Part shown: positions 1 through 64,000 of the stretch, one piece after another | Position numbering within the stretch: position 1 is the stretch's first letter | How the letters are laid out: each line of letters opens with the position of its first letter | IMG/VR virus record: IMGVR_UViG_3300042907_001080 | Location: 186,001 to 250,000 of that record | Length of the DNA: 64,000 nt | Strand: one strand, 5' to 3' | Program-made: the position numbers and the translations under genes | The notes under the pieces: model-generated | Told to the model about the DNA's origin: nothing | Database searches by the model: none | Seen by the model: the letters and a program-made list of their open reading frames with translations, nothing else

Positions 1-293
1 ATATGCGAGGTAGAACTTTTAAAAACGCAGTGGTTGTAGCTGATGAGATGCAGAATGCTACACCTAGTCAGATGAAGATGTTGCTGACGAGACTAGGACA
101 GAACAGCAAGATGGTAGTTACAGGAGACCTACAACAGGCTGATCGTCCTAGCAACAATGGCTTACTAGAATTTTTGGGATTGTATAATAACTTCCAGGGC
201 CACAGATATGTGGATCTAGTAAAATTTGATGTGCAGGATGTTGAACGTCACGAAGCTGTTAAGGAGATATTAGCAATCTACGGCGACGATTAA
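1..293 (+). CDS. phoH: PhoH-like ATPase, C-terminal part (5'-truncated by window)
   Basis: MRGRTF..VVADEMQNAT..QMKMLLTRLG..SKMVVTGDLQQAD..RH are PhoH family motifs. Confidence 0.93.
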   Translation, partial: MRGRTFKNAVVVADEMQNATPSQMKMLLTRLGQNSKMVVTGDLQQADRPSNNGLLEFLGLYNNFQGHRYVDLVKFDVQDVERHEAVKEILAIYGDD

Positions 294-532
294 TCTTTAG
301 GGAGGTAGGGGGTCAAGCGATCCCCTAACATTCTTTTATAAAACTCGATCATGTCATCATATCCTGCATCAGGATTGAGCCCGTTTTTGATCACAGTTTT
401 CTTTTCAAAGTCTAGTATAACCTTGGAAGTCTGGATATCTGTGGTTCTGTAGTGCCTTTTGAATTCAGTGACTTCGTCGTATTTGCCATCAGGCTTCTTG
501 ATGTATTTCACTATCATGTATCTATTATCCAT
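290..532 (-). CDS. hypothetical protein
   Basis: 80-aa ORF coupled to neighbouring minus-strand genes. Confidence 0.7.
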   Translation of the reverse strand: MDNRYMIVKYIKKPDGKYDEVTEFKRHYRTTDIQTSKVILDFEKKTVIKNGLNPDAGYDDMIEFYKRMLGDRLTPYLPKD

Positions 533-1019
533 TTACGCTATTTCCTTCTTGATCTATTTCCATCCAGGTGTGATCGCCCATGTATTTTACTCGAGCCTGA
601 TATTCATAGTCTTCTGGAGCACTACTGGACCAATCGTTGGGACCATGTTGTGTTAGCAATGTATATTGCTTTCTCTTGTCCCATGCTAGCCAATAGATAT
701 TACCCATTACCGGTTGAAACTGATACACCGCAGCATGAACAGCATCTGTGATATCTAATCTACGCTTGATAGCCTGCGCCTGTTTTTCTAACACATTAAC
801 CAATTCCACAATTCGATCGTATTCCTGCTGTGCATACATCCTAGCATGATTGATCATTAGATCTTTCTGCTTGGTTACCGGAACTAACTCGAATTTAACT
901 CCTCCGGCTTCCGTGGGATATTCTGATACGTTTCTATTGAAGAAAGGCACCATTGTTCCACCTATATCGGCATCAAAACTATTTCTGCCTTTGGCAAGAT
1001 TAGATTTTTTATCCGCCAT
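525..1019 (-). CDS. conserved hypothetical protein (DUF2452-like)
   Basis: YPTEAGG..F..VPV..QKDLMIN.AR..AQQEYDRI and F.PVMGNIYWL pattern. Confidence 0.65.
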   Translation of the reverse strand: MADKKSNLAKGRNSFDADIGGTMVPFFNRNVSEYPTEAGGVKFELVPVTKQKDLMINHARMYAQQEYDRIVELVNVLEKQAQAIKRRLDITDAVHAAVYQFQPVMGNIYWLAWDKRKQYTLLTQHGPNDWSSSAPEDYEYQARVKYMGDHTWMEIDQEGNSVNG

Positions 1020-1932
1020 TAATCTTTGATAATTTTACCAGAGTAGATGCTAAATTAATTTCTGGATCGATGATCAATGTGTGATCTACCAGAGCCTGCT
1101 TAATGACATGCAAAGCCTTGTCCTGATGTTCTTCTGATCCAAAAATATCTAAATGGTTGTATAGCCACACATATACTTCTTGCATCTCTTCAGCACGTAG
1201 TTTACCGCACAACATCTTACGTGCTTCTTGGATCTTTCCTGCTCTGAACAACTCGACCATATCAAACTTCCACTCTGCAGATCCTACATCTTCCTTAGTA
1301 GCACTGTGCAGTTTGGCATCGTTGGTATTTTGTTGCAATAAATTTAGACATTTACGCAGATCAGGATATGTGGTAGACACATACATATCTAGGGTATCTA
1401 AATCAAATTCAACGTTTTCTTCAACCAACACAGTGGCAGCTCTAGCGGTAAACTCTGTTTGATCAAGTTTTGAGAAATGCCATTGTTGGCAACGACTGTG
1501 CAATGCTGGCACAATCATATTAGGATTATTACAGGTTAAAATAAAGCGAGCATAATTGCTGTATTCTTCTATGATGCCTTTTAACGAATCCTGCGCCTGC
1601 GGACTAAGACGATCTGCTTCGTCTAACAGCACCACCTTAAAGGCACCCCAAGCGATACTGCTGATAAATGGCACTATCTTGTTGCGTATGAAATCAATAC
1701 CTGTTTCTCTACTGGCGTTTACTTCTAGCACATCAGCATCGAGAATTTCGATTTCGTTGACCAGAATCTTAGCCATGGTGGTTTTACCAATGCCTGGAGG
1801 CCCGCTTAACAGTAGATGAGGAATGCTTTTTTCAGCCACCCATGTTTCGACCTGTTTACGTTGTGCAGAGTCACGCCATACATACCCTTCCATCTTTTTA
1901 GGACGATACTTCTCAACCCATAGTTCTTTCAT
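1009..1932 (-). CDS. sliding-clamp loader AAA+ subunit (RFC small subunit / T4 gp44-like)
   Basis: LWVEKYRP, Walker A GPPGIGKTT, NAS, Walker B LLDEAD, SRC motif. Confidence 0.93.
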   Translation of the reverse strand: MKELWVEKYRPKKMEGYVWRDSAQRKQVETWVAEKSIPHLLLSGPPGIGKTTMAKILVNEIEILDADVLEVNASRETGIDFIRNKIVPFISSIAWGAFKVVLLDEADRLSPQAQDSLKGIIEEYSNYARFILTCNNPNMIVPALHSRCQQWHFSKLDQTEFTARAATVLVEENVEFDLDTLDMYVSTTYPDLRKCLNLLQQNTNDAKLHSATKEDVGSAEWKFDMVELFRAGKIQEARKMLCGKLRAEEMQEVYVWLYNHLDIFGSEEHQDKALHVIKQALVDHTLIIDPEINLASTLVKLSKINGG

Positions 1933-2120
1933 TCTTTTGCCTTGTTAATAATGTCTTGTGTAATTATACTATTTTCTGCATCATACAGCGAGAGGTTATG
2001 CAATCGATCTGCGCATGATCGAATGTCGTCGCTTAACTGGCCTCGACCAATTTCTCTTTCTACTGTGCGAGCAATCTCGTGTAATGCAATCACCGCATCA
2101 ACTAATTCAATATTCCTCAT
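1929..2120 (-). CDS. hypothetical protein
   Basis: Start revised to ATG at 2120 (MRNIELV...), ATGA-coupled to the upstream small ORF. Confidence 0.65.
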   Translation of the reverse strand: MRNIELVDAVIALHEIARTVEREIGRGQLSDDIRSCADRLHNLSLYDAENSIITQDIINKAKE

Positions 2121-2284
2121 ACCAATTCCTCTACCACACCGAGTATCTCTGCTGAAATAATAAGAGCGCCTGCCCAATACAAATTACCAGCAATTAATAC
2201 TGCACCAGCAATAATTCGTAATCCGCTTTTTACAAGACTAACATAAAAATGTCCTTTGCTGGTATCTTTAGGTTGGATTTCCAT
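2117..2284 (-). CDS. small membrane protein, 55 aa (not in ORF track)
   Basis: Manual translation MEIQPKDTSKGHFYVSLVKSGLRIIAGAVLIAGNLYWAGALIISAEILGVVEELV; overlaps both neighbours in operon fashion. Confidence 0.7.
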   Translation of the reverse strand: MEIQPKDTSKGHFYVSLVKSGLRIIAGAVLIAGNLYWAGALIISAEILGVVEELV

Positions 2285-2714
2285 CTTTTAGTCCTTTATT
2301 AATTTCTGCTGCAATAACACGTTGTCTAAGTTCGCTAGTTGAGAAATTGTGTTCACGTTTGTTAAAATAAAATTCAATGCCTCGATCGTCACATTCCCAT
2401 CGACCTGTAAAATCTTTTTCTGCGTATTCCTGTCCTAATATTCTAACATTAATAGGATAAGAAAGCAAGATATTTACAAGATCGGCTTCCGTTTCGTAGA
2501 CAAGTATCTCGTCAATATACTTACAGGCTTTCAGTTGTTCGTAGCGTTCAAATACACTTTGAATAGGTTTATTTTTTTCAGTAGGACGATCAATGGTGGG
2601 ATCTGTTTGCAACCCCACAATCAAATGATCGCATTGTGTCTTTGCTTCCTTGAGCATCATGATATGCCCAGCATGAAACAGGTCAAAGGTTGAGCAGGTA
2701 AAGCCTACTGTCAT
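2268..2714 (-). CDS. cytidylyltransferase (TagD/glycerol-3-phosphate CTase-like)
   Basis: STFDLFHAGH (HxGH), LIVGLQTD, KREHNFSTSELR. Confidence 0.88.
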   Translation of the reverse strand: MTVGFTCSTFDLFHAGHIMMLKEAKTQCDHLIVGLQTDPTIDRPTEKNKPIQSVFERYEQLKACKYIDEILVYETEADLVNILLSYPINVRILGQEYAEKDFTGRWECDDRGIEFYFNKREHNFSTSELRQRVIAAEINKGLKDGNPT

Positions 2715-3082
2715 TTTCTACTCAAAAACTCTTTGAGATTTGGTGGAGTCCAACCATCGGGCTTGAGAACTTTGCCATCTTCACGTTTAATTACTTTACC
2801 TGTCTTTTTATCAATTTTAGCAAAGTTGGTACGCATAACTTCTTTCCAGGCACCTTCTGCAGCTGCACCCATTGAGTGAATAGCACCGATAGTTACAACT
2901 AAGATGTCAATTAGCGCATCTAGAGATTCTACTTTGTCGTTATTATCTATTGCTACAGCAAGTTCTCTAGTTTCTTCCTCAATGAGTTTTAGATACATAT
3001 TGAACTGATCTTGATTGAGGGATTCAACTGCTTGATCGCAGGCCCGCATGAATTTTTCTTGATCACGAAATGGATTGGTCAT
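2711..3082 (-). CDS. MazG-like NTP pyrophosphohydrolase (PRA-PH-like)
   Basis: LIEEE..EL, DALIDILVV, N.AK..KREDGKVLKP.GW. Confidence 0.85.
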   Translation of the reverse strand: MTNPFRDQEKFMRACDQAVESLNQDQFNMYLKLIEEETRELAVAIDNNDKVESLDALIDILVVTIGAIHSMGAAAEGAWKEVMRTNFAKIDKKTGKVIKREDGKVLKPDGWTPPNLKEFLSRK

Positions 3083-3091
3083 TGTATCTCC

Positions 3092-3331
3092 TTAAGACTT
3101 TAATATCTTAATGATACATTTTTTTTCCTGTTCCTGCAACCACTCTTTTTCCAAATCTCCGAAGTCTGGAGAATCTGCCAAGGCAGTATCTACCAGGACC
3201 TTGATCTGATACAGATCTTGTTTGGCGTAAAAGGCAGTGAAATGATCATTGTACGGATCTCGGCATTCTCTAACCAAGGCACGTAGTTGATTTGAGATAT
3301 CAGCGATATCCGAACTTTTACGTAATTCCAT
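3092..3331 (-). CDS. hypothetical protein
   Basis: 79-aa ORF in operon. Confidence 0.65.
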   Translation of the reverse strand: MELRKSSDIADISNQLRALVRECRDPYNDHFTAFYAKQDLYQIKVLVDTALADSPDFGDLEKEWLQEQEKKCIIKILKS

Positions 3332-3750
3332 TAGTTAATTCTTGACATGTTTCCAGGTAGGAAGTCTTGTGGATCGATATTCATGCTTGATCCGTTTGAA
3401 AATTCCTGACCGATGTAGAAATCATTTGGTCTTTCGTCAGCAACTGCAATAACAGCTGTGGTTTCTACTTTTTGAAATTCTTTATCACCGTCGCCGTCGT
3501 TGATTTTAATCTTACGAGTCCACCGACCGTGTTCAATAAGAACCCACTGACCGATCTTGACATCGAGATCACATTCATCGCCGACTTTATAAACTTCAGC
3601 CCAACGAGGTTTAACACCGTGTGCTTTACCATCGTCACTTTGAATAACGATGCCGCCCGCAGTTTTCATTTCGCCCATGTCCATGTTAATAACAAGAAGG
3701 TCCTTTGGCAGAGGACGAACCTGCATGTGTCGTGCTTCGAGATTGAACAT
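3331..3750 (-). CDS. groES: co-chaperonin GroES-like (gp31-like)
   Basis: VRPL..DLLV, KTAGGIVI mobile loop, AEVYKVG, DVKIGQWVL. Confidence 0.82.
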   Translation of the reverse strand: MFNLEARHMQVRPLPKDLLVINMDMGEMKTAGGIVIQSDDGKAHGVKPRWAEVYKVGDECDLDVKIGQWVLIEHGRWTRKIKINDGDGDKEFQKVETTAVIAVADERPNDFYIGQEFSNGSSMNIDPQDFLPGNMSRIN

Positions 3751-3758
3751 AGTTTACC

Positions 3759-3989
3759 TTATTTCTTGTTGCTGCGAGCAGCTACTTCTTCATGTAATGC
3801 GTTGGGATTTTGTGCATAATAATCTGCTAGCACTTGTTCGCGTGTGCGTATCACTCTGCCACCTTCGCCAATTTCGTCACCTCGAGCGTTGACTTTCATA
3901 TTGCCCACAGCCGGAGTTTTTTCAAATCTCAAGCTCATCTTTTCCATGTCAATTTCTTTGCCTCTCATTGAGGTATAAGTTCTTCCCAT
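3759..3989 (-). CDS. hypothetical protein
   Basis: Start revised to MGRTY with AAGGAG SD; AVGNMKVNARGDEIG.GG motif. Confidence 0.7.
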   Translation of the reverse strand: MGRTYTSMRGKEIDMEKMSLRFEKTPAVGNMKVNARGDEIGEGGRVIRTREQVLADYYAQNPNALHEEVAARSNKK

Positions 3990-3990
3990 T

Positions 3991-4452
3991 TTATTCTCCT
4001 TTAAAGAATTCGTTAATTGGTAGCTTGTATTTAACACTGTCTATTTTGTGTACGCCAATTATGAACAGCACATAACTAGCTACCGAACTGCCTCTACCTA
4101 CTCCCCAAACAATATTATTGCTTCTGAGAGTATCTACCACATATTTCATTGCTCGCAACACAGGAATCAAATTATGATTTCTATATAATTCGATCTCTTG
4201 TAACAATCTATCATAGTTTTGTTCTGGACAGTGATCCACCAAAAATGCTTCTATGTCCATGCATTGATATTCTTTGGGTATAAACCATTCAGTGCAGTCT
4301 ATGTCAGCGGGGGGAATTGGATAGTTCAAATGCTCTTGATGCAATCTATTCACATATTGTGAAAGATCATCAGAAGTCTGGCAATGTTCCAGTATGTCTG
4401 GCCCATGCTGCATCACACCTTGAATAAGTTGTTGCGTTGTATTAGTCCACAT
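3991..4452 (-). CDS. dnaE: DNA polymerase III alpha (family C) fragment; stand-alone piece of the NTPase/palm region
   Basis: RLLQEIELY, YVVDTLRSNNIVWGVGRGSSVASYVLFIIGVHKIDSVKYKL matches DnaE GPGRGS..GSLV.Y.LGIT.IDP. Confidence 0.8.
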   Translation of the reverse strand: MWTNTTQQLIQGVMQHGPDILEHCQTSDDLSQYVNRLHQEHLNYPIPPADIDCTEWFIPKEYQCMDIEAFLVDHCPEQNYDRLLQEIELYRNHNLIPVLRAMKYVVDTLRSNNIVWGVGRGSSVASYVLFIIGVHKIDSVKYKLPINEFFKGE

Positions 4453-4672
4453 TGATCAATTGACCTAAATCACCATCTGCCTGTTTCAATTTCTGAGCAT
4501 GCCTCTTTGCGAGTTCTTCTCTATATATTGTAACAAAAGTAGATAGCTGTGTCAAGAGATCTCTACTGCCCATTCTTGCAGCAGCATGATATTTTTTATT
4601 CAATTCGATTAGGCGATTTTCAATGTCTTGATCTTTGTATTCTGACAGATCGCCGCTAAGGGGATGAAACAT
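4442..4672 (-). CDS. hypothetical protein
   Basis: Start revised to MFHPL at 4672 (TAATG coupling). Confidence 0.65.
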   Translation of the reverse strand: MFHPLSGDLSEYKDQDIENRLIELNKKYHAAARMGSRDLLTQLSTFVTIYREELAKRHAQKLKQADGDLGQLINVD

Positions 4673-5253
4673 TAGCTGTATAATCCTAGATAGTTCAAGA
4701 AAATCACGGTGGCACTGTGCCTCCATACTTCGATGATCACCGGATCGGTAGTAGATGTGACTGTAACTGATACAGGAAACCCTGGTGATTTTTTAATCAC
4801 TGTGCCACCCGAAGTAGTAAATGTAATGGTTCTAGCAGTACCATCACCATAAAGTTCTAGAGTGGCTTTACCAATCTGTCCGAGTCCTGTGACATCCACC
4901 GCTCCGGTAGGAAATTCAGAGAATGACAAGCTGGTGTTTGCTCCGAATTTTACTATGTGATACATGGCCTGCTTAAAACTGATGTCTTGTGTGCCTGCTA
5001 CAATGGCAGCACCATAGTCCTTTTTACGCAGGTATGCATCTTGTAAAGTTAGGGACCCTACTACGTTGTATAAGAAATCGTTGTCTTCGTCTTTGCGGGC
5101 CGCATTATCCTGCAGATCTGTGATCTCATTCTTAGCAGCAGAGAAGTTGGTTTTGATAGTATCAAAGTTATCTCTGAATACCTGCGTGTCGTTGTCCTGT
5201 CCAGCTACAGGAAAGTTTTCATTTATTGCTGCGAAATTGATAAGGCTTGTCAA
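4672..5253 (-). CDS. putative virion structural protein
   Basis: FPVAGQDNDTQVFRDNF N-terminus, beta-rich C-terminus, located in structural module. Confidence 0.6.
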   Translation of the reverse strand: MTSLINFAAINENFPVAGQDNDTQVFRDNFDTIKTNFSAAKNEITDLQDNAARKDEDNDFLYNVVGSLTLQDAYLRKKDYGAAIVAGTQDISFKQAMYHIVKFGANTSLSFSEFPTGAVDVTGLGQIGKATLELYGDGTARTITFTTSGGTVIKKSPGFPVSVTVTSTTDPVIIEVWRHSATVIFLNYLGLYS

Positions 5254-7751
5254 GGTAATTTTTCTCCACGTTGCGGGAATGCAAGGTATTTATCCTCTAT
5301 TTCTCCGTCTATAATATCTATTATATAGCGATCTGCTACAAAGTCAATGGTTTTAAAATCAAAGCCACTGGCTTTGATTCTAGCTAATATATTTTCAGCC
5401 GGGCTGGCCGCTGCATCATTGTCCGATCCCGGCTTGCAATAGCACAGAGGCAAGGCTGATACATATCCTGTTTCAAAAGATGCTTGGTCTTGTGTGCTGC
5501 GCATCCATAAGGGCAAAAATTCTCGATCTCTGTCCCCTATTGCGCTGATGCGTGATCTCATGTTTTTAATAGAATTAGGAAACACTCGCTGATGATCACT
5601 GTCGCTGACCAAGGGAATGTCGCTGTCTATTTTGATACTGTCATAGCTGATCAATACCTTGCTGTTAATGTTATTGGGTAGATTCACTGTTTGGCTGATG
5701 CTGCGACCGTTTTTTTCTAGGTCGTCTATGATTTCTACATAGATGACTTCATAGATGGTCTCTTGTGTTACAGGATCTTTGGCCTTGGCAGTTTTCACTT
5801 GTCCAAATTTCAATCTCTTGTGATAATGATTGCGACTCATGGCCTGCACAAATTTCTCAGCCTTGACACTTTCTATACCTGCATATATCAAAACTCGAAG
5901 ATCTGTCTGCACACTGAAATTAACGTCACCATATCGATAGATGTCTGTGGGGCGGAATATTGTTGCATCAGTGATAAAATTGAACCACGCTAATCTTTTG
6001 GGCTTTGATTGCAGAGCTTTGACATAGAGATTGGCAAAAGTTTTATTGTTTGCAACCAACACAGATAAATTAAATGTGCGATTTAATGTGGCAAAATTCA
6101 CACTGTCTCTGGCTCGCACAGTAAATGTAAACTTGAGATCGAACGTTGTGGTAGCAGCGTCGAAGGTCGAGGAATAATCTCTACTGAGTGTAGAACTGTC
6201 TTCAGCGGGTGATAGGTTGTCTGTGCGTTCGAAAAATCTTGTTAGTCCTGGACCAGTGTCATCTGCAAACTGTTTGATCTTGCCCTGTATTGCACCTGTA
6301 GGCAAAAATTGTAGTCCAGCAGGGAGATTGCCTGACACCCATTCATAGCTGATTCTCCCGCCATATAGTAGACTGGTTGCTTGAATGTATTTGTCAGAAG
6401 CAGTGTTTGGTTTGATTGTTCCAAGATCACTGTCAGTGATCCATTCTACTGCGCTGTCGATTTCTCCGATCACAGTGACAGTGAAAGTTTTTTCAGTCTT
6501 TGAAGTGCTGGCTCGCCAATATTCTTCATCAGTAGGTAGTCTATTAAGATGAGTTTTCACACTGATATATGTTACCCCAATGAATTCCACAGCGTCATTG
6601 ATTTTGTAAGTGGTAGAGTTATTCCATGTGCCTTTATATAGATAAGACGTATAGGCCAACTCTGCAGGATAATTCACAGCACGGACAGTGAATTGATAAT
6701 TTCTTGAGATTCTAGCCTGATATGGCACAGCCCCTGCTATGTCACCTGTGGTAGTATCTAGTTCCATGCCAGGAGGCAGTTGACTCTGCGAACCGTCGGG
6801 ATTGGTAGGCAATAGAAAGTATGCGATAGTGCCGGATAACGTGGGAGGATCATAGACATCTAAAAATATAGTTACATAGTTATTGGCACGGAAGCGGCCA
6901 AGATCGCTGTCAGTGATCCAAATTGGCACACGAGCACTGCTGGCATCTGCTTGAAATATATTGGTGTCGACCTGCACTATTGAGTTATCGGCTTGTAGAA
7001 ACTCTTCAGTGACCACATAGATTTTAAACAGCCTAGTTTCGGTATACACTCCGTCAGTGACAGCTACTATGAAATTGTAGATCCTGCTGAGACGTCTAGG
7101 AGTTCTGCTGGGTTCATTGTAATCAAACACAGTGATGTCGTAGGTAAATGTGTCAAAACCATTGCCTCGAGCTTGTATAAAGTCTATGGGAAATACGTCT
7201 AAGGGTGCGGTGTCATAGCCACCTGAAGTTTCCAGGTTGTATTCTACGGCAAATATGGGATCGGTGAAACCTGATATTATACCACTCTTGCTGAGGCTGA
7301 GTCCAGGAGGCAATACTCCTCCATTGGGCACAAGATAAAATTCTAATACATCACTGGCAATGAGATCTGTGTCACGTGCTTCAAGTTGAAAGTCGACCGG
7401 TGCATTGTCTAATACAAAGTAAGCTTCTGCTGGGCCGACGTTTAAAAATCCTTCCTTGGTGAGCCATATAGGTCTGTCACTGCCATCCACAGCCAGCTTA
7501 AAAGTGCGGTCTTCAATGTCCACACCGTCCGATGCTCGAATCACAAATCTACTTTCTGTATAGACTTTTACTTCAGTGGGACTGCCTTTGATAGCCCCAT
7601 CGATCAGTTTGAGTCCACGAGGCAAGGCACCTGCGATTAAGCTGTATGAGACAGTGGCTGTGAGATTGGTTGCGGCCTGTAATTGTATATCAATAGGTAT
7701 ACGTTCAGTGAGTAAGCCTAGACTATCTGCAGGAGTGATCCATGTTATCAT
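5250..7751 (-). CDS. putative Ig-domain baseplate wedge-like protein
   Basis: Repeated He_PIG-like G.LP.GL.L...G.I.G units; T4-like baseplate context. Confidence 0.75.
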   Translation of the reverse strand: MITWITPADSLGLLTERIPIDIQLQAATNLTATVSYSLIAGALPRGLKLIDGAIKGSPTEVKVYTESRFVIRASDGVDIEDRTFKLAVDGSDRPIWLTKEGFLNVGPAEAYFVLDNAPVDFQLEARDTDLIASDVLEFYLVPNGGVLPPGLSLSKSGIISGFTDPIFAVEYNLETSGGYDTAPLDVFPIDFIQARGNGFDTFTYDITVFDYNEPSRTPRRLSRIYNFIVAVTDGVYTETRLFKIYVVTEEFLQADNSIVQVDTNIFQADASSARVPIWITDSDLGRFRANNYVTIFLDVYDPPTLSGTIAYFLLPTNPDGSQSQLPPGMELDTTTGDIAGAVPYQARISRNYQFTVRAVNYPAELAYTSYLYKGTWNNSTTYKINDAVEFIGVTYISVKTHLNRLPTDEEYWRASTSKTEKTFTVTVIGEIDSAVEWITDSDLGTIKPNTASDKYIQATSLLYGGRISYEWVSGNLPAGLQFLPTGAIQGKIKQFADDTGPGLTRFFERTDNLSPAEDSSTLSRDYSSTFDAATTTFDLKFTFTVRARDSVNFATLNRTFNLSVLVANNKTFANLYVKALQSKPKRLAWFNFITDATIFRPTDIYRYGDVNFSVQTDLRVLIYAGIESVKAEKFVQAMSRNHYHKRLKFGQVKTAKAKDPVTQETIYEVIYVEIIDDLEKNGRSISQTVNLPNNINSKVLISYDSIKIDSDIPLVSDSDHQRVFPNSIKNMRSRISAIGDRDREFLPLWMRSTQDQASFETGYVSALPLCYCKPGSDNDAAASPAENILARIKASGFDFKTIDFVADRYIIDIIDGEIEDKYLAFPQRGEKLP

Positions 7752-7762
7752 GTGATCAATCC

Positions 7763-8338
7763 TTAGAGAAGTGTGCCGCAGTCCAGATCCATGCGTCCAG
7801 GCAGCAGTATGGTGCCAAAATCTATGTTTGCAGATTGTAAAGCTACCTGCATGGCATTGGTATAAGTGCCGTCTATGCGTCCAAAATCATAGGAAGTTAA
7901 AATGTCTGTGACTGGAATAATGGTTTTGAAACTCACTGTGGAGCCAAAAGCAGTGACTTCTATGTCCTTTCTGCTGGTAGTAGATCCAGGAGCTGCTACG
8001 CCAGCCATGGTAATCTGTTGATGTGTGCTGGCCAGCATAACACCAGCATCGGTGTCTATTCTAATAAAAGCATCTGGAGCAGTGCTGTTGACTGTAATAG
8101 TATCTGTGTTTTCGTCCAACAGCATCTTGGTGCCGGATACTAGCTTTTTAAATTTTAGATCAGCGCCTACTTTTTCTTTGAAAACACCTGCACCCACCGC
8201 ACCTACGTTGGTAGCAGTGATAGTTAGTTGTGTGCTTATATCTGCGAAGTTTGCATTTACTTTCTGGAATGCCGTGCGTAGATCATCGCCCAGTCCATCA
8301 TTTACCACATTGCCGATATTGATTGTTTGTATAGTCAT
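7763..8338 (-). CDS. baseplate/fibre protein with gp9/gp10-like N-terminus
   Basis: INIGNVVNDGLGDDLRTAFQKVNANF. Confidence 0.7.
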   Translation of the reverse strand: MTIQTINIGNVVNDGLGDDLRTAFQKVNANFADISTQLTITATNVGAVGAGVFKEKVGADLKFKKLVSGTKMLLDENTDTITVNSTAPDAFIRIDTDAGVMLASTHQQITMAGVAAPGSTTSRKDIEVTAFGSTVSFKTIIPVTDILTSYDFGRIDGTYTNAMQVALQSANIDFGTILLPGRMDLDCGTLL

Positions 8339-8359
8339 AACACGCTCTCTTTAGTGTAT

Positions 8360-8800
8360 TTACCGTTTTTTGAAGTTAAAGGCTATGCTAATTCTAACTG
8401 CCTTACTAGTATTAGGTCTTACTCTATGCTCTAAACTACCAGGAAATACTAGCAGATCTCCTGCTTGGGGTGATTCTGTCCAATATGCTTCGCCCTGCTT
8501 AAACTCTATAAGACCCGCAGGAACCTGTACATACAGCACCCCAACTCTAGCCCACTGACTGTGACTATGCCAACCCGTGCCTTCACCCTGTAGATTAACA
8601 TTAAACCACCATGTGTCTATACTACCCGCTTCTGCTTCAACTGCCCTATATGTTGATTCAAACCATGGAAAAGGCTGACCAGTATAACCTATACTCTGCC
8701 AGCCTGCTCCGTACCTGCGTCTATAGTCCAAACCACGCTGATGTTGTATCAGTTCCGCCAACCCTGCGTCAACTGCCAGCCTGCGTTGTTCAAACATCAA
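8360..8800 (-). CDS. 2OG-Fe(II) oxygenase-like protein
   Basis: WFNVN..G...WHSH, GVLYV, GDLLVFPGSLEHRV.PN...RISIAFN. Confidence 0.82.
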   Translation of the reverse strand: MMFEQRRLAVDAGLAELIQHQRGLDYRRRYGAGWQSIGYTGQPFPWFESTYRAVEAEAGSIDTWWFNVNLQGEGTGWHSHSQWARVGVLYVQVPAGLIEFKQGEAYWTESPQAGDLLVFPGSLEHRVRPNTSKAVRISIAFNFKKR

Positions 8801-11728
8801 TTACCAATAGAAGTTAAACACATGTGAAGTGCTGGTATTGCCAGTCAACCCGGTATTATCGTATGTTATGGTTCTGCCACCGTTGAAGTCTACCTGATTT
8901 CCTATCACAGTTCTAGTGCCAAAGCCTGCTATGTTGCTGGTTATTCTAGCACCAACTGGTATAGCCGTAGCCTCAGCCAATCTAGGATCATCTACAAGAC
9001 AGTATGTAGCGCCTAGCGTGCCGCCACTATAAGGATGTACTAATCCAGTGAATGTGTTCGGGAACTCTTCACTCACAGTTGTACCGTTGTTGACGATAGT
9101 ATGTCTAGCACCAGTGAAGTTTACTGTGGCCACGCCGCTCCATCCAGGTGAAACATCTACTCCCCAGTTACTAGGATCTGCTGTGAACACTGCTGCGGTG
9201 ACTATGCAAAACGTAGAATCGCTAGTATTTGTTACGGTATTTCCTACTCGAACTTGTTTATCTAAATTAGGATACGCTGACTTGGAAATATAGATAGTGG
9301 TCAGAGTGTTAGTGACTACCGATACACCATTCAACTCATAATAAGATGTATCAGATAACGGGTAACCCAAGTCCAAGAACAATCGAGTATCTGATTCAAC
9401 ACCATAAGTCACTGTGGAAGTAAATGCCGCGGCATACTTGGCCGTGTTACTGATTCTAACCATGGCCATCTTGCCATCAAAGTAGTTGTTGCCACCGCTT
9501 ATATTACCTATGGCTAAACTGTCTGTAGAGTTAGTATAGTTGGCTGTGCCAAATGTTCCTGAAACTTTAGTCTGCTCAACACCATTATAGAATACTTTCT
9601 GTGTGCCTGCGTCGTTGACAATGGCCACGTGTGTCCATTGCGCTGGAGTAGGTTCAGTGTATCGTACATCGTCATATTGAGCGCCTTGACCAACAACTAA
9701 TTTGCTGTCACTTATTGCTATGTTTATAGCATTAGTTGCGGCCCAACCTTCTTGATTTAACAAGCCCCATATGCCGCCAGTCATATTTGCGCTGCCATCA
9801 CCTGAACTATTAGCGTTTAACCAGAACTCTATGGTCCAAGATGTGCCCAAGTTCCAGTCGGTGCTGGCAGGTGTTGATAGATAATCTCCTTGAGGTTGAT
9901 TAAACTGTAAACTAAACGGTGGCTCTGGATCAAGACTGGTGTCATTGATGGTAATGTCATTGTCGGTGGTTGCTAATACTGTACCAGTGATGCTAACTGA
10001 TCGAAGACTGACTGTAAATGTTTCACTACCCTCAGTGGTAGCATCAACATCGGGTGTTACTGTAAATGAACCTGCGTTATTGGTAATTTCTACTTCGCCA
10101 CTGCTTGTACCGAAATCACCAGCGTTAGTTTCTACGGTCCAAAAATAAGTGTCGTCGGGAATATTAGTTCCGCTTACATCAATTATTAAACTACTGCCTT
10201 CATTGACATTGTTGGCTCTAGGTGCTATTTGATAAGTTGGCTCTGGTGTTAGGCTGGTGTCATTGATAGTTACTGAATCACTGGTTACTAAGTTTGGTTC
10301 TAAAAGACCAGTACGCAGGCTTACTGTAAATGACCCAGGGCCTTCGGTGGTATCATCAGCAGTGGGTGTCACCGAGAACGTTCCTGAATTACTTGTAACC
10401 GTAACAGTTCCAAAGGTTGTGGTAAAGTCTTCAAAGCCAGTTTCTATGACCCAGGAATAATTGCCATCTGATATATTAGTTCCACCAACTGTGAATTCTA
10501 AACTACTGCCTTCATCAACGTTGTCAGCGGCAGGTGTTAGTGTATATGTTGGCTCTGGTGTTAGACTTGTGTCATTGATAGTTACTGGATCACTGGTCAC
10601 TAATATATCACCAGCGATACTATCTGCTCGAAGACTGACTGTAAATGTCTCTGCACCCTCGGTGGTGGTATCAGTATCGGGTGTTACTGTAAATGAACCT
10701 TCGTTATTGGTAATGGTAACTAATCCATTATTTGCGCCAAAATCGCCTGCGCTGGTCTCCATAGTCCAATAATAAGTGCCGTTGACAATATTAGTTCCAC
10801 CTACATTAAATGTCAAAGTGCTGCCTTCATCGACGTTATCAGCATCTGGAGTCAGTGTATAAGTTGGTTGGATGCTGCCACTAAAAGCCAGTAGATAGAC
10901 CGGTCCTGTATAACTTGCTACTCCATCACCGATACCAGGATTGGTTTGTCTTTCTCTCCCTGGACGCTGTTGTTGACTGTTGGCGTGGAAATCATTGCCC
11001 CAATAACTCCAAAATGTTTCTAATGGATTATTATTGCGCCATTGATCACCTTTACCTGACAGTAGATTGCCACTGTAAGAGCACAAGGCCTGAATGTCGT
11101 TGTCAGCCTCTCGATTGATACCCATTATGACAAACTTGTCCGGAAGGTCTCCGTCGTTGTCTCTAAACCCTGAGCCGCCGTTGCTGGTCAATAAACCAGA
11201 ATATCCATTTGCGCCAGCAGTGAAATTGGTAACGGCTGGGCTCCCATATACTGTGTCGTTGGTGTGAAATGGAGTGTTGGTTTGAAGATAATAATCTAAA
11301 CGTCTAATAATATCGTAGATGGTTTCTGAACCTGTACTGGACACTAGATCGTATATCAAATAGTTGGTGTTAGAAGTGGGATCTGATAATGTGCCAGAAC
11401 CATCTACCAAGGCTATTTTTGTAATGCCAGTTTTAAGGAAAAAGTTAGCATAAACACCACCACCGTCGCCAAATGCTGTGCGAGTAATCGCACCAGAAGA
11501 TTGGAAGTTGGCTTCTCGGAATCCGGTGGTTCCAATACGGGCAAAAGGATCACTTAAGGTTTCACTAGTTTTTAATCCGGTGGTGGCCATAAGGATTTGC
11601 CAACCTGAGGTGACTATGCCGCTGGTATCTACGTCGGGTGTAAAAGTAGTTGGCGGAGCCAATCCATCGCCACCTCCACCGCCTCCACCGCTGGTGGTGC
11701 TGATTAATAATATTTGTGATATGGGCAT
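8801..11728 (-). CDS. tail fibre/receptor-binding protein with three Calx-beta-like repeats and a LamG/ConA-like lectin domain
   Basis: 3x NVDEG..TTEG.ETFTVSLR..VTINDTS; WTIEFW, WTHVAIV, YFDGKMAMVRISNTAKY. Confidence 0.78.
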   Translation of the reverse strand: MPISQILLISTTSGGGGGGGDGLAPPTTFTPDVDTSGIVTSGWQILMATTGLKTSETLSDPFARIGTTGFREANFQSSGAITRTAFGDGGGVYANFFLKTGITKIALVDGSGTLSDPTSNTNYLIYDLVSSTGSETIYDIIRRLDYYLQTNTPFHTNDTVYGSPAVTNFTAGANGYSGLLTSNGGSGFRDNDGDLPDKFVIMGINREADNDIQALCSYSGNLLSGKGDQWRNNNPLETFWSYWGNDFHANSQQQRPGRERQTNPGIGDGVASYTGPVYLLAFSGSIQPTYTLTPDADNVDEGSTLTFNVGGTNIVNGTYYWTMETSAGDFGANNGLVTITNNEGSFTVTPDTDTTTEGAETFTVSLRADSIAGDILVTSDPVTINDTSLTPEPTYTLTPAADNVDEGSSLEFTVGGTNISDGNYSWVIETGFEDFTTTFGTVTVTSNSGTFSVTPTADDTTEGPGSFTVSLRTGLLEPNLVTSDSVTINDTSLTPEPTYQIAPRANNVNEGSSLIIDVSGTNIPDDTYFWTVETNAGDFGTSSGEVEITNNAGSFTVTPDVDATTEGSETFTVSLRSVSITGTVLATTDNDITINDTSLDPEPPFSLQFNQPQGDYLSTPASTDWNLGTSWTIEFWLNANSSGDGSANMTGGIWGLLNQEGWAATNAINIAISDSKLVVGQGAQYDDVRYTEPTPAQWTHVAIVNDAGTQKVFYNGVEQTKVSGTFGTANYTNSTDSLAIGNISGGNNYFDGKMAMVRISNTAKYAAAFTSTVTYGVESDTRLFLDLGYPLSDTSYYELNGVSVVTNTLTTIYISKSAYPNLDKQVRVGNTVTNTSDSTFCIVTAAVFTADPSNWGVDVSPGWSGVATVNFTGARHTIVNNGTTVSEEFPNTFTGLVHPYSGGTLGATYCLVDDPRLAEATAIPVGARITSNIAGFGTRTVIGNQVDFNGGRTITYDNTGLTGNTSTSHVFNFYW
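9922..10868 (-). repeat. three tandem ~104-aa coding repeats (Calx-beta/Ig-like)
   Basis: PTY(T/Q)..P.A.NV.EGS...INDTSL unit repeated three times with visible nucleotide similarity; boundaries approximate. Confidence 0.85.
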
Positions 11729-11737
11729 CTCGTTTCC

Positions 11738-14700
11738 TTAATCTGGTCCAACATTGCCGGCCAACACCCACGAGTCTGTGTCAATCTTTAACAGCGTGGC
11801 CATACCGTACTCAGATACTAGGAAAGTTCCACCGTTTGAGTAATTATCATCACCGGGAATCATCACTTGTATACTGCCGCCTTCTGTGTTGATAGCCACA
11901 CTATCACCTCGAGGATTCACAATGGTAATCACAGTGCCTATGGGGAACTCTACGCGACTATTGTAGGGGATACGAATGCTTTCGATATCGTCGGTACAGA
12001 GAATGTGATGTCCGCGATCCACCATACCTAGCGTATAATCTACACCATTGAACAGTCTCTGCGGAACATCTGTAGCACTGGTACTCTGTTTGGTACCATC
12101 GGCAAACACAATGTTGCCGCCGTCTGTGTCACGCACAATTTCTACGACCATTGGTGGATAGTAACCAAAAACATCATAGTCGCTGGTGTTGTTGGTGGTT
12201 ACAGTCACTGTGGCTGTGGTTTTGATCAATGGATCACTGCTGTCGTTTAATAGGCCAGCATAATTGTTCACACCTGCTATATCAACAACATCAATAGCGT
12301 AGTTGAAATCGGCGCCCCAGTAGTTGGTCTCTGTATTAACATCTGTGTAGCAGAACTGTCCATACTCGCCTGTGCCCGAGCCGTCTAGAGGCAAGCGAGC
12401 AGCCCAAGCCCAATTATCATCATCGGTGCTATTACGTCCCGTGATATAGAAACTGTTAGCGTCTGTGACTAGACACTCACCAGAACTGCCAATGTAAGCA
12501 CTATAGTCAATGTTAGGAGACAGCCAACGCTTCCACACAGTTTCTCCTGCGGGTGTTAGTAGGAATATTTTAATAGCATAGTCTTCGTCTGTGGTGATAG
12601 TCTCTGAACTGTCATCTTCAACCGCTACCAATAGATTTCCGTCTGGTGTGCGGGCAATGGTTATATCCTGACCATCAGTGCGTCTCTGCCATTTGACTGT
12701 GCCTGTGCTGTCTAACTTGCTGACAAAAGAATCACCGCTGTCGTTTTCGTCTACAACATATATGTCTGTGCCAATGGTCACTACACTATGTCCTTCGTGA
12801 TCGTCGTTTCCAGCGTTGAGTTGACGAGCCCACTGTAGTGTACCTGCGCTGTTGAACTTGTAAACCACCGATAGATCATCAAAATTGTTAGCTGCCAATT
12901 CTCCATATCCACCGCCTACCGCAATGATATTGTCTTGACTGTCCACTGTCAGTGTAATTATTTCATCATACTTATCTTTTGCTGTGCCAAATGTGCGCTG
13001 CCAAGTAGGAGTAATCAGCACACAGTCATTGTCTCGTGAGTAGGTCACTGACCAACTACCGTCAGCAGTAAAGTCAACCTGTGCAGTTGTTTCTATCTTC
13101 CAAGTTGTTGATTGACTTGTACCTGACACATTGTCGATGTAAAACTCGTTTTGGCCAACGAAGAGATTAACTGTTAGGTCGTTAGCGGGACTTGTTCCGC
13201 CTAGGCTTGTTCCAGGAACAACAACAACATCACCGTTGACATAGTTACTACCGTTGGCGGTAATTACACGACTACCGTCTTGATTGCTGTAATCGTTGTC
13301 AAAGAACGGTCCTTGTATTGTAAAGATAAATCCAGAACCTACTTCAAAGTTAGTGCCTGATACTTCAGTATCAGTTGCCACTGTGGTTCCAGCGGCTGTT
13401 CCTGTATGAGTCACATTGTTAATGACACCACCGCCTAGCGTACCCCCTACTGTAATGATGATATCGTTGTCCGGTGTTGCTCCAGGTACGCCAACTAAAC
13501 TTGTACCTAAAATCTTGATCTTGTGCCCTGCTAGATAGTCTGTACCACCACTAACAACCGAAACACTATAAGTACCATCACCGTTGTTGGTGATGTCAAA
13601 TGTAGCACCTGAACCTTCTCGTGTTGTACCAGTCAATCCAGTGTAGCGTTCCGAAAAGTTAACACTTTGGAACGGTGAAATACCAGTTCCGCCAATCTGC
13701 CAGTTGTCATTGATATACTCAACTTCTGGAACAGCACTTCTTAAAATCACAATAGTGCCTACACCGCTGCCTGTTTGTGGGACTACAGGAAACTCAGCAC
13801 TGAACTCGCCCATTTTTCTACCACCTATCACATAGGCTCCGTCGCTGGTCCAGGCAATGGTGTTTAGTTCAACATCGCCGTCACTGTCTTTGAATTCTGT
13901 AACATTTAAAAGACGACCAGTATCTTGATCTAAAGTAAACAATATGCTGTAAGTATAGGTGTCAAAAACATAACCCAACCCCATGATGTTGCCTGTGACG
14001 GGATGAATTTTGAGGCTGGTTAACTCACCATTGTCGCCATTGTCATCTTCAAAAACTCTAACACTCCATAGTCTATCGCCTTCAGGACTGATCTTCATTA
14101 CGAATGCATGGTCGTCGTCATCTTCGTCGCCACCTATATAACTGTAGCCCTGTGAGTCAACTGCAACGCAATCGCCTTCGATGTGATTATTAGAATCGCG
14201 ACTGTCTAGACCAATAAACCAACCTACCTGCGTCTGTGTCAGTTTAAGGTCACCATCGTTGGGAATTGTCAGCGTACCGTCAGCACCAAATGTATAAGCG
14301 TAAGTTTCACTCTTGACAATGTTGTTGGCCACAGTGGTGTCAGCGTCTGGTACCAGTGTGGAATTTGTTGCGGTAATAGTTTCATCCCAGTTTTCATGAG
14401 TTAGAGGACTGTCGCTGGTAGTGTGGGTGACAAAGCGAGCCGGCACACGACTTTCTGTGAAACTTAAATCACCAATGGTCAAGTCAGTGCCTGCTGTGGG
14501 CAACTGTACCACAAAGTAATCGTATTCGTCGTCTGCTGAACTGCCATTTCGAAACGGTGTGGCATTCCAACTGTATCCGTATCCGTCTACGGCAAACTTG
14601 TCACCGAATACTGCTATGGCCTGACCGCGGCCTCCTTCTGGACTATCGGGTTCCTCTTCTTCTAGGTGGGCCACATCAACATAGCGTTGCCAAACCACCG

Positions 14701-15919
14701 CACCCTGTGTGTCATAGCGAACCACGATCATCTTGTTCTGTCCAAGATTTTCTCGGCCATTTTCTGAAACATCAGGTAGTGGGCCTGTTTTCTTGGCAAA
14801 TGTCAAGGATGATAGATAAACATCGCCTGTGGCAGTGGCTGTCAATCCCGCGATCCAACTGCCGCAAGGTCCTGGGCCAAGTCTGCGTGTCCACTGTACC
14901 ACACCACTTGAGTTCAGTTTGGTCAATATACCAGCAGACGCTTCTGGAGTGTTATTGATATCACTGTTTGTAGTTTTAACTTCATAGGCACCTACCGCAT
15001 AGATATTGCCCAGTGCGTCACTGGCACAGTCACCGCCGTACATGTCATAGGTGTCGGGTGCTTCTAGACTCTTGCTCCATACAGGCTCTAGATCCTCGTC
15101 TAGTTTTTCAATGAACATCTTGTTAACACCGGCATTGGTGTCGTGGTAATAACCAGTGACAAAAACATTCTCATCAGGGTCAACATCGATACCTGTAACA
15201 ACTACAAGGTCTGTTACGGGCAACTGTAAGGATTTTTTCAACAGCACTGAGCCATCAGTGATGCTGATTTCCATTATTAATACTGCGCTAGGTCCTGGAC
15301 CACCTTCACCCACTGAAAAGGCCAAGGCCAATGTGGTAGTGCTCTTTTCTTCAATGTAGCCTAGGAAGGACGAAATCTGTCCAATGACATATTCTTTCTT
15401 CCAACCCAAAGTGCCCGTGGATTCAAACTGCATCACGATAACATCAGAACTTTCATCGCCTGCGTTAAGAGTAATGTAAGCACGATCCGAACTGTCTATG
15501 GCCAATGCTATTGGATAATACTCACTGAATGATTTTTGCCAGGCTACGGCACCAGCGGCTGTGTATTTGGTAAGAACTGCTATGGGGTAACTGTCATTAT
15601 CTTCATAAGTTTGAGTCAATGAGTAAAGATTACCCAGGCTGTCATAGCGCAGAGCACGGGGGTTAGTGTCACCTTCTTGGCTACGCTGTGTGGCGATCCA
15701 ATGCTCTGTTGAGCCTGCTGTGACCACAACATTGCCCTCGGCAGTAAGAGTAGCACCATCGCCCCCACCATAACTCAACTGTGACCAAGTACTGGTACCA
15801 TTACCATACTTGACCTTGCCAGTATCTGTTTCTAATCCTGGTTCGCCGGCGGCTAGTACGGGATTAGTTTGTGTCCAGTTGGCCGCAGTGTCACGGCGTA
15901 GTTTGATTCTTGTTGTCAT
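11738..15919 (-). CDS. tail fibre protein with Mtd N-terminal domain and beta-propeller repeats
   Basis: RIKLRRDTAANWT..NPVLA.GEPGLETDTGK.KYGNG (Mtd_N); repeated K...G...W.(K/R) propeller blades. Confidence 0.8.
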   Translation of the reverse strand: MTTRIKLRRDTAANWTQTNPVLAAGEPGLETDTGKVKYGNGTSTWSQLSYGGGDGATLTAEGNVVVTAGSTEHWIATQRSQEGDTNPRALRYDSLGNLYSLTQTYEDNDSYPIAVLTKYTAAGAVAWQKSFSEYYPIALAIDSSDRAYITLNAGDESSDVIVMQFESTGTLGWKKEYVIGQISSFLGYIEEKSTTTLALAFSVGEGGPGPSAVLIMEISITDGSVLLKKSLQLPVTDLVVVTGIDVDPDENVFVTGYYHDTNAGVNKMFIEKLDEDLEPVWSKSLEAPDTYDMYGGDCASDALGNIYAVGAYEVKTTNSDINNTPEASAGILTKLNSSGVVQWTRRLGPGPCGSWIAGLTATATGDVYLSSLTFAKKTGPLPDVSENGRENLGQNKMIVVRYDTQGAVVWQRYVDVAHLEEEEPDSPEGGRGQAIAVFGDKFAVDGYGYSWNATPFRNGSSADDEYDYFVVQLPTAGTDLTIGDLSFTESRVPARFVTHTTSDSPLTHENWDETITATNSTLVPDADTTVANNIVKSETYAYTFGADGTLTIPNDGDLKLTQTQVGWFIGLDSRDSNNHIEGDCVAVDSQGYSYIGGDEDDDDHAFVMKISPEGDRLWSVRVFEDDNGDNGELTSLKIHPVTGNIMGLGYVFDTYTYSILFTLDQDTGRLLNVTEFKDSDGDVELNTIAWTSDGAYVIGGRKMGEFSAEFPVVPQTGSGVGTIVILRSAVPEVEYINDNWQIGGTGISPFQSVNFSERYTGLTGTTREGSGATFDITNNGDGTYSVSVVSGGTDYLAGHKIKILGTSLVGVPGATPDNDIIITVGGTLGGGVINNVTHTGTAAGTTVATDTEVSGTNFEVGSGFIFTIQGPFFDNDYSNQDGSRVITANGSNYVNGDVVVVPGTSLGGTSPANDLTVNLFVGQNEFYIDNVSGTSQSTTWKIETTAQVDFTADGSWSVTYSRDNDCVLITPTWQRTFGTAKDKYDEIITLTVDSQDNIIAVGGGYGELAANNFDDLSVVYKFNSAGTLQWARQLNAGNDDHEGHSVVTIGTDIYVVDENDSGDSFVSKLDSTGTVKWQRRTDGQDITIARTPDGNLLVAVEDDSSETITTDEDYAIKIFLLTPAGETVWKRWLSPNIDYSAYIGSSGECLVTDANSFYITGRNSTDDDNWAWAARLPLDGSGTGEYGQFCYTDVNTETNYWGADFNYAIDVVDIAGVNNYAGLLNDSSDPLIKTTATVTVTTNNTSDYDVFGYYPPMVVEIVRDTDGGNIVFADGTKQSTSATDVPQRLFNGVDYTLGMVDRGHHILCTDDIESIRIPYNSRVEFPIGTVITIVNPRGDSVAINTEGGSIQVMIPGDDNYSNGGTFLVSEYGMATLLKIDTDSWVLAGNVGPD

Positions 15920-15922
15920 TGT

Positions 15923-16129
15923 TTATGCTCCGTTGCCACCGTCGATGGTGTTGTCTAAATTGTCGTTGTAGGTTTGATCAGCAAACCCGCCCTCTGCTAC
16001 ATACTGTGCTCTACCTGCTAGCCAAGGAACTAATGTGCTCCAAATGCTGCCGGTCCATTGATAGGTCACAGCGTTGTCACCTACGTATTCTTGCCCTAGT
16101 GTGGGCTCTGTTGGAAATGTTATTGCCAT
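15923..16129 (-). CDS. small fibre-associated protein
   Basis: MAITFP..PT.GQ.Y....VTYQW.G..W domain typical of phage fibre N-termini; late promoter upstream. Confidence 0.65.
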   Translation of the reverse strand: MAITFPTEPTLGQEYVGDNAVTYQWTGSIWSTLVPWLAGRAQYVAEGGFADQTYNDNLDNTIDGGNGA

Positions 16130-16154
16130 TTTTGTGTCCTATTCATATTTATCG

Positions 16155-19100
16155 TTAAACCTTAGTGTAGCCATAGTAGACTGTAACTGATGATCCGCTG
16201 GTGTTGGCAATAGTAAAATCAAATCTATTGCTGGTTGATCCTACATAGGTAGCGTCTGTACTGATTGTACCTGCAGTACCTCTGATCTGATCAGGTATAG
16301 CTGTTAGCAATATAGGTGATCCGCCGCCTGTATAGTTCCACGCATACTGATATCCTATTGCTGGCACATTAGTATTTGTTATGCTTAATGTAGCATTCCA
16401 AGTAATAATGCCATTAGGAATATTTCCCTTAACCCACAAGGTGTAAGTGCCGTCTGACGGAACTGTGAAATTGTAGGTGTTAGTACCTGTGGTAACAGTC
16501 CATGATCCTTCTACACGCTGGGCTGTTTGACTAACGCCTGTACTGTTTACAATGTCGCCGGGAATATTTAAATTACCATCCTCACCAAATGTCCATCTAC
16601 GTAGAGTACTATCACTTAAGTTAATCTCGATATCAATGTTGCCTTCACTCTTAATATCACCAGGAATAGTTAAATTACCATCTGTGTCAAACTCCCAAAC
16701 TTGATTAGTTTCACTAGGTGTAGTAATTTGTATATTACCATTAGTAGTAGTACGCACATTGTGATCGTCTGTGCCCAGAAAGATACTGGTCACTGACAAA
16801 TCACCTGTGGTCAAGTGTAGGTGGTGCTCGCCTTCGAAAGTAGGAGAGCCACTGTTAATCAGTACTGATTCAGCACCCACATTCGCAGGGTCGTAGTTAT
16901 CCTCTTCGGGCGATACCCGAACTCTAAATTCATAAGCATCACTGGTCAAGGTAAAAGTAAAATTGCCTTCACCAAATTCATCTAATACAACTGTGCCTGT
17001 ACTAGGAGTAGATAGGCCAACACCCTCTGGATAGATCCACCAGTAGAGTGTTTGTCCACCTCTGGTCGGTGCGTCTACATACACATAGTCCACATTGCCC
17101 TCTGTCCAAGTGTTGCTAGGGACAGTTAATGTAATACCGTTTTCTGTATTTGAAAATGTGCCGCCGCCTTTGATCACCAACTTCTGGCTAGCCACTGCTG
17201 GCGTTGCTGGAGTTAGTTGAATAGTTGGATTGCTGGTAACAACGCCTTCTGAGATCGTGCCACCTTGTGGCAATGTTAATGTGCCTGTTGATTCTAACAC
17301 TAGTTCGTTAGCACCGTTGGTCAATCTGTCGTCACCACCAACATTACCGTAGTATAGCGTACCAATTAGGTCACTGGTAAGATCATATTCTGGATCAAAA
17401 TCAGTTATGGTAAACTCGTTGATGTAGTCACTGTCTGTTTTGGCAGCGTCAACCACTGTGATATCGCTGGCGTCGGCGTCTAATGTTCCGCTGAATCCAG
17501 AAGGAGTAAATTCATAGTTGCCCACTGCGAATATTGTTCCAGCACTGTCAACCTGTGCTACAAGAGCGTTAGGTTGAATTTCGGGGAAATTTTCTATGTC
17601 TCCAAATCCACCGCCCACTGCCACATAGCCATTCCTCACTGCTAGGTTGCTGCCGCCGCCTAGTTGGACAAAAAAGCCACCGGCAAACATCGACGAGGTT
17701 GTATTGGTCAGCAATCTTTGCCATTCCACTCCACCGTCCGTGTCATACTTGGCGAGGACCATTTTAGTAGTTTCTTCGTTGGCAGAGACGGTTATTCCTG
17801 ATAGGTATAGGTAGTTGTCTGGACCAACTACAATGCTGGTAGCAAAATCTGAACAGGTACCTATTAACTTGCGAGTCCATTGTTTAACACCTGAACTGTT
17901 AAACTTGATTATGATCATGGCCTGGAACTCCTGACCATTGTTATCATAATAAAAATTTCCGCAAACGTAAATGTTGCCCGCACTGTCTATGTCAGCATCT
18001 GCTCCTTTACAGTCGTAGCCTTCTTCAACTGTCACAGACTTTTGCCATGCTATTGTGCCATCACTGAGATACTTGACAACCAGCATTTGATCGTCAGTAT
18101 CCTCTCCCAGTTGAGCCATATAACCTACACTGACTACTTCACCAGTTGGACCAACTGCCATACCATAGGCTTCTTCATTACCTTGTCCGTCAAGTGCTCT
18201 TGACCAAGTGACTGTGCCATCTGCCGCGTTGATTTTAGTGGTGACTACTTGATTATCTGTGTCGCTATCGGCATAACCAACTATAATAGGACTGCCATCT
18301 GATGCTACATCAACAACTGTGTTAAAGTTTTCATAGCCAACATCGTAGGACTTGCTCCAGTTTATACTGCCATCTTCAGTGTCAAGTTTAGTTAATGTGG
18401 CAATATTGTATGCGCCAATGCCCTCCCCGATTGCCCATCCAGCAACATAGATATGGCCGCTGTCGTTGTCCACAGCCAAGCCCCAACCGTTGGTGAATTC
18501 TGCACCCTTAAAAATCATGCTCCATACTTGTGTGCCATTGGGGTTAAATCTAGCCACGCTGCTGTATGATCCGGTGTAGCCCCCACCTGTATCCTCGCTG
18601 TGAACGATCAAGGCAACAACATCACCGTTGGCCAAATATTCAACACTCATAGCCAATGCCGGTACATCGGCCGCGCCTAATGATGTTTCAAATTCCTGTA
18701 TCCAAATATTGCTATTACCGCTGTCTAATACACTATTACCGTTGCTGTCAAGTATGTCACCACCTACTGGTAGTGTTAGATTTCCATCCTCACCAAAACT
18801 CCATCTTCGCAGTGTTGAGTCACTTAGGTTGATGTCAATGTTGATGTTGCCTTCACTAAGAATATCGCCTGGGACAGTTAAATTACCATCTTTACCAAAA
18901 CTCCAAAGATTTGTCGCATCTGTACCAATCTGTACACCCACGTTGGTCAAAGTTGAATCATAGGGTAACTTGACATAGTTAAAGTCATCACCAAAGAATA
19001 GATCCACAGTGGTAGGGTCATCACGCATGATGTGGAAATGACTTGATTGGGTAGGAACACATTGTTCAGGAGTATTACCAAACAATACGGTACCACGGTC

Positions 19101-21032
19101 TGTGGTCAATGCGATACCTTGGGTACTATCACTGCCTCCGATCTGTTGTCCACCGGGTAATGTTAAAGTACCATTGTCTAAAAATGTCCAACCTTGACTG
19201 TTTATGCCAATTTGGACTCCGTATGTATCGTCTTCGTTTTCAATTGGTGTAAGGTTAAAATAGTTTTGTTCAGTGTTGGTGTTGCGTACTAGTAACTGCC
19301 CAAACTCTCCAAAGAATACTGTCCAGTTATTGTTGATTAACCTATCAGAGTATGCTGAAGTTTGAACTGTAGCGTCTGGGAATGTAATTGAATTAACATC
19401 AAGGTCAGTGTCAGGCAGGGGTTGAACTAAAGGTGCCGCATCAACCCAAACATCGCTGTACTTGATATAGAGTCTGCCTTCTACAGTATTGAACCATAAG
19501 GTACCATTGTCTGCTGTGGGTGCTGTGTCCTGACGAACTACGGTTGAACTTCCACTACCGCCGGTGTAGGCTGTGGTCTGAACTGTGCCGTCTGGGAATG
19601 TTAGGTCACCATCTTCACCAAATCTCCATCTGTGTAGTGTGCTGTCTGTAAGGTTGATGTCAATGTTGATAGCACTTTCGCTACGGATATCGCCTGGTAG
19701 TTCTAGACCACCGTCGCCTCGGAAGGTCCATCTGTGTGTAACAACATCTTCTTCATCATTGCCATCATTACTGCGATCATATGATATAATTCTTAGGCCA
19801 CTGCGATCACTGTCTTGCCAGGCTAGTTGAATTCGACCTCGGTTTAGTTCTGTTTCATCATCTGGATTGCCGGTATAGGTTCTGATGATGCTGTGGTCTT
19901 CATTACTAGGCATATTGTACCAACGAACACTAGTGTTATCACCGTCGTTACCGTCTACGATAAGATGACCACCATCAACACCGCCAACAACAATATCTCC
20001 AGGAGCAGTTAAGTCGCCATCGTTATCGAATGTCCAAGTGTGAGCATCTGTGCTGTATTTTGTAGCAATAGTAGCACCGTTGTTGTCAACCCATACCCAT
20101 GAATCTTCATCCTTACCTGCTGGGCTTGCTGGTCCTGCTGTGATACCAGCATAGTTGCCTGCTACGGTTTTTAGTGTAGCACCGTTGATAATGCTACCAT
20201 CTGGCAATGCCACAACACCGCCATCGGTGACTTCCAGTACATACAGGTTGTTGAGTCCCTGGTTAGGATTTTCATTGTACAGTTTGCTGGTGGTAATCTT
20301 TCCATCATCTAATGAGTCAGTAAAGCCTTCACCAAAGTCTGTGATAGATAATCCGCCACCACCTAGTACACTAGCACCTGTGCTGTCTACAATGTCACCG
20401 CCTGGAGGTAGTCGTAGTCTTGTGGTGTCATCAACGAATTCAAATTTAAAATCACCGCCACCATCAATTCCAATTTCTGCTAGGCCATTGCTTGGATCTA
20501 GTCTAAAGTAGGCTCGAACAACATCGTTGTCGTCTTTGGATTCAAGTTGGAAAACTGCGCCTGGGTCCGCAATGATCTTGTTGTTCGCAAATGTGATATC
20601 ACCAGTGTTAGCATTGCCGCCTGTAACCACATCTCCGTCAATAATCAGTTGACCTTGATCAGTAATACTTAATGGAATACCCCCAATAAAAATTGTGTTG
20701 GTACTAACATACAGGCTGCGCCAAGGCAATGTGCTTGAACCTAGATCGCCACCATTGGCAGTCTGCGGCAAAATATCTCCACCCACAGTCAAGTTGCTGG
20801 TTATGGTAGTTGCTTGATCGATAGTGATTGCTGAACTATCAGTAGTGCTCATCACACTGCCCGTAAACTCAAATGCTCCCAGGTTTAATCCGCTTCCGTC
20901 AACTAACCCTAATTTTGTATATAGATCAGTAAATCCTACATTGACTTTTTGGAACGCAGCTCGTAGGCTATCGCCCTTCTTGTCATTAGCTGTGAGGCCT
21001 ACGCCTATTAATACATCTGTTAATTTTGCCAT
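16155..21032 (-). CDS. large modular tail fibre protein
   Basis: gp9/gp10-like N-terminus (ANDKKGDSLRAAFQKVN), W.F..DG.LT.PG repeats, beta-propeller region. Confidence 0.8.
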   Translation of the reverse strand: MAKLTDVLIGVGLTANDKKGDSLRAAFQKVNVGFTDLYTKLGLVDGSGLNLGAFEFTGSVMSTTDSSAITIDQATTITSNLTVGGDILPQTANGGDLGSSTLPWRSLYVSTNTIFIGGIPLSITDQGQLIIDGDVVTGGNANTGDITFANNKIIADPGAVFQLESKDDNDVVRAYFRLDPSNGLAEIGIDGGGDFKFEFVDDTTRLRLPPGGDIVDSTGASVLGGGGLSITDFGEGFTDSLDDGKITTSKLYNENPNQGLNNLYVLEVTDGGVVALPDGSIINGATLKTVAGNYAGITAGPASPAGKDEDSWVWVDNNGATIATKYSTDAHTWTFDNDGDLTAPGDIVVGGVDGGHLIVDGNDGDNTSVRWYNMPSNEDHSIIRTYTGNPDDETELNRGRIQLAWQDSDRSGLRIISYDRSNDGNDEEDVVTHRWTFRGDGGLELPGDIRSESAINIDINLTDSTLHRWRFGEDGDLTFPDGTVQTTAYTGGSGSSTVVRQDTAPTADNGTLWFNTVEGRLYIKYSDVWVDAAPLVQPLPDTDLDVNSITFPDATVQTSAYSDRLINNNWTVFFGEFGQLLVRNTNTEQNYFNLTPIENEDDTYGVQIGINSQGWTFLDNGTLTLPGGQQIGGSDSTQGIALTTDRGTVLFGNTPEQCVPTQSSHFHIMRDDPTTVDLFFGDDFNYVKLPYDSTLTNVGVQIGTDATNLWSFGKDGNLTVPGDILSEGNINIDINLSDSTLRRWSFGEDGNLTLPVGGDILDSNGNSVLDSGNSNIWIQEFETSLGAADVPALAMSVEYLANGDVVALIVHSEDTGGGYTGSYSSVARFNPNGTQVWSMIFKGAEFTNGWGLAVDNDSGHIYVAGWAIGEGIGAYNIATLTKLDTEDGSINWSKSYDVGYENFNTVVDVASDGSPIIVGYADSDTDNQVVTTKINAADGTVTWSRALDGQGNEEAYGMAVGPTGEVVSVGYMAQLGEDTDDQMLVVKYLSDGTIAWQKSVTVEEGYDCKGADADIDSAGNIYVCGNFYYDNNGQEFQAMIIIKFNSSGVKQWTRKLIGTCSDFATSIVVGPDNYLYLSGITVSANEETTKMVLAKYDTDGGVEWQRLLTNTTSSMFAGGFFVQLGGGSNLAVRNGYVAVGGGFGDIENFPEIQPNALVAQVDSAGTIFAVGNYEFTPSGFSGTLDADASDITVVDAAKTDSDYINEFTITDFDPEYDLTSDLIGTLYYGNVGGDDRLTNGANELVLESTGTLTLPQGGTISEGVVTSNPTIQLTPATPAVASQKLVIKGGGTFSNTENGITLTVPSNTWTEGNVDYVYVDAPTRGGQTLYWWIYPEGVGLSTPSTGTVVLDEFGEGNFTFTLTSDAYEFRVRVSPEEDNYDPANVGAESVLINSGSPTFEGEHHLHLTTGDLSVTSIFLGTDDHNVRTTTNGNIQITTPSETNQVWEFDTDGNLTIPGDIKSEGNIDIEINLSDSTLRRWTFGEDGNLNIPGDIVNSTGVSQTAQRVEGSWTVTTGTNTYNFTVPSDGTYTLWVKGNIPNGIITWNATLSITNTNVPAIGYQYAWNYTGGGSPILLTAIPDQIRGTAGTISTDATYVGSTSNRFDFTIANTSGSSVTVYYGYTKV

Positions 21033-21044
21033 TTATCGCTCCAA

Positions 21045-22835
21045 TTATGCCAATGCTGCTATTCTTGTTTGGAAGTCAGCAAAGCTAGAGCTTGCCGCCA
21101 CAACAGATTTTAATTCTGCAAGATTAATTACTCTACTGCCTTTTAGTGTTAATCTTTCTGCTATTGTTATATCGTTTTCAAAAGTAACATCTGTGTTGAA
21201 TGTTGTCTGAACATCCACTGTCAATCCGCTGGAGTCGCTGGTGCTGATAGTGCTGTTGATAAATTCCAGTGTTGATGTGTAGAATAGTTCTTTGGTTGTA
21301 GTATCATAAACAACCGGCCTTGCTGAACTTGTAGTTGATCTAACGGGATTAACATAGAATCCAGCTGCTGCGCCGTTGAGTATAGCACCGCTGGCATTTA
21401 AGATAATACTGTTTGCTGATTGATTATTGTGTCCTGCATAATGTCCGACAGCGATCGCATAGTCACCCTGACTTGATTGACCAGCATTGTCACCTATGGC
21501 AACCGCACTAGCACCTTGCTCAAAATATGCTGCTGATGCTCCTACAGCCACTCCGTAGTTGCTTTGTCTAAGTTCACCTGCCTGTCCTCCTATAGCGACT
21601 GCACGGGTGCCTTGATCTTCTGATCCAGCTGATGCACCAATGGCAACTGCACGATAGGCTTGATTTAAACCGGCATTTTCACCTAGTGCTATCTTTTCTT
21701 CACTGGTTCTCAATGTTGTGGCTTCTATGTTACCGTAGACTGTGGCAGTGTTGCCATCTATGATCTGTGTTGAATTGTCTGTGAACACAGAGCCTATGAA
21801 AATACCTCGTAAGGTGCCACTCACAGCGTCTACCATCACAGTAGAATCATCTGCAAACACTGAACCTCGTAAATCAAACACTGGATTCACGGCGATGGTT
21901 AAAGTGTCTGTGGCCACGTTTTTACTCAGCGTGATGGTTGCGTCACTGGCAATGTTTAATATGTCACTGGCAGCATCAGCTGCCAGTATATTAGCTATAT
22001 CATTGTTGACTACAATTTGTGTAAACGCATTTACCGCAGGTGCTGAGTTGGTAATAGTCACGTCACCTGTGGCAATGTCTGTACTAACTGTGATACCTAC
22101 ACCAGAAGATATACTTATGACACCGGTGTTGGTTACTCTCAAGTTGTCACCAGTTGTGCCGTTTATGTTAATACCTGCACCTGTGGCTCTGCCTGAGGGC
22201 AAAGCAGTGACGTTCTGTAGACTGCGAACACCGGTATTGGTTATTGTTGACACGCCACTGCTTGTAGCAGTTGATATTCCCAACCCTGCCGCTACACTAA
22301 GTATGCCAGTGTTTGAGAATGTAATTGAGTCTGCTCCTGAACTCACTGCCAGACCTACGCCTGAGCCTGACAAGAAATTCACTGTGTCGCCAAATGTGGT
22401 TGCCACTATAGACAGATCGTTGTTGATCTGTATTTCTTTGAAGAATGTTTTATCAGGATCTATGATCAAACTGGTCCCCACACCAGTTAACGGATCGCCT
22501 CCCACGGTAGATCCTACGGGCAGATTAATGGTGTTGCCCACGCCTTTGATCTGTGCGCTTCCTGCCCACAAGCCGTTTAATGGATCTACTGTGGTGTGTT
22601 CTGCTGTAAACACCGATCGCCACTGATGAGTTACATCTCCCAAACTGCGTAAATTATTTGTAGTAGGAGTAACATCGGTATCTAACGATGAAAAATCTAT
22701 AGGAGCCAGTCCTGACCCAGTACCAATAGTAGCAACTAGTATGTCAAAGTTTTCATTGACTTTGATAAATGCTTCATTGACTTCACTCCATAAAACAGGA
22801 GGACGACCTGGGGTTATATTATTATTAAAAGGCAT
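21045..22835 (-). CDS. tail fibre protein with YadA-head-like repeats
   Basis: (A/G)VAIG..AG...Q 14-aa repeats; GI.SV.AG.GI repeats. Confidence 0.75.
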   Translation of the reverse strand: MPFNNNITPGRPPVLWSEVNEAFIKVNENFDILVATIGTGSGLAPIDFSSLDTDVTPTTNNLRSLGDVTHQWRSVFTAEHTTVDPLNGLWAGSAQIKGVGNTINLPVGSTVGGDPLTGVGTSLIIDPDKTFFKEIQINNDLSIVATTFGDTVNFLSGSGVGLAVSSGADSITFSNTGILSVAAGLGISTATSSGVSTITNTGVRSLQNVTALPSGRATGAGININGTTGDNLRVTNTGVISISSGVGITVSTDIATGDVTITNSAPAVNAFTQIVVNNDIANILAADAASDILNIASDATITLSKNVATDTLTIAVNPVFDLRGSVFADDSTVMVDAVSGTLRGIFIGSVFTDNSTQIIDGNTATVYGNIEATTLRTSEEKIALGENAGLNQAYRAVAIGASAGSEDQGTRAVAIGGQAGELRQSNYGVAVGASAAYFEQGASAVAIGDNAGQSSQGDYAIAVGHYAGHNNQSANSIILNASGAILNGAAAGFYVNPVRSTTSSARPVVYDTTTKELFYTSTLEFINSTISTSDSSGLTVDVQTTFNTDVTFENDITIAERLTLKGSRVINLAELKSVVAASSSFADFQTRIAALA

Positions 22836-25800
22836 TATGTTCTCCCTACCGCTATTTCAATTGACCCTATGTGATCCGAATCGTATGCTACCAGAGCTTT
22901 GCCAACTACTGTGCCTACTTTTACGTCACTTGTGGCAGCTACTGCCACTCCTGGAATTCCTGATGTGATCAAAATATCTCCTTTTGATATTTTTCCTACT
23001 ACCTTGCAGGGCACACGACCTTGTAGTGCAACTAGATTCTTCAAGCCCGGGCAAGCATCATACATGACAAATGCTGCATTATTAGACACCACACCAGCTA
23101 CTCTAGTGTCACCTTTGATATTGCCCGTAGTAACTTCTTTGTCTCCACCAAATACAAGAACAGTTCCTACTTCATATTCTCGATCACCTTCGTAGTATTC
23201 TGCAAGGTCAGCAGCATATGTGGCCTGCATCCTTGATCCTGGGTTCAAGCTCCAATTGCCTATGATAGTACCAGCCACGACATTGCCACCAGTGGTTAAT
23301 GTCTGTGCCTGTATGCCTGTGCAAGTGATAGTGCTGCTTGATGTAATTGCTCCCACTGCGGTGATAGGAGCATTAGAAACACCGTTCTGCGTTTTGAATT
23401 CATGACTGTCATTCCAATAAGATGTTTTATCATCTGCAGCCAACGACCCTTCACTGATTAGTATACCGCCAGCACTGTTGTATCCGTAATAGCGTAGGTA
23501 ACCGCCAGTGGCAGTTGTTGCTGAATCAACAGCCAACTGCGTGTCAATTTTGATATTAGACACATCAACGGTCCTGCCACCGAAATCACCGTTTACGTCT
23601 CTTACTATAATCTCACTGGCTCCGACACTACTGCTGCTTCCAGAAGATCCAGCTACTATACTATAAGAACCATCTGATGTTGCAGTAGCACCAGTTCTTC
23701 GTAAGAATCCCAAAGCACTATACTGTGATTTCTTAATGGCCAAACCATCGTTGACCACATCAGCGAATGCCACTGCGGCAGCGTTGGCAGTGCTCACACT
23801 GCTGTTACCGATCAGTGTGTCTGGAGCCAGCTGTGCAAGATCTCCTAGCTGAATACTGTTGGCCTTGATAGTAACATGTCCGTCAGTGACGTCAAAATCC
23901 GCATTGCTGAAACTGCTTAATCCACTAGCTGCTTGAATAACGGCAGCAGATCCTGTAGGTGCTGCGGCCTGTGCAGTAGCAATGGTCATTGCCAACTTGC
24001 TCTGTTCAATAGCTGCGGCCGCATTCACTTCAGCGTTGTTGACCGCACCGGCACTCAACTGCACGTCTATATTGTTTAGTGTAGAGTCTATGCCAGTGCG
24101 TAGATCAAAAGTGAGATCACCAGTGACACTGGCATTTACAAAGATGTCGCCAACACCAGTGAACACCATTACTTGACCTGCCTGCACATTAGATCCTGCA
24201 TAGTTTTGTAAATTGGTAAAAGTCAGACTCTGCAGGTTTACTGCATCTTGAGGGTCAGTTGGATCGGCAACATTAGAAATCTTGTTGAAGTTGAGATTCA
24301 TATTTGCCTGCATGCCCAGTTGGCCATCCAAACTCATGAAACCACCTGTGCCAAGAGGTATTACTTCGGCTGGCGCAACAGCGGCACCTTCATGTGAGAT
24401 TCCCAGTCGGCGATCTATGTATTTGCGTGTGGCATTCTCTGTGGGCACAGTATCTGTGGCGTTATCTGTGAATCCACTGTCTGTGGAAAACTCACTGACC
24501 GGCACACCACGTTTGAATCCAATACCGTCCAAATTACTCAGTGCAATAGAACTTGAGAATGTGACCTGGCCAGTGCCCTGATCCACTCTAAAGTATGGTC
24601 CGACTGAGAAATTACCAAATTGATCTGTGGTAACATAAAACACACGACCCACATCACGTTCTTCTGTTTCTTTGGAGTCGTCTATCGGGTTAACACTACC
24701 TCCATAAATTTCTTTGGGATAGTTGGTGTCTGCATAAGAACCTGTGCCGATCTCGAGTAGATCGTGTCCAGTAACCCGAGTAAGAGCAATTCTAATAGTC
24801 AACGTGCCGAGGCTGCCGCTGGTACGCACAGCCACGGCAGCTTTAATGGTGTAACTTGTGGACAAATTGTTTATGGCATTGACTAACGGACGGTTCAGTG
24901 TGATTCTGCCAAACACGGTGCCAGTTACACCAGGACCTTGATACGAACTAATCACATATTCTTCGCCCAGGTAAACAAACTTAGCTGCAGATAATCTAGA
25001 TATTTCAGTAGTTGAAATAGCAATTACCGCAAAAGCATTGTCACCTGCGCGGCCGGTAACTAGACCTACTTTATGCACTCCACTCTGTGTACCAGAGGTT
25101 TCTATGGCCGGATCACCAGGCACATCTGTAATTTGGAATGTATCAGGATTTCCTGTGCTGACAACAAAATACCTATTTTGAATACTTATTCCTGTGGGCA
25201 AAGCACCAGTGGTAGTGAATTTGACCACATCTCCCGCAGAGAATCCATGGCCGACTAGTGTTACCACAGCTGGATTAGCGATTGATATAGTGCAGGTTGT
25301 ACCAGTTGGTGTTGAAGATATAAATTCTCCAGGCTGGAATACCGTGATATCTATATAGTTGTAGTTTTCTCTGGTCTGGGTGAGAGTCAACCCCACGATG
25401 TTATATCTATGAATGCCACTACCTGCAGTTGTGATACTCACAGCAGCACCGTTTTTCTGTGTGCTTATACTGAATTGTGTTTCTGTGAGATTGTTAGGTA
25501 ACACATAGTAAGTTTCTCCCACTAGCAATGGAGCAGGTAACGTGCCCGTGGTGGTGAAAGTTATGGTATAGGCTTCTAACAGTTTGTGAGTTTTCACGGC
25601 TTTGATACTCAGTCCACTACCATTTGTCAATGTAAATGTGCCTCCTCCCGGAGTTGTGCTGACTGTAAACGTGTTATATGTGGGCTGTGTGATGATGTAA
25701 TAGGTAATGCCGCTGACAAAGTTGTTGGCAGTGCTGGTAGGGATTATTCTATCACCAATTCTCAGTTTGTGATTACCACTGGTAGTGCAGACGTTTGAAA

Positions 25801-28800
25801 CTATATCGGTTATGGTCAATGCCACACGGAATATTGTAGGTGTAGCCGGATTAACTAATATCTCATAAGGACCATTGCTATCTGCGGTATTAGTGAATGA
25901 CAATACACGATACACATTTGAAAGTGTCTCACGCAGTTTAAGACCGGTAGAAGGTCTTACAGCAACATCTTCTAGACTGCCGGTGAGCAGTGTATTGCTG
26001 AGTTGACGCATGGTCATTTTGGTGTTATTTGCTACTACCGCAAATAGACCTTCTGAGGCAGATCCTATGCCAGTGCTGAGATTTAATCTTGCTACTCCTA
26101 CTGGAAGATCAGTGGTAGTCACACTAGTCACTGGGTATCTATATATTTCTGTGCCGTGTAGAACTTCTAATTCTGATCCACTTAATGGTGTATAGTCATA
26201 ATTATACACAAATATAGATAATCCACCTGCCACGTTGGCATATGCACCACTAGGAAAATAACAATCTACTCGTTGATTTAGATCTTCATAGACAGTGGTT
26301 GGGGTAGGAACTTCAAGTGGATCTGCACCTTCCGCAACCAAGGCATAATTACCATGAGCATTTGAACCGCCGACTGAACGAATCTGTCCACCAGTCAATG
26401 AGTAGTAGGCAATATGGCAGTAGTATGTGAACATGGACACTGCTTCAGTCAAGCCACCATTGGCCACAACTATGCCATATCCGAGGTCGTTGATCTGTGT
26501 GAAGTCATTACATAACATGCTTCTGTTACCAGGCATCAACAATTCATATCGATTGCCATTGAAATCCACATAGCTCACAGCCGATGCCTGAAGCGCAGCT
26601 TTATTGGTCTGAATGATGGTTCTAACAGCAATGTTATTAGCAGTGTAACCCACAAAGCTAGGTTCAGTTATGGCTACCACTGCCTGTGCAGCTGTGAAGT
26701 TGGCAGCACCGATGATTGAACTCATGCGGGTCATTAGGGTGTTTATGGTAGCAGCTTCTGTGGCCGAGGCAGGAGTTCCTGAGGTTCTAGTCACTGCAGA
26801 ATAACTCACAGCTGGAGCCAAGTCCTGCACAATTTGTCCTAGCAGATAATTCAAATAGGCATGCCAGGTTGCAGATTGAGCTTGTGTTAGCGAAGAATCA
26901 GTGATCACTGCACCTGTGAGATTGTTGTAGAATTTCAACCCTCTTGTGCGTGTGGCCACATTGCCGCCATAAATCAAGTCATGGATCACTGCGTCTACAG
27001 CTTGTCTAATCTGATATTCTACTTCACTGGCCACATATACCGTGGCAGTGGTAAATCCACTGAGATTGCCTGCTATCTGTGCATCGATATAAGCAATTAG
27101 TTCAGCGATTTCATAGTCTCTGTTTGCCAACAGCAGTGCATAGGCATTAGTGACGTTAGCAGACAGTCCAACCGGTAGTGTAAATGACAGAGCTGGTGCG
27201 GCAACAATGCCGCGTTCTATAGTGTCTGCTATGACAGTATTGCTCTGATCCACAGTTTCTTGAATGGTAGGGTAAGCAGTAATTAGATCGTTTACAGAAT
27301 CATGCACGAACTCAATAGCTTCCAATGTGATTCGTCGTTGATCGGTCAATACCACTGCGCTTTGACTGAGTCTGTAGGTCAAGCCATTTTGTCTGGTCCA
27401 GTAGTTGGTGCCTAGCACAATATCTCTTCCCAGGCCATCTAGGATCAATCCAGTGTCTCGACTGCAGGCAGCGGAATTGTACGTGAATACGCTGAATGGC
27501 CAAGGCGTGGTTTCATCTAATACAAATGTAGCTGTGCTGCCGTCCTTGTCATAGACAAAGTCTCGGACATAGTTTATTCTATATACAGAATCTGCTACAA
27601 TGAATGATGCTGGAAGTTGCGGAAATCTATCAAGATCACTGACTTGCAATCTTGTTGGAGTGACCACGACGTCGATATTAAATTCCAGGTTGCCTGCAAA
27701 TCCGTCTGTGAACATACCGCCAGCAAACACCTGTCTGTCCTTGCTGCGGCTGAATGAAGCACACTCTTGAAAGTATGGAGACCTTGACAATATCTGACCT
27801 GTGGGATCCAATACTCCCATGAAACCGCCATGACCTATGGCTGATATAGCCTGCCAACGCACGGTATCGTTGGCTAGGAACACGTCCATCTCTTCGTTGT
27901 CTTTGGGATAATTCACTGATCCCGATCCATCAATTACATCCTTGAACGCTGTGATCAAGTCTGTGATAACCCCATCAGCACCCACCTCAGACTGGAACGC
28001 AGGATCAATAGTCTGTAAAAATAAATTCTGTTTAGGTGAGGTCACCGCAGTATTAGTGATAATATCTTGAACCAGCTCTTCAAAAAGATCTATCACCGCC
28101 AGATATTCACTGAGCTGTGTGGTAATTACTGTGTTACCAATTTCACTTTGATAATATTTCAGTGCTGCAGATATAGTTCGATTGTATTCTCCGTAGTCTA
28201 GATCAAAAGTAAGATCGTCAACTAAGATACCTATGCTGGTTTTGTAGAATGGTTTATCATAATTAAAAGTAGAAACAAAAGGTATAACATTATTGATTTT
28301 GCGGAATTCAATAGTAGCAACGATTTCTTCCTGTAGAAACTGTCTGTTCAATCTGATCAGGTCCGCAGCTGCTTCGTAGCCGCCTTTGTTTTGTATTTTG
28401 GGGTAGACAGGTTGAGTGCTGTTCTGTAGATAATGATAACCGTAGGCCTGTGTGACCACATCAAGGCCATCAATGACTGGGTCTCTACGGAATTTATTAA
28501 ATGCCCAAGGACTAGCAGATGTGCCTGGACGAGGTCTAAAAATAACTCTACGGAATTCATCTCCTACTACAGAAACGTTTGCAGGAACTTTTAGTGGATA
28601 GTTTTCGAAATATTCTCCACTTTCTACTAGCACAGAAATCTGTATGTTTCTAGCAATGTCTCCATAGGTTATGCTTTCACCTATTTGAAAATTGCCAGAT
28701 AATATATCCACATCAAAAATTTCATTGCCACCACTCTCTAGCTGTCCTGAATGCGCCACAATCTGGGCCAATGCGTTGCTGGTCTTACCTCGTAGGAATA

Positions 28801-30292
28801 GTCCTTCACGTATGTCTCGACCTCGGACAGCTTCAACGGTGTTAGTAGTAACATCTCCTGTGAAGTCTGTGCGCAATCCTGCGGTGTAGATCAAGAATCT
28901 AGGAAGATCTACTACGAAATTTGGCAATGAGCTAAATCCCGAACCTTTGTCTGTAATAGTGATACTGGTAATTGCCCCGCCGGTAACCACAGCGGAACCG
29001 AATGCTCCACTACCACCGCCACCGGTAATTCTTACAGAAACTAAACTGTAACCACTTCCACCATTGCTGATAGATACTGACCCCACTTTGTATCTGATAT
29101 TAAAAGTGGCACCAGTTCCTATTGGACCGATCCCTACAGGCGCAGCACTAGTGATGATTGTGGTCGGCACGGCAGTTGCACCCGGTAGCGCAGTATATGT
29201 GCCAGTAGAGACGACTTTAAAAGTAACAATAGCACCGGGAGTAGTTAGGGTAGTCAATACTTCTATTAAACAAGCCCCACCACCCGAAGGCACAGTTCCT
29301 CCAGAGACTTGTAGTATATCACCGGGATAATAATTTGCACCTACAGTATTAATTACAACAGTGTCCACACTCATACGTATGGTGCCAGCAAATCCTATGC
29401 CAGATGTAGGGGATTCTTCAATGGCAGTCAACGAACATTCGGTAGCTCCGTTATTAAAGGTCAGTGTTTTTTCATAAGGCCCAATAATAGCTCGTGATTC
29501 TAAAACCAATTGTTCTGCACGTTTGAGAGCAGCTTCGAGAGTTCTATAAGCATACGCTAGAGCACGACCTTGCAGTTCTTGCGACACACCCGGGCGATCG
29601 TCTTCACCGCTGAGCGCCACATACAAATTCACACTGCTACCAAATGCCGAACTATCAACATACTGTTTTGTAGCTGCGATCAATCCGCCGTAATTTGTGT
29701 CGTCATCTGGTTCTGGACTTCTAGAAAGTATCAGCGGTCCGCTCATACGTCCAAAGCTGGTATCCGTAAGACCTGTAGCAGGATCTATGGCATTGACTCC
29801 GAATCTAGATATTTTAGAATCTGCATAATTCTTATTAACTAATTCGTGACTGTAAATTGGTGCCAACGGGCTAATTGTTGTTCCGGCATCAATTATACGA
29901 TATTGATTACCGCCAGAGCGCATGGACAAATCGCCGCCTAGTTGTGGTGTTGTATCAGCAGCTATTTCGGCAAAATCTGCATTAATTGCAATTTGATTGG
30001 GGTTAGTGGTAAAATCAATGCTGATACCACTGCCTGCAACAAGTTTTTTAAATTGCAGTCCTGACTCTGTGTTATTCACAGTGACTACAGGAGTATTGCC
30101 AGTAACAACATCGTTCTGACCCACGTAGGTAGATGGAGTGTCTTCTAGGCCTGTGAATTGTAATCTTTCGCCGAGCCCTAGTGAGCTGTAAAGTTCTCTA
30201 AAGTTGTCATTAACTTTACGGAATGAATCTCTTATACTGTCGCCGGTGCCGTCGTTGCCAACGGTACCGATATCAATAGTCTTTCTTGCCAT
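22835..30292 (-). CDS. giant virion structural protein (2485 aa) with C-terminal peptidase-G2/IMC autocleavage-like domain
   Basis: N-terminal IDIGTVGNDGTGDSIRDSFRKVNDNF; C-terminal ADLAEYY..GTVLVFGG.KEVT..VAGVVS..VALQGRVPCKV. Confidence 0.82.
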   Translation of the reverse strand: MARKTIDIGTVGNDGTGDSIRDSFRKVNDNFRELYSSLGLGERLQFTGLEDTPSTYVGQNDVVTGNTPVVTVNNTESGLQFKKLVAGSGISIDFTTNPNQIAINADFAEIAADTTPQLGGDLSMRSGGNQYRIIDAGTTISPLAPIYSHELVNKNYADSKISRFGVNAIDPATGLTDTSFGRMSGPLILSRSPEPDDDTNYGGLIAATKQYVDSSAFGSSVNLYVALSGEDDRPGVSQELQGRALAYAYRTLEAALKRAEQLVLESRAIIGPYEKTLTFNNGATECSLTAIEESPTSGIGFAGTIRMSVDTVVINTVGANYYPGDILQVSGGTVPSGGGACLIEVLTTLTTPGAIVTFKVVSTGTYTALPGATAVPTTIITSAAPVGIGPIGTGATFNIRYKVGSVSISNGGSGYSLVSVRITGGGGSGAFGSAVVTGGAITSITITDKGSGFSSLPNFVVDLPRFLIYTAGLRTDFTGDVTTNTVEAVRGRDIREGLFLRGKTSNALAQIVAHSGQLESGGNEIFDVDILSGNFQIGESITYGDIARNIQISVLVESGEYFENYPLKVPANVSVVGDEFRRVIFRPRPGTSASPWAFNKFRRDPVIDGLDVVTQAYGYHYLQNSTQPVYPKIQNKGGYEAAADLIRLNRQFLQEEIVATIEFRKINNVIPFVSTFNYDKPFYKTSIGILVDDLTFDLDYGEYNRTISAALKYYQSEIGNTVITTQLSEYLAVIDLFEELVQDIITNTAVTSPKQNLFLQTIDPAFQSEVGADGVITDLITAFKDVIDGSGSVNYPKDNEEMDVFLANDTVRWQAISAIGHGGFMGVLDPTGQILSRSPYFQECASFSRSKDRQVFAGGMFTDGFAGNLEFNIDVVVTPTRLQVSDLDRFPQLPASFIVADSVYRINYVRDFVYDKDGSTATFVLDETTPWPFSVFTYNSAACSRDTGLILDGLGRDIVLGTNYWTRQNGLTYRLSQSAVVLTDQRRITLEAIEFVHDSVNDLITAYPTIQETVDQSNTVIADTIERGIVAAPALSFTLPVGLSANVTNAYALLLANRDYEIAELIAYIDAQIAGNLSGFTTATVYVASEVEYQIRQAVDAVIHDLIYGGNVATRTRGLKFYNNLTGAVITDSSLTQAQSATWHAYLNYLLGQIVQDLAPAVSYSAVTRTSGTPASATEAATINTLMTRMSSIIGAANFTAAQAVVAITEPSFVGYTANNIAVRTIIQTNKAALQASAVSYVDFNGNRYELLMPGNRSMLCNDFTQINDLGYGIVVANGGLTEAVSMFTYYCHIAYYSLTGGQIRSVGGSNAHGNYALVAEGADPLEVPTPTTVYEDLNQRVDCYFPSGAYANVAGGLSIFVYNYDYTPLSGSELEVLHGTEIYRYPVTSVTTTDLPVGVARLNLSTGIGSASEGLFAVVANNTKMTMRQLSNTLLTGSLEDVAVRPSTGLKLRETLSNVYRVLSFTNTADSNGPYEILVNPATPTIFRVALTITDIVSNVCTTSGNHKLRIGDRIIPTSTANNFVSGITYYIITQPTYNTFTVSTTPGGGTFTLTNGSGLSIKAVKTHKLLEAYTITFTTTGTLPAPLLVGETYYVLPNNLTETQFSISTQKNGAAVSITTAGSGIHRYNIVGLTLTQTRENYNYIDITVFQPGEFISSTPTGTTCTISIANPAVVTLVGHGFSAGDVVKFTTTGALPTGISIQNRYFVVSTGNPDTFQITDVPGDPAIETSGTQSGVHKVGLVTGRAGDNAFAVIAISTTEISRLSAAKFVYLGEEYVISSYQGPGVTGTVFGRITLNRPLVNAINNLSTSYTIKAAVAVRTSGSLGTLTIRIALTRVTGHDLLEIGTGSYADTNYPKEIYGGSVNPIDDSKETEERDVGRVFYVTTDQFGNFSVGPYFRVDQGTGQVTFSSSIALSNLDGIGFKRGVPVSEFSTDSGFTDNATDTVPTENATRKYIDRRLGISHEGAAVAPAEVIPLGTGGFMSLDGQLGMQANMNLNFNKISNVADPTDPQDAVNLQSLTFTNLQNYAGSNVQAGQVMVFTGVGDIFVNASVTGDLTFDLRTGIDSTLNNIDVQLSAGAVNNAEVNAAAAIEQSKLAMTIATAQAAAPTGSAAVIQAASGLSSFSNADFDVTDGHVTIKANSIQLGDLAQLAPDTLIGNSSVSTANAAAVAFADVVNDGLAIKKSQYSALGFLRRTGATATSDGSYSIVAGSSGSSSSVGASEIIVRDVNGDFGGRTVDVSNIKIDTQLAVDSATTATGGYLRYYGYNSAGGILISEGSLAADDKTSYWNDSHEFKTQNGVSNAPITAVGAITSSSTITCTGIQAQTLTTGGNVVAGTIIGNWSLNPGSRMQATYAADLAEYYEGDREYEVGTVLVFGGDKEVTTGNIKGDTRVAGVVSNNAAFVMYDACPGLKNLVALQGRVPCKVVGKISKGDILITSGIPGVAVAATSDVKVGTVVGKALVAYDSDHIGSIEIAVGRT

Positions 30293-30324
30293 GGTTAGAA
30301 TCCTAGATTGAGCAAATGCTCTAA

Positions 30325-30360
30325 TATTTAGCCCAAAGTTTTATAAGCCGGATGTAAATA
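30325..30360. promoter_or_regulatory. divergent pair of TAAATA late-type promoter motifs
   Basis: TAAATA on minus strand (30325-30330) before the structural operon and on plus strand (30355-30360) 4 nt before ATG 30365. Confidence 0.65.
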
Positions 30361-30364
30361 CTAG

Positions 30365-30652
30365 ATGTTTCTCACAATCAAAACTCAGCAAAATCAATAC
30401 TCTAGACTCAGTAAACACGGAGTCGAACATCAATATAAGAGAAAAAAGACCGTAGCAGTATTGAGATGTGACGCCTGTGATTCAATATTTGAAAGAGATC
30501 TCAAACATATAGATAAGAAACGCCTCAGCAACAATTTCTTTCATTGTTGCGGGTCTTGTGATGCCAAAAGATTTGCTCAACGCAAGGGGATTGAGCAGAA
30601 GCAGATATGGAACATGCCTGCTAGTTTAGACTTACCTGTGTCTAAATTCTAA
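30365..30652 (+). CDS. hypothetical protein with putative Zn-binding cysteines
   Basis: CDAC ... CCGSC. Confidence 0.65.
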   Translation: MFLTIKTQQNQYSRLSKHGVEHQYKRKKTVAVLRCDACDSIFERDLKHIDKKRLSNNFFHCCGSCDAKRFAQRKGIEQKQIWNMPASLDLPVSKF

Positions 30653-30968
30653 ATGATTCGCCGCAGCCGCAGCGATCTCGCTCATTGGGATTGATAAAAT
30701 CAAAGCCTTCATTGAGTCCATTGCGGACCCAATCCATGGTCAACCCGTTTAAATAGGCTAGACTTTTGGCATCAACCAGCACAACAAACCCGTCGTGTGC
30801 AAAATTAGTTACTCCTACTTCAGATTCGTAACTGTCCACGTATTCTAACACATAGGCTAGCCCACTGCACCCTGTGGTTCTAACACCTATGCGAATGCCT
30901 ACACCTTTACCTCGGCGTTCTAAATTCTGTTTAATCTTTTTAGCCGCTGTGTCGGTTACGGTAATCAT
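30642..30968 (-). CDS. iscA: Fe-S cluster assembly A-type carrier IscA
   Basis: GVRTTGCSGLAY, F.NPN..RCGCGESF. Confidence 0.95.
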   Translation of the reverse strand: MITVTDTAAKKIKQNLERRGKGVGIRIGVRTTGCSGLAYVLEYVDSYESEVGVTNFAHDGFVVLVDAKSLAYLNGLTMDWVRNGLNEGFDFINPNERDRCGCGESFRI

Positions 30969-31326
30969 CTACGGCCGCCTTGATAGCATCTTCTGCAAGG
31001 ATACTACAATGTATCTTTACTGGTGGTAGAGCTAGTTCTTCTGCTATTTCTTTGTTTTTGATTGTTCCGGCTTGGTCGAGGGTTTTGCCTTTGAGCCACT
31101 CTGTGACAAGGCTCGAACTCGCGATAGCCGATCCGCAGCCATACGTTTTAAATTTTGCATCTGTAATAATACCTGTATCATGATCTACCTTTATTTGTAG
31201 TTTCATTACGTCACCGCAAGCAGGAGCACCGACCATACCAGTGCCCACTGTGGGATCATCTTTGGCAAATGATCCTACATTACGTGGGTTTTCGTAATGA
31301 TCAATTACTTTGTCCGAGTACGCCAT
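30940..31326 (-). CDS. iscU: Fe-S cluster scaffold IscU
   Basis: MAYSDKVIDHYENPRNVG, GAPACGDVM, YGCGSAIASSS, LPPVKIHCS. Confidence 0.97.
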   Translation of the reverse strand: MAYSDKVIDHYENPRNVGSFAKDDPTVGTGMVGAPACGDVMKLQIKVDHDTGIITDAKFKTYGCGSAIASSSLVTEWLKGKTLDQAGTIKNKEIAEELALPPVKIHCSILAEDAIKAAVDDYRNRHSG

Positions 31327-31858
31327 TGATTATTCTCCAGTTTATTATCTTCCATATATTAGACAAATAGCTTTTTTTATCTGCCTGATAGTCCAATGCC
31401 CATGCATGTTCCCACCAATCTACTAATAGCACAATGTCGTTCTTGATTTCGTGATTCACAATGGTTTTGATCTTGCCATCCCGAGCCAAGTATACCCATC
31501 CGCTGCCCTGTATCTTCATGGCTGTTTTTTCAAATTCTTCTTTGAACCGGTCAAAAGTATCAAAGTGTTTTTCTATAAACTGTAAAATAGCATCATAGGG
31601 TCTATTAGATCCTTCTGGTTTTTGTAGTTGACCAAAATAGATACTGTGTAAAAATGCGCCAGCTTCGTTGAAATCGTCATCACCTTCGCCCTTGTTGTAG
31701 CGATCAACATAGGCTTTGTATAATGTTCCGTAGTGATAATCTATGGTTTCTTTGGATTTCACGGGATCGAGATCTTCGCGATCGTATGGCAGTGTCAACT
31801 GTATGAGTTTGTCTTTTTTGCCTTCAACAATGAACTTTTGAATGAAATTGTATGCCAT
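31301..31858 (-). CDS. Fe/Mn superoxide dismutase (compact, divergent)
   Basis: LPY...L.P, YHYG, FLHSIYF, GSGWVYL, DWWEHAW..DY; start revised to MAYNF. Confidence 0.88.
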   Translation of the reverse strand: MAYNFIQKFIVEGKKDKLIQLTLPYDREDLDPVKSKETIDYHYGTLYKAYVDRYNKGEGDDDFNEAGAFLHSIYFGQLQKPEGSNRPYDAILQFIEKHFDTFDRFKEEFEKTAMKIQGSGWVYLARDGKIKTIVNHEIKNDIVLLVDWWEHAWALDYQADKKSYLSNIWKIINWRIINGVLGQSN

Positions 31859-31863
31859 ACATG

Positions 31864-31880
31864 TATTTACCGCATAAATA
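31864..31880. promoter_or_regulatory. divergent TAAATA late-type promoter pair
   Basis: Minus-strand TAAATA 5 nt before the SOD ATG; plus-strand ATAAATA before the SD and ATG at 31901. Confidence 0.62.
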
Positions 31881-31900
31881 ACCGACAAGGAGATTTTAAT

Positions 31901-32140
31901 ATGCTAGGATTAATCAAGAAACTTTTTGGCAGTAAGCCAGCCGAACCTGTTGCAGTTCCCTACAAGGTAGAAACTCCACCAGTCGAAGTCGCACAACCTT
32001 CAGTCGAGCCAACAGCAGCAGAAGTTTCTGCTGAAAACAAAGCAGTGGCAGTGGCAAAAGCCAAACGAGCACCAGCGAAAAAAGCGCCTATTAAGAAAGT
32101 AGCAGCGCCGAAGACTCCGCGAAAGCCAAAGGCTCCGTAA
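31901..32140 (+). CDS. small protein with Ala/Lys/Pro-rich histone-H1-like tail
   Basis: AAGGAG SD; MLGLIKKLFG amphipathic N-terminus; KRAPAKKAPIKKVAAPKTPRKPKAP. Confidence 0.72.
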   Translation: MLGLIKKLFGSKPAEPVAVPYKVETPPVEVAQPSVEPTAAEVSAENKAVAVAKAKRAPAKKAPIKKVAAPKTPRKPKAP

Positions 32141-33161
32141 CTTTTTTATCCTGCTCGTAAAGGGCAAATGAGGCTAAATTCTTGGCCTTGCTTTCACACA
32201 TGATGTCTGCCCACGGCCTATGTGTCAACGCCCACTCATTGACCGCGGTATTCCAATAAAAGCCACTGTGTGCTCTTAGTTTGGCTTTTTTGTAACCTGC
32301 TTCTAGGAGGGACGGAAGATCGGGGCGGATGTGTCTGGGATGGTCAATAAGACAGTCTTCCCGTGAAACACTATAATGTATGACAGGGCGCACACCACGC
32401 CAGCTATCGATAACCCTTTTAACACGATCATCATTTGCTTCAATGTATTCTCCAGTTTTAATCCAGTGATGATGAATGTCTAGCACCAAGGCACAGTCTT
32501 TGACCAATTCAATGCTAGATTCAATACCCCAGGTCATTTCGTCATTTTCAATGGTAAGGCAGTTGCGAGCCTCGGGTGTCATTTTGCTAAGAGCGTCACG
32601 AATACCTTGTGGTCCCAGCTTGCCGGAGATATGCACATTGATCTTGAAGTCTTGGAATGTTTGACCATATCCCATCCATCGAGCCATGTCCACATGATAC
32701 TCGAACTCTTCTATACTGCGTTCTACTATGCCCGGGTTAATAGACGCCAACACGCAAAACTGGCCAGGATGAAAGCTGAGCCTAACATTATTCTTCCTAG
32801 CCACATCACCCACACGGGCAAATCCTCTTTCTGCAAAGGCTCTAACATCGGGCTGCCGCCAAAACCACTTCCAACTAGGCTCAGTGTATACAGGAAGTAT
32901 ATCACTTGAGAGTCGTACCATTCTAAGATCTTCATCTAATGTTCCTACCCTGCTGACTAATTTATAGCAGGCTTCTATGTTTCGTTCCATTAACTCCCAA
33001 AGACGCTGTTCTGCTTCTTGAGGATGTTCACGCAACCACCTAACTGTGGTAGAGCCTGTATTTAAGTCACGATCAACAGCATTGATTTTCATGCCGTTGA
33101 CTTCGGAAGGATCGTTGATCCATTTGCAGGCAAAGCCTAGACGTCTGAGTGTAGTGTTCAT
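32091..33161 (-). CDS. uvsE: UV-damage endonuclease UvsE/UVDE
   Basis: RLGFACK, RLSSDILP, RLSFHPGQFCVL, INVH, LTIENDE, LVLDIHHH, IMCESKAKN. Confidence 0.93.
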   Translation of the reverse strand: MNTTLRRLGFACKWINDPSEVNGMKINAVDRDLNTGSTTVRWLREHPQEAEQRLWELMERNIEACYKLVSRVGTLDEDLRMVRLSSDILPVYTEPSWKWFWRQPDVRAFAERGFARVGDVARKNNVRLSFHPGQFCVLASINPGIVERSIEEFEYHVDMARWMGYGQTFQDFKINVHISGKLGPQGIRDALSKMTPEARNCLTIENDEMTWGIESSIELVKDCALVLDIHHHWIKTGEYIEANDDRVKRVIDSWRGVRPVIHYSVSREDCLIDHPRHIRPDLPSLLEAGYKKAKLRAHSGFYWNTAVNEWALTHRPWADIMCESKAKNLASFALYEQDKKVTEPLAFAESSALLLS

Positions 33162-33167
33162 ACTATA

Positions 33168-33196
33168 AGTATAACATCATCACTGCCAGTTGTCAA
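33168..33196 (-). promoter_or_regulatory. sigma70-type promoter, probably giving leaderless uvsE mRNA
   Basis: TTGACA-17nt-TATACT, ending 6 nt before the ATG. Confidence 0.8.
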
Positions 33197-33986
33197 CTAC
33201 AAATTTGTCCTGAACATCCTGTGGATTTGGTTCTCCGTGAAACACAGCTATACTACAATCTGGAGGAGGTCGCACATCGTGTTTCACTGTTTTGAATCGC
33301 CGTCCGCCATGTGCAACAGTGAGTTCATCTCTGCTGCGTATTTCCCATTTGTAACTCATAATCCATTCTTTGGGCCAAAATATCATTCTATCTTTGGCTA
33401 TCTTCCAAATCCAATCTTGATCTCCTTGCAGCCGTTGTGCCTCCGACGGTTTCGATTTGAATTGATCGTATATATGACCTTGTGTGCCGTGTGTCCATGC
33501 CAACACCGAACTGTTGAGATAATTCCAACTGGGGAAAAATTTTCTATTGAAATCATGGATACCTATAAAACTGGTAGGATGATATCCAGTGAGCTTATTC
33601 ATGTTGGCATGTATGACTACATCTAGATCCAGATATAATATTCTTCCCCTGAGAGGTAATGCAGAATCAAACATGTGAACCTTGTGCCACCAACCTCTAG
33701 CATAATTGGCGTTGGGTTGATATATTTTACGAACTCCGGCAATATCATGTTGATCGTCGGTGAGACAGGCAAACTCATAAGGCACTGTGAGATGTCTAGA
33801 CACCATATTACGTAGACGCTCTACATATTCACGACCATATTTGTTACCGAATCTCACACACAGCACAGTGATAGGTTCGTTGAGATCCGAAGGCACTACA
33901 AGATCGGGATATTCTCCACGTGCTGCCATTTTGGCAGCTCGCTTTTCAGCCTTGGCTTGTATGCGTTGTTCTTTTGACAATTCCAT
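33180..33986 (-). CDS. glycosyltransferase (GT-A/GT8-like)
   Basis: GNKYG..YV..L..MV.RHL, WW.K..MF, LYLDLDVVI (DxD), NSSVL.W, GDQDWI, VFHGEPNP. Confidence 0.8.
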   Translation of the reverse strand: MELSKEQRIQAKAEKRAAKMAARGEYPDLVVPSDLNEPITVLCVRFGNKYGREYVERLRNMVSRHLTVPYEFACLTDDQHDIAGVRKIYQPNANYARGWWHKVHMFDSALPLRGRILYLDLDVVIHANMNKLTGYHPTSFIGIHDFNRKFFPSWNYLNSSVLAWTHGTQGHIYDQFKSKPSEAQRLQGDQDWIWKIAKDRMIFWPKEWIMSYKWEIRSRDELTVAHGGRRFKTVKHDVRPPPDCSIAVFHGEPNPQDVQDKFVVDNWQ

Positions 33987-34791
33987 CTATGGCTACCAAG
34001 TCTTTTAAAATATCACCCAGGTCGTCTAGTTTGATCATATTTGGACCATCGCTAGGAGCACTATCAGGATCTTCGTGACATTCCATAAAGACAGCTGCCA
34101 CTGAACCTGTGGCTATAGCAGCTCTCGCCAGGTATGGGACCATGGTCCTATCTCCGCCAGATCTTTCTCCCATTCCTCCAGGCTGTTGAACAGAATGTGT
34201 GGCATCAAAGACCACTGGATAGCCAGTGCTTGCCATAATAGGTAGGCTGCGCATATCAACCACAAGATTATTGTATCCATGAGTGTATCCTCTTTCGCAT
34301 AACATAATGCGTTCGTTTCCAGTTGAAGCAATCTTTGATGCGACGTTTTTCATATCGTGGGGAGCAAGAAATTGTCCCTTCTTGACATTTATAGCACAGC
34401 CTGTAGCACCCGCGGCCAACAATAAGTCAGTTTGTCTACATAAAAATGCTGGAATCTGTAGTATGTCAATGCCAGCATCTGCACATTCCTTTGCCTGCCA
34501 GCTTTCATGAATGTCTGTCAAAACAGGCACTCCGAACGTATGTTTAATCGCATTAAGAACATCAAGTCCTTCTTTGATTCCTACACCACGTTTGGTAGAA
34601 ATACTAGAACGATTGGCTTTGTCAAAACTGCTTTTGTATATCAAAGGAATACCTAATAATGCTGTGATAGCAATTAATCTTGCACAAGTATCTTCTGCAT
34701 GATCTTGACTTTCAATTTGGCAAGGTCCAGCAATTAATACGAACGGAAGATTGTTACTAACAGAGAGAGAATTAATATTAAATGTATGCAT
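33946..34791 (-). CDS. kdsA: 3-deoxy-D-manno-octulosonate 8-phosphate synthase (metal-dependent type)
   Basis: AGPCQIES, KSSFDKANRSS, QIPAFLCRQTDLL, NVKKGQFLAP, FDATHSVQQPG, PSDGP. Confidence 0.96.
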   Translation of the reverse strand: MHTFNINSLSVSNNLPFVLIAGPCQIESQDHAEDTCARLIAITALLGIPLIYKSSFDKANRSSISTKRGVGIKEGLDVLNAIKHTFGVPVLTDIHESWQAKECADAGIDILQIPAFLCRQTDLLLAAGATGCAINVKKGQFLAPHDMKNVASKIASTGNERIMLCERGYTHGYNNLVVDMRSLPIMASTGYPVVFDATHSVQQPGGMGERSGGDRTMVPYLARAAIATGSVAAVFMECHEDPDSAPSDGPNMIKLDDLGDILKDLVAIDGIVKRTTHTSQG

Positions 34792-34799
34792 ATAATTAT

Positions 34800-34991
34800 T
34801 TACCAATGCCTAATGGTGTTGGCAACAATAAAGCAACAGGTTATAACGTGAATGACTACCCAAAAAGTTTTTAAGAATAAAACAATTCGAGCTTCACGTA
34901 GAGTGAGGATAGGCACATCTGGCCTATCCTCATCAGTTTGTCCCATTCTGTGCCCGGTTGCCCGAGCCCATATTTTTTCAAAACTATTCAT
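34800..34991 (-). CDS. small membrane protein
   Basis: 63 aa with hydrophobic C-terminal helix; ATGA-coupled to queD. Confidence 0.68.
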   Translation of the reverse strand: MNSFEKIWARATGHRMGQTDEDRPDVPILTLREARIVLFLKTFWVVIHVITCCFIVANTIRHW

Positions 34992-35515
34992 CCTTCGTAT
35001 ATTGCAGAATTACCTGCGTGTTCGAATACTTCGGCAGATTTTAGTTTAACGCCTACGCCAACAGGATAACGTGCTTCAAAAACACGACCATCAGGATGTG
35101 TCCAGCCACGGCCTTCTTGATAAGCAGTTAGAATTTCGTTCATAGTCTTGTAAACTAGTTCGGCAAACATTTCACAGCCTACACCATCTACAATACGTAG
35201 ATCGATGATGCCCATGTTTTTAAAACCACCTTGGATTTTGTTTAATTCTACAAATGTGCCACGTTCTGGATCGTCTTTGCCAATAACTAGTGTATGATCA
35301 AATTGCCATTCACTCCATTCTTTGAATGCTTTGAGTCCACCAAAGTCCATGACCCAGTTGCGATCATCTAAGGTTTCTGATTCAAAGATTAGTTTAATGC
35401 CAATGGAGTAACCATGTAGCATAGAACAATGTGAGTGCGTTGAACGCCATTGTCTAAAACAGCATGACAGCCCTCTGTCGTTGCCGTAAGTTTTTGTTGA
35501 AAGATATTTTGCCAT
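34988..35515 (-). CDS. queD: 6-carboxytetrahydropterin synthase / PTPS
   Basis: SHCSMLHGY, NWVMDFGGLK, FDH, GCEMFA, VFEH..NSA.Y. Confidence 0.88.
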   Translation of the reverse strand: MAKYLSTKTYGNDRGLSCCFRQWRSTHSHCSMLHGYSIGIKLIFESETLDDRNWVMDFGGLKAFKEWSEWQFDHTLVIGKDDPERGTFVELNKIQGGFKNMGIIDLRIVDGVGCEMFAELVYKTMNEILTAYQEGRGWTHPDGRVFEARYPVGVGVKLKSAEVFEHAGNSAIYEG

Positions 35516-35538
35516 CTCTAGTCTCCTTTATATAGGTA

Positions 35539-35592
35539 GCAAGTTTGATGACTGCAGAGTGTTTATAGAGGGATGATGCCATAGAGTCCTCT
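35539..35592 (-). promoter_or_regulatory. preQ1-I-like riboswitch aptamer variant in the queD 5' UTR
   Basis: Minus strand AGAGG-ACTCTATGGCATCATC-CCTCT-ATAAA-CACTCTGCAGTCATCAAACTTGC upstream of an AAGGAG SD; P1 stem and ATAAA match the Bacillus queC preQ1-I pattern. Confidence 0.68.
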
Positions 35593-35626
35593 TTGTGTGT
35601 ATTGTAATATTATATTACATTTCTAT

Positions 35627-36220
35627 TTATAATGCAATGAATTTCACATTATTTTTCTGCCATTCCGGTGGCATCTGCCAGTCTGGTCTATTATAGATCA
35701 CAAATGTTGTATCGGGATAATACATGAATACTGCGGCAATTTGATAGACCCAATAGCTGGGATCTACTGCCTGTGATCCCACTCTAGCATAGTTCACGGT
35801 GCCTTTGTAGATATTATTCACACTGTGATCGATCGGATACAGATCAAATCCGATCATTACAACTTCTTCGTGTCCTAACATCGCTGACAATAGCACAGCA
35901 TAACCGCCACTGCCCCAATGTTCAGCTTGATCCTTTTTCGATTCACCTCGGGTAGGCACCTCAGGTAGAAGATTGATGTTTTTGTTTTTTCTTATTTTTC
36001 TGAAGTAGTGATGCCAATGGTCCCGCACATAGATTTCTGTGTCTTTGGTATTGGGATTATTTACAGCTTCGTCAGCCATTCTGCGATCGCAACAGACCAA
36101 ATGATTGACATTTAGATCTCGATGTATGGCATTACATCCTATAAGAACATGATCGGTGTATGCGCTGATATCAACGCGGCGTCTACTTTCGCCATTGCCA
36201 ATTACCAATGCTCGAGGCAT
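35627..36220 (-). CDS. GT42/MAF(DUF115)-like putative CMP-ulosonate glycosyltransferase
   Basis: LVIGNGESR, IGCNA, SGGYAVLLSAMLGHEEVVMIGFDLY resembles the CstII/MAF fold pattern. Confidence 0.55.
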   Translation of the reverse strand: MPRALVIGNGESRRRVDISAYTDHVLIGCNAIHRDLNVNHLVCCDRRMADEAVNNPNTKDTEIYVRDHWHHYFRKIRKNKNINLLPEVPTRGESKKDQAEHWGSGGYAVLLSAMLGHEEVVMIGFDLYPIDHSVNNIYKGTVNYARVGSQAVDPSYWVYQIAAVFMYYPDTTFVIYNRPDWQMPPEWQKNNVKFIAL

Positions 36221-37062
36221 TATTCGATTCTACCGAATCCGTTCCATATTCCAGGGTTGCCTGGCTGAACACATACCCAACCAATTGACTTTCCTGCTTG
36301 AGGTGAACTGTTCCATACGATATCGCCTTCGTTAAACGAACCGCTACTAGGAGGTTCATTCCCACTAAGATGCAACTTGTCGTTGAATTTTAATGCACCA
36401 TTTACGTGTAATGTACTACGAGGATCAGGATTGTTGACATTGATGCCCAGGGAACCTATGATTGTGACCTTGGTATCGCCCACCGTCGGATTGCCTATGA
36501 TAACATTACCGCCAGCTTTGATTTGGATCCTAGCTGTGTTATCGGTTCCTAGTTCTAGGTCAGTGTAATTATAAGTGCCAATTCTTGCAGTGTTGGTACC
36601 TTCTGCACCTATTACTATATCCACATTTTGATCTATGATATTAACAGCAGCTTTGGGTTGATCTGTTCCAAGCCCTAATCGATCAGATATACTGTCATAA
36701 ACTAGATATTGATTTACACTTAATCCGCCATCTACTATCAATCCCTTGAGACGACCAACTTCTCTTAAACTGCTTTTGGTTACGGTAGGACCTAATTCTT
36801 TCTCATCAATTAATTTGATGTTGTTGGTGCTTAGATATTTTCCTTTGGCAAGATCTATATTTTCAGATATAAAAAATCTATCTGGATCGGAATTAAAAAT
36901 GAACTGTTTATTATGTCCCTGTCCATTCCACAGTATGCCTTTGCCATTGATATCGCCTTTGATGATGATGTAAGGGAATTCAGCAGAGTCAATTTCTTGA
37001 CCTTCTTGAAATACTTCTTGCAATAGGGTAGTTAGGGCATTTAATTTTTCTTGGCTTGCCAT
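36220..37062 (-). CDS. putative virion protein (paralog of 37064-38158)
   Basis: Shared GKG.LW.GQG..KQFIFNS.PDRFF, KELGPT.TKS.LREVGRL, EGDI.WN..P....GWVC; start revised to MASQEK. Confidence 0.68.
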   Translation of the reverse strand: MASQEKLNALTTLLQEVFQEGQEIDSAEFPYIIIKGDINGKGILWNGQGHNKQFIFNSDPDRFFISENIDLAKGKYLSTNNIKLIDEKELGPTVTKSSLREVGRLKGLIVDGGLSVNQYLVYDSISDRLGLGTDQPKAAVNIIDQNVDIVIGAEGTNTARIGTYNYTDLELGTDNTARIQIKAGGNVIIGNPTVGDTKVTIIGSLGINVNNPDPRSTLHVNGALKFNDKLHLSGNEPPSSGSFNEGDIVWNSSPQAGKSIGWVCVQPGNPGIWNGFGRIE

Positions 37063-37063
37063 G

Positions 37064-38158
37064 TTATGAATTTCCAATTTTACCGAAAGGCGACCATATC
37101 CCAGGAGATCCGGTTTGAATGCACACCCAACCCACATAAGAGTTCATTCTCGGTTGGATGTTCCATATAATGTCACCTTCGTTATACGATCCATTTGTTG
37201 GATAAGTGCTGTCGTATTTTTGCAGTCTATTGTTGAATCTCACTGCGCCATTTACATGCAGATCAACTTCTGGATCCGGAGTCGAAACCCTTACTGAAAG
37301 TTTACCATGTACATGTATTTGGGTAGGAGCCAGTTTGGGATTACCTAATATAATATTGCCACTCGACGAGATGATTATTCTTGCAGTGTTGTCAGTGCCT
37401 AATTCTAAATTATTACTGGCGTAAGTGCCAATGAATGCTTTTACGGTGTCTTTGGTGCCGAGAACTATCTCTACTCCGTCATCTAGGATGCTGACAGCTG
37501 CGTTAGGATTTTCAGTGCCTAGTCCTAGTCTGCTAGTGTTGGCATCGAATACCATAAACTGACCCACCGATAATCCGCCATCTACTATCAGTCCATTAAG
37601 CCGACCAACTTCTCTGAGATTGCTTTTGGTTATAGTAGGACCTAATTCTTTCTCATCAATTACTTTGATGTTGTTGACAGTGATGCTTTTGCCTTTGGCA
37701 AGATCGATGGATTCAGATGAAAAGAATCTATCCGGACTGGAGTTAAATATAAACTGTTTGGTATATCCTTGGCCACTCCAAAGCAGTCCTTTGCCGTCGA
37801 TGGTATCACCTGAAAACACAATAGGCACATCTTTCTCAAATTTGATATCTGCACGTATCTCATCCACCTCTAGAATCTTGGTTTTTAGGGTGCCTGCGAC
37901 TGTGAGATTATCGATGTTTTCTACGAACAGATTAGTGACAGTGACACCATCATTGTTCACTGTTAATTGAGTTTTTACAGCGGTATCTGTGATACCGGTG
38001 CTGGCAAAGTTATGTATTTTGCCTCCGGAAATATGATCCCCCGATAGAGATCGAAATGGCATTTTTCTTGCGATTTCTTTGACATCTGGGGCAGCGGTTT
38101 GTGCGATCGAGTTGATCTCATCGCCTAGTGCGGCTAATAAATTATTGACATTACTCAT
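37064..38158 (-). CDS. putative virion protein (paralog of 36220-37062)
   Basis: Same shared motifs; TAAATA 7 nt upstream; start revised to MSNVNN. Confidence 0.68.
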   Translation of the reverse strand: MSNVNNLLAALGDEINSIAQTAAPDVKEIARKMPFRSLSGDHISGGKIHNFASTGITDTAVKTQLTVNNDGVTVTNLFVENIDNLTVAGTLKTKILEVDEIRADIKFEKDVPIVFSGDTIDGKGLLWSGQGYTKQFIFNSSPDRFFSSESIDLAKGKSITVNNIKVIDEKELGPTITKSNLREVGRLNGLIVDGGLSVGQFMVFDANTSRLGLGTENPNAAVSILDDGVEIVLGTKDTVKAFIGTYASNNLELGTDNTARIIISSSGNIILGNPKLAPTQIHVHGKLSVRVSTPDPEVDLHVNGAVRFNNRLQKYDSTYPTNGSYNEGDIIWNIQPRMNSYVGWVCIQTGSPGIWSPFGKIGNS

Positions 38159-38180
38159 AGTAATGTATTTATCCGCCAAC

Positions 38181-38207
38181 AAAAAAGCGGACCAAAGCCC
38201 GCTTTTT
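38181..38207 (-). terminator. rho-independent terminator (likely bidirectional)
   Basis: Minus strand AAAAA-GCGGGC-TTTG-GTCCGC-TTTTTT. Confidence 0.85.
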
Positions 38208-38224
38208 ACTGAGAATCTACTTTG

Positions 38225-39400
38225 TTATTGCACTTTAAGTAGCACAGTATCTTCGTTGATACGACCGTTGAGTTTGATATCTACGGCCTTGATATCGTCT
38301 AGAAACTTGCGTAACTGCACTTTACCTGCAGCCTTGAACTCTTTGAGCTGTTCTTCGGGCTTGCGCAGAGTTTTCTGCACACTTTTTATTGGATCAAATC
38401 CAATAACTGTGGTGCCTTTGACTGCAAGATCGCTGAATTCAGCAGCCATATATTTGCCCAATTTGCGTGTTTTGACATTAAAGATCCACAGTTCCTTGGC
38501 TCCGATGATGTCTTGTGGGTTGATAGACACTAATTTAAGTTTTTCATCCTGCTTGAGATACTTCATCTTGGCCACAACTTTGGCCTTGTCAGTGGGCTTT
38601 TTAGCACGAGGCTTTTTATTAACCTTAGCCTCTTGTGCTAGCATATCACAGGCTGCAAGAATTTCGCTATAGAACAGCGTGATCTTCTTTAGATTGGCCT
38701 TGCTCAAATGACTATAACCTTCTTTCAATTGCTCGTCTTTGGTAGTGGCTGCTTCCACTAATTCGTCATAGTTTCGACTGTATAGTGTTTTAATGATTCG
38801 AGCGTGAGCGGCCTTGGCTTGGCGTCCACGTAGAAGATTTAGAAGTTTAAATGCTTTTGGATCAAATGCATCTGGATCTGTTTGAAAAGCTTCAATAGCA
38901 TCTTCAATCTCTTCAGTCATGCCTATTGCAACTTCACGCAGTCGTTCTTGGATGCTAGGAGTACACACTGCGGGTTTGACCTCCACTGCACCTTCTTCGA
39001 GTTCAACTTCGTCATGTTTACCTTCTTCGATGATCTTAGCAATGGCTTTGCTTAACCATTCTGCGGTATTACGGCCCTCGTTGAAGTCTGCTCTTACTGC
39101 TGGCATACCTTTGAGTAAGTTGGCAGCAATGGCACCTACGGTCGTGCCGCATCGATTGTCTTTGGTATCTTTGAATGCTTTAATAACATCTTTTGGATAG
39201 TTCTGGCTGCTCATCCAATTAATAACTTTGGGTTTGAGTTCTTTGCCGCTGGTTTCCAAACGATAATAACTCATAGCCATCCGGAAATGTCGACTGAACT
39301 GGTCAGCAGTCATGATCTCGTGGTCGTCCCATTTTGGACTTAGATCACGTCCTTTGTTTTGGCGGATATCGATACTTGCTTTTTTCAGTTTGGTTACCAT
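38225..39400 (-). CDS. conserved hypothetical early protein
   Basis: Start revised to MVTKLKK with AGGAG SD; LVSINP..IIGA.ELW.FNVKTRKL, KTLRKP C-terminus. Confidence 0.75.
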   Translation of the reverse strand: MVTKLKKASIDIRQNKGRDLSPKWDDHEIMTADQFSRHFRMAMSYYRLETSGKELKPKVINWMSSQNYPKDVIKAFKDTKDNRCGTTVGAIAANLLKGMPAVRADFNEGRNTAEWLSKAIAKIIEEGKHDEVELEEGAVEVKPAVCTPSIQERLREVAIGMTEEIEDAIEAFQTDPDAFDPKAFKLLNLLRGRQAKAAHARIIKTLYSRNYDELVEAATTKDEQLKEGYSHLSKANLKKITLFYSEILAACDMLAQEAKVNKKPRAKKPTDKAKVVAKMKYLKQDEKLKLVSINPQDIIGAKELWIFNVKTRKLGKYMAAEFSDLAVKGTTVIGFDPIKSVQKTLRKPEEQLKEFKAAGKVQLRKFLDDIKAVDIKLNGRINEDTVLLKVQ

Positions 39401-39431
39401 AGAGTCACTCCTGTTGTTAAACAATACATAT

Positions 39432-39460
39432 ATTATAGCACCAAATGATGAACATGTCAA
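39432..39460 (-). promoter_or_regulatory. consensus sigma70 promoter
   Basis: TTGACA-17nt-TATAAT. Confidence 0.88.
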
Positions 39461-39651
39461 CCATGATTAAATCGTTTGATTTCATGTAGGTCTCCGTTTT
39501 CATCTTCTTGGTAGACCACAGCTTCTGTAATTCCTAATCCAAGATTGGCTTCTGCTATTTCCAATGCTTCTTTTCTACTGCTGGTGGTTTCTACCAATTC
39601 TTCGTGACCGGCCTCATCCACTGCCCAAACTTCGTAAAGTTCAAAGTTCAT
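39457..39651 (-). CDS. hypothetical acidic protein
   Basis: 64-aa ORF with AAGGAG SD. Confidence 0.65.
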   Translation of the reverse strand: MNFELYEVWAVDEAGHEELVETTSSRKEALEIAEANLGLGITEAVVYQEDENGDLHEIKRFNHG

Positions 39652-39669
39652 GATACTAACACAATCTCC

Positions 39670-40251
39670 TTAAGTAAATTTTTCCCAGTCCCCACCAGGC
39701 GCCACCACCCAGCCAAGCTGTTGAAGATCATTCCGGATCTCGTCGGTTATACAGCCTTCCGGCACATATTTCTCTACTACTGCCTTCCGAGCTTCTTGTT
39801 CTTCGGTCAGCTGTTCGTTTTCTTTTGCAGGTGCATAGACGCCAATATCACGAATACCTGAACAGTACCAATCTATGTAGTCGCCTTTTTGTTGCATGTC
39901 AGCAATGATGCCACCAGCACTGCGCCAACTACAACCCCATTCCTCTTGTTTAAGGATAGGAATAACATCTAATTTAATAAACCCGTTGTTGCACATGGCC
40001 GCATATAAGTTTTGGGCGTAGTCATCTCTGGCTCGAACTTTCTCTAAAATCCAATCGGTGGTTAAGAGATCGTACTCCATATTGTTTACACGGCGTTGGG
40101 GATCGTCAAACTTATGATCGTGTTCGTTGATTATCTTTTCAAAAAGATCTAGATAATCTTCATTGACGGGTTCGCCTTGTTCAGCCTGACGCTTGACATA
40201 TCCTTGCTTTTGGAAAGAATGCCGTTCAGGGCTGCTTGAAATTTTTGACAT
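39670..40251 (-). CDS. hypothetical protein
   Basis: YAQNLYAAMCNN, SWRSAGGIIAD, GDYIDWYCSG motifs. Confidence 0.72.
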   Translation of the reverse strand: MSKISSSPERHSFQKQGYVKRQAEQGEPVNEDYLDLFEKIINEHDHKFDDPQRRVNNMEYDLLTTDWILEKVRARDDYAQNLYAAMCNNGFIKLDVIPILKQEEWGCSWRSAGGIIADMQQKGDYIDWYCSGIRDIGVYAPAKENEQLTEEQEARKAVVEKYVPEGCITDEIRNDLQQLGWVVAPGGDWEKFT

Positions 40252-40579
40252 CTTGTATTGCTTTCTTTAGTGTTTCTGCGTAGTTAACTGCCTGTTGTTC
40301 GGTCATTATGATGCTGGCTTCGTATTTGACATAGCCTTTAGTTAACAAGATCCAAATGGTCTGCCAGCGATTGAGCTTCCACCATTCTGATTTTTGTGTG
40401 GTATAGGTAGTAACCGTAACATAATGATCGTCAGCTTCAACCCAAACATTGTGATCGTGATTGGCATCTTGACATTCGCAAACAACTTGATAGGTAATAG
40501 CATCGCCCCAGTCGCTGCGTTTCAATACGCCTTCTGCTGGAGTTTGTGGTTTAAGTGTCGTTAAAGGTTCGGACATCAT
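40226..40579 (-). CDS. hypothetical protein
   Basis: Operon-coupled ORF with VVCEC motif. Confidence 0.65.
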   Translation of the reverse strand: MMSEPLTTLKPQTPAEGVLKRSDWGDAITYQVVCECQDANHDHNVWVEADDHYVTVTTYTTQKSEWWKLNRWQTIWILLTKGYVKYEASIIMTEQQAVNYAETLKKAIQDVKNFKQP

Positions 40580-40778
40580 TTCTTCTTTCATATATGCTTT
40601 TTACCATACGTTGATAGTCTTCTTCCGGCAACACAGTTCTATACATGCTGAGAGCCTGTGTGACCATGATACCGGCTATCTCTATGTCTTTATATTCTTC
40701 CATCATCACGCTAGTAAACTGTAGATACTTGGTATATAGGTCTTCAATACTGTGTTGATTTTTATCAGATATACTCAT
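40551..40778 (-). CDS. hypothetical protein
   Basis: 75-aa ORF in operon. Confidence 0.62.
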   Translation of the reverse strand: MSISDKNQHSIEDLYTKYLQFTSVMMEEYKDIEIAGIMVTQALSMYRTVLPEEDYQRMVKSIYERRNDVRTFNDT

Positions 40779-40779
40779 A

Positions 40780-41616
40780 TTATGTCCATAGACTATCTCG
40801 GGCTTTGATAAGGCGGATCATCATAGCTTCATCTTCGGCCGCATATTCTTCTTCAATCTTCTGTAGCAGTTCGTGTGATCGTGTGCTGAGTTCTTCAAGT
40901 TCGGGAGTCTTCTTGCTGCCAAAAAGTCTGCCATCGTTGAGGAGTCGTGCCTTTTCACAGTATTCAGTCCAGCCGCTGACATCATAAGGATCAGGACGAT
41001 TACGATAAGTCACAGTCCACCATAGGTAAAGTTCTTTGATCTCTTTTGCACGAAGAGCCTGTCCTGTAGGTTTGCCGTAGTCTAGATGATCTGGTTCACA
41101 CCAATCAGTGTTAGTAAGAGTCATAGCCCAATCTAAATGATCAATGCCTGCTTGAGGACAGCGCCAAGTGCGCCAACGGAACCAACCTGTAGCCCAGAAA
41201 GGTGCCTTATACTTTGCCTTATCTTCTTCGCTACCCCAAGCAATATGACTCCATGCTTGTTCTATTTCAACAAAGTCTACAAGTTCGTTGAAGAGGCAAG
41301 GAAGGAACCGGTTGCCCACGTCGCACCAGTTACCGGGCTTAATATCGCGAGGGTGAGCGGTAAGACTATGAGTGCGACTAACCCAACGGTTATTAATGTA
41401 ATACTTAACATCGTAAATCTTTCTAACAGGCCAGGTGACAAAATCTTGGATATAGCTTAGGCCTTCTTCAGCTAGCCAATAACGGACAGGATGATAGCGT
41501 TTGGCTTCATCTTCCCATTCGGCCCAGCCGTCCGAGGTTAGCGCACCCTTTTTAGGTGTGCCTCGAACCCAATCTGCGAACGGGGAGCATGACCAGTAGT
41601 TTGTGTGTTGTGCCAT
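40780..41616 (-). CDS. hypothetical Trp-rich protein
   Basis: 278-aa ORF directly downstream of a consensus promoter. Confidence 0.75.
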   Translation of the reverse strand: MAQHTNYWSCSPFADWVRGTPKKGALTSDGWAEWEDEAKRYHPVRYWLAEEGLSYIQDFVTWPVRKIYDVKYYINNRWVSRTHSLTAHPRDIKPGNWCDVGNRFLPCLFNELVDFVEIEQAWSHIAWGSEEDKAKYKAPFWATGWFRWRTWRCPQAGIDHLDWAMTLTNTDWCEPDHLDYGKPTGQALRAKEIKELYLWWTVTYRNRPDPYDVSGWTEYCEKARLLNDGRLFGSKKTPELEELSTRSHELLQKIEEEYAAEDEAMMIRLIKARDSLWT

Positions 41617-41625
41617 AATAAAGTA

Positions 41626-41654
41626 ATTATACAGTCTTTCTAGAAACTTGTCAA
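41626..41654 (-). promoter_or_regulatory. consensus sigma70 promoter with extended -10 TG
   Basis: TTGACA-17nt-TATAAT, 9 nt before the ATG, no SD. Confidence 0.88.
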
Positions 41655-41671
41655 TAAGAATCTTTTTTGAC

Positions 41672-42055
41672 TCAAATTTTTCTTTGGTATCCGGCTAGAT
41701 TGAGCATGATACTATACTGCTCGTAGGCTTTTTGGACAGCAGTATTGGATTGACGATACCAACTTTCCTCACGTTCCTTTTCCATAAGCATGGAAAACAT
41801 GTCGGCATCGCTGTAGCCGTGGGTATGATTGCCAAAAAATCTTTGTTCCATTTCTACAAGAGCTCGAAATCTGCTTTCAGGTATTTGAACTGTGAATACT
41901 TTTTCTGTTTCAAATTTTACAAAATCTCTGTTTACAATATCTGCTCGCAGAGGATCTGTAAAATATTTGGGAGGGTGGTATCTGGCCCTACGTTTTTGAT
42001 CATCTACAATTTGTATTTCGTAGTTTTTACAAAACTGATCAACTTTTTCTTTCAT
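41672..42055 (-). CDS. hypothetical protein
   Basis: 127-aa ORF coupled to thyX. Confidence 0.68.
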   Translation of the reverse strand: MKEKVDQFCKNYEIQIVDDQKRRARYHPPKYFTDPLRADIVNRDFVKFETEKVFTVQIPESRFRALVEMEQRFFGNHTHGYSDADMFSMLMEKEREESWYRQSNTAVQKAYEQYSIMLNLAGYQRKI

Positions 42056-42717
42056 TGTACTAGGCTTTCTGCTAGAGGAAATATTTCTGCAATTACTTTT
42101 GCACAGGCTTTAGCAATTTCTTGATGCTCTTTCTGGGTGCCATTGGCCGAGCGTAGTTCAATAAAATGCACCCATGACCGCAATGTTCCATTCATATACA
42201 AGCGACTTTCTATAAGACCTTCTGGTAATACAGCCCGAGCCTGTTCCTTGGCTATGCCATTAGCGATAGCCCATTCATACTCTCGTTTGGCAGCATAGAT
42301 GACTCGCTGTTGAGCACGGTACCATTCATTTTGTAACAATTGATCATCGACGTCGACGCTATTCTGTCTGTTCTTAGGGTCTTGAAGTCTAGCTTCCCTT
42401 GTAACAAAATTGAGATCTTTCGTTGGGTCAGCATAGCGTTGAGAGAACTCTTGGAAACTGAAACTTCTGTGTCGCAAGATTTGCCGGGCAATGTCTCTTG
42501 TTGTGGTAATTTCGATACAGGCGGAGACCATTTCGAGCGGTGACCAGTGTTGGTGTTTAACCAAGTATCGGATAAGTTTATCTGATGTCTCTGTATTAAG
42601 CTGGTTGCTGGGATTGCTGACACGGGCGCAATACGCAATGAGTTCCTGTGCATCTGCAATACCCATAAGTTTAAATTCGCCTGTGGGTTGGCTGTAGGAT
42701 AAAAGTTTAACATTCAT
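42052..42717 (-). CDS. thyX: FAD-dependent thymidylate synthase
   Basis: AYCARVS, HWSPLE, RQILRHRSFSFQEFSQRY, KEQARAVLP. Confidence 0.96.
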   Translation of the reverse strand: MNVKLLSYSQPTGEFKLMGIADAQELIAYCARVSNPSNQLNTETSDKLIRYLVKHQHWSPLEMVSACIEITTTRDIARQILRHRSFSFQEFSQRYADPTKDLNFVTREARLQDPKNRQNSVDVDDQLLQNEWYRAQQRVIYAAKREYEWAIANGIAKEQARAVLPEGLIESRLYMNGTLRSWVHFIELRSANGTQKEHQEIAKACAKVIAEIFPLAESLVQ

Positions 42718-43271
42718 TTATAATTCCTTAGTAATTCTATAATTTCTTCTTCTGAATAAAGTTTAATCGTTTTGATAAAAGAATCAAACTCTTCAAAATC
42801 TATATTAGCATATTTTTCCGGAGGAGCAATCTGTGCTGCAGGCATTTTAACTAGAGTCAAACCAAATTCGCAGTTCATAGGATAAACTAAAAAATCTGTT
42901 TCTTTAATAAAATACATTAACAGTTTGTACGAATCCGAACAATATTTTGACTGTGACCAAAATTTTGTTGGAGGAATCATGTCATGTATTAATATCCAGT
43001 GGTTGCAATGATTTACAGAATTATTAAAGTCTTTTAATACAAAATCATAATCGTGATTTGCATCTATAAAAATTATATCAAACGACACTTCTTTGTCTAG
43101 AATTAAAAAAAAATCATCAGTCGTTGATTTTATAAGAGCGTTGTTGTTAGTGTCTACTGATAACTTTACATTGCATTTTATTTGATCAAAGTTTTTATTT
43201 TGATCAATGCCTAACTCTAGATACACAAGATCTTTAATATTTGAAATATTGTTTATTATAGAACAAGACAT
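42714..43271 (-). CDS. class I SAM-dependent methyltransferase-like protein
   Basis: YLELGI, SVD, TTDDFF, FDIIFIDANH, ILIHD (Methyltransf_24-like); AT-rich; start revised. Confidence 0.78.
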   Translation of the reverse strand: MSCSIINNISNIKDLVYLELGIDQNKNFDQIKCNVKLSVDTNNNALIKSTTDDFFLILDKEVSFDIIFIDANHDYDFVLKDFNNSVNHCNHWILIHDMIPPTKFWSQSKYCSDSYKLLMYFIKETDFLVYPMNCEFGLTLVKMPAAQIAPPEKYANIDFEEFDSFIKTIKLYSEEEIIELLRNYK

Positions 43272-43275
43272 TTTG

Positions 43276-43767
43276 TTATTTCTGTTCTTGTTCTTTTTCA
43301 GGAAAACACAATGATTCCATGGTTTTGTAATGTTCGTAGGCTTTTTTAAGAGCTTCGAATCTTTCAAGTTTTGCCGGATCAGGCACTAGTATGGACAGTC
43401 TTTGTTCCATTTTCTTCATGAACTCTTTGAGGCTCTTACCATCTATTTTAATATCAGTGCCCGCAGCCATGTCAATACCATCGCCGGTAATACTCACAGT
43501 CTGTGGAACAGCAGCGTTGGTAAATGTATATCCACTAGTTCCTGTAGCCCACTGACTGTTATTGCTAATGTTATTAATAGTTGTAATACCGCCTACTGTT
43601 GCTCCGTAATTGTAAGAATACGCAGATGATGGCAGAGTAATTGTTGAAACTCCGGAGCCAAGTGTAATTGTATCTAATGTATCAGTCATGGTGCTTGCTT
43701 GAGCAGCACCATAACTGCTTAGATCAATTTCAATATCATCAAGTGTGATACTGTCCTTGTCGTTCAT
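43276..43767 (-). CDS. hypothetical protein
   Basis: Thr/Ser-rich linker; RLSILVPDP..E.FEALKKAYEHYK C-terminus. Confidence 0.68.
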   Translation of the reverse strand: MNDKDSITLDDIEIDLSSYGAAQASTMTDTLDTITLGSGVSTITLPSSAYSYNYGATVGGITTINNISNNSQWATGTSGYTFTNAAVPQTVSITGDGIDMAAGTDIKIDGKSLKEFMKKMEQRLSILVPDPAKLERFEALKKAYEHYKTMESLCFPEKEQEQK

Positions 43768-43769
43768 GA

Positions 43770-43961
43770 TTAGGCCTTGGCTTCTTTGCGGGCGTTTTTT
43801 TCTTCTGTGATTTCATTGCGACGAGCTTTAACTGCTTTGCCTACTTCTTGTAATGCTTTGCGAGCACGGGTGCCTGCGGCATTGTTACCTGCTGCAAATT
43901 TTGCGTCTTCTGCCAAGAATGCTTCCATTGCTGCTTTTAATTGTTCTACTGTGTTTGACAT
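43770..43961 (-). CDS. histone H1-like (Hc1 family) protein
   Basis: KF.AGNNAAGTRARKALQE..K..K.RR.EI. Confidence 0.8.
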   Translation of the reverse strand: MSNTVEQLKAAMEAFLAEDAKFAAGNNAAGTRARKALQEVGKAVKARRNEITEEKNARKEAKA

Positions 43962-44003
43962 AATGTTTTCCTTAAGTTATGTTCTACTACTTATAATAGT
44001 AAT

Positions 44004-44112
44004 TGGTGTGGTCGGTAGGATTCGAACCTACAAAGCGATGTCTAAGACGTTGCCCTTGCCCAAATGCGTTTCACAACGGACCGGAGGTATACCAAGTTCC
44101 ACTCACGACCAC
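44004..44112 (-). tRNA. atypical tRNA-like RNA (109 nt), Leu-like body, no canonical anticodon arm
   Basis: Acceptor GTGGTCG/CGACCAC plus A-CCA, T arm GTAGG-TTCGAAT-CCTAC, D loop GGAACTTGGTA; 53-nt central region. Confidence 0.7.
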
Positions 44113-44118
44113 ACATAC

Positions 44119-44147
44119 AGTATATAACCGCAAACGCAAAAGGTCAA
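44119..44147 (-). promoter_or_regulatory. sigma70 promoter for the tRNA-like RNA
   Basis: TTGACC-17nt-TATACT, 6 nt before the first acceptor-stem base. Confidence 0.8.
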
Positions 44148-44175
44148 GACTTTTGTAGTTAAATACTGTCAGATT

Positions 44176-45156
44176 ATGACACAAGACTTCACAAAGATAC
44201 CATTCCATAACATAACAAGATTTGGTCAACGCACCATGTTGCATCGCCCGTTATTTTCTACCAGTTGGATTTTGGGCCGTTTCTGTAATTATAACTGTTC
44301 TTACTGTTGGCCCTATGCTAGATCGGACAAGGTAGATCACCAGCCTTTAGAAGTATATACTAATACTGTAGATGAAATCAAACGACAGGCTCGACTAAAT
44401 GGCTTCAATGAATTCCATTGGAGTTTCAGTGGCGGTGAACCTACTGCTTACCGACAGCTACATGATTTGATTAAACACCTTGACGAAACAGAAAGCACAT
44501 ACCAAAGTATACACATGACAACCAATTTAAGTCCTGGAAGTAAATGGTGGAATACCTGGTGTGCCAACACAGCATTACTACAACGCAGAAGTATCACAGC
44601 ATCATTTCATGATGAGTTTGCTCGAGAGCAGGAATTCGGTGACAAGTGTCTACAGTTATTGCATGAGCGTGTGCATGTCACAGTCAATCAAGTAATGGTC
44701 CCGGAAAAGTTTTATGAGCTTTATGAACGCATGTCTCGGCTACATGCTCGTGGAATCAATGTTACGCTCAAACCGCAAAGTGATCCTACAGCGAGTCGTG
44801 TAGTCGATGGCTACACAACAGAAATGATTGATCTATTACAGACTGGATTTCCTCAAACATCACAAGGCGAAGACGTTTATCAAATAGCATTGTATGATAC
44901 AGACAACAAAGAATATTTGTTCGATCAAGCAGAAAGATTTAATGCTTTTGGTTTTAACAAATTCCAAGGTTGGAGTTGCAATAGTGGGTATCAAAGTGTT
45001 ATAATAAGAGGTAATGAAGTGAAACGATCATATAGCTGTCACGACCGACTATTAGGAACACTAGAGAGCTTTGAGCTTTTTAAAAAACCAACAGTTTGTA
45101 TAACACCTAGTTGTGTCAGCAGTGCTGATTCAAAGATACCAAAATGTATAAACTAG
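44176..45156 (+). CDS. radical SAM protein with C-terminal Cys-rich (twitch-like) domain
   Basis: CNYNCSYC, SGGEPT, TTN, C..G..SC...C...C. Confidence 0.92.
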   Translation: MTQDFTKIPFHNITRFGQRTMLHRPLFSTSWILGRFCNYNCSYCWPYARSDKVDHQPLEVYTNTVDEIKRQARLNGFNEFHWSFSGGEPTAYRQLHDLIKHLDETESTYQSIHMTTNLSPGSKWWNTWCANTALLQRRSITASFHDEFAREQEFGDKCLQLLHERVHVTVNQVMVPEKFYELYERMSRLHARGINVTLKPQSDPTASRVVDGYTTEMIDLLQTGFPQTSQGEDVYQIALYDTDNKEYLFDQAERFNAFGFNKFQGWSCNSGYQSVIIRGNEVKRSYSCHDRLLGTLESFELFKKPTVCITPSCVSSADSKIPKCIN

Positions 45157-46121
45157 AAAACATAAAAGACATACATCTAGAATTAACAAGTAAGTGTCAA
45201 GCACGATGCCCAATGTGTCCTCGCCGAGTTAACGGAGGGATACTAAATCCTATTATGTCGTTAAATGAGATAACACTAGAACAATTTAAAGAATGGTTCT
45301 CAGATGAATTTATAAATCAACTGGATAGTCTGTTTATGTGCGGCAATTTAGGTGATCCTATTATTGCTGAAGATTGTTTAGAGATATTTCAATACTTAAA
45401 AGAAACTAATCCTAACATACGATTGAGCATGCATACAAATGGTAGTGCTAGAAATATACACTGGTGGAAAAAATTAGCAAAGTATAAAGTTAAAGTTACA
45501 TTTGGAATAGACGGTTTAGAAGATACACACAAGTTATATCGAATAAGCACTAATTGGAACACCATTATAAAAAATGCCGAGTCATTTATAAAAGCTGGCG
45601 GCGAAGCAGAATGGCACATGTTAGTGTTTAAGCATAACGAACATCAAATTGAAGAATGCCGTGCGCTAAGTCACAAACTTGAATTTAAAAAATTCACAAC
45701 CAAGCATACTAGTCGTTTTAAAGATAACAAATTTCATGTATTGGACGAAACCGGCAAGACTGTTAATATTCTTTATCCTACTAAACTTAGCACTTCACAT
45801 ACAGTAAATGTGTTGTCAGTATTACCAGCAGAGATACAATGCAAGGCAAAGAAATATAGTCAACTATACATAAGTGCAGACGGAGGAGTTAGTCCGTGTT
45901 GCTGGTTGGATTTTTCCTGGCAGTTGCCTAACCAGGACAATAGAATAAATTATATGGATAAAATTGGAGTTTATCCTAACCTAAATAAACAGTCGTTAAT
46001 AGATATATTTAATTCTGGTTTCTTTAGTAAGATTGAAAGTACCTGGTCAGCCGTTCCTTTAATGGAATGCGGCAAACAATGTGGACATTTTGATAAGCTA
46101 GGAGAGCAATTTGTTAGTTGA
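45144..46121 (+). CDS. radical SAM/SPASM-twitch protein
   Basis: CQARCPMC, CGNLGDP, HTNG, FGIDG, VSPCC. Confidence 0.92.
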   Translation: MYKLENIKDIHLELTSKCQARCPMCPRRVNGGILNPIMSLNEITLEQFKEWFSDEFINQLDSLFMCGNLGDPIIAEDCLEIFQYLKETNPNIRLSMHTNGSARNIHWWKKLAKYKVKVTFGIDGLEDTHKLYRISTNWNTIIKNAESFIKAGGEAEWHMLVFKHNEHQIEECRALSHKLEFKKFTTKHTSRFKDNKFHVLDETGKTVNILYPTKLSTSHTVNVLSVLPAEIQCKAKKYSQLYISADGGVSPCCWLDFSWQLPNQDNRINYMDKIGVYPNLNKQSLIDIFNSGFFSKIESTWSAVPLMECGKQCGHFDKLGEQFVS

Positions 46122-46704
46122 TACAGAACACTTACATCACTGGATGCAAGCCATAAGACAAAGCCCAGATCCTATGAGGACCATGGATGCATTCTGGTCT
46201 GGACAACTTAAAAGCAAAGAATGGTTGATCTCAAATTTAAGAAAACACATTAATAAATTTGTAGGTATTGATATACATGGTGGCTGGGTTGGTGTACTAG
46301 CCAGTATGTTGTTCCAAAGTGATATCCCTATTATTAATATTCGTAGTGTTGATATTGACCCTACCTGCGAATCTATTGCAGTTAACATGAACAAGATTGA
46401 AGAAATGGTTGGCAAGTTTCGTGCTGTCACAGCAGACATGTGTGCTCTTCGCAGTGATGCAGATGTCATTATCAACACCAGTTGTGAACACATAACACAA
46501 GACCAATATGACATATGGTTAAGCGGAATGCCACATAGCAGCCTACTAGCATTGCAAAGCAATAATTATAATATAGATGAACATGTTAGGATTGCTAACA
46601 GTTTAGAAGAGTTTAAAAAACAATGCCATCTGGACAATATTTTGTATGCCGGGGAACTTGATTTGCCGTTGTACAAACGATTTATGATTATAGGAAAACA
46701 ATGA
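46111..46704 (+). CDS. class I SAM-dependent methyltransferase-like protein
   Basis: IHGGWVGVL, SVDIDP, INTSCEH. Confidence 0.75.
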   Translation: MLVDTEHLHHWMQAIRQSPDPMRTMDAFWSGQLKSKEWLISNLRKHINKFVGIDIHGGWVGVLASMLFQSDIPIINIRSVDIDPTCESIAVNMNKIEEMVGKFRAVTADMCALRSDADVIINTSCEHITQDQYDIWLSGMPHSSLLALQSNNYNIDEHVRIANSLEEFKKQCHLDNILYAGELDLPLYKRFMIIGKQ

Positions 46705-47435
46705 TAGAATTAGGGTTAGTTAAATGGTATAATGACGCAAAGAGATACGGGTTTATTAAAGCAGACTCGGATGGAGAATCTATTTTGGCACAGAGTCATT
46801 CTATTGTGGAAGAACCAAAGACTTTGAGAGAATTTCAACGTGTAACTTTTGAAAGATATGTAACTGATAATGGCCTAGAAGCACGTACTATAAATATCGC
46901 CATGAACCCAGATTTATCGATTTACGAACACGAAGTTATATCATTGAAAAAACAACGACTTCATCTTTCTTCATTTGTAGGACATGTCTTATTAGTGGTT
47001 AATACTGCCAGCCGATGCGGACTTACACCTCAGTACGAAGGATTAGAAAAATTATTTCAAAAATATAAAGATAAAAAATTTACAATCCTGGCATTTCCGA
47101 CAAACAATTTCGCAGGACAGGAGCCTAATACAAATGCCGAAATTTTAGATTTTTGTGAGACAAATTATAATGTAAGTTTTTATGTTATGGAAAAATCAAA
47201 TATTGTAGAACAGGATAGTTCAAGCCCTGCACAATTCGCCGAAACTGCACCTAGAGAAATAAATTCTTTTTATAAAGACCTTGCCACCAGAACAAATGTT
47301 TTACCGCAGTGGAATTTCCACAAGTATCTAATTAATCGTACGGGTTCTATTATTAAAAGTTTTGATCATTTGACTCAACCAGACAATGATGTATTAATTA
47401 ACGCAATCGAAGAATTTTTGGATAGTAACGTATGA
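46701..47435 (+). CDS. cold-shock domain / glutathione peroxidase fusion
   Basis: N-terminal GLVKWYNDAKRYGFI (CSD RNP1); C-terminal VNTASRCGLTPQY, AFPTNNF.GQEP, WNFHKYLI. Confidence 0.85.
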   Translation: MIELGLVKWYNDAKRYGFIKADSDGESILAQSHSIVEEPKTLREFQRVTFERYVTDNGLEARTINIAMNPDLSIYEHEVISLKKQRLHLSSFVGHVLLVVNTASRCGLTPQYEGLEKLFQKYKDKKFTILAFPTNNFAGQEPNTNAEILDFCETNYNVSFYVMEKSNIVEQDSSSPAQFAETAPREINSFYKDLATRTNVLPQWNFHKYLINRTGSIIKSFDHLTQPDNDVLINAIEEFLDSNV

Positions 47436-48358
47436 AAATATTAATGACTGGATCATCGGGATTTATCGGATCTCACTTAGCACCACTTTTAGAAAAAGAC
47501 CACACAGTTCATCATCTCAAAAGCGATCTAACAGATCACAAGAGTGTTCAGCTAGAAGTAGCTTCTGTACAACCAGATATCATTGTGCACCTAGCTGCAC
47601 GTACAGAAGTAGAACAAAGCTTCTATGAACAAATTACCTTTAGTGAAATAAACTATATAGGAACAGTTAATTTAATTGAAGCAGCCGCCTCTGTTAAAAA
47701 TTTAAAGAACTTTGTGTTTGCTAGTACTATGGAAGTTTATGGTTGGCAACCTATTAGTGATACTGTAAAAAATGGCGCCATACCTAAAGTATTTGAAACA
47801 TTTGATGAGAACACTCAGCCTAACCCCAATGCTCCTTATTCTGTAGCCAAATATGGATGTGAGAAATATTTAGAATACGCTTACAGATGTTATGGATTGC
47901 CATTTACTGCTATACGTCAAACAAACAGCTATGGTCGTAAAGATAACAAGTTTTTTGTTACAGAACAAATTATTAGTCAGATGCTAGAAAATTCCAAAGA
48001 AGTAAATCTTGGATATGCTGAACCATATAGAAATTTTATTTTTATTGACGACCTATTAGATGCTTGGATTACAGTTATTACAAATCCTGATAAAGTAAAC
48101 AGTGGACTAATACTTACTATTGGTCCTGATGCTCCTATAAAGATTAGGGATTATGCACAAAAAATTGCCAAAAAATTAAACTGGCAAGGAACGATTAATT
48201 GGGATACTAAATTGTTCAGGCCTGGGGAGATTTACTGGCTTAATAGCAATCACAATCTAATAACTAAATTAACTGGATGGTATCCTAAAGTCAGTTTAGA
48301 CGAGGGGCTAGATCAAACTATTAAAATCTGGAAAGAAAAATATGATAGTAGAACATAA
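47432..48358 (+). CDS. NAD-dependent nucleotide-sugar epimerase/dehydratase
   Basis: TGSSGFIG, HLAA, STMEVYG, YSVAK. Confidence 0.92.
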   Translation: MKILMTGSSGFIGSHLAPLLEKDHTVHHLKSDLTDHKSVQLEVASVQPDIIVHLAARTEVEQSFYEQITFSEINYIGTVNLIEAAASVKNLKNFVFASTMEVYGWQPISDTVKNGAIPKVFETFDENTQPNPNAPYSVAKYGCEKYLEYAYRCYGLPFTAIRQTNSYGRKDNKFFVTEQIISQMLENSKEVNLGYAEPYRNFIFIDDLLDAWITVITNPDKVNSGLILTIGPDAPIKIRDYAQKIAKKLNWQGTINWDTKLFRPGEIYWLNSNHNLITKLTGWYPKVSLDEGLDQTIKIWKEKYDSRT

Positions 48359-48974
48359 GTTAAACGATGTACCGAGAATATCTGTTTTTGATAATGTACT
48401 ATCTGCTGAATTTTGTAGAGGTATGATAGAAAAACATTCCAATGCTGGAATGAATTCTAATTCTGGTTATCAAAGTCGTGTTGAGTCGTATGCCCAAGTT
48501 ACAGAAGAAGTTGAAAATAGAGGAATTAGTCTAGGTGTTGATCCCTATGATTATGATATAATAGCAACAGCTATTGTTAATGTTGCTAAAATTCCATATT
48601 CTCACATAGAGGCTATTGATATTTACAACTATCACGAAGGACAGTATCTAGCTTATCATCACGATTACTGTTATGACCCTAGACAAATCAACTATTATAA
48701 AAACGGTGGCGACAGAGTTGGAACCGGTATTTTTTATTTTAATGATGATTTTGTAGGCGGAGAAACTTATTTTCCTAAATTTGATGTATCTATTACTCCT
48801 AAGACTGGTTCCTTTTTGTATTTTGAACAATGCTATGACGAAGCAACTAATTGGGACACAATACACGAAAGCAAACTAATTACCAAAGGAACTAAGTGGA
48901 TCGCTAGTTGCTTTTTTAGTGATAGGCCTAGAGTAGGATGGTCTAGTAGAGATCATTTGTATGCTAACGGATAA
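48342..48974 (+). CDS. prolyl 4-hydroxylase-like 2OG-Fe(II) oxygenase
   Basis: Y..GQY...HHD, GGDR..T.IFY.ND...GGET.FP, HES..ITKGTKW. Confidence 0.88.
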   Translation: MIVEHKLNDVPRISVFDNVLSAEFCRGMIEKHSNAGMNSNSGYQSRVESYAQVTEEVENRGISLGVDPYDYDIIATAIVNVAKIPYSHIEAIDIYNYHEGQYLAYHHDYCYDPRQINYYKNGGDRVGTGIFYFNDDFVGGETYFPKFDVSITPKTGSFLYFEQCYDEATNWDTIHESKLITKGTKWIASCFFSDRPRVGWSSRDHLYANG

Positions 48975-49665
48975 TTGGATTCCTTTTTACAAATATAATG
49001 ATCAAGGTGTGCCTGGATGCATGTCTCAGCAAACCTATGAACCGTTAATAAATCCGGAAGGAACTGTATACTGTGCCAACTACGATCATAATAATCTGTA
49101 TCAACGTAAATGGCAACCAGACCGTGTGGGTTACACTCAAGACATTGTTGAATATTTTTTTAACAAAGAAGTTGGATATGCACACAAATTTAGCAACAAG
49201 CTATGGGCGCCGGAAATTATAGATATAGATTATGTTAGCAAACGTATTTTTTATAAATGGTATGGGCCCACTTGCAACGAATTAATATATACAGGCAGAA
49301 CTTTACCATCTGATTGGAAATTACAACTTCGAAATATCATGATGGATTGTTATAATGAAGGAGTTTACAAACTTACAATGTATCCACATTGTCATTACTA
49401 TGATAACAGCGGAATTATGCACACGCTAGATATGTATGGGTGCGTTGAAGTAGATGATCCGTTTATTGAAGCAAAGTATATGGATGGGATAATTCACGAA
49501 ACCGCTAAATTTAGACTAGACGAGACCGGACCTAAAAACAATAATAGATATGATTTAGAAAAAATGTTCTTCAATAGTTTATGCACCCACGTAAAATGGG
49601 GAGAATGCGATTTAAATTTTGTCTATCAAAATATAATTGGAGATAGCGATGAAATATATAGGTAA
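48961..49665 (+). CDS. protein-kinase-like fold protein with degenerate catalytic motifs
   Basis: F.KEV..., APEIIDID...KRIF, W..QL..I..D....GVYKLTMYP, TLDMYG; paralog of 60250-60945. Confidence 0.5.
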   Translation: MLTDNWIPFYKYNDQGVPGCMSQQTYEPLINPEGTVYCANYDHNNLYQRKWQPDRVGYTQDIVEYFFNKEVGYAHKFSNKLWAPEIIDIDYVSKRIFYKWYGPTCNELIYTGRTLPSDWKLQLRNIMMDCYNEGVYKLTMYPHCHYYDNSGIMHTLDMYGCVEVDDPFIEAKYMDGIIHETAKFRLDETGPKNNNRYDLEKMFFNSLCTHVKWGECDLNFVYQNIIGDSDEIYR

Positions 49666-50281
49666 CTGCGCAGATAAAATAGATTGGAATGAAGTAATTA
49701 AATTATGCCAAGAGAGCGTAACAGGAGATAGAAACACTGTGGTCTCTGTGGTTGAAAGATCCGAAGTTAATTTACAGAATCGAGAACCTATGCAGGCCAA
49801 GGTTTTATTGTCGGTAGCAGAACAAATAGCCAACGAACAATTGCTTCAAGAGTATAGAAAAGTGATAGGAGATTGGCGTGATGCTGGATGTGACCTGGAT
49901 AAAATTTATTGGTATGATTACTATCCAGGGGATCATTATCCAGAAAGTATATCAGATACATTTGCTGCCATACTAGGAATTCGCCCATTAAGAGTTTTTG
50001 TAAGTGAAGTATATCCGGGTATTACAGTTCCCTATCACTGGGATGTAGAAGATAAGGGACCAGAATGGTTAAAAAAATACGGAATGCTTTATAGATATAC
50101 CTGCTGTATAGATGTGCCGAGGGTCGGAAGTGTATTAATCGTTGACGATCATTGTTTATATGATTTTAAGCAAGGAGACATTTTTGAATGGGATAGTTAT
50201 AGAAACTATCATTCAGCTGCCAACGGCGGCGAACACATACAGTATTATTTTCACATGTTAGGATATAAAATAAAATGTTAG
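49649..50281 (+). CDS. aspartyl/asparaginyl beta-hydroxylase-like 2OG-Fe(II) oxygenase
   Basis: VYPG..VPYHWD, GDIFEW....YHSAANGG; start revised (GGAGA SD). Confidence 0.78.
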   Translation: MKYIGNCADKIDWNEVIKLCQESVTGDRNTVVSVVERSEVNLQNREPMQAKVLLSVAEQIANEQLLQEYRKVIGDWRDAGCDLDKIYWYDYYPGDHYPESISDTFAAILGIRPLRVFVSEVYPGITVPYHWDVEDKGPEWLKKYGMLYRYTCCIDVPRVGSVLIVDDHCLYDFKQGDIFEWDSYRNYHSAANGGEHIQYYFHMLGYKIKC

Positions 50282-50820
50282 AAAGAGTTGGTAACTGTTC
50301 AAAAATTATAGATTGGAACGAAGTTATAAAAGAGATTGCTGAACAACGACCGGCCTATATCGGACCTAGCCACAAGGAAGATGATCCAATTCCGGGCCTT
50401 AAAGAAGTAACAGATTTGTGGAAGCGTTCGGGATTCAAAACTGTTGCTGATGGTGGAACAGTGGAATGGGACATGTTTTTGCCTCATACAAATTTTAATA
50501 TTTCTATCGCTGAAAAATTTTGTGAGTTTGTTGGATTGAAAACGTATACAAGCTGCTGGATTAGTAGAATAAATCCTGCACGTTGCTCACCTTGGCATTG
50601 GGATGTCCATGACGATGAAGTAAATTTATCTCAAAGAACAGACATAGTTCGATATCATTGTCATATAGGACAACCGACACACGGTCATGTTTTAATAGTA
50701 GATAATTTTTGTTTATATAAACAGCCTCAGGGAGAAATATATAAATGGCCATCTAGAACAACTTGGCATTGCGGATTAAACAGTGGGCTAACTCCGAAGT
50801 ATCTTTTTAATATATGGTGA
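50275..50820 (+). CDS. aspartyl/asparaginyl beta-hydroxylase-like 2OG-Fe(II) oxygenase
   Basis: ISRINP...SPWHWD, GEIYKW....WHCGLNSG..PK. Confidence 0.78.
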   Translation: MLERVGNCSKIIDWNEVIKEIAEQRPAYIGPSHKEDDPIPGLKEVTDLWKRSGFKTVADGGTVEWDMFLPHTNFNISIAEKFCEFVGLKTYTSCWISRINPARCSPWHWDVHDDEVNLSQRTDIVRYHCHIGQPTHGHVLIVDNFCLYKQPQGEIYKWPSRTTWHCGLNSGLTPKYLFNIW

Positions 50821-50824
50821 TGAT

Positions 50825-51025
50825 ATGATCAATGAAAAATACAGTAATGAAGATGTTCCTATTCAAGATACATTTTATATGCAAAAGTTTATGGAGATTC
50901 AACGTCAAAATGTTGTATTATCAAATAAACTACGAGACTTATATGAAATTCTTGAGATCCGTGATGTTGTAGAAATGCATTTTGGGGATAAGTTTTTTAA
51001 TATCTTAAATGATACACCTGCATGA
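50825..51025 (+). CDS. hypothetical protein
   Basis: 66-aa ORF ATGA-coupled to a radical SAM gene. Confidence 0.6.
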   Translation: MINEKYSNEDVPIQDTFYMQKFMEIQRQNVVLSNKLRDLYEILEIRDVVEMHFGDKFFNILNDTPA

Positions 51026-52422
51026 ATAAAATTAAACACTGGCAAGAGAAAATTGAATCAGTATCAGGAAGCAAAACTTTTTGCATATTGCCCTGGATAC
51101 ATTTTGCCACACGTCCCAACGGCGACATGCGACTATGTTGTAATGCTAACAGTAGTGGAGCAGGAACGGATCACGAAATTGGTCTAGTAAAAAACGAAAC
51201 AGGTCGTCCTGCTAATTTTGGACGGGAAACTCCTATGAGCGCATGGAACAACAAATACATGCGAGATGTACGTTTAACTATGCTAGAAGGAAAGATTCCT
51301 TCTAGCTGTAGTAAATGTATTGCTGAAGAGTCTAAAGGTGTTGCTAGCAAACGTATTTGGGAAACAGGTACTTGGATAGAAGAAGGTCTTGATGTTGAAG
51401 AGCTTGTTAAACAAACAGAAGAAAATGGAACAATTCCTGAACGTCTTGTTTATCTAGATTTAAGATTAGGACATACTTGTAATCTTAAGTGTGTTATGTG
51501 TAGTCCTCATGATAGTAGCATGTGGGTTTCTGATCATAAAAAGATATATCCTCTATTTCAGACTAAAGAACTTAAAGATCAAATGGCATGGGATCAATCA
51601 GAGTTTAACAATAAATGGCACGAAAATCCAGACTTCTGGAAAGAAATGTATACTCAGATTCCTAATCTAAAACAAGTATACTTTGCAGGCGGCGAACCTT
51701 TGCTTATTAAGGAGCATAAACTGTTCCTTGAAGAAATTGTTAGACAAGGATACGCGGACAAGATCCTTGTACGATACAACACAAATGGATTATTAGTAAA
51801 TGACGAAATTATTGAACTCTGGAAAAAATTCAAAAAAGTTAAAGTAGGGTTTAGCATCGATGCTGTCGGCGACCGTAATTACTATATACGCTATCCTAGT
51901 GATTGGGTTACTATCGAACGTAATCTTCACAAGTTAGATAACACTCCTGGCAACATACAAGTTAGCATTGCCACTGCTATACAAATACTAAACATCAAAC
52001 ACTTGCCTGAACTTGCCAAGTGGAAGATACAACAGAATTTTAAGAAAGTAAACTTTGAAAATATAACTGGTGGAATTGAAGCCGGCGGCGGAATTGTTAA
52101 CATGCACTTGTTGTATATACCCACGTTCTTAAGTATTAGATGTTTGCCTGAATATGATAAAGAACAAGTGCGTAAGAGCTTTGCTGATCTTGCTACATGG
52201 TTGTATACTAACTACAGACAAGATGAAGACTTTTGGAAAAACAATCCTTACGGATGGAAACGCTGGCAGGCAGTATTAGACTTTATGGATGCCGAAGATC
52301 ACACTGCTCAGTTACCTGCATTTGTTGAATATATTGAAAAGATAGAAGCTATACGTGATACAGATTTTGTTAAGACTTTTCCTGAGCTAGCACATTTGCT
52401 ACAGTCCCCAATCTTATCTTAG
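51022..52422 (+). CDS. radical SAM protein with N-terminal twitch domain
   Basis: FCILPW..RLCC..CSKC; CNLKCVMC; FAGGEP; YNTNG; FSID. Confidence 0.93.
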   Translation: MNKIKHWQEKIESVSGSKTFCILPWIHFATRPNGDMRLCCNANSSGAGTDHEIGLVKNETGRPANFGRETPMSAWNNKYMRDVRLTMLEGKIPSSCSKCIAEESKGVASKRIWETGTWIEEGLDVEELVKQTEENGTIPERLVYLDLRLGHTCNLKCVMCSPHDSSMWVSDHKKIYPLFQTKELKDQMAWDQSEFNNKWHENPDFWKEMYTQIPNLKQVYFAGGEPLLIKEHKLFLEEIVRQGYADKILVRYNTNGLLVNDEIIELWKKFKKVKVGFSIDAVGDRNYYIRYPSDWVTIERNLHKLDNTPGNIQVSIATAIQILNIKHLPELAKWKIQQNFKKVNFENITGGIEAGGGIVNMHLLYIPTFLSIRCLPEYDKEQVRKSFADLATWLYTNYRQDEDFWKNNPYGWKRWQAVLDFMDAEDHTAQLPAFVEYIEKIEAIRDTDFVKTFPELAHLLQSPILS

Positions 52423-53464
52423 GATTTTTAAAAATAGGATCAGCAAGCATTTTCTGAAACTCTGCGTATTCAGGATGAGTTGTCTTCCAAATGGTGCGCT
52501 GTTCATACGTGGTCTTATCCCAAGTATTCCAATCAATAACCAATTGAAAATCTACACTATAGAAATTTGGAAATCTGTCCAGGACTAATTGTGCGTAATC
52601 TTTCATTTCTTTGTAGTTTAGATCTTGAACCACATATTGTGTTAGGACATAGATATTAGGATTATTAGATATCTCATTGTTTATATAATCACAATTGTCT
52701 AACAATGTTGGCCAGTGTCCTCCACGGCGAACAACATCATATGTTTCTTCACGAGCTGCATCAAAGCTGATGCGTATAGCTCTAATTTTACTGTGCCATT
52801 TAGATATTCTGCGCCAATACGCAGGTGTAAGCATTACGCCGTTTGTCTGTAAGTCTAATATTAAATTGGGCCAAGGTGTTGGATCAAAGTTAACTAAAAA
52901 GTCTCGGAATATCTTAGAACCAAACGGATCACCACTGCCAGTGATATCTAGTGTAATATGTTTGTCATGCGGTTTGTCAAATACAGCATTAATAATTTTG
53001 TAGTGTAATTCTAGTTTACGTTCGTAATCAACACCTTCGTAATCGTATATCTTTTCAGTGCGACAACTAGGACAAGTTAAATTACAACTAGCATCGTTCT
53101 CAAACATAATATGTGTTGGAAATTCTGCTGGCTTAGGTGTATCTTCTATGTTGGGTAATCGATTGTCAGATATGTCGCCGCACACTGTATGATTACAATA
53201 CCTAAAACTTCCATCTAGTATAGACTCACGAATTATAGTTGCTACTTCCCCGTGCCATATTTCTTCAAACGATTGTTCATTTAAATTACCAATACTATAA
53301 GGCAACCAGCTTGTGCAGCACATCCAACAACTACCATCGTCCCTAATAGACAACGTTTCAAAAGGTTTATTACAAAATTTGCCTTGTAAATTTTTTTGTT
53401 TAACTTTAAGATTAGCTAAATCATGCCCGCTATCTATTTTAAGCATTATAGTTTTATTTTTCAT
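52370..53464 (-). CDS. radical SAM protein with N-terminal SPASM/twitch domain
   Basis: FCNKPF..WMCC..IGNL..EEIW; CNLTCPSC; GSGDPF; QTNG. Confidence 0.92.
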   Translation of the reverse strand: MKNKTIMLKIDSGHDLANLKVKQKNLQGKFCNKPFETLSIRDDGSCWMCCTSWLPYSIGNLNEQSFEEIWHGEVATIIRESILDGSFRYCNHTVCGDISDNRLPNIEDTPKPAEFPTHIMFENDASCNLTCPSCRTEKIYDYEGVDYERKLELHYKIINAVFDKPHDKHITLDITGSGDPFGSKIFRDFLVNFDPTPWPNLILDLQTNGVMLTPAYWRRISKWHSKIRAIRISFDAAREETYDVVRRGGHWPTLLDNCDYINNEISNNPNIYVLTQYVVQDLNYKEMKDYAQLVLDRFPNFYSVDFQLVIDWNTWDKTTYEQRTIWKTTHPEYAEFQKMLADPIFKNPKIRLGTVANVLAQEKS

Positions 53465-54560
53465 ATATAGGAATTATAGTTGTTGCTTTCCACAGGTCTT
53501 CAAAGTCTGTGAACTCTTTGGCTTTAGGCACACACATACCACATCCGCATCTTTGGTTAGGGCAAATAATTGGCGTTACCGGTTTAGATAACATATCTTT
53601 AACTTGCGAGATAATAGTTTCAGTATCTCGCAAATTTCCAATAGGACCCCGGCCTGTGTGTGTTGCCTGACATGTTTGATGATGGAACACATTGCCTGTA
53701 TGCTGCTCAACATGCATAAAAAACCAGTTAACTGTGCAATACCAGTCTTTAAACCAGTTGTTCACTAATTTGATATCTTGCCATTCATCTTCAACTTTAC
53801 CCTGTGTGCATCTGCTACCACAACATGCACGACCTACGTTTGTACCCTCGGCAGATGTAGATGCACTACGAGGTTGCCCCATCCATTCAAAGAACCAGTT
53901 CTGTTGTTCTTCTGTGTATTCGTGGCTTGTTCTACGTTGATTGCCGTCGGCATCTTGAAACCATCCCTTTCGAACAATATTTCCATCTCCGATTGGCACA
54001 GGATTCAGTCGTGAAATTCCTTTAGATTTGAGTAGATTACATACTTCAACCGCCTCGTCAAAATAGTCGCAATGTAGCATTACATTTGCCTGAACACTCA
54101 TCCCGGCATCATGCAGGCCTATAATATTTTTAATGCTTCTATCTTTTAATTTCTGATCAGCTTCACTATGCCAACTAACAGTAACGTGAACAAAATTATC
54201 TAAAATTCTTTTAGTAAATTGAGGCCCCCAAGAGCCGTTAGTAGTCAACCCTAACGCAAAATTTCCTTGTGTTTTTATATATTCTATCAATGGCCAAAAA
54301 TTAGGATTGGCGGTAGGTTCGCCACCGGTAAAATCTATGCTGGTTATATCACCATATAGTCTTTTTGAATTGTACAGATCTGCATAGCTCTTGATAAAAT
54401 CAAAAGTAGTTTTTAATTCTTCAAAGCTAGGATACGGACTATAGTTGTTATGACGTGTACTTTCACAGTAAGAACAGTCGTAATTACATCTGCGTAACAT
54501 TTCCCAGGTTACAATAAATGGTGTGGGATTTTTTAATTTAATTGCTGTTGTTTTTATCAT
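53454..54560 (-). CDS. radical SAM protein with Cys-rich C-terminus
   Basis: CNYDCSYC, TGGEPT, TTNG, CC..RC, C...RCGCGMC. Confidence 0.92.
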   Translation of the reverse strand: MIKTTAIKLKNPTPFIVTWEMLRRCNYDCSYCESTRHNNYSPYPSFEELKTTFDFIKSYADLYNSKRLYGDITSIDFTGGEPTANPNFWPLIEYIKTQGNFALGLTTNGSWGPQFTKRILDNFVHVTVSWHSEADQKLKDRSIKNIIGLHDAGMSVQANVMLHCDYFDEAVEVCNLLKSKGISRLNPVPIGDGNIVRKGWFQDADGNQRRTSHEYTEEQQNWFFEWMGQPRSASTSAEGTNVGRACCGSRCTQGKVEDEWQDIKLVNNWFKDWYCTVNWFFMHVEQHTGNVFHHQTCQATHTGRGPIGNLRDTETIISQVKDMLSKPVTPIICPNQRCGCGMCVPKAKEFTDFEDLWKATTIIPIYEK

Positions 54561-55450
54561 TGTTTTATCTTTGTTAACGGAATGTCTGCTGCGCAGGTGC
54601 AGTAATTCCTATCGCATATAATAGGGTTTATAGGTATTGAAAATGTACCTGCATATATGTTACCAAGACTACCACCGACTCTACAAGTCGCTCGGTGCAC
54701 ATCGCCGTCCCAATTTATCATTAGGCTTTCTATGCCTGCGTTGCAAGTCCAGCCCTTGAATTTGTTTAGATGCAATTTTATTACGTCGTTGGCATGCATA
54801 ATTTCTACATCGTCTATTCTACAGTTAGCCTTTGCCGTGGCATTCTGTGAGAGAATCCATTCTAAGTCGTTACCATCATACCGCATATCGTCAAACACAT
54901 TATGATCGCCCTCAGTCCAGCGTATTCTACGCACAGCAAATCTAATCCCTTTTTCTCGGAACTCTTTGACTACTTTGCGAACACTGTCCATATGATCGTA
55001 GTGAGCCATTATGTTAACAAAAAAGTCTGTTTGAGTTTTGTCATAGAACTCGTTAATTGTTCTCATCACACGCTGCCAGTCATATTCAAAATGCAGACTA
55101 AACACTAGGTGATTAAAATACATTTCGTTTTGCAAATACCAGTTAGCAGATCGAGTTCCGTTGGTTGTTAAGTTGACCCAGAATATATCCTTGCGTTTAA
55201 AGTAGTCTAGTAGATCTTCTATATCGGGATGCACACAAGGTTCGCCACCTGTTAAACTAATACGTAACGGTTTTCCAATTTCGCATAGTTTATCAACAGT
55301 TGTTTCTAGGATGTTAATATCTGTATGCGAACTAAAATTATCATGTATGCTTGAAGGGCAATATGTACAGTCGTAGTTGCAACGTTTGCCTAAATTCCAT
55401 TCAACTTTTATTTGATCTTGATGCGGCCAAGAACTGGTTATTTTATACAT
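54557..55450 (-). CDS. radical SAM/twitch protein
   Basis: CNYDCTYC, TGGEP, TTNG, CNAG..ATC..LGNI..C...CTC. Confidence 0.92.
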   Translation of the reverse strand: MYKITSSWPHQDQIKVEWNLGKRCNYDCTYCPSSIHDNFSSHTDINILETTVDKLCEIGKPLRISLTGGEPCVHPDIEDLLDYFKRKDIFWVNLTTNGTRSANWYLQNEMYFNHLVFSLHFEYDWQRVMRTINEFYDKTQTDFFVNIMAHYDHMDSVRKVVKEFREKGIRFAVRRIRWTEGDHNVFDDMRYDGNDLEWILSQNATAKANCRIDDVEIMHANDVIKLHLNKFKGWTCNAGIESLMINWDGDVHRATCRVGGSLGNIYAGTFSIPINPIICDRNYCTCAADIPLTKIKQ

Positions 55451-56690
55451 ACTGTTTAAATTCTGGTATAACTGCTAACAAATCTTGATTGCGAGTAGAG
55501 TCTAATGCAAAATTAAAATCTAAAAAGTCTTGCCACAAATTATTTTGATCCTTTGCTTGTAGATAGTTAATGTTATCTTGTATTTGTTGATGCGTAACTG
55601 TGCCTAACAGCGGGTTCTTTTTAACTGCGCTCCATGTATCTACTTGTGACTTAACTGCTAGAAGTTTTGTAATTGCTAGTGCTTTTAATTCTTGTGGTAA
55701 CACTTGTGCTGACAGACAGTTGGGATAACTAACACGGTGGCTATAAAATATAATGTCCATGGTGTTAATAAAATAATCAATACATTCTGCGGCTTGTAGT
55801 ATGTTGCCAGCTTGTGCTGTAAATGCCCCAACTACACGACTCACGTTAGGAATTTTTTTTATTTCTTTAATGTTTGCTTCAACTTGATTAAAGTCGCTGT
55901 TACCGCGAATGTAATTGTAAACATCGTGAATGCCATCAAGGCTGACATTAACGGCAATGCTTCTAAAATATGGCCAGTAGTCATGTATAGTCCTTCCTTT
56001 GCTAATTCCTAGCGTTGTGCCATTTGTGGCGTATTTTAATTCAATGTTAGCACCATAAGGCTTTAACATGTCTAAAATTTTATAATGTTGAGGATCCATT
56101 AGAGGCTCTCCACCTGCAAACTCTACTCGTCTAAAATGAGGTAGAAGTTTTTCAAAACTGGTCCACCAGTTGTCGCTATCGTCAAACTCTCCGATATACT
56201 TTCCGGGATTATCTACAAGCTCTGTAATAGTGTGTACTAGGAAATTATTTTCTTTCTTATAGAACGGAGTTACTTTGTCCCAGTCTTTCCAGTTAGTGCT
56301 ATCTAACGGATTACACATGCGACACTTCAAGTTACACAAGTTGTTAAGTTTAATCTCCATTGTAGGAAATTCAAACGGCATAATTTCTTGTAGCGGTGTA
56401 TCGGGATATAAGTTAATACGTGCTTCTGGAATAACTCCGTTAATATGACGTTGGCGCAAACTTTCTACACCCTGGTCTTCTAAGTCAAAGCAAGGTTTAC
56501 AAACCTCAGGCCGTTCTCCGCATAAGACTTGTTTGCGAACAAGTTGCATGGTTTCATTATTCCATATTTCTTCTAGTGTATTATTTTGTATGAACCCAAC
56601 CGGCGCACTACGACAACAGACTTTGACGGCTCCGTCTTCGCGTGTTGCTAACCCTGTAAAAGGGTGCATACAAAATGTTTTACTTTGCAT
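55443..56690 (-). CDS. radical SAM protein with N-terminal twitch domain
   Basis: FCMHPF..VCC..CKPC; CNLKCRMC; FAGGEP; ATNG; start revised. Confidence 0.93.
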   Translation of the reverse strand: MQSKTFCMHPFTGLATREDGAVKVCCRSAPVGFIQNNTLEEIWNNETMQLVRKQVLCGERPEVCKPCFDLEDQGVESLRQRHINGVIPEARINLYPDTPLQEIMPFEFPTMEIKLNNLCNLKCRMCNPLDSTNWKDWDKVTPFYKKENNFLVHTITELVDNPGKYIGEFDDSDNWWTSFEKLLPHFRRVEFAGGEPLMDPQHYKILDMLKPYGANIELKYATNGTTLGISKGRTIHDYWPYFRSIAVNVSLDGIHDVYNYIRGNSDFNQVEANIKEIKKIPNVSRVVGAFTAQAGNILQAAECIDYFINTMDIIFYSHRVSYPNCLSAQVLPQELKALAITKLLAVKSQVDTWSAVKKNPLLGTVTHQQIQDNINYLQAKDQNNLWQDFLDFNFALDSTRNQDLLAVIPEFKQYV

Positions 56691-57288
56691 TGATAATATT
56701 GTAAAGTTTTTTGGCCGCAATGCTATGTGCTATTGGGCCGGGATGGTTATTGTCGGACGCTAAATCTTCTGTATTCAAAATGTTATCACGTAACGCATTA
56801 TTGATAAATTTGGGAATACTACCAAAGTATTCGCCAATGGTGACATCAATTACTCGATCTATCAACATCTCCGGTTTCGGTGGAGCCCAAAAAGGATAAT
56901 AACGGAGTCCTAAACTATTAATATATAATTCTGCATGATTAATATAGATACCTGACCTAACATTGTTGTCGTAATTAGAATGAACCTCAGACCATTTCTT
57001 AAACAATTCGTCGTCCTGCCACGGTCCTATTTTTTTGTTCTTTTCTACTATATTAAAAATTACATCTCTATGAGAATAGGTCCAACCCACTACAACCAAG
57101 TCATCTTTCTTAAACCTAAACGACAAGATACGGGATAGTATCTCTAGATTACTACTACCCGGATCTCCGTTATTAATAGTTGTTCTGCCAGTTAATTTTC
57201 CTAACACTGCCGGCCATGATTGACTAGACGGATCATCTAATGCTAATCCAAGGGTAAATGAACAACCGAATGTTATAAGTCTTGACAT
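56680..57288 (-). CDS. SGNH/GDSL-like hydrolase or acyltransferase
   Basis: FGCSFT, G.SN, D..HPG. Confidence 0.68.
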   Translation of the reverse strand: MSRLITFGCSFTLGLALDDPSSQSWPAVLGKLTGRTTINNGDPGSSNLEILSRILSFRFKKDDLVVVGWTYSHRDVIFNIVEKNKKIGPWQDDELFKKWSEVHSNYDNNVRSGIYINHAELYINSLGLRYYPFWAPPKPEMLIDRVIDVTIGEYFGSIPKFINNALRDNILNTEDLASDNNHPGPIAHSIAAKKLYNIINAK

Positions 57289-57986
57289 GATATTGCCCAT
57301 TGTCTTTCTTTACACCAAAAGCATTCGTTACAAACTGGAACGTATTGACCCGGTATATAGTTTTTATAATCAATGCCTACTATCTCGCCTTCACAACTGC
57401 GGGTAATTTCAAACAGATCCGTGAGGCCAAGCTCACTATACATTTTAACAATTTCTGACTTGTCTGTGAAGCGGAATGGATGATAAACCATAAAGCCCAT
57501 GTGTTCCATTTCTGCCAAATGCTTGTTGTCCTCTGTAGGGTCAATGTCACGTTCACTCATACCATTGAATTGTGCTAATCTTGGGTTACGGGTTACTCCG
57601 TTGTAAAACGCATCTATGTTATATTTCTTACAAATATACTCTGCGTAAGCTCTTGCTTGAATGTTGTCACCGCTCACTTGCTTACCATACTCGTCGGTTA
57701 AGTTTGGTCCTACATTGCCGTACTCTAAATCGGGCGCAATAAAGTTAATATGCCGTTTAAATGTTGTATGATAGAAATTTTGAAATAACCATTTACACAC
57801 AGTATCTGCATTGTCTTGTTGCCAAGGTTTGGTTTTCCAGCAACGTATATGATTAATGATATGTATAGTTATATTATGTTCTTTGGCTTTTTGGCAAACC
57901 ATATAGGCAAGTAATGCGCTATCGGCACCGCCACTAACGGCAATGGCAATGTTTTTCCATTTTGGATTGAAGGGTACCTTGAACAT
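57273..57986 (-). CDS. QueC-like PP-loop adenine nucleotide alpha-hydrolase
   Basis: VSGGADS, HPF...KSEIV, TRSC...CNECFWCKER; start revised to MFKVPF. Confidence 0.75.
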   Translation of the reverse strand: MFKVPFNPKWKNIAIAVSGGADSALLAYMVCQKAKEHNITIHIINHIRCWKTKPWQQDNADTVCKWLFQNFYHTTFKRHINFIAPDLEYGNVGPNLTDEYGKQVSGDNIQARAYAEYICKKYNIDAFYNGVTRNPRLAQFNGMSERDIDPTEDNKHLAEMEHMGFMVYHPFRFTDKSEIVKMYSELGLTDLFEITRSCEGEIVGIDYKNYIPGQYVPVCNECFWCKERQWAISCQDL

Positions 57987-57991
57987 GGATA

Positions 57992-58022
57992 TATTTACAC
58001 GAGTTATACTAGCACATAAATA
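57992..58022. promoter_or_regulatory. divergent TAAATA late-type promoter pair
   Basis: TAAATA 5 nt and 4 nt before the two divergent ATGs (57986 and 58027). Confidence 0.65.
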
Positions 58023-58026
58023 TTTC

Positions 58027-58695
58027 ATGATTAACATAACCATGTGGCAATGCCCAAAAGGACTAATAGAACAAGCATTATCAGAGTGCCCAATTGAAGG
58101 TAGTCGCACTGCCTTGAATACTCCAACCGGTGACTTCTTCTATGACAGTTGGCAAATCAAAGATGAGTTTAAAGGTACAGCGTGGGAAGAACTACTATCT
58201 ACTTTACCTTACACAATTGGAGAAGCTCGTGTTATTACACTTGATCCCAATCAAAGTTACATGTCCCACGCTGACATTGATAATCGTTGGCATTTAAACT
58301 TGTCGGGCGAGCAGTCATATTTGATAGATTTAGATAATCAAAAAATGTATAAACAACGTGTAGACAATCATTGGTGTTATATGTTTGCTAATAAAATACA
58401 TACTGCTAGTAATTACGGTAGTGTACCACGTAAACAACTTGTAGTTCGCGAACCGTTAAAACGTAGCCACCACAAAAATTTAATCAACGTTGAAATTACT
58501 CCAGCATACGAACAGTTTGACTATCGTTATCAGTTTGACAATATTATTAGCCCGTGGCTGAATCGTAAGAATCAAGAAGGCGTTCTTGACAACTTTGTTT
58601 ACAAAGATACGGTTGTATCCTTTAGTATAGCAGAAGATGTCCAAGGACAACTTGACGCAATTATTTCTAATAAGTTTAAAGTTATCTATGTTTAA
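58027..58695 (+). CDS. aspartyl/asparaginyl beta-hydroxylase-like 2OG-Fe(II) oxygenase
   Basis: GEARVI.L.P..SY..HAD..RWHL, IHTASNYG..PR..LV; start revised. Confidence 0.78.
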   Translation: MINITMWQCPKGLIEQALSECPIEGSRTALNTPTGDFFYDSWQIKDEFKGTAWEELLSTLPYTIGEARVITLDPNQSYMSHADIDNRWHLNLSGEQSYLIDLDNQKMYKQRVDNHWCYMFANKIHTASNYGSVPRKQLVVREPLKRSHHKNLINVEITPAYEQFDYRYQFDNIISPWLNRKNQEGVLDNFVYKDTVVSFSIAEDVQGQLDAIISNKFKVIYV

Positions 58696-59134
58696 AGTTG
58701 GAATTACTGGAACTACTCGCGGCCTCGGCCAAGCACTACATGACCACTTTGTCAATAAGGGCTATCATGTAACGGCCTTTAATAGAGGATCAGACATGAG
58801 TGCCGCGGTTGGATGTGATTTGTTTATCAACAATGCCTACGGCATACAAATGGATATACTTAACCAACTTTATGCGAGTGTTGGCAAGATGATTGTCATG
58901 GGCAGTATAGTTACAGATTTTCCCGATGTAGAAATGCCAGACTACACCGCACAAAAAACAAAATTAGAAGAACGTGTGTTAGAGCTTAACCTTCCTAACA
59001 TATTGTTATTAAAGCTATCTAGCACTGCTTACAACGATTCGCAAGTTGTAATTGACGCTATTGAGTATTGGCTAGCAAACCCGTTGGTTAATATTATATC
59101 TTTTAGAGCAATAGGCGGTCCAAATCGTGGATAA
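58688..59134 (+). CDS. short SDR-like oxidoreductase
   Basis: ITGTTRGLG, FINNA, YTAQK. Confidence 0.78.
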   Translation: MFKVGITGTTRGLGQALHDHFVNKGYHVTAFNRGSDMSAAVGCDLFINNAYGIQMDILNQLYASVGKMIVMGSIVTDFPDVEMPDYTAQKTKLEERVLELNLPNILLLKLSSTAYNDSQVVIDAIEYWLANPLVNIISFRAIGGPNRG

Positions 59135-59726
59135 AAAAATTATTGTAACCGGTCACACAAGCGGTGTTGGTAAAGCAATTTACGACAAGTTTAAAGAAAT
59201 AAGTTGTAGAGAAATTGTGGGAATGAGCCGTAGCAATGGATATGATATAGATAAAGACTTTGATAAGATTGTAGAAGAATCTACAGGCTGTGAACTGTTT
59301 ATTAATAATGCTTACAGAGACAGTCAGCAATTAAAATTAGTTGAAGCACTTAAAGACAAAGTAGACATGATGGTTGTTATGGGCAGTGTTAGTAGATTCT
59401 ATCCAGAACTTATTCCTACACAGTATGTACACGATAAACAAGCACTAGCGGAAGCCTGTAGACTTATTAGTTTAAATCCCAACGGTATTCCACTGCTACA
59501 TTTAGATTTAGGATTTATAGAAGGTACAACAGTAGAAGAAAACGACCCAACAGCCTTTGTTAGTGACTACACTACGTCCAAGGCCGACATTGTTGATACA
59601 ATTATCTTCTGGGCACAAAAGCCCTCTATTAGACAGATCGAGTTTAGATGGAAACTAACTCCGCAGGTCATGTCTGAATTAAAAAGAATTAATCCCGATT
59701 TAGATCCATCTAGGATAACGTTCTAG
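59127..59726 (+). CDS. SDR-like oxidoreductase
   Basis: VTGHTSGVG, FINNA, YVHDK. Confidence 0.8.
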   Translation: MDKKIIVTGHTSGVGKAIYDKFKEISCREIVGMSRSNGYDIDKDFDKIVEESTGCELFINNAYRDSQQLKLVEALKDKVDMMVVMGSVSRFYPELIPTQYVHDKQALAEACRLISLNPNGIPLLHLDLGFIEGTTVEENDPTAFVSDYTTSKADIVDTIIFWAQKPSIRQIEFRWKLTPQVMSELKRINPDLDPSRITF

Positions 59727-60257
59727 ATTCTCTAAAAATCTATCTCCGTATATTTTCCACACAGTTTGATCTGTGTACCTGTAATGAACTTCTTTAACAC
59801 GTTCCACTATGCCTATCTTTTCTAATGTGGGAAAATAATATCTGTGTACTAGCCTTTGACTCGCTACCTTGCTGTCATTAGATGTGGCATATATGTTTTC
59901 TTCTCCGACCCATGCTATACAGGCAGGTAATAAAAATTGGTCAGTTAGATTTTGATGTTCTGCAATTAGACGTTGGGGAGTTATTAATCCACCGTGTGGT
60001 CTTGCCGCACCAAACGTGCAGGTACGTGCTAACACCCTATAACTATCAGGCCCCATGACATCATCAAATGAGTGAGCTACTACACTACCGATGGCTTTAT
60101 TGTCCTGATACAGTATCCATGCTTTCCAGGATTTTTCATTGTGAAAACAATCTATCATGGATTTTTGACTGGAATTGTTTTCGAACCCTTTTTCTTTTGC
60201 TTCTTTATAAAACTCGGAAAGATCTAGATCAGAAGACCAATCTACAATATTATACAT
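59700..60257 (-). CDS. hypothetical protein, possible GNAT-like fold
   Basis: WILYQDNKAIGSVVAH..YRVLARTC..IYATSN..L.K.G; start revised. Confidence 0.5.
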   Translation of the reverse strand: MYNIVDWSSDLDLSEFYKEAKEKGFENNSSQKSMIDCFHNEKSWKAWILYQDNKAIGSVVAHSFDDVMGPDSYRVLARTCTFGAARPHGGLITPQRLIAEHQNLTDQFLLPACIAWVGEENIYATSNDSKVASQRLVHRYYFPTLEKIGIVERVKEVHYRYTDQTVWKIYGDRFLENLERYPRWI

Positions 60258-60945
60258 AAAGTTTTTTACACTCGTCCATAAAATCAGAAGGGAAGTTTGT
60301 TTTAAAACTTTCAAATGCTAACAGTTGTATGTCTTTAAAGGGAGTCGGCTTATCCACGTCTATTCCCATAGCAGACATTTTAGGAAATAGATCTGCTTGC
60401 CTATCTTCACTGATATGGCTCATTACGCTACGTAAACTAATAGCAGGATCGTGATCACGATAACAGAAAAAATAATTGATACTTTTAAGTTGACCGTTGA
60501 CAACAAAATAACTACTGGGATGTAGACTGTATTTGTAGATACCTAATGCTTTGTGTGCTTTAAATATTTCTAACATCTGTTCTCGCCAATTGGGCAGTAC
60601 ACTATCGTAGTCTTGTTTAATAGGATCAGATTGTTGCCAAAAGTCATCACCATCTATTTCAAGATAGAGTTTTCTTTTTTCTAAATCTATATTAATAATG
60701 TTGGGAACTAGGTGCGGAAATATATTACGCATTTGAGTAATAAAATTTACTTCGCGCAACCATTTTTCATTCATTAGACTAGGGTCTACTACTTGATTCT
60801 GACCTTTATGATAATCAGTATCGTTGTGGTACCATTGACAAAATGTTTTTTTATCTTTGCTAATTAAGCTGGTATAAATTAGGTTATTTCGGCAAAGGCC
60901 TTTTCCTGGAACATCGTTATAATAGTATTCATATTCTGCAGTCAT
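60250..60945 (-). CDS. protein-kinase-like fold protein with degenerate catalytic motifs
   Basis: WLREV.F...M...VPNIINID...RKLYLEI.G..., HKALGIYKYSLHPSS, LKSINYF; paralog of 48961-49665. Confidence 0.52.
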   Translation of the reverse strand: MTAEYEYYYNDVPGKGLCRNNLIYTSLISKDKKTFCQWYHNDTDYHKGQNQVVDPSLMNEKWLREVNFITQMRNIFPHLVPNIINIDLEKRKLYLEIDGDDFWQQSDPIKQDYDSVLPNWREQMLEIFKAHKALGIYKYSLHPSSYFVVNGQLKSINYFFCYRDHDPAISLRSVMSHISEDRQADLFPKMSAMGIDVDKPTPFKDIQLLAFESFKTNFPSDFMDECKKLYV

Positions 60946-60950
60946 ACAAA

Positions 60951-60967
60951 TACTTATCAGCTAAGTA
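60951..60967. promoter_or_regulatory. divergent TAAGTA late-type promoter variant pair
   Basis: TAAGTA 5 nt before each of the divergent ATGs (60945 and 60973). Confidence 0.55.
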
Positions 60968-60972
60968 TTAAC

Positions 60973-61788
60973 ATGATTAGAGGAATTGGCGGCAAGCCTT
61001 ACATTAATTTAGATCCATTTTTGGATGTAAAAGGGTTTACAGAGTTACATCCAGAAATCTGTAAAGGTTTTGCTTTAGCAAGGGATTATGCCAAAGAAGG
61101 CACATGGATGGCTCCAGGCTTTGATCAAAGTCGAGGCAGTTATCAGTGGAACTGGAAACCGATATACAAAGCACATGAAGAATATCTTGCCTTGTCGAAT
61201 GATCATCCCATTAAAATTCAAGGTCAAGAAATATATCCTACAGATTTTAAAGACTACAAACAACGCAATTTATTCACACGTTATCTTAAAAGTGTATTAG
61301 GTGCTAACGATCCTTATACCTATTATTTTCTATGGAACGAAGGCGACTGGAATGAACGCAATGCTGAAAGACAAAAGACTGAGGAAAGCAACTTCTTTCC
61401 CGGTGTTGTTCAGTGGGTAGAAAATCTACAAGAACAAGGTATAATAGATCGCATAGGGCGTGTTATATTTTTTCTTTGCGATCATAACGGCAAAGCATTT
61501 GAACATCGAGACCTAGATGCTAAAAACGGTGTGTTTGAAAATGATTACTATACTCCGCATAATAACGAATTCATACATATAAGATATCGCACCAAGCGAG
61601 GTTTCTATATATGGGATCCCGACACACAAGACAAACACTATATTAATAGCCATGCTGCTATGTGGAACGATCAAGACTGGCACGGTGGGGAATCTAGCCT
61701 AGAACAAGAATACGGACTTAGAATTGACTGTAAGTTTACACAAGAATTCCGTAAACAAATTGGAATAGATCATTTAGAGAATTATTAA
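60973..61788 (+). CDS. putative 2OG-Fe(II) oxygenase (Asp-hydroxylase-like)
   Basis: GRVIFF..EHRD (HxD) ... WND.DWHGG....GLRID. Confidence 0.62.
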   Translation: MIRGIGGKPYINLDPFLDVKGFTELHPEICKGFALARDYAKEGTWMAPGFDQSRGSYQWNWKPIYKAHEEYLALSNDHPIKIQGQEIYPTDFKDYKQRNLFTRYLKSVLGANDPYTYYFLWNEGDWNERNAERQKTEESNFFPGVVQWVENLQEQGIIDRIGRVIFFLCDHNGKAFEHRDLDAKNGVFENDYYTPHNNEFIHIRYRTKRGFYIWDPDTQDKHYINSHAAMWNDQDWHGGESSLEQEYGLRIDCKFTQEFRKQIGIDHLENY

Positions 61789-62942
61789 TGTCTAATACAT
61801 ATTGCCCACTAGCCTGGATTGGCAGAAACATTTTACCTACTAGCATTCAACCTTGTTGTGAATGGTACGGTATTGGAGACCCGGTTGACAGTGCAGAAAA
61901 TATCGGACATAGTCCTGTATTTTTAAATGCTCGAGAAAAAATGAGTAAAGGAGAAAAAGTAGCCGGTTGTAAACAATGTTACTTAGCAGAAGAATCTGGT
62001 ATTAAATCTAGACGGCTACAGGCATTGGAACAATATGGGGTTGTAGATACTGTTGAAAGTAGAGTATTAGATGTTAGTTTTGACAATATATGTAACTTAA
62101 AATGTAGAGGATGTGCTTCGTCGAGCAGTCATCTTTGGTTTTCAGATGAAAAAGAAATATACAGTCACACTATTTTTGGTTCAAAATATGTTGAAAATAA
62201 TACTAATATAGATATTTCAGGATTGGAGTATGTCGGAGTTAGTGGAGGCGAACCGTTTTTAAGTAAAAAGTTTAACTCGTTTGCGGAAAAACTATTATCG
62301 ACACAAACGGCAAAAAATATATGTTTAACAATTAATACTAATGCAACTGTTAAACCTTCTCCTGCGGTATATGATCTAATTTTAACATGTAAAAATTTAA
62401 GTTTACAATTTAGCATAGACGGTATTGGGCACTTAAATTCTTATTTTAGAAGTGGCGCAACGTTTGAAGAATGTGAGAAAAATTTAAATTTCTTTAGAAA
62501 TCTAAAGACTCTAAGACAAGAAAAATCTACAAGTTTGGTCATACATACTACTGTTAGTTTATACAATGTAAATCTTCTTAAAGATATGGAAGACTACTTT
62601 CAAACAAATTATCCCGAATATGCGCTTACACATAGAAACTTATATTGGCCACCTCAACTATCAATTAGAAATCTTCCCCAACCGTATAAAGAAATTTTAA
62701 TTCCGATTGTTGAAAATTTTGGGGATAACTATAAAGATGTTTTATACGAATTAATATTAAATGAGCAGGATTATTTTAACCATTTTTTAAATTTTCATGT
62801 CAAGTTAGATTTATTAAGAAAAGAAAGTTTAAAAGATAGTAATCCATTGTTATCTGAATTTATAAAAAACTATCCTAGAGAATTAATAGATAGTAAAATC
62901 TTTTTTATTGAGCAAATGGATAAACTAAAATGCGGCACATAG
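61788..62942 (+). CDS. radical SAM protein with N-terminal twitch domain
   Basis: YCPLAW..QPCC..CKQC; CNLKCRGC; SGGEPF; NTN; FSIDG. Confidence 0.92.
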   Translation: MSNTYCPLAWIGRNILPTSIQPCCEWYGIGDPVDSAENIGHSPVFLNAREKMSKGEKVAGCKQCYLAEESGIKSRRLQALEQYGVVDTVESRVLDVSFDNICNLKCRGCASSSSHLWFSDEKEIYSHTIFGSKYVENNTNIDISGLEYVGVSGGEPFLSKKFNSFAEKLLSTQTAKNICLTINTNATVKPSPAVYDLILTCKNLSLQFSIDGIGHLNSYFRSGATFEECEKNLNFFRNLKTLRQEKSTSLVIHTTVSLYNVNLLKDMEDYFQTNYPEYALTHRNLYWPPQLSIRNLPQPYKEILIPIVENFGDNYKDVLYELILNEQDYFNHFLNFHVKLDLLRKESLKDSNPLLSEFIKNYPRELIDSKIFFIEQMDKLKCGT

Positions 62943-63427
62943 GTAATTACAAACATTGGGTAAATCCGCTATGGGAACACTTGGTGTTAACTAGGACAGG
63001 ACAGGCAAGGCCCCGCGACTGGCCGGCATCAACTGCGGTTGAAGCAACTGAATACAAAACATATAAAGAAGCAGGCTATGATTTAAATGCAGTTAATTGG
63101 TGGGTCTATGAAGAACGCGATTTAAATATAGATATCTCTCCTCCTTGGACAACCGGTCAATTACACTGGTGGATCACTAAACTATTACCAGGGCAATACA
63201 TGCCCATGCACACCGATCCTCATACACATGATACTAATTGTTCTCGTTATTGGATCCCGTTGCAGGATTATCATCCCGGACACATATTTGTATACAAGGA
63301 TGAAATGATTACTAATTACAAAAAAGGTGATGTATATGCTTACACTAGTTCTACAGATTTACATGGCGCAGCAAATATAGGTCATATACCTCGACTTGTT
63401 TTACAAATTACAGAATATGATATCTAA
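62930..63427 (+). CDS. aspartyl/asparaginyl beta-hydroxylase-like 2OG-Fe(II) oxygenase
   Basis: KLLPGQYMPMHTD, RYWIPL, HGAANIG..PRLVLQIT. Confidence 0.82.
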   Translation: MRHIGNYKHWVNPLWEHLVLTRTGQARPRDWPASTAVEATEYKTYKEAGYDLNAVNWWVYEERDLNIDISPPWTTGQLHWWITKLLPGQYMPMHTDPHTHDTNCSRYWIPLQDYHPGHIFVYKDEMITNYKKGDVYAYTSSTDLHGAANIGHIPRLVLQITEYDI

Positions 63428-64000
63428 AACATACTGTGTGTATCCTTTTATAAGTTCTAGTCTGCAAGCAGATAACACAGTTCTGCCCTGCGGACAGTTT
63501 ATGAAATCTACCTTGTTTCAAAATATTATTCCAATTAATGACGTAAGACAAGGTTCTGTAATGCAAGAAATGCGTAGAAAAATGTTAAACGGCGAACGAG
63601 TAGAAGGGTGCCAATGCTACGCCGAAGAAGAAATAGGCATTTCGTCAATGCGGCAAAGCGGCCTTAACAAATATGAATTTACTACTGACACCACAATAAA
63701 AAAATTAGAATTAGTTATGGATAACATCTGTAACATAAAATGCAGAAGTTGTGGATCACCTAATAGTCATACCTGGCACGAGGATGAAATAAAAATTTAT
63801 GGGGAATCTTTTTCTAAGAAAAAATACATTAAAAATACTCTATATAAAGATCTCGAGTTAGATAGCTTAGTTGAAATAGAAGTTCTTGGTGGCGAACCAA
63901 TGTACAGTCCTGGAACTAAAGATTTTTTTAAACTATTAAAGAATAAAGGAATTTTAGAAAATCTTTCTATACAGCTAAGTACAAACGGAACTGTAGAACC
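63417..64000 (+). CDS. radical SAM protein with N-terminal twitch domain (3'-truncated by window; not in ORF track)
   Basis: Manual translation MISKTYCVYPF..LPC..GCQC..CNIKCRSC..LGGEP..STNG. Confidence 0.88.
   Translation, partial: MISKTYCVYPFISSSLQADNTVLPCGQFMKSTLFQNIIPINDVRQGSVMQEMRRKMLNGERVEGCQCYAEEEIGISSMRQSGLNKYEFTTDTTIKKLELVMDNICNIKCRSCGSPNSHTWHEDEIKIYGESFSKKKYIKNTLYKDLELDSLVEIEVLGGEPMYSPGTKDFFKLLKNKGILENLSIQLSTNGTVE

What the first reader, a model, noticed from the sequence alone, without database searches (positions are those of the whole stretch)
44004..44147. Oversized tRNA-like RNA with its own consensus promoter but no usable anticodon arm
Seen: a perfect 7-bp acceptor stem, discriminator A plus encoded CCA, a perfect T arm and a Leu-type D loop. 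Between the D and T arms lie 53 nt that do not form a 5-bp stem with 7-nt anticodon loop; they can form an extended GTCCG/TGGGC hairpin plus a variable-arm-like GTC-TTA-GAC hairpin. A TTGACC-17-TATACT promoter is positioned to start at about its first base, arguing against simple decay. Established: bacterial LeuRS relies largely on A73 and tertiary structure rather than the anticodon. Inference: it could be a decoy against anticodon nucleases or tRNA-sensing defences, an intron-containing tRNA, or a non-translational aminoacyl donor for the adjacent modification cluster.
Basis: partly seen in the sequence, partly recalled or inferred. Interest (0 to 1): 0.7.

Follow-up and report, generated by a model that had tools for sequence, protein, structure and literature searches.

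The report
Anticodon-less tRNA-Leu mimic of jumbo phages
This is a real, transcribed gene for a tRNA look-alike that keeps the amino-acid-accepting half of a leucine tRNA but has a capped hairpin where the anticodon should be; it is one member of a large, undescribed RNA family in uncultured freshwater jumbo phages, and what it does is still unknown.

Summary
On the minus strand, window 44004-44112 encodes a 109-nt tRNA-like RNA. A TTGACC-17-TATACT promoter ends exactly 6 nt before G1. It is not a one-off: about 180 viral contigs carry it, as 87 unique variants in two subgroups plus a third, more divergent type. The acceptor, T, central and variable helices all covary. A73 is invariant, and the promoter-to-G1 distance is the same in 176 of 176 loci. 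No variant has a usable anticodon loop. The central arm is a hairpin of about 11 layers, capped by GNGA, GAAA, GCAA or UUCG tetraloops or by other short loops. The D loop and the E. coli-type leucine identity set (A73, A15:U48, G18G19, A20a) are retained, and the nearest ordinary tRNAs are the phage's own tRNA-Leu genes. Contigs from eight freshwater metatranscriptomes cover the RNA. Rfam, default ARAGORN, 185,579 cellular genomes and 50,697 cultured-phage records hold no member. The intron reading and the link to the neighbouring radical-SAM genes are not supported. Best reading: a trans-acting, non-decoding tRNA-Leu mimic that host enzymes handle through its acceptor end. Its function is untested. 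The closest analogue is phage T4 RNAC, whose role is also unknown.

The parts
44119..44147 (-). Sigma-70-type promoter: -35 TTGACC (44147-44142), 17-nt spacer, -10 TATACT (44124-44119). It places the transcription start at about G1 (44112).
   Evidence: Promoter scan, 10 of 12 matches. In 176 of 176 related loci the -10 hexamer (TATAAT in 98, TATACT in 74) ends exactly 6 nt before G1, and the spacer is 17 nt in 162. Metatranscriptome depth falls to zero at or before 44112 in 5 of 8 runs.
44004..44112 (-). The 109-nt tRNA-like RNA, from G1 at 44112 to the A of CCA at 44004.
   Evidence: Sequence. The covariance model built from its relatives scores it 119.6 bits. There are 87 unique homologous variants. 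Metatranscriptome contigs cover it.
44106..44112 (-). Acceptor stem, 5' strand GUGGUCG (nt 1-7).
   Evidence: Pairs with 44008-44014. Across 87 variants 99.5% of cells are paired, and 5 of 7 pairs show changes on both sides, for example 3:70 as GC 48, AU 35, GU 4.
44084..44105 (-). D region (nt 8-29): U8, a variable nt 9, then invariant AGUGGAA...GG.A.ACC. The loop is Leu-type, with G18G19, A14, A15 and A20a equivalents. The stem is degenerate and there is one extra A after nt 9.
   Evidence: Invariant columns in A1 and A2. Near identity to the phage's tRNA-Leu(taa) D arm. The D-stem register cannot be settled, because every position is invariant.
44059..44085 (-). Central arm (nt 28-54), which replaces the anticodon arm. 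It has an outer stem UCC/GGG and an inner stem with a C-C mismatch and a bulged U, and is capped by the tetraloop G39-U40-G41-A42 (GNGA).
   Evidence: Pair counts on A1: helices 90.8% and 96.8% paired, 5 pairs changed on both sides, and 0 of 500 shuffles reached the observed values. The second loop base varies U, C, A or G. Subgroup 2 has UCCUCC/GGAGGG plus an AGUA/GAA internal motif and a UUCG or GCAA cap.
44033..44055 (-). Long variable arm (nt 58-80): an outer GGGC/GCUU stem, a 3x3 internal loop, an inner GUC/GAC stem and a UUA triloop.
   Evidence: Covariation GAC/GUC <-> GUC/GAC <-> GGC/GCC <-> GCU/AGC. The helices are 97-98% paired. Every one of the 87 variants folds to a hairpin here.
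44015..44031 (-). T arm GUAGG-UUCGAAU-CCUAC (nt 82-98).
   Evidence: 100% paired in 87 variants. Pair 50:64 occurs as UA 74, CG 12, AU 1, and pair 49:65 as GC 85, AU 2.
44004..44014 (-). Acceptor stem 3' strand CGACCAC (44014-44008), discriminator A73 (44007) and encoded CCA (44006-44004).
   Evidence: A73 and CCA are present in 87 of 87 variants of subgroups 1 and 2. The search pattern for subgroup 2 did not require them. In type 3, A73 is kept in all 4 variants and CCA in 1. Contigs from three runs start at 44004-44006.
43984..44003 (-). 3' trailer: a small A/U-rich hairpin (UUACUA-UUAUAAG-UAGUAG) with the conserved motif AUAAGUAG. It lies between the CCA and the Hc1 start codon and has no U-tract terminator.
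   Evidence: Folds of 79 distinct trailers. In subgroup 1 the stems differ but still pair: ACUA/UAGU, CUAC/GUAG, AUUCUA/UAGAAU, UCUCUA/UAGAGA. The hairpin is absent in subgroup 2. No terminator was found by the scan.
43770..43961 (-). Downstream gene on the same strand, starting 42 nt after the CCA: a 63-aa histone H1-like protein (Hc1). It is probably co-transcribed with the RNA.
   Evidence: Pfam PF07432, E = 2.3e-14. Present at about +42 nt in 98 of 110 loci. Metatranscriptome contigs bridge the RNA and Hc1: X1 43872-44094, X2 43946-44101, X4 43935-44026, X5 43935-44035.

Best explanation
What is shown:
- Window 44004-44112 (minus strand) is a functional, phage-encoded gene for a non-decoding tRNA mimic derived from a class II tRNA. 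Its nearest ordinary relatives are the phage's own tRNA-Leu genes.
- The promoter is positioned so that transcription should begin at about the first base of the acceptor stem. That would leave no 5' leader for RNase P to remove.
- The acceptor stem, T arm, D-loop/T-loop elbow, A73 and CCA are kept.
- The anticodon arm is replaced by a longer hairpin capped by a stable tetraloop, so there is no anticodon.
- The RNA belongs to a family with three types. All share the same promoter geometry, and they occupy at least two different genomic settings.
- It is present in environmental metatranscriptomes.

What is inferred:
- The 3' end is released from the read-through transcript by cleavage in the A/U-rich trailer, followed by trimming back to CCA.
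- The RNA folds into a tRNA-like L shape.
- Host enzymes that read only the top half of a tRNA accept it. Chief among them is LeuRS, whose E. coli-type identity set it retains, so it is probably leucylated.
- It then acts off the ribosome, in trans. It may be a decoy or competitor for proteins that bind tRNA acceptor ends or elbows, whether host defence or host housekeeping proteins. Or it may be a non-translational leucyl carrier.

The protein partner is not known.
For: Family and covariation:
- About 180 viral contigs hold it.
- Acceptor and T stems are 99.7% paired across 87 variants, 7 of 12 pairs change on both sides, and 0 of 500 shuffles reach the observed score. Slid controls pair only 29-50%.
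- The central and variable arms covary.

No anticodon:
- Every one of the 87 variants folds into a capped central hairpin plus a variable hairpin.
- ARAGORN and Rfam do not recognise a tRNA.

Leucine ancestry and identity:
- Model R1's best ordinary-tRNA hits are tRNA-Leu. In the phage's own genome tRNA-Leu(tag) scores 33.4 bits, ahead of Leu(taa) at 26.4 and Tyr at 26.1. In T4, tRNA-Leu scores 28.6 bits.
- The D arm matches the phage's tRNA-Leu(taa).
- A73, the G18G19 and A20a equivalents, and the A15 and U48 equivalents are invariant or nearly so.
- E. coli LeuRS needs exactly these elements. It still charges tRNA-Leu that lacks the anticodon and variable arms (PMC9976931).

Leaderless promoter: the -10 hexamer ends 6 nt before G1 in 176 of 176 loci.

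Independent gene module:
- Type 3 sits inside tRNA clusters with the same promoter geometry.
- In that contig the operon that follows the RNA in other phages keeps its own promoter, now without the RNA.
- The first gene downstream of the RNA differs between subgroups.

Expression: eight metatranscriptomes hold contigs over the RNA, and in most of them the neighbouring genes have little or no coverage.
Against: - No aminoacylation, processing or binding data exist. All expression evidence is from assembled contigs, which give no read-level ends and cannot fully exclude DNA carry-over.
- In 3 of 8 runs a contig from a related strain runs upstream across the promoter.
- The D stem is degenerate: an extra A and a U-C mismatch, both invariant. 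This could impair recognition by LeuRS.
- Four unique variants carry G3-U70, the alanine determinant, so the identity of the attached amino acid may not matter.
- Three of four type 3 variants lack an encoded CCA.
- No phage-encoded partner was found in the record, which is about 80% complete: no class I aaRS of the LeuRS type, CCA-adding enzyme, L/F-transferase, FemAB or Ro60.
- The complex prediction with LeuRS was not run by the tool.
- A catalytic toxin is hard to neutralise with a stoichiometric decoy.
Confidence: 0.5

Rival explanations
1. Protein-binding scaffold RNA. The tRNA-like fold provides stability and maturation, while the long central and variable arms bind a phage or host protein. 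Aminoacylation plays no part. It would work like a Y RNA with Ro60, or whatever T4 RNAC does.
For: - Subgroup 2 carries an AGUA/GAA (loop E / sarcin-ricin-like) internal motif, and other variants carry conserved UGUAAC(R)AAC loops in the central arm. Such motifs are typical protein or tertiary contact sites.
- The length of the central arm is conserved, at about 10-12 stacked layers, while its sequence is not.
- Invariant but non-canonical D-region bases suggest a specific reader.
- T4 RNAC has a similar layout.
- G3-U70 variants and type 3 copies without CCA argue that charging is not essential.
Against: - The tip of the central arm differs radically between and within subgroups (GNGA, GAAA, UUCG, GCAA, CAU and 10-12-nt loops). 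That is odd for a specific binding site.
- A73 is invariant in all three types, although the acceptor pairs change.
- No Ro60/TROVE gene is present.
- No co-varying protein partner was identified.
Confidence: 0.2
2. Cis-acting 5' module of the downstream operon. The promoter belongs to the operon. A fully paired 5' end starting at G1 would protect the mRNA, or the tRNA-like fold would direct a processing cut that defines the mRNA's 5' end.
For: - In subgroups 1 and 2 the RNA is always the first element of an operon on the same strand, with no terminator and with the next start codon 16-45 nt after the CCA.
- Contigs bridge the RNA and Hc1.
- A start exactly at G1 would leave no unpaired 5' nucleotides.
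- In subgroup 1 the trailer forms a small hairpin that would cap the processed mRNA.
Against: - Type 3 lies in tRNA clusters and is followed by tRNA genes, not by this operon.
- Relatives run the same operon from the same promoter with no RNA at all, as a leaderless mRNA.
- The first downstream gene differs: Hc1, a 204-aa protein, or a 109-aa signal-peptide protein.
- A73-CCA, G18G19 and the T loop are conserved far beyond what a 5' stem would need.
- Several contigs begin exactly at the CCA end.
Confidence: 0.12
3. Aminoacyl donor for the adjacent radical-SAM/SPASM modification cluster.
For: A divergent radical-SAM gene lies 63 nt upstream of G1 (start codon at 44176), and a SPASM-domain radical-SAM gene follows it. 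The adjacency is kept in 69 of the 80 closest radical-SAM loci.
Against: - The whole region keeps the same gene order in these related phages, so adjacency carries little weight.
- Type 3 is not next to these genes.
- Radical-SAM/SPASM enzymes are not known to use aminoacyl-tRNA (my own knowledge).
- No Fem-type or L/F-type transferase was found. PEARL/LanB-type enzymes were not searched for.
- The radical-SAM proteins match no specific NCBIfam family above its cut-off.
Confidence: 0.04
4. An unusual decoding tRNA: either an intron-containing tRNA, or one with an expanded 8-nt anticodon loop (UUGNGAAA) that reads special or quadruplet codons.
For: Some variants read UUGAGAAA, which is a Leu(GAG) anticodon loop plus one extra A.
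Against: - The middle 'anticodon' base is U, C, A or G among near-identical variants. A tRNA charged by an enzyme that does not read the anticodon would then change meaning from strain to strain.
- Pairs U37-A44 and U38-A43 close the loop into a GNGA tetraloop, and they covary in other variants.
- Subgroups 2 and 3 have UUCG, GCAA, GAAA or CAU caps.
- The stem is about twice the length of an anticodon stem.
- No bacterial machinery is known that splices a 7-nt intron (my own knowledge).
Confidence: 0.03
5. A decaying tRNA pseudogene with no function.
For: Its fold energy is not better than that of shuffled sequence, z = -1.13. One locus, L017, carries a copy truncated at the 5' end.
Against: Compensatory changes occur in four helices. 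Loop positions and promoter spacing are invariant in 176 loci. It is present in three diverged types and in metatranscriptomes.
Confidence: 0.01

Closest known systems
Phage T4 RNAC (species 1 RNA, rnaC) and RNAD
   Same: - A stable small RNA encoded by a T4-type phage. The window's phage has a Gp23-type capsid protein.
- RNAC has a tRNA T arm (CCGGG-UUCGAAU-CCCGG), an acceptor-like terminal stem, a long central hairpin in place of the anticodon arm, and a second long hairpin before the T arm.
- It lies in the tRNA cluster, as type 3 does here.
- Its function has been unknown for decades (PMC3014915, PMC9697503).
   Different: - Homology is not shown. Model R1 gives 17.3 bits, E = 0.018, on part of rnaC only.
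- RNAC has no D arm, has two U-U mismatches in its terminal stem and no encoded CCA. It is annotated in the T4 tRNA cluster with no promoter of its own, and that it is cut from the tRNA precursor is recalled from the older literature, not checked here.
- RNAC is classed as a late RNA. This family carries its own sigma-70-type promoter.
tRNA-like domain of tmRNA
   Same: An acceptor stem, T arm and D loop without an anticodon, with a long helix where the anticodon arm would be. tmRNA is charged by a synthetase that ignores the anticodon.
   Different: There is no G3-U70 in the window's copy, no tag reading frame and no pseudoknots, and the RNA is only 109 nt. ARAGORN's tmRNA search and Rfam find nothing.
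Bacterial Y-RNA-like YrlA with Rsr/Ro60
   Same: A non-coding RNA containing a tRNA-like module, also reported from phages (my own knowledge; PMC7824862, notes Ro/TROVE with a tRNA-like partner in some jumbo phages).
   Different: In YrlA the RNA ends lie in the Ro-binding stem, not in the acceptor-like stem, and there is no CCA acceptor end (my own knowledge). No TROVE gene is present in this genome, and there is no Rfam match.
Bacillus cereus tRNA-Other (a pseudo-tRNA)
   Same: A tRNA-derived RNA that does not function in translation but has a cellular role (PMC3399842, listed).
   Different: It is chromosomal and bacterial, and has an ordinary cloverleaf size. There is no sequence relation.
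Counter-defence phage tRNAs (T5 tRNA-Lys against PARIS; anticodon-loop variants)
   Same: Phage-encoded RNAs of the tRNA class whose value lies in conflict with tRNA-targeting host immunity (PMC11464382, PMC10264068).
   Different: Those are working, decoding tRNAs that replace cleaved host tRNAs. This RNA cannot decode, and it lacks the loop that anticodon nucleases recognise.

Membership tests
Canonical decoding tRNA | 7-bp acceptor stem, T arm with a GTTCRA loop, D loop with G18G19 | tested here: met
   Sequence. Conserved and covarying in 87 variants.
Canonical decoding tRNA | 5-bp anticodon stem with a 7-nt loop (U33, anticodon, purine 37) | tested here: not met
   The central arm has about 11 layers and a GNGA tetraloop. 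Other variants have UUCG, GCAA, GAAA or CAU caps. ARAGORN in default mode finds nothing.
Canonical decoding tRNA | Reaches the Rfam tRNA clan gathering score | tested here: not met
   No match at gathering score. The best clan hit is tRNA-Sec at 15.7 bits, against a threshold of 47.
LeuRS substrate (E. coli-type leucine identity) | Discriminator A73 | tested here: met
   87 of 87 variants, and all 4 type 3 variants. The requirement is stated in PMC9976931.
LeuRS substrate (E. coli-type leucine identity) | Tertiary set: U8:A14, A15:U48, G18G19 with the T loop, A20a | tested here: met
   The corresponding bases are invariant or nearly so in A2. They were placed by alignment to the phage's tRNA-Leu(taa). 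The 3D contacts themselves are inferred.
LeuRS substrate (E. coli-type leucine identity) | Is actually leucylated | not testable with these tools
An in vitro charging assay is needed.
Intron-containing tRNA | Removing the insert restores a conserved canonical anticodon arm in homologues | tested here: not met
   ARAGORN's 7-nt 'intron' leaves an 'anticodon' that varies (GUG, GCG, GAG, GGG), and it is absent in subgroups 2 and 3.
tmRNA | G3-U70, a tag-peptide frame, pseudoknots | tested here: not met
   The window's copy has G3-C70. ARAGORN's tmRNA mode and Rfam are negative.
tRNA-Sec | 8/5 or 9/4 acceptor/T geometry, a 6-bp D stem, a UCA anticodon | tested here: not met
   15.7 bits, E = 3.2. 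There is no UCA loop. A 9-bp extension of the acceptor stem is possible only in the window's subgroup.
YrlA / Y RNA | Ro60 (TROVE) partner and a Ro-binding terminal stem | tested here: not met
   No TROVE gene in the phage record, which is about 80% complete. No Rfam match.
T4 RNAC-type stable RNA | Layout: terminal acceptor-like stem, long central hairpin, second hairpin, tRNA T arm | tested here: met
   Fold of T4 rnaC compared. This shows resemblance of layout only.
T4 RNAC-type stable RNA | Detectable sequence and structure homology | tested here: inconclusive
   R1 scores 17.3 bits, E = 0.018, on L181:2907-3001. That is below T4 tRNA-Leu (28.6 bits) and tRNA-Ser (21.2 bits).

The most novel reading that the evidence does not exclude
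A previously unrecognised class of phage RNA: anticodon-less tRNA-Leu mimics transcribed without a 5' leader. They would be charged by the host LeuRS and work off the ribosome, for example by jamming or diverting proteins that act on tRNA acceptor ends, or by carrying leucine for a non-ribosomal reaction. They could be the functional counterparts of T4 RNAC, and so give a handle on a 50-year-old open question.
Probability: 0.3. Interest if true: 0.85.

Novelty: new variant of a known kind. Interest (0 to 1): 0.72.

Why it matters
Phage tRNA genes are now seen as weapons in conflicts over the host's tRNA pool. Every characterised case, however, is a working decoder.

This family differs in four ways:
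- It is large and strongly conserved.
- It is transcribed in the environment.
- It has kept everything an enzyme needs to recognise the acceptor end of tRNA-Leu.
- It has replaced the anticodon with an inert cap, in several different ways in different lineages.

That pattern implies selection for a tRNA that must not decode.

Working out its partner could reveal a new way for phages to manipulate, or hide from, tRNA-directed host functions. It could also suggest a role for the T4 RNAC and RNAD stable RNAs, whose functions are still unknown.

There is a practical point too. Standard annotation misses these genes: ARAGORN in default mode and Rfam both fail to find them. Phage tRNA-like gene counts are therefore too low.

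Tried and rejected
- **Intron reading.** Rejected because the 'anticodon' varies between close variants.
- **RNAalifold's alternative pairing** of CCU (columns 28-30) with RGG (columns 63-65). Rejected because G64 and G65 covary with the 3' strand of the variable arm in L026, L049 and L101.
It is weaker than the GNGA-capped register.
- **Cellular origin or attachment-site idea.** The scan of 185,579 species genomes gave one hit, a chance match at an ordinary tRNA-Pro.
- **Cultured-phage relatives by blastn.** None found for either subgroup.
- **Model R1 in four cultured relatives** (Phosso, Vibrio 2.275.O, PA5oct, GAP32). Only ordinary class II tRNAs, plus one oversized tRNA-like RNA in the Vibrio phage. 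A pattern derived from that RNA found only chance matches in viral contigs.
- **Phage-encoded partners.** No class I aaRS of the LeuRS type, CCA-adding enzyme, L/F-transferase, FemAB or Ro60.
- **LeuRS-RNA complex prediction.** The tool did not fold it, so it is no evidence either way.
- **AUAAGUA in the trailer as a late promoter.** The motif is not enriched genome-wide.
- **ACCUCC as a free anti-Shine-Dalgarno mimic.** Dropped because that stretch is paired inside the central stem.
- **Neighbouring proteins.** Pfam, PHROGs, NCBIfam and one protein-atlas search of the neighbours gave no functional link.
- **Literature.** Searches found no description of this family.
Full report
**1. What is at the coordinates**

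The feature is on the minus strand. Reading 44112 down to 44004 gives a 109-nt sequence. In order, it contains:
- a perfect 7-bp acceptor stem, GUGGUCG/CGACCAC;
- U8 and G9;
- a D region, AGUGGAACUUGGUAUACC;
- a 27-nt central hairpin;
- a 3-nt linker;
- a 23-nt second hairpin;
- UUU;
- a perfect T arm, GUAGG-UUCGAAU-CCUAC;
- A73 and an encoded CCA.

A TTGACC-17-TATACT promoter lies at 44147-44119. Its -10 hexamer ends 6 nt before G1.

Standard tools do not see a tRNA:
- ARAGORN in default mode finds none in the whole window.
- With introns allowed it forces 'tRNA-His(gtg)' with a 7-nt intron.
- Rfam 15 has no hit at gathering score. Its best weak hit is tRNA-Sec, 15.7 bits against a threshold of 47.

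The one correction concerns the register of the central hairpin (section 3).

**2. It is a member of a large family, not a one-off**

The window comes from a 281,658-bp virus record.
- The record has a T4-type major capsid protein, Pfam Gp23, E = 5.8e-99.
- By that protein its nearest cultured relatives are jumbo phages of Proteobacteria: Sinorhizobium phage Phosso 72%, Vibrio phage 2.275.O 70%, Pseudomonas phage PA5oct 67% and Cronobacter phage GAP32 67%.
- The genome has a separate cluster of 27 ordinary tRNA genes outside the window.

How the family was found:
- An exact search for the last 28 nt of the RNA found 110 viral contigs. All of them carry the same oversized layout.
It revealed a second subgroup with a different acceptor stem (GUAGACG/CGUCUAC) and a different central arm.
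- Together these give 87 unique variants.
- Starting instead from the neighbouring radical-SAM protein, at least 580 viral contigs encode a relative. Of the 80 closest loci, 69 have the RNA directly upstream, and one has it 1.7 kb away.
- One contig lacks the RNA at that position but carries a third, more divergent type inside its tRNA cluster. It scores 47.8 bits with model R1, well above ordinary tRNAs. Type 3 occurs in 8 contigs as 4 variants.

Where the family was not found:
- The same degenerate pattern over 185,579 cellular species genomes gave one hit, a chance match at an ordinary tRNA-Pro.
- blastn against 50,697 cultured-phage records found nothing for either subgroup.
- Literature searches turned up no description.

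**3. Structure, judged by covariation**

*Acceptor and T stems, 87 variants:*
- 99.7% of cells form standard pairs.
- 7 of 12 pairs show changes on both sides. Examples are 3:70 as GC 48, AU 35, GU 4; 5:68 as UA 42, AU 38; and 50:64 as UA 74, CG 12.
- None of 500 shuffles reaches the observed score. Slid controls pair only 29-50%.

*Central arm, subgroup 1 alignment (A1):*
- The best-supported structure is UCC/GGG on the outside. Inside it come a bulged U, G-U, G-U, U-A, a C-C mismatch, and then C-G, G-C, U-A, U-A around a GNGA tetraloop.
- The two helices are 90.8% and 96.8% paired, and 5 pairs change on both sides.
- The second base of the tetraloop is U, C, A or G among otherwise near-identical variants. 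That is expected for a GNRA cap and is incompatible with an anticodon.

*Variable arm:*
- It is a hairpin of about 9 pairs with a 3x3 internal loop and a triloop.
- It shows repeated compensatory exchanges: GAC/GUC, GUC/GAC, GGC/GCC, GCU/AGC.

*All 87 variants:*
- Folding the middle part of each gives the same two hairpins every time.
- The central arm ends in GNGA, GAAA, GCAA, UUCG or CUCG tetraloops, or in loops of 5-12 nt.
- Subgroup 2 has UCCUCC/GGAGGG followed by an AGUA/GAA internal motif.
- Type 3 has a 4+7-bp arm with a CAU triloop or other short caps.
- No variant offers a 7-nt loop with U33 at the end of a 5-bp stem.

*What cannot be settled:*
- The D-stem register is unresolved, because every base there is invariant.
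- By alignment with tRNA-Leu the stem is degenerate: G-U, a U-C mismatch, G-C, and one inserted A.

**4. Descent from tRNA-Leu and the leucine identity set**

- The D arm is almost the same as that of the phage's own tRNA-Leu(taa).
- Model R1 was built from subgroup 1. It scores the window's copy 119.6 bits and subgroup 2 copies 71-85 bits.
- Among ordinary tRNAs, R1 ranks tRNA-Leu first in both genomes tested. In the phage's own genome the scores are Leu(tag) 33.4, Leu(taa) 26.4 and Tyr 26.1 bits. In T4 they are tRNA-Leu 28.6 and tRNA-Ser 21.2 bits.
- The identity review PMC9976931 states the following for E. coli. Leucine identity rests on A73, the A15-U48 pair, G18G19 and A20a. It does not rest on the anticodon or the variable arm. 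tRNA-Leu lacking both of those arms is still charged.
- The equivalents of all these elements are invariant or nearly so in the family, and they are recognisable in type 3.
- That the RNA is really charged remains an inference.

**5. Transcription**

*Promoter geometry:*
- In 176 of 176 loci with enough upstream sequence, a -10 hexamer ends exactly 6 nt before G1. It is TATAAT in 98 loci and TATACT in 74.
- The spacer is 17 nt in 162 loci.
- Many subgroup 2 and type 3 copies have the full TTGACA-17-TATAAT consensus.
- This geometry predicts a primary transcript that begins at the mature 5' end, so no RNase P cut would be needed.

*Metatranscriptomes:*
- Twenty-three public runs hold part of the stretch, most of them freshwater metatranscriptomes.
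- Contigs from eight runs were laid on the window.
- All eight cover the RNA. In most of them the neighbouring genes have little or no coverage.
- In five runs (X1, X2, X4, X5, X16) coverage stops at or just before 44112.
- In three runs (X3, X7, X13) a contig from a related strain continues 36-80 nt upstream.
- Contigs bridge the RNA and the downstream Hc1 gene (X1, X2, X4, X5, X13). Others begin exactly at the CCA end: X4 44004-44102, X16 44004-44093 and X5 44006-44094.
- This fits a co-transcript that is processed to a discrete RNA. However, contigs give no read-level ends and cannot fully exclude DNA carry-over.

**6. Genomic setting**

In subgroups 1 and 2 the order is: divergent radical-SAM gene, promoter, RNA, a small gene, then a conserved 163-186-aa protein and further genes.

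The small gene differs between lineages:
- In the window it is a histone H1-like Hc1 gene at 43770-43961.
- In some subgroup 1 contigs two extra genes come first.
- In subgroup 2 it encodes a 109-aa protein with a signal-peptide-like N-terminus.

Two further observations bear on whether the RNA is tied to this operon:
- In a relative without the RNA at this site, the same promoter sits 6 nt before the ATG of the conserved protein. That implies a leaderless mRNA.
- That same contig carries the type 3 RNA in its tRNA cluster, with its own copy of the promoter geometry, followed by tRNA-Ser.

The promoter plus RNA therefore behaves as an independent module. This weighs against a purely cis-acting role, and against a functional tie to the radical-SAM cluster.

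No candidate partner was found in the phage record, which is about 80% complete. Searches for a class I aaRS of the LeuRS type, a CCA-adding enzyme, L/F-transferase, FemAB and Ro60 were all negative.

**7. Most likely mechanism**

*Shown:*
- It is a conserved, covarying, transcribed RNA gene.
- It retains the tRNA top half and the leucine identity set.
- It has no anticodon.
- It has a leaderless promoter and is a portable module.

*Inferred:*
- The 3' end is released from the read-through transcript in the A/U-rich trailer.
- The RNA adopts an L-shaped fold.
- The host LeuRS, and probably other enzymes that read the acceptor end or elbow, accept it.
- It acts in trans, off the ribosome, as a competitor or decoy, or as a non-translational leucyl carrier.

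I put this at 0.5. The main rival is a protein-binding scaffold that does not depend on charging, at 0.2. It is favoured by three things: the loop-E-like motif of subgroup 2, the invariant odd D region, and the G3-U70 and CCA-less variants. A cis-acting leader role is at 0.12. The remaining rivals are each under 0.05.

**8. Comparison with known RNAs**

- The closest analogue in layout and phage lineage is T4 RNAC. It has an acceptor-like stem, a long central hairpin, a second hairpin and a tRNA T arm, and it sits in the tRNA cluster. Its role is still unknown. Homology is not established: 17.3 bits, E = 0.018.
- The RNA is not a tmRNA, a Y RNA, a tRNA-Sec or an intron-containing tRNA. In each case a defining feature was tested and not met.
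- I file it as a new variant of a known kind, namely phage tRNA-like stable RNAs.

**9. Limits**

- There are no wet-lab data.
- The host is unknown.
- Expression evidence is from assembled contigs only.
- The complex prediction with LeuRS was not run by the tool.
- The D-stem register and the 3D fold are unresolved.

Noticed in passing
L291:1501-1612 (+); also L296-L303: A third, divergent type of the same RNA lies inside phage tRNA clusters. It has TTGACA-17-TATAAT, then 6 nt, then G1; acceptor GUAGCCG/CGGCUAC; A73; a central arm of 4+7 bp with a CAU triloop; and T loop UUCGAAG. Three of its four variants have no encoded CCA.
   Followed up: partly
L254:1445-1500 (minus strand): In a relative that lacks the RNA at this site, the same consensus promoter ends 6 nt before the ATG of the conserved 182-aa gene. 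That implies a leaderless mRNA with no room for a Shine-Dalgarno sequence.
   Followed up: partly
L190:1501-1635 (+) = MG592671.1 210989-211123: Cultured Vibrio phage 2.275.O carries a 135-nt tRNA-like gene that is unannotated and not detected by ARAGORN. It has a canonical Leu-type D arm, a 5-bp stem with a 6-nt loop GCGAAA instead of an anticodon loop, a variable arm of about 60 nt and A73, but no CCA. A strong hairpin follows it. The fold z-score is -3.08.
   Followed up: partly
L193:2452-2570 (+) = MG592671.1 171224-171342: The same Vibrio phage has a second oversized (119-nt) tRNA-like sequence with G3-U70 and A73 (alanine-type acceptor features) and a normal T arm. ARAGORN does not call it as a tRNA or a tmRNA.
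   Followed up: no
window 43984-44003 (minus strand): The trailer directly after the CCA forms a small A/U-rich hairpin with the conserved motif AUAAGUAG. In subgroup 1 relatives the stem sequence differs but still pairs. Subgroup 2 instead has a U-run (UUUUUAAC) after the CCA. Genome-wide counts did not support reading the motif as a late promoter.
   Followed up: partly
L113, L126, L168, L177 (subgroup 2 variants): Four unique variants have acceptor GUGGACG/CGUCUAC, which gives G3-U70, the alanine identity pair. They are apparently intermediates between G3-C70 and A3-U70. Two further variants (L151, L152) have an A5-C68 mismatch.
   Followed up: no
L017 (minus strand, around locus position 6074-6190): A truncated copy of the RNA. 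The first 22 nt or so and the promoter are replaced by unrelated sequence ending in a terminator-like hairpin plus a U-run. The rest, from the D loop to the CCA, is intact.
   Followed up: no
window 46701-47435 (+): A single 244-aa ORF fuses an N-terminal cold-shock domain (PF00313) to a glutathione peroxidase domain (PF00255). This is an unusual combination for a phage gene.
   Followed up: no
own genome G000:C1:269708-269799 (outside the window): ARAGORN calls a 92-nt tRNA-Ile(tat) with a long extra arm, which is unusual for a class I tRNA. It also calls a low-G+C 'tRNA-Glu' at 160512-160587 that looks like a false positive.
   Followed up: no
L112:3206-3424 (+); L254:512-730 (-): Relatives of this phage encode a 72-aa homologue of translation initiation factor IF-1 (PF01176, E = 1.7e-19 for the L112 copy; the L254 copy was recognised by its sequence), a few genes downstream of the RNA.
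   Followed up: no
window 44102 (run X4, record 23): A metatranscriptome contig covers 44004-44102 exactly and then runs straight into Illumina adapter sequence. The cDNA inserts therefore ended at RNA nt 11. This could be a reverse-transcription stop at a modified or structured position near nt 9-10, or it could be chance.
   Followed up: no

What the first reader, a model, noticed from the sequence alone, without database searches (positions are those of the whole stretch)
44160..60973. Every block of the enzyme cluster starts at a late-type promoter, pointing to a virion-assembly-stage role
Seen: the cluster has five alternating-orientation blocks. Each begins with TAAATA or TAAGTA just upstream of its first ATG (44160, 57992, 58017, 60951, 60962). 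The same motif precedes the tail and baseplate genes (30325, 16146, 8357, 5287). I did not find consensus sigma70 promoters like those of the early region at these block starts. Established: T4-type late promoters are TATAAATA read by a gp55-like sigma factor. Inference: the enzymes act late, which favours virion protein or glycan modification over pre-replicative nucleotide synthesis.
Basis: partly seen in the sequence, partly recalled or inferred. Interest (0 to 1): 0.72.

Follow-up and report, generated by a model that had tools for sequence, protein, structure and literature searches.

The report
Late promoters heading a phage enzyme cluster
In this 282-kb lake-water jumbo phage, the short DNA word TAAATA that sits before the tail and baseplate genes also sits before each block of a large radical-SAM enzyme cluster. 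It is very probably the phage's T4-type late promoter, so the enzymes are probably made late; what they do is still unknown.

Summary
All five blocks begin with TAAATA (44160; 57997-57992 minus strand; 58017) or TAAGTA (60956-60951 minus strand; 60962), 4-10 nt before the first ATG.

- **Enrichment:** TAAATA is the most enriched hexamer upstream of genes in the whole genome (51 of 299 genes against 5.3 expected). It also beats dinucleotide shuffles (47 against 16±4).
- **Genes it precedes:** tail tube, baseplate, adaptor, tail fibre and holin genes.
- **Sigma factor:** the genome encodes a gp55-like late sigma factor. No phage RNA polymerase was found.
- **Conservation:** the boxes are kept at the same junctions in diverged relatives.
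- **Prior work:** the same ATAAATA plus gp55-like arrangement was already predicted for the jumbo phages CBB and GAP32, so this is a new member of a known kind.

New here is the spacing, which peaks at N4-5. With T4 geometry that puts +1 on the A of ATG, which implies leaderless late mRNAs. This holds for about 21-26 genes here and is lineage-wide in relatives.

Caveats:
- TAAGTA is not enriched genome-wide.
- One further block, beyond the window, has no box.
- Timing is not measured.

The cluster is really 32 kb with 12 radical-SAM genes. Late timing argues against pre-replicative nucleotide synthesis, but it does not single out virion or glycan modification.

The parts
44160..44165 (+). TAAATA box heading block 1, 10 nt before ATG 44176. 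Predicted late promoter giving a leader of about 4-5 nt.
   Evidence: Orthologous first genes in 18 of 30 distinct relatives carry TAAATA (17) or TAAGTA (1), mostly at N9-10 or N6.
44176..52422 (+). Block 1, 11 genes: 2 radical SAM (one with SPASM), methyltransferase-like, CSD-glutathione peroxidase fusion, NDP-sugar epimerase/dehydratase, 2OG-Fe(II) oxygenase, 4 unknowns and an N-terminal-twitch radical SAM (51022-52422).
57992..57997 (-). TAAATA box heading block 2, 5 nt before ATG 57986. Predicted leaderless late promoter.
   Evidence: 23 of 50 distinct relatives have TAAATA at N3-7; in nearly all the rest the gene follows a co-directional gene.
52370..57986 (-). Block 2, 6 genes: PP-loop ATPase (QueC/TilS-like), an unknown, and 4 radical SAM genes (55443-56720 is above the N-terminal-twitch family cut-off).
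58017..58022 (+). TAAATA box heading block 3, 4 nt before ATG 58027. Together with 57992-57997 it forms a 40-bp back-to-back promoter pair.
   Evidence: 26 of 30 distinct relatives keep TAAATA at N3-7, mostly as ATAAATATTTC(T)-ATG, down to 28% protein identity.
58027..59726 (+). Block 3, 3 genes: Asp/Asn-hydroxylase-like cupin (nearest solved structure Cpz10), a weak short-chain dehydrogenase match below the Pfam cut-off, and an unknown.
60951..60956 (-). TAAGTA variant box heading block 4, 5 nt before ATG 60945.
   Evidence: TAAGTA is kept in L060 and L064; TAAATA stands at N3-7 in 5 other relatives.
59700..60945 (-). Block 4, 2 genes: a protein with a RIO/APH/Kdo-kinase-like lead, and an unknown.
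60962..60967 (+). TAAGTA variant box heading block 5, 5 nt before ATG 60973. The 27-bp spacer 60946-60972 holds both boxes as a near-palindrome.
   Evidence: The orthologous site is TAAATA in L060 and L064 (90% protein identity) and TAAGTA in L022.
60973..64000 (+). Block 5, which runs to G000 250571, 571 nt past the window end: Asp/Asn-hydroxylase-like protein, N-terminal-twitch radical SAM (61788-62942) and 2 unknowns.
30325..30330 (-). TAAATA box 32 nt before the 2485-aa tail gene. Comparison late promoter with a Shine-Dalgarno-bearing leader.
30355..30360 (+). TAAATA box 4 nt before ATG 30365 (95-aa ORF), divergent from the tail-gene promoter.
16146..16151 (-). TAAATA box 16 nt before the 68-aa gene that precedes the 1393-aa tail-fibre-like gene.
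8357..8362 (-). TAAATA box 18 nt before gene 7763-8338.
5287..5292 (-). TAAATA box 33 nt before gene 4672-5253.
46889..46904 (+). Perfect T4 octamer TATAAATA, then N5, then an in-frame ATG inside the CSD-peroxidase gene, at the domain boundary. Possible internal late start that would give the peroxidase domain alone.

Best explanation
TAAATA, often ATAAATA, is this phage's late promoter. It is a lone -10-type box with no -35 element. It is read by host RNA polymerase core carrying the phage's gp55-like sigma factor, as in T4 and as predicted for the Rak2/CBB group of jumbo phages.

Each of the five blocks of the enzyme cluster in the window is headed by one such box. Three are consensus boxes and two are the single-mismatch variant TAAGTA. 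The blocks are therefore separate late transcription units, arranged as back-to-back promoter pairs inside 27-40-bp spacers.

T4 places its box at -13 to -6. On that geometry, a spacing of 5 nt (or 4) puts the transcription start on, or next to, the A of the ATG. Blocks 2-5 would then be made as leaderless mRNAs that need no Shine-Dalgarno site. Block 1 would have a leader of about 4-5 nt.

Shown: the motif, its enrichment, its spacing, its conservation, the sigma gene, and the link to structural genes. Inferred: late timing, the start point and leaderless translation.
For: **Motif**
- TAAATA is the top hexamer upstream of genes, 51 against 5.3 expected; 47 against 16 +/- 4 in dinucleotide shuffles.
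- No information content at any of the 35 positions upstream of the box. A precedes the box in 25 of 46 sites.

**Genes behind it**
- Tail tube, baseplate wedge, head-tail adaptor and virion protein.
- Virion protein, holin, tail fibre, baseplate hub, tape-measure-like and hub/lysozyme.
- The giant tail genes in the window.

**Sigma factor**
- gp55-family gene. Its nearest relatives are the late sigmas of 121Q, K64-1, fHe-Yen9-04 and Phosso.
- No RNA polymerase beta or beta-prime, T7-type polymerase or sigma70 region 2 in the contig.

**Literature**
- T4's box starts at -13 (PMC2988020).
- CBB and GAP32 have an ATAAATA consensus before structural genes and a gp55-like sigma (PMC5259590).

**Spacing**
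- Bimodal: N4-6 (14 called genes; Shine-Dalgarno-like sequence in 1 of 14; ATG in 13 of 14) and N16-40 (Shine-Dalgarno-like in 23 of 31).
- TAAATA-N4/5-ATG occurs 29 times against 7 for the reversed control. 21 of the 29 are at, or 1-13 codons inside, called starts, and 5 more open uncalled ORFs of 64-112 aa.
- In 1.23 Mb of relatives, 139 such sites, of which 122 open an ORF of 60 aa or more. Other spacings give 9-23 sites each.

**Conservation at the five junctions**

**No sigma70 excess in the cluster**
Against: - No transcript data. No RNA run holds this phage, and lake metatranscriptomes gave only short pieces of relatives with no 5' end information.
- TAAGTA is not enriched genome-wide, so blocks 4 and 5 rest on position and on orthology alone.
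- No gp33 homologue was found (a weak test). There is only a marginal sliding-clamp match (E 0.012), and the sigma does not align with T4 gp55's C-terminal clamp-binding segment. Coupling to replication, which is what makes T4 promoters 'late', may therefore not apply.
- Block 1 has an odd spacing (N10).
- One further block of the same cluster (G000 253549-250568, minus strand) has no box within 150 nt.
- A few boxes also precede genes with sigma70-like promoters, so some genes may be expressed in more than one phase.
Confidence: 0.77

Rival explanations
1. TAAATA is a real phage promoter, but of a middle or continuously active class rather than strictly late. Alternatively, the cluster is also expressed early by other means, so timing says little about its role.
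For: - No gp33 was found, the clamp match is marginal, and the sigma lacks a recognisable clamp-binding tail. The T4 mechanism that ties these promoters to replication is therefore unconfirmed.
- Some box-bearing genes also have sigma70-like promoters.
- One cluster block lacks a box.
Against: - The genes behind the box that could be named are overwhelmingly virion and lysis genes.
- Block starts have no sigma70-like site better than background.
- The blocks are bounded by divergent or convergent neighbours, so read-through from early units is not available.
Confidence: 0.13
2. The word acts at the RNA level, as an A/U-rich translation enhancer or a processing site next to the start codon, and not as a promoter.
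For: - In the N4-6 class it lies immediately before ATG, where a ribosome-binding signal would lie.
- Those genes lack Shine-Dalgarno sequences.
Against: - The same word occurs 16-40 nt upstream of genes that do have Shine-Dalgarno sites.
- In relatives it is present when the gene heads a block and absent when the same gene follows a co-directional gene.
- It comes as back-to-back pairs at divergent junctions.
- It matches the box of the sigma family the phage encodes.
Confidence: 0.05
3. Chance matches in A+T-rich intergenic DNA.
For: - Intergenic DNA is A+T-rich.
- 14 other TAARTA copies lie inside cluster genes.
- TAAGTA alone is at its background level.
Against: - Enrichment over genome frequency, over same-composition words and over dinucleotide shuffles.
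- A sharp spacing peak.
- Conservation in relatives down to 28% protein identity.
Confidence: 0.02

Closest known systems
Bacteriophage T4 late promoters (TATAAATA at -13 to -6, read by gp55 with gp33 and the gp45 clamp)
   Same: - A lone -10-type TATA-like box with no -35 element.
- The core TAAATA is identical.
- A gp55-family sigma is encoded.
- The box precedes virion and lysis genes, on both strands.
   Different: - Only the hexamer is fixed. A precedes it in about 55% of sites, and the T of T4's -13 is not kept.
- The sigma is 280 aa, with an insertion of about 135 aa and no recognisable clamp-binding tail.
- No gp33 was found.
- About a third of the boxes that lie 4-40 nt before a called start abut the ATG (N4-6). 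I found no record of this arrangement for T4, where I did not test it.
Predicted ATAAATA late promoters of the Rak2-like jumbo phages CBB and GAP32 (PMC5259590)
   Same: - The same consensus, found upstream of structural genes.
- A gp55-like sigma whose relatives (121Q, K64-1, fHe-Yen9-04) are the best matches of this phage's sigma.
- gp33 and gp45 were reported missing there too.
- Sigma70-like early promoters are also present.
   Different: - That work is also only in silico.
- No spacing peak or leaderless class was reported there.
- In 121Q, TAAATA-N2-10-ATG shows no N4 sites and only 6 of 39 at N5.
- Those phages have no comparable radical-SAM cluster: tblastn found weak matches only in RsoM2USA and Vibrio phages K566 and K567.
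Leaderless mRNAs of bacteria and phages (for example lambda cI from PRM; 70S ribosomes bind a 5'-terminal AUG). From my own knowledge and reference 27 of PMC5312081.
   Same: - The start codon sits at the predicted +1.
- There is no Shine-Dalgarno site.
- ATG is used almost exclusively.
   Different: - Here it would be a whole temporal class, about 8% of genes, set by a fixed box-to-ATG distance and conserved across a phage lineage.
- The 5' ends have not been mapped.
Small-molecule and peptide tailoring pathways with several radical-SAM and 2OG oxygenases (TokK/ThnK carbapenem methylases, CysS, Cpz10 of caprazamycin, SPASM/twitch peptide maturases)
   Same: - The B12-radical SAM just outside the window matches TokK at E 7e-77 and CysS at E 5e-37.
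- The block-3 hydroxylase matches Cpz10 at E 1e-6.
- Three genes exceed the cut-off of the N-terminal-twitch radical SAM family NF033640.
   Different: - No precursor peptide, carrier protein, NRPS/PKS or known pathway core was recognised.
- The cluster is in a lytic jumbo phage, under late promoters.
- The substrate is unknown.

Membership tests
T4-type (gp55-dependent) late promoter | TATAAATA-like box at the -10 position with no conserved -35 element | tested here: met
   Selecting sites by the hexamer TAAATA, A precedes it in 25 of 46. All 35 upstream positions carry 0.14 bit or less. T4's first T is not conserved.
T4-type (gp55-dependent) late promoter | A gp55-family sigma factor encoded by the phage | tested here: met
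   G000 104078-104920(-): phrog_12791 E 1.7e-80, phrog_234 E 3.2e-24, T4 gp55 E 1e-6. Segments 1 and 2 align.
T4-type (gp55-dependent) late promoter | The box precedes virion-structure and lysis genes | tested here: met
   Tail tube, baseplate wedge and hub, adaptor, virion proteins, tail fibre and holin.
T4-type (gp55-dependent) late promoter | A+T-rich segment just downstream of the box | tested here: inconclusive
   66% A+T in the 5 nt downstream, against 67% upstream and 60% genome-wide. There is a weak preference at +1 and +2.
T4-type (gp55-dependent) late promoter | gp33 co-activator | tested here: not met
   No match to T4 gp33 even at E 10. This is a weak test: the protein is small and fast-evolving, and the contig is estimated 80% complete.
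T4-type (gp55-dependent) late promoter | Activation by the DNA-loaded sliding clamp through a C-terminal epitope on the sigma | tested here: inconclusive
   Only a marginal clamp-family match (phrog_223, E 0.012). There is no alignment to the C-terminal segment of T4 gp55.
T4-type (gp55-dependent) late promoter | Transcription starts about 6 nt after the box, late in infection and dependent on the sigma | not testable with these tools
   No RNA run holds the phage. Laid metatranscriptome contigs are relatives' fragments without end information.
Rak2/CBB-type jumbo-phage late promoter (ATAAATA) | ATAAATA consensus before structural genes, plus a gp55-like sigma of that clade | tested here: met
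   Consensus as above. The best matches of the sigma are 121Q, K64-1, fHe-Yen9-04, vB_Ec-M-J and Phosso at 40-46% identity. Described in PMC5259590.
Leaderless mRNA | No Shine-Dalgarno site, and an ATG start codon | tested here: met
   Shine-Dalgarno-like sequence in 1 of 14 N4-6 genes against 23 of 31 N16-40 genes. ATG in 13 of 14.
Leaderless mRNA | The 5' end of the transcript is the A of AUG | not testable with these tools
   Inferred only, from T4 geometry (-13 to -6) and the N5 peak.
Host sigma70 (early) promoter | TTGACA-N16-18-TATAAT at the block starts | tested here: not met
   82 weak sites against 77 +/- 9 in shuffles, none at a block start in the right orientation. The one good site in the 44-kb gap (44147-44119, minus strand) points away from the cluster.
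phiKZ/AR9-type promoters of phage multisubunit RNA polymerases | Phage-encoded beta and beta-prime homologues | tested here: not met
   No match to PF00562 or PF00623 in the contig, while the controls rang in 14 of 14 genomes. The contig is about 80% complete.

The most novel reading that the evidence does not exclude
In this abundant lake jumbo-phage lineage, a whole temporal class of genes is expressed as leaderless mRNAs. The class includes tail tube, baseplate wedge and adaptor genes and four of the five enzyme blocks. The gp55-type box is held exactly 4-5 nt from the ATG, so promoter and start codon form one 14-15-nt module, often doubled back-to-back in 27-40-bp spacers. This module drives a 32-kb tailoring pathway with 12 radical-SAM genes and an unknown product. 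That pathway is always paired with a conserved anticodon-less tRNA-like RNA, which might serve it as an aminoacyl or substrate carrier.
Probability: 0.4. Interest if true: 0.7.

Novelty: new member of a known kind. Interest (0 to 1): 0.5.

Why it matters
**Annotation.** The result gives a practical rule for an abundant but uncultured group of freshwater jumbo phages. TAAATA marks late units, and TAAATA-N4/5-ATG marks true start codons. Standard gene callers overshoot or miss these starts: eight of my longest-ORF starts and several small ORFs in this genome are affected.

**The enzyme cluster.** It places one of the largest radical-SAM gene clusters seen in a phage in the same predicted expression class as the virion genes. 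That narrows its possible roles. A role in pre-replicative nucleotide supply is unlikely. Modification of late products, of finished DNA or RNA, or synthesis of a compound made at the end of infection, remain possible.

**Leaderless class.** If the leaderless reading is right, it is a compact way of coupling transcription and translation signals. It may let late genes escape dependence on Shine-Dalgarno pairing.

Tried and rejected
- **DNA similarity.** Megablast of the cluster against 50,697 phage records found no match.
- **Protein similarity in phages.** tblastn of the twitch radical SAM found only weak hits in RsoM2USA, Vibrio K566 and K567 and one marine fragment.
- **RNA evidence.** No RNA run holds the phage. 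Laying four freshwater RNA libraries at 80% likeness gave short relatives' contigs with no usable ends or timing. DNA runs show only that it recurs in lake-water metagenomes.
- **TAAGTA as a general second consensus: rejected.** It occurs 6 times against 6.7 expected.
- **Sigma70 promoters at block starts: none**.
- **Phage-encoded polymerases or extra sigma: none**. The T7-type search had no positive control.
- **DNA-hypermodification hallmarks.** No thymidylate-synthase-like hydroxymethylase and no TGT/DpdA in the contig. This lowers but does not exclude nucleic-acid modification.
- **Selenocysteine idea: rejected.** I considered it for the peroxidase next to the tRNA-like RNA, but the active site reads Cys and there is no in-frame TGA.
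- **tRNA-like RNA.** Neither ARAGORN nor Rfam calls it.
- **Solved structures.** No PDB sequence match for the twitch radical SAM or the block-5 first gene.
- **Spacing peak in other phages.** A pattern scan of 121Q, Phosso, T4 and Yoloswag showed no excess over the reversed control and no N4 class. I could not tie matches to annotated starts there.
- **Literature.** Searches found no report of leaderless late mRNAs from gp55-type promoters, nor of this cluster.

Full report
**Setting.** The window is bases 186,001-250,000 of a 281,658-bp viral contig with 40% G+C, estimated 80% complete. The contig recurs in many lake-water metagenomes. No cultured phage is similar at DNA level. Protein matches point to jumbo myoviruses. 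I made rough gene calls for the whole contig from ORF length and codon usage: 300 genes covering 94% of the sequence. I corrected two calls by eye at the block 2/3 junction.

- The region has five blocks of alternating orientation.
The spacings are N10 at 44160, N5 at 57997-57992 (minus strand), N4 at 58017, N5 at 60956-60951 (minus strand) and N5 at 60962.
- The four comparison sites before tail and baseplate-region genes are also exact, at N32, N16, N18 and N33.
- Block 3 starts at ATG 58027, not at the longer ORF's ATG 57943. Block 2 starts at 57986.

**The motif is well above background.**
- TAAATA is the most enriched hexamer in the 60 nt upstream of all genes: 51 of 299 against 5.3 expected. 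It ranks ahead of the Shine-Dalgarno words and TATAAT.
- It exceeds all 14 other arrangements of the same letters.
- It exceeds dinucleotide-preserving shuffles of the same upstream segments: 47 against 16.1 +/- 3.9, maximum 26 of 300.
- A third of all copies touch the 6% of the genome that is intergenic.
- There is no information at any of the 35 positions upstream of the box. A is favoured just before it (25 of 46), and there is a weak preference at the two positions after it.
- This is therefore a lone -10-type box, (A)TAAATA.
- TAAGTA alone is not enriched (6 against 6.7).

**What reads it.**
- The contig encodes a gp55-family sigma at 104078-104920, minus strand. It matches the PHROG 'sigma factor for late transcription' at E 1.7e-80, the T4 gp55 family at E 3.2e-24 and T4 gp55 itself at E 1e-6. 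Conserved segments 1 and 2 align around an insertion of about 135 residues.
- Its best relatives are the late sigmas of 121Q, K64-1, fHe-Yen9-04, vB_Ec-M-J and Phosso. In 121Q the gene likewise sits back-to-back with virion genes.
- No beta or beta-prime homologue, T7-type polymerase or sigma70 region 2 was found. Clear TTGACA-N17-TATAAT promoters exist elsewhere. The phage therefore evidently uses the host polymerase.
- For phage CBB, and GAP32, an ATAAATA consensus before structural genes, a gp55-like sigma and missing gp33 and gp45 were already described in silico (PMC5259590). I also found no gp33 and only a marginal clamp match.

**Which genes carry the box.** Every box-bearing gene that could be named is a late function:
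- Tail tube, baseplate wedge, head-tail adaptor and virion protein.
- Virion protein, holin, tail fibre, baseplate hub, a weak tape-measure-like match and hub/lysozyme.
- The giant tail proteins of the window.
- The one metabolic gene among those named is a heptose kinase/adenylyltransferase-like gene.

**Two spacing classes.**
- The distance from box to start codon is bimodal.
- One class lies at 16-40 nt and usually has a Shine-Dalgarno site (23 of 31).
- The other lies at 4-6 nt, with no room for one (1 of 14), and uses ATG in 13 of 14 cases.
- Independent of gene calls, TAAATA-N-ATG peaks sharply at N5 (18) and N4 (11), against 3 and 4 for the reversed pattern. All other spacings are at or below the control.
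- Of these 29 sites, 13 are called starts. Eight lie 1-13 codons inside my longest-ORF calls and are probably the true starts. Five open uncalled ORFs of 64-112 aa, plus one of 39 aa. One is an in-frame internal start.
- In 1.23 Mb from 75 related contigs there are 62 N4 sites and 77 N5 sites, and 122 of the 139 open an ORF of 60 aa or more. Other spacings give 9-23 sites, mostly without ORFs.
- The T4 review numbers the first T of TATAAATA as -13 (PMC2988020). The box therefore ends at -6, and five intervening bases put +1 on the A of ATG.
- I infer that these genes are transcribed as leaderless mRNAs. This is inference; no 5' ends are available.

**Conservation at the five junctions.** Eighty related loci were fetched with the PP-loop protein.
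- Block 3: 26 of 30 distinct relatives keep TAAATA at N3-7, mostly as ATAAATATTTC(T)-ATG, down to 28% protein identity.
- Block 2: 23 of 50 keep it. In nearly all the rest the gene follows a co-directional gene and has no box, which is what a promoter predicts and a translation signal does not.
- Block 1: 18 of 30 have a box, mostly at N9-10 or N6. The 4-nt insertion that makes N10 here is visible against L022.
- Blocks 4 and 5: the closest relatives (L060 and L064, 88-90% identity) have TAAGTA before the block-4 gene and TAAATA before the block-5 gene. L022 has TAAGTA before the block-5 gene. The G variant thus interchanges with the consensus at an orthologous, exactly spaced site. That supports function, although the word is not enriched overall.

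**What could not be shown.** Timing is unmeasured. No RNA library holds this phage, and four freshwater RNA libraries yielded only short pieces of relatives. T4-style coupling to replication is unconfirmed because gp33, and a clamp-binding tail on the sigma, were not found.

**The cluster is larger than the finding.**
- It runs from 44176 to G000 262,544, about 32 kb and 40 genes in seven blocks. It ends at a strong bidirectional terminator.
- It holds 12 radical-SAM genes. Three are above the cut-off of the N-terminal-twitch family NF033640. One B12-dependent member matches TokK at E 7e-77 and CysS.
- It holds at least five 2OG/Asp-Asn-hydroxylase-like proteins. The block-3 one is nearest to Cpz10 of caprazamycin biosynthesis.
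- It also holds a kinase-fold lead, an NDP-sugar epimerase/dehydratase, a PP-loop ATPase, a methyltransferase-like protein and a CSD-peroxidase fusion.
- The sixth block (253574, plus strand) has TAAATA-N5-ATG. The block divergent from it (253549, minus strand) has no box within 150 nt.
- The radical SAM at 51022 is 83-89% identical across more than 120 sequence clusters, and more than 4,200 proteins match it. It is therefore a core gene of a very abundant lineage.

**Reading for function.**
The contig also lacks a thymidylate-synthase-like hydroxymethylase and a TGT/DpdA.
- The enzymes do not single out virion-protein or glycan modification. Twitch/SPASM radical-SAM enzymes and Asp/Asn hydroxylases suit peptide or protein tailoring. 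The epimerase suits sugar chemistry. TokK, CysS and Cpz10 are small-molecule tailoring enzymes.
- I rank the options as follows: protein or peptide tailoring first; then nucleic-acid modification (including of the neighbouring RNA), glycan building and a small molecule as roughly equal seconds. None is tested.

**Verdict.** The promoter interpretation is well supported and places the phage with known gp55-type systems. The functional inference is only partly supported. The most interesting by-products are the apparent leaderless late class, the size and conservation of the cluster, and the tRNA-like RNA beside it.

Noticed in passing
window 44004-44112, minus strand; promoter-like site 44147-44119, minus strand: A conserved tRNA-like RNA gene lies back-to-back with cluster gene 1.
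- It has a 7-bp acceptor stem with many compensatory changes among more than 15 relatives, A73, an encoded CCA, a near-invariant T-arm and a long variable-arm hairpin.
- The anticodon arm is replaced by a GNRA- or UUCG-capped hairpin. Some relatives have a 7-nt loop containing CAU.
- A TTGACC-N17-TATACT site puts +1 on G1.
- ARAGORN and Rfam do not call it.

It could be an aminoacyl or substrate carrier for the pathway; this is untested.
   Followed up: partly
window 46889-46904, plus strand, inside gene 46701-47435: A perfect T4 octamer TATAAATA, then N5, then an in-frame ATG lies at the boundary between the cold-shock domain and the glutathione-peroxidase domain. The peroxidase might therefore also be made alone from an internal late start. 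The active site has Cys, not Sec.
   Followed up: partly
G000 250001-262544 (beyond the window end); L015:568-12544: The enzyme cluster continues for 12.5 kb. It adds four more radical-SAM genes (one B12-dependent and TokK-like, E 7e-77) and two Asp/Asn-hydroxylase-like genes. One block (253549-250568, minus strand) has no TAARTA box. The cluster ends at a strong bidirectional terminator near 262545-262565.
   Followed up: partly
window 31858 and 34791 (minus-strand starts); 30365 (plus strand): TAAATA-N5-ATG lies 10 and 5 codons inside the longest-ORF starts of genes 31301-31888 and 33946-34806, so their real starts are probably 31858 and 34791. TAAATA-N4-ATG opens an uncalled 95-aa ORF at 30365-30652, divergent from the 2485-aa tail gene.
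   Followed up: partly
window 52370-52422 and 59700-59726: Convergent blocks overlap by 53 and 27 nt at their 3' ends, with no terminator-like hairpin between them. Late transcripts from opposite strands would therefore overlap as antisense.
   Followed up: no
window 41617-41660, upstream of gene 40780-41616 (minus strand): A consensus sigma70 promoter (TTGACA-N17-TATAAT) sits among minus-strand genes next to late structural units. Early-type and late-type units are therefore interleaved.
   Followed up: no
window 51022-52422: This N-terminal-twitch radical SAM is unusually conserved: 83-89% identity over more than 120 clusters and more than 4,200 hits. The neighbouring PP-loop protein drops to 52-80% identity in the same relatives. 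No solved structure matches it by sequence.
   Followed up: partly
G000 266000-270800 (outside the window): tRNA-like 3' ends (TTCGATTC...) appear just upstream of genes at 266007 and 266773, and a gap of about 2 kb follows. This is probably the phage's tRNA gene region. I did not examine it.
   Followed up: no

What the first reader, a model, noticed from the sequence alone, without database searches (positions are those of the whole stretch)
44176..64000. Phage-encoded radical SAM / 2OG-oxygenase tailoring super-cluster (at least 9 radical SAM, 6 Fe/2OG oxygenases)
Seen in sequence: about 26 tightly overlapping genes over 20 kb, continuing past the window edge. Nine carry CxxxCxxC radical SAM motifs with extra N- or C-terminal Cys-rich SPASM/twitch domains (44176, 45144, 51022, 52370, 53454, 54557, 55443, 61788, 63417). 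Six are HxD..H oxygenases (Asp/Asn- and Pro-hydroxylase-like). The rest include a methyltransferase, an NDP-sugar epimerase, two SDRs, SGNH-like, GNAT-like and PP-loop ATPase proteins, two kinase-fold proteins and a peroxidase. Established: SPASM/twitch radical SAMs and AspH/P4H enzymes mainly modify peptides/proteins or sugars. No scaffold synthase (NRPS/PKS), DNA glycosylase/transglycosylase or exporter is visible. Inference: this is a multi-step modification assembly line acting on a macromolecule such as virion proteins, a virion glycan, a peptide or DNA, and I do not know of a characterised pathway of this kind.
Basis: partly seen in the sequence, partly recalled or inferred. Interest (0 to 1): 0.92.

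Follow-up and report, generated by a model that had tools for sequence, protein, structure and literature searches.

The report
Jumbo-phage radical SAM sugar-tailoring island
A giant phage common in lake water carries a conserved block of about 40 enzyme genes, 13 of them radical SAM enzymes, that most likely builds and attaches an unusual, heavily modified sugar whose identity and target are still unknown.

Summary
Window 44176-64000 holds 26 back-to-back ORFs, and nine are radical SAM (rSAM) enzymes by motif and by Pfam. Identical public contigs show the block runs about 12.5 kb past the window edge. In total it spans about 32 kb, about 40 genes and 13 rSAMs, ending at a tail-fibre gene. It is syntenic in relatives, one on a 384-kb contig.

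My evidence favours a carbohydrate or cyclitol over a peptide:
- Five rSAMs belong to NCBIfam NF033640 (N-terminal twitch domain).
- One gene is a StrB1-type inosamine-phosphate amidinotransferase (PDB 1bwd, 1e-94).
- One rSAM is a TokK-like B12 methylase.
- The island also has an NDP-sugar epimerase/dehydratase, small-molecule kinase folds and GT-A- and GT-B-like proteins.
- The nearest cellular homologues (45-53% identity for four core genes) lie in Bdellovibrionota loci flanked by GT2, GT-C, AsnB-like and UDP-sugar dehydrogenase genes.

I found no precursor peptide, RRE domain, protease, exporter, cyclitol synthase or DNA-base enzyme.

Smaller uncharacterised versions are published: Campylobacter phages CP220/CPt10 and cyanophage S-SCSM2R. 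I call it a large new variant of a known, unexplained kind. Product and acceptor remain unknown.

The parts
44176..45156 (+). Radical SAM enzyme, family B (paralogues 53454 and 54557). Core gene.
   Evidence: CNYNCSYC motif. Pfam Radical_SAM 2e-11. 49-53% identical homologues in Bdellovibrionota loci. 77% identical in L009.
45144..46121 (+). Radical SAM enzyme with a C-terminal SPASM domain. Core gene.
   Evidence: Pfam Radical_SAM 1.5e-11 and SPASM 1.1e-6. 37-42% identical bacterial homologues next to the 44176 homologue. Best match to the CP220 rSAMs.
46111..46704 (+). Core gene.
   Evidence: No Pfam match. 29-41% identical homologues in 17 bacterial loci, next to the core rSAMs. 83% identical in L009.
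46701..47435 (+). Cold-shock domain fused to a glutathione peroxidase (Cys active site)
   Evidence: Pfam CSD 1.9e-9 and GSHPx 2e-29. Active site VVNTASRCG.
47432..48358 (+). NDP-sugar epimerase/dehydratase (extended SDR)
   Evidence: Pfam Epimerase 1.6e-40 and GDP_Man_Dehyd 4.7e-40. PDB matches to UDP-glucose 4-epimerase and dTDP-glucose 4,6-dehydratase.
48342..48974 (+). Fe(II)/2-oxoglutarate oxygenase (P4H-like)
   Evidence: Pfam 2OG-FeII_Oxy_3 4.8e-9.
48961..49665 (+). Probable small-molecule kinase fold, paralogue of 60250
   Evidence: BLASTP to 60250 at 1.7e-6. The fold assignment is transferred.
49637..50281 (+). AspH-like cupin, paralogue of 50275 and 62930
   Evidence: BLASTP 2e-22 to 50275. 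phmmer 8e-5 to the S-SCSM2R 2OG oxygenase. No direct Pfam match.
50275..50820 (+). AspH-like cupin paralogue
   Evidence: BLASTP to 49637 and 62930. No direct Pfam match.
50825..51025 (+). 66-aa ORF without cysteine. Function unknown; not a convincing precursor peptide.
   Evidence: 56% identical 57-aa ORF at the same place in L010, but absent in L009.
51022..52422 (+). N-terminal-twitch radical SAM enzyme (NF033640). Core gene.
   Evidence: NCBIfam N_Twi_rSAM 407 bits, cut-off 170. 83-89% identical in more than 100 metagenome clusters. Forms an orthogroup with 20 bacterial genes, support 1.0.
52370..53464 (-). Radical SAM enzyme with an N-terminal SPASM/twitch-like domain, divergent
   Evidence: Pfam SPASM 1.5e-12 at residues 31-81; Radical_SAM 28.7 bits, just under the gathering score. 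NF033640 only 62 bits.
53454..54560 (-). Radical SAM enzyme, family B
   Evidence: CNYDCSYC motif. Pfam Radical_SAM 1.2e-11. 33-39% identical bacterial homologues.
54557..55450 (-). Radical SAM enzyme, family B
   Evidence: CNYDCTYC motif. Pfam Radical_SAM 1.2e-12.
55443..56720 (-). N-terminal-twitch radical SAM enzyme (NF033640). Public gene calls start at 56690.
   Evidence: NF033640 314 bits. 87% identical in L009 and L010. Own bacterial subfamily, support 0.999.
56680..57300 (-). SGNH-like hydrolase/esterase (tentative)
   Evidence: N-terminal FGCSFTLG and C-terminal DNNHPG motifs read in the sequence. No Pfam match.
57273..58109 (-). PP-loop ATP pyrophosphatase. Public gene calls give 237 aa, 57273-57986.
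   Evidence: Pfam ATP_bind_3 3e-5 and QueC 2.9e-5. NCBIfam TilS N-terminal domain 1.9e-7. Several paralogues in bacterial loci.
57943..58695 (+). AspH-type beta-hydroxylase-like cupin. Public gene calls start at 58042.
   Evidence: PDB 7v4f 'Beta-hydroxylase' 1.5e-6.
58637..59134 (+). Short SDR-like Rossmann protein, paralogue of 59127
   Evidence: Pfam adh_short 3.4e-5. BLASTP 9e-16 to 59127.
59127..59726 (+). Short SDR-like Rossmann protein
   Evidence: Weak adh_short/KR/Epimerase matches. An HMM of a recurrent bacterial neighbour family matches at 1.7e-8.
59700..60314 (-).
   Evidence: No family match. 70-72% identical in L009 and L010.
60250..60945 (-). Kinase fold of the APH/Kdo/RIO type (small-molecule or sugar kinase)
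   Evidence: Protein atlas: nearest named clusters carry APH, Kdo and RIO1 families; structure rows match Bud32/RIO kinases.
60973..61788 (+). Unknown conserved protein
   Evidence: No family or PDB match. 71-76% identical in relatives.
61788..62942 (+). N-terminal-twitch radical SAM enzyme (NF033640)
   Evidence: NF033640 217 bits. 36% identical to the next paralogue, 63417.
62930..63427 (+). AspH-like cupin
   Evidence: BLASTP 1.3e-5 to L005 12663-13145, which matches Asp_Arg_Hydrox at 3.4e-6. phmmer 2.5e-8 to the S-SCSM2R 2OG oxygenase.
63417..64000 (+). N-terminal-twitch radical SAM enzyme, cut by the window end. The full gene is L005 1823-2977, 384 aa.
   Evidence: NF033640 233 bits for the full protein. 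L005 is identical to the window over the overlap.

Best explanation
The block is one conserved cytoplasmic pathway. It converts a common activated sugar (or a cyclitol phosphate) into a heavily tailored amino/guanidino sugar. The island's own transferase-like proteins then move it onto a macromolecular acceptor. The most likely acceptors are the phage's fibre or virion proteins, or glycan precursors of the host envelope.

Shown here:
- The gene content and its conservation across relatives.
- The family memberships: NF033640 twitch rSAMs, a StrB1-type amidinotransferase, a TokK-like B12 rSAM and an NDP-sugar epimerase/dehydratase.
- Homology of the core genes to Bdellovibrionota loci flanked by glycan genes.

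Inferred division of labour:
- The epimerase/dehydratase and the short SDRs make keto and deoxy intermediates.
- The aminotransferase-like protein adds an amine, and the amidinotransferase turns it into a guanidine using arginine.
- The two kinase-fold proteins and the PP-loop ATPase activate intermediates.
- The twitch, SPASM and other rSAMs carry out oxidation, epimerisation or deoxygenation at unactivated carbons. This is what the twitch enzyme BtrN and the rSAM enzymes AprD4 and DesII do on sugars and cyclitols (my background knowledge).
- The B12 rSAM adds C-methyl groups.
- The AspH-like and P4H-like cupins hydroxylate.
- The GT-A+methyltransferase protein and the two GT-B-like paralogues transfer the product.
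- The peroxidase in the block and the SOD nearby protect the oxygen-sensitive Fe-S enzymes in an aerobic host.
For: 1. StrB1-type amidinotransferase: full-length match to PDB 1bwd at 1e-94, with the GGFHCATLD active-site motif. It is 79% identical in a relative whose contig is 384 kb.
2. NDP-sugar epimerase/dehydratase inside the block. In relative L009, UDP-Glc/GDP-Man dehydrogenase and epimerase genes sit directly upstream of the first rSAM, co-oriented with it, and a CTP_transf_3 gene is nearby.
3. Five rSAMs score above the curated cut-off of NF033640. Of the 74 cellular loci kept, 62 are Bdellovibrionota, and many also hold homologues of 44176, 45144, 46111, the aminotransferase-like protein, the amidinotransferase, the PP-loop ATPase and the B12 rSAM.
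4. Those bacterial loci are flanked by GT2 glycosyltransferases (28 genes in 12 loci), PMT_2 GT-C, an AsnB-type amidotransferase and UDP-sugar dehydrogenase.
5. Three phage twitch-rSAM subfamilies each group with their own bacterial subfamily (support 0.99-1.0). The multi-gene set is therefore shared, not a phage-only expansion.
6. L005 2974-4200 (pLDDT 90.5) matches GT-A proteins (LH3, LARGE1, Mimivirus R699, GLT25D1) plus a class-I methyltransferase domain.
7. L005 7671-8837 (pLDDT 92) matches viral proteins that include a fusion to UDP-Glc dehydrogenase (1.7e-8) and WcaK-like, WabH-like and DNA alpha-GT proteins.
8. In cyanophage S-SCSM2R and Campylobacter phage CP220, homologues of the amidinotransferase and of island rSAMs (plus the small cupin in S-SCSM2R) are interleaved with annotated glycosyltransferases.
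9. The B12 rSAM matches TokK (7kdx, 7e-77) and the KedN5 family.
10. Both kinase-fold proteins resemble APH/Kdo kinases.
11. A KdsA-like gene and a PHROG glycosyltransferase lie 10 kb upstream.
12. Strong conservation: 40-89% identity with kept synteny in L009 and L010.
Against: - No nucleotidyltransferase, no clear Pfam-level glycosyltransferase and no cyclitol synthase was found in the island itself.
- The two GT assignments rest on weak fold matches: PDB E-values of 7e-5 and 0.02.
- All proteins are soluble, and there is no flippase, polymerase or polyprenyl-phosphate enzyme. An envelope glycan would therefore need host machinery.
- AspH- and P4H-type oxygenases and SPASM rSAMs are best known from protein and peptide chemistry.
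- No member of NF033640 has a known substrate, as far as I could find.
- No expression data could be obtained.
Confidence: 0.5

Rival explanations
1. Protein or peptide (RiPP-like) modification. The rSAM, SPASM and twitch enzymes and the AspH/P4H-type oxygenases crosslink, epimerise, methylate and hydroxylate side chains of a phage peptide or of the giant fibre proteins encoded next to the island.
For: - SPASM and twitch domains and weak similarities to many RiPP maturases.
- Asp_Arg_Hydrox and 2OG-FeII_Oxy_3 families.
- The island lies between fibre genes: 833-2485-aa fibre-like ORFs upstream and an Mtd_N fibre protein downstream.
- The GT-A model resembles collagen-modifying LH3 and GLT25D1.
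- Two small ORFs follow or precede rSAM genes.
Against: - No PqqD/RRE domain, peptidase or transporter turned up in any Pfam or NCBIfam scan.
- All RiPP-maturase matches are 20-60 bits against cut-offs of 300-700.
- The 66-aa and 32-aa ORFs have no Cys, and the 66-aa ORF is missing in L009.
- The fibre ORFs have no collagen-like repeats.
- This reading does not explain the StrB1-type amidinotransferase, the NDP-sugar enzyme, the kinases or the glycan context of the bacterial homologues.
Confidence: 0.12
2. DNA hypermodification. The island makes a sugar- or guanidino-bearing group that is attached to bases of the phage genome to evade host nucleases.
For: - ThyX sits directly upstream.
- A QueD/PTPS-like gene lies at 34988-35515, and the PP-loop ATPase has a faint QueC match.
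- The GT-B-like model weakly matches a cyanophage DNA alpha-glucosyltransferase (1.2e-3).
- From memory, not checked here: Campylobacter phages with the analogous module have fully modified guanines.
- All proteins are cytoplasmic.
Against: - No base hydroxymethylase, DpdA/TGT, 5-hmdU kinase or DNA glycosylase-like gene occurs in the 81 kb examined.
- The PP-loop protein scores far below the QueC cut-off (15 against 150 bits) and has tandem paralogues in bacterial glycan loci.
- The bacterial homologous clusters sit with GT2 and GT-C envelope genes.
Confidence: 0.12
3. A free aminocyclitol or aminoglycoside-like metabolite. The island would be a true natural-product cluster whose diffusible product acts on the host or on competitors.
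For: - The amidinotransferase is closest to streptomycin StrB1, not to glycine amidinotransferase (1e-94 against 3e-57).
- Aminoglycoside pathways use a twitch rSAM (BtrN), AprD4, B12 methylases, kinases, aminotransferases and NDP-sugar enzymes (background knowledge; AprD4 appears).
- The S-SCSM2R authors labelled the homologous genes 'antibiotic synthesis genes' (PMC12801897).
Against: - No inositol-phosphate or 2-deoxy-scyllo-inosose synthase, resistance gene or exporter was seen.
- The bacterial relatives lie in surface-glycan contexts.
- The phage relatives interleave the genes with glycosyltransferases of LPS type (GT25, GT2).
- A translation inhibitor would also hurt the phage itself.
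Confidence: 0.13
4. No common pathway. The block is a hypervariable bin of unrelated auxiliary genes that happen to be rSAMs and oxygenases.
For: - Such islands between structural modules are common in large myoviruses.
- The order of the second half is rearranged between relatives.
- One assembly has a split amidinotransferase.
Against: - The same roughly 40 genes stay together at 40-89% identity in relatives, one on a 384-kb contig.
- Four core genes are also neighbours in many Bdellovibrionota genomes.
- Genes overlap translationally.
Confidence: 0.06

Closest known systems
rSAM + amidinotransferase module of Campylobacter phages CP220/CPt10 (Timms et al. 2010, PMC2853527)
   Same: T4-like phages with 11-12 rSAM genes. 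One module has five rSAMs, a pentein-fold amidinotransferase and two GT-A-like genes. The function is unexplained. The amidinotransferases match at phmmer 1e-46, and the CP220 rSAMs match 45144, 53454 and 54557.
   Different: Identity is only 25-30% for the amidinotransferase. CP220 gave no hit to the twitch rSAM 51022 at E<=1e-5, and its annotation lists no B12 rSAM or AspH-like cupins. That module has about 12 genes against about 40 here, and it carries a PAP2 membrane phosphatase that is absent here.
'Antibiotic synthesis genes' block of cyanophage S-SCSM2R (PMC12801897)
   Same: Homologues of three island genes lie in one run: rSAM_306 matches L005 5980-6801 (1e-77), 2OG_308 matches the small cupins (1e-11), and the inosamine amidinotransferase matches at 3.5e-56 and 35% identity. 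Many 2OG oxygenases surround them.
   Different: It has one rSAM, not 13. Annotated GT2, GT25 and other GTs are interleaved, whereas the island here has only GT-like folds. It comes from a marine cyanophage, not a freshwater jumbo phage.
Multi-rSAM loci of Bdellovibrionota (uncharacterised; found here)
   Same: They hold homologues of 44176 (49-53%), 45144 (37-42%), 46111 (29-41%) and 51022 (44-48%). They also hold the aminotransferase-like protein, the amidinotransferase (40-42%), the PP-loop ATPase, an AspH-like cupin and a B12 rSAM. Each phage twitch-rSAM subfamily has its own bacterial partner.
   Different: The bacterial loci carry membrane GT-C, GT2, AsnB-like and UDP-sugar dehydrogenase genes, and tandem arrays of up to seven twitch rSAMs. 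Their product is equally unknown.
Aminoglycoside/aminocyclitol pathways (streptomycin StrB1; butirosin BtrN; apramycin AprD4; gentamicin GenK)
   Same: A StrB1-type amidinotransferase, twitch-domain rSAMs, a B12 rSAM C-methylase, kinases, an aminotransferase-like protein and an NDP-sugar enzyme.
   Different: No cyclitol synthase, no recognisable pathway-specific GT, and no resistance or export gene. The rSAMs are not orthologues of BtrN or AprD4 (no significant PDB sequence match for 51022). The twitch domain is N-terminal.
RiPP radical SAM/SPASM maturase clusters
   Same: Several rSAMs with auxiliary Fe-S domains lie in one cluster, with oxygenases alongside.
   Different: No precursor peptide, RRE, protease or exporter. 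All matches to RiPP maturase models are far below their cut-offs.
Marine T4-like environmental genome TARA_ERS488813_N000010 with 12 rSAM genes (Nishimura et al. 2017, PMC5332604)
   Same: An uncultured large myovirus with a dozen rSAM genes, noted as unusual.
   Different: It was discussed only in terms of Fe-S cluster supply. Its relationship to this island was not tested here.

Membership tests
NCBIfam NF033640 (N_Twi_rSAM, twitch domain-containing radical SAM protein) | Full-length HMM score above the curated cut-off (170 bits) | tested here: met
   51022 scores 407, 55443 scores 314, 61788 scores 217, L005 1823-2977 scores 233 and L005 10001-10927 scores 202 bits. 52370 scores only 62 bits and is not a member by this test.
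NCBIfam NF033640 (N_Twi_rSAM) | N-terminal Cys-rich auxiliary-cluster domain before the CxxxCxxC radical SAM core | tested here: met
   Invariant C21, C39 and C99 (C40 and C96 shared by 51022 and 55443) lie upstream of C153/C157/C160 in the paralogue alignments. Pfam SPASM matches at residues 17-99.
StrB1-type L-arginine:inosamine-phosphate amidinotransferase | Full-length similarity and the catalytic Cys motif | tested here: met
   PDB 1bwd at 1e-94 over residues 2-351, with GGFHCATLD conserved. Glycine amidinotransferase matches only at 3e-57. The substrate was not tested.
Aminocyclitol/aminoglycoside biosynthetic cluster | A cyclitol-forming enzyme (inositol-phosphate synthase or 2-deoxy-scyllo-inosose synthase) | tested here: not met
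   No such family appears in any Pfam or NCBIfam scan of the island's roughly 40 proteins or of the window ORFs scanned. The rest of the roughly 282-kb genome was not examined.
Aminocyclitol/aminoglycoside biosynthetic cluster | A self-resistance or export gene | tested here: not met
   No exporter family was found, and only one hydrophobic segment occurs in the whole island. The APH-like kinase folds could be biosynthetic or protective, which is unresolved.
RiPP biosynthetic cluster | A conserved precursor peptide next to the maturases | tested here: not met
   The only small ORFs (66 aa at 50825; 32 aa at L005 10917) have no Cys. The 66-aa ORF is absent from relative L009.
RiPP biosynthetic cluster | An RRE/PqqD-like recognition domain, a leader peptidase or a transporter | tested here: not met
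   None was reported in the Pfam or NCBIfam scans. A fold-level search for RRE domains was not done.
Surface-glycan (O-antigen/capsule-type) locus | Nucleotide-sugar modifying enzymes | tested here: met
   47432 is an epimerase/dehydratase. Relative L009 adds UDP-Glc/GDP-Man dehydrogenase and CTP_transf_3.
Surface-glycan (O-antigen/capsule-type) locus | Glycosyltransferases | tested here: inconclusive
   There are no Pfam GT matches in the island. There are only fold-level resemblances: GT-A at E=7e-5 and GT-B-like at PDB E=0.02, with BFVD matches of 1e-8 to 1e-3. GTs are clear in the bacterial and cultured-phage counterparts.
Surface-glycan (O-antigen/capsule-type) locus | Flippase, polymerase, exporter or polyprenyl-phosphate transferase | tested here: not met
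   All island proteins are soluble. A GT-C (PMT_2) gene is present only in the bacterial loci.
Phage DNA hypermodification system | An enzyme that acts on a base or on DNA (hydroxymethylase, DpdA/TGT, 5-hmdU kinase, DNA glycosyltransferase) | tested here: inconclusive
   None was found in the 81 kb examined. ThyX and a PTPS/QueD-like gene are present, and there is a weak fold match to a DNA alpha-GT. The rest of the genome was not seen.
Class B (cobalamin-dependent) radical SAM methylase | A B12-binding domain plus an rSAM core, with similarity to characterised methylases | tested here: met
   L005 13142-14950 carries B12-binding and Radical_SAM domains. It matches TokK (7kdx) at 7e-77 and CysS at 4.5e-37. 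It scores 191 bits for the KedN5 family, below that family's cut-off of 700, so it is a relative and not a member of KedN5.

The most novel reading that the evidence does not exclude
A globally distributed freshwater jumbo phage encodes a complete route, shared with predatory Bdellovibrionota, to a new class of radical-tailored, C-methylated, guanidino-bearing sugar or aminocyclitol. The N-terminal-twitch rSAM family (NF033640) would be a previously unrecognised family of carbohydrate-editing radical enzymes. The product would decorate the virion or the phage DNA, or act as a phage-made aminoglycoside-like effector.
Probability: 0.2. Interest if true: 0.9.

Novelty: new variant of a known kind. 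Interest (0 to 1): 0.62.

Why it matters
- It would assign a substrate class to a large orphan rSAM family (NF033640). That family has thousands of viral and Bdellovibrionota members: more than 4,000 homologues of one gene alone.
- It would explain why some large phages carry a dozen oxygen-sensitive radical enzymes, a puzzle noted since 2010.
- The island is a compact, conserved set of about 40 genes from an abundant, nearly clonal lake phage. That makes it a tractable source of new carbohydrate radical chemistry.
- It may be a new example of virus-made glycans or metabolites shaping infection.
- The link to predatory bacteria raises a testable question about gene flow, or about a shared strategy between two kinds of bacterial predators.

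Tried and rejected
- Nucleotide search of cultured phages: no match for either half of the window.
- tblastn of 51022 and 44176 against cultured phages: only weak hits, to RsoM2USA, Vibrio K566/567 and CP21.
- PDB sequence searches gave nothing useful for 51022, 45144, 60973, 57273 or the bacterial fusion of 46111.
- Pfam at E<=5 gave nothing for 46111, 48961, 49637, 50275, 56680, 59700, 60250 or 60973.
- Pfam on 60 relatives of L005 7671-8837 gave no family.
- Collagen-like repeats in the fibre ORFs, tested as possible P4H or LH3-type substrates: none.
- Selenocysteine or read-through candidates: none; the peroxidase has Cys.
- tRNAs: none in the window. Promoter and terminator scans were at chance level.
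- RNA runs to test expression: none was listed.
- HMMs of 34 recurrent bacterial neighbour families against the island: only the SDR family matched.
- Literature searches for a described function of this island or of NF033640 found none.
- A paper on freshwater amoC phages proved unrelated.

Full report
**What is there**

Window 44176-64000 holds 26 ORFs, 25 complete and one cut by the window end. They leave almost no non-coding DNA: 23 of 25 junctions overlap and 99.8% is coding with longest-ORF starts. G+C falls from about 0.44 to 0.33-0.38 at the start of the block.

Seven of the nine reach the gathering score; 52370 (28.7 bits) and the truncated 63417 (23.7 bits) fall just below it. None of the 33 upstream ORFs has the motif. 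Cysteine is three times more frequent in the block.

**The genome it sits in**

The rest of the window is phage. It has a gp44-type clamp loader whose best relatives are the jumbo phages PA5oct, Atu_ph07 and XacN1 at 40-49% identity. It also has fibre-like proteins of 833-2485 aa, ThyX, an endonuclease and a glycosyltransferase.

No cultured phage matches at the nucleotide level. Exact copies of the proteins occur in well over a hundred blocks of the public assembly collection. The runs that hold the sequence in full (all sampled words) are lake-water metagenomes from 2020-2024. An IMG/VR contig of 281,658 bp carries an identical amidinotransferase gene and is probably the near-complete genome.

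**Full extent of the island**

Contigs identical to the window (0-1 mismatch over 2-12 kb) continue the block about 12.5 kb past the window edge. This stretch adds:
- the rest of 63417;
- rSAMs of 336, 273 and 308 aa, and a 602-aa B12-binding rSAM;
- three Asp_Arg_Hydrox-type cupins;
- an aminotransferase-like protein;
- two 388/393-aa paralogues and a 408-aa protein;
- a 353-aa amidinotransferase.

The next gene is a fibre protein with an Mtd_N domain. The island is thus about 32 kb with about 40 genes and 13 rSAMs, and fibre genes lie on both sides.

**Internal structure**

All-against-all comparison shows paralogue families:
- six rSAMs with an N-terminal Cys domain (51022, 52370, 55443, 61788, 63417 and L005 10001);
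- three of a second type (44176, 53454, 54557);
- two of a third type;
- four small cupins;
- two kinase-like proteins;
- two short SDR-like proteins;
- the 388/393-aa pair.

Five of the six N-terminal-domain rSAMs score above the curated cut-off of NCBIfam NF033640, 'twitch domain-containing radical SAM protein'. Their invariant N-terminal cysteines fit one auxiliary cluster.

**Conservation**

Homologues of 51022 number in the thousands. The best 120 are 83-89% identical and lie on contigs of up to 384 kb. Two such relatives keep the same genes in nearly the same order at 40-89% protein identity. The second half is kept too, with rearrangements, and the amidinotransferase is 79% identical.

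This argues for one selected functional unit. One assembly has a 5-nt length change that splits the amidinotransferase, which is either a rare pseudogene or an assembly error.

**Clues to the substrate**

- The 353-aa protein is a full-length relative of StrB1, the inosamine-phosphate amidinotransferase of streptomycin biosynthesis (PDB 1bwd, 1e-94). It keeps the catalytic motif, and glycine amidinotransferases score much lower.
- The B12 rSAM matches the carbapenem C-methylase TokK (7e-77) and the KedN5 family.
- 47432 is an NDP-sugar epimerase/dehydratase.
- 60250, and by paralogy 48961, looks like an APH/Kdo/RIO-type kinase.
- A confident model of the 408-aa protein (pLDDT 90.5) resembles GT-A glycosyltransferases followed by a class-I methyltransferase domain, at modest E-values.
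- A confident model of the 388-aa protein (pLDDT 92) has no significant PDB match. It does match viral proteins, including one fused to UDP-glucose dehydrogenase and WcaK-like, WabH-like and DNA alpha-GT proteins.
- In relative L009, UDP-Glc/GDP-Man dehydrogenase and epimerase genes directly precede the first rSAM.
- All island proteins are soluble.

**Cellular relatives**

A scan of one genome per prokaryotic species with the 51022/55443 alignment kept 74 loci, of which 62 are from Bdellovibrionota. These include complete chromosomes and an isolate.

Many of these loci also carry neighbours homologous to 44176 (49-53%), 45144 (37-42%) and 46111 (29-41%). They carry the aminotransferase-like protein, the amidinotransferase (40-42%), the PP-loop ATPase, an AspH-like cupin and B12 rSAMs. 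Some have up to seven twitch rSAMs in tandem.

Their recurrent other neighbours are GT2 glycosyltransferases, a PMT_2 GT-C enzyme, an AsnB-type amidotransferase, UDP-sugar dehydrogenase, an FAD amine oxidase and SDRs. This is the make-up of a surface-glycan locus.

In a tree of 196 twitch rSAMs, three phage subfamilies each group with their own bacterial subfamily, with support 0.99-1.0. The multi-gene set is therefore shared between the phages and these bacteria. I cannot infer the direction of transfer, or whether Bdellovibrionota are the hosts.

**Published precedents**

- Timms et al. (PMC2853527) reported 11-12 rSAM genes in Campylobacter phages CP220 and CPt10, and a swappable module with five rSAMs and an amidinotransferase. 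The record shows two GT-A-like genes beside it.
- Nishimura et al. (PMC5332604) noted a marine T4-like genome with 12 rSAM genes.
- The S-SCSM2R paper (PMC12801897) called an aminotransferase, an rSAM and an inosamine amidinotransferase 'antibiotic synthesis genes'. In that genome these genes are interleaved with four to five annotated glycosyltransferases and 2OG oxygenases.

The S-SCSM2R rSAM, small 2OG protein and amidinotransferase are clear homologues of island genes, at 1e-77, 1e-11 and 3.5e-56. Other viral contigs keep a minimal trio of small cupin, aminotransferase-like protein and amidinotransferase. None of these has a known product.

**Interpretation**

The best-supported reading is a cytoplasmic pathway that tailors an activated sugar (or a cyclitol phosphate) and hands it to a macromolecular acceptor. 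The tailoring would be oxidation or epimerisation, deoxygenation, amination, guanidinylation, C-methylation, hydroxylation and perhaps acylation.

The family memberships and genomic contexts are shown by the tool results. The step assignments and the acceptor are inference. The position between fibre genes and the absence of membrane or export functions lean towards virion proteins, or towards feeding host glycan assembly. DNA and a free metabolite remain open.

The peroxidase in the island and the Fe/Mn SOD at 31301-31888 would fit protection of 13 oxygen-sensitive enzymes in an aerobic host. This too is inference.

**Rivals**

- A RiPP or protein-modification role fits the AspH/P4H and SPASM families and the fibre neighbourhood. 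It lacks a precursor, RRE, protease and transporter, and it does not explain the sugar-type enzymes.
- DNA hypermodification fits ThyX, the QueD-like gene and the cytoplasmic location. No base-acting enzyme was seen.
- A free aminoglycoside-like product fits StrB1 and the rSAM types. It lacks a cyclitol synthase and export or resistance genes.
- A random bin of auxiliary genes is contradicted by the conservation.

**Verdict**

This is the largest and most elaborate version yet of a recurring phage module that has been noticed in print but never explained. It has a newly found counterpart in Bdellovibrionota glycan loci. I rate it a new variant of a known kind, of moderately high interest, with a real chance of yielding new radical carbohydrate chemistry.

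Noticed in passing
window 46701-47435 (+); L010 7215-8042: A cold-shock (nucleic-acid-binding) domain is fused to a glutathione peroxidase. In a relative, the cold-shock domain is fused to a 2OG-Fe(II) oxygenase instead of a peroxidase, within the same syntenic run of genes. Why a nucleic-acid-binding domain is attached to these enzymes is unexplained.
   Followed up: partly
window 31301-31888 (-), 33180-33986 (-), 33946-34806 (-), 34988-35515 (-): An Fe/Mn superoxide dismutase, a PHROG glycosyltransferase, a DAHP_synth_1/KdsA-like gene and a PTPS/QueD-like gene lie among the fibre genes about 10 kb upstream of the island. They may belong functionally to it.
   Followed up: partly
window 5250-30292 (-): A run of very large Thr/Gly/Asp-rich fibre-like ORFs (833, 975, 1393, 1625, 596 and 2485 aa) has almost no family matches, apart from a weak tail-spike PHROG hit for 21045-22835, and no collagen repeats.
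   Followed up: partly
window 58583: There is a single T/C difference between the window and four otherwise identical public assemblies over 12.2 kb. The population is nearly clonal across lakes and years.
   Followed up: no
L006 11605-12661: In one assembly (GCA_043532895.1) a 5-nt length change splits the amidinotransferase into 82-aa and 238-aa ORFs. This is either a pseudogene variant or an assembly error.
   Followed up: no
L038 2282-12572; L034 2919-11235: Bdellovibrionota chromosomes carry tandem arrays of up to seven N-terminal-twitch rSAM genes next to GT2, GT-C, AsnB-like and UDP-sugar dehydrogenase genes. This is an undescribed feature of these predatory bacteria.
   Followed up: partly
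L005 14972-16444 (-), 17635-17853 (-), 19179-19406 (-): Directly after the island come a 490-aa protein with an Mtd_N (tropism determinant) domain, an IF1/eIF-1a-like 72-aa ORF and an Rpb6-like 75-aa ORF.
   Followed up: no
L012 (PUNK01000001.1, 3.5 kb, labelled Thermoplasmata MAG): This short contig carries genes 53-65% identical to 51022, 53454 and 54557 and groups with the phage clade in the tree. It is probably a phage fragment binned into an archaeal MAG.
   Followed up: no
L099-L103 (IMG/VR contigs): More distant viral contigs keep only a trio of small AspH-like cupin, aminotransferase-like protein and amidinotransferase (53-56% identity), without the rSAM set. This may be the minimal ancestral module.
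   Followed up: partly
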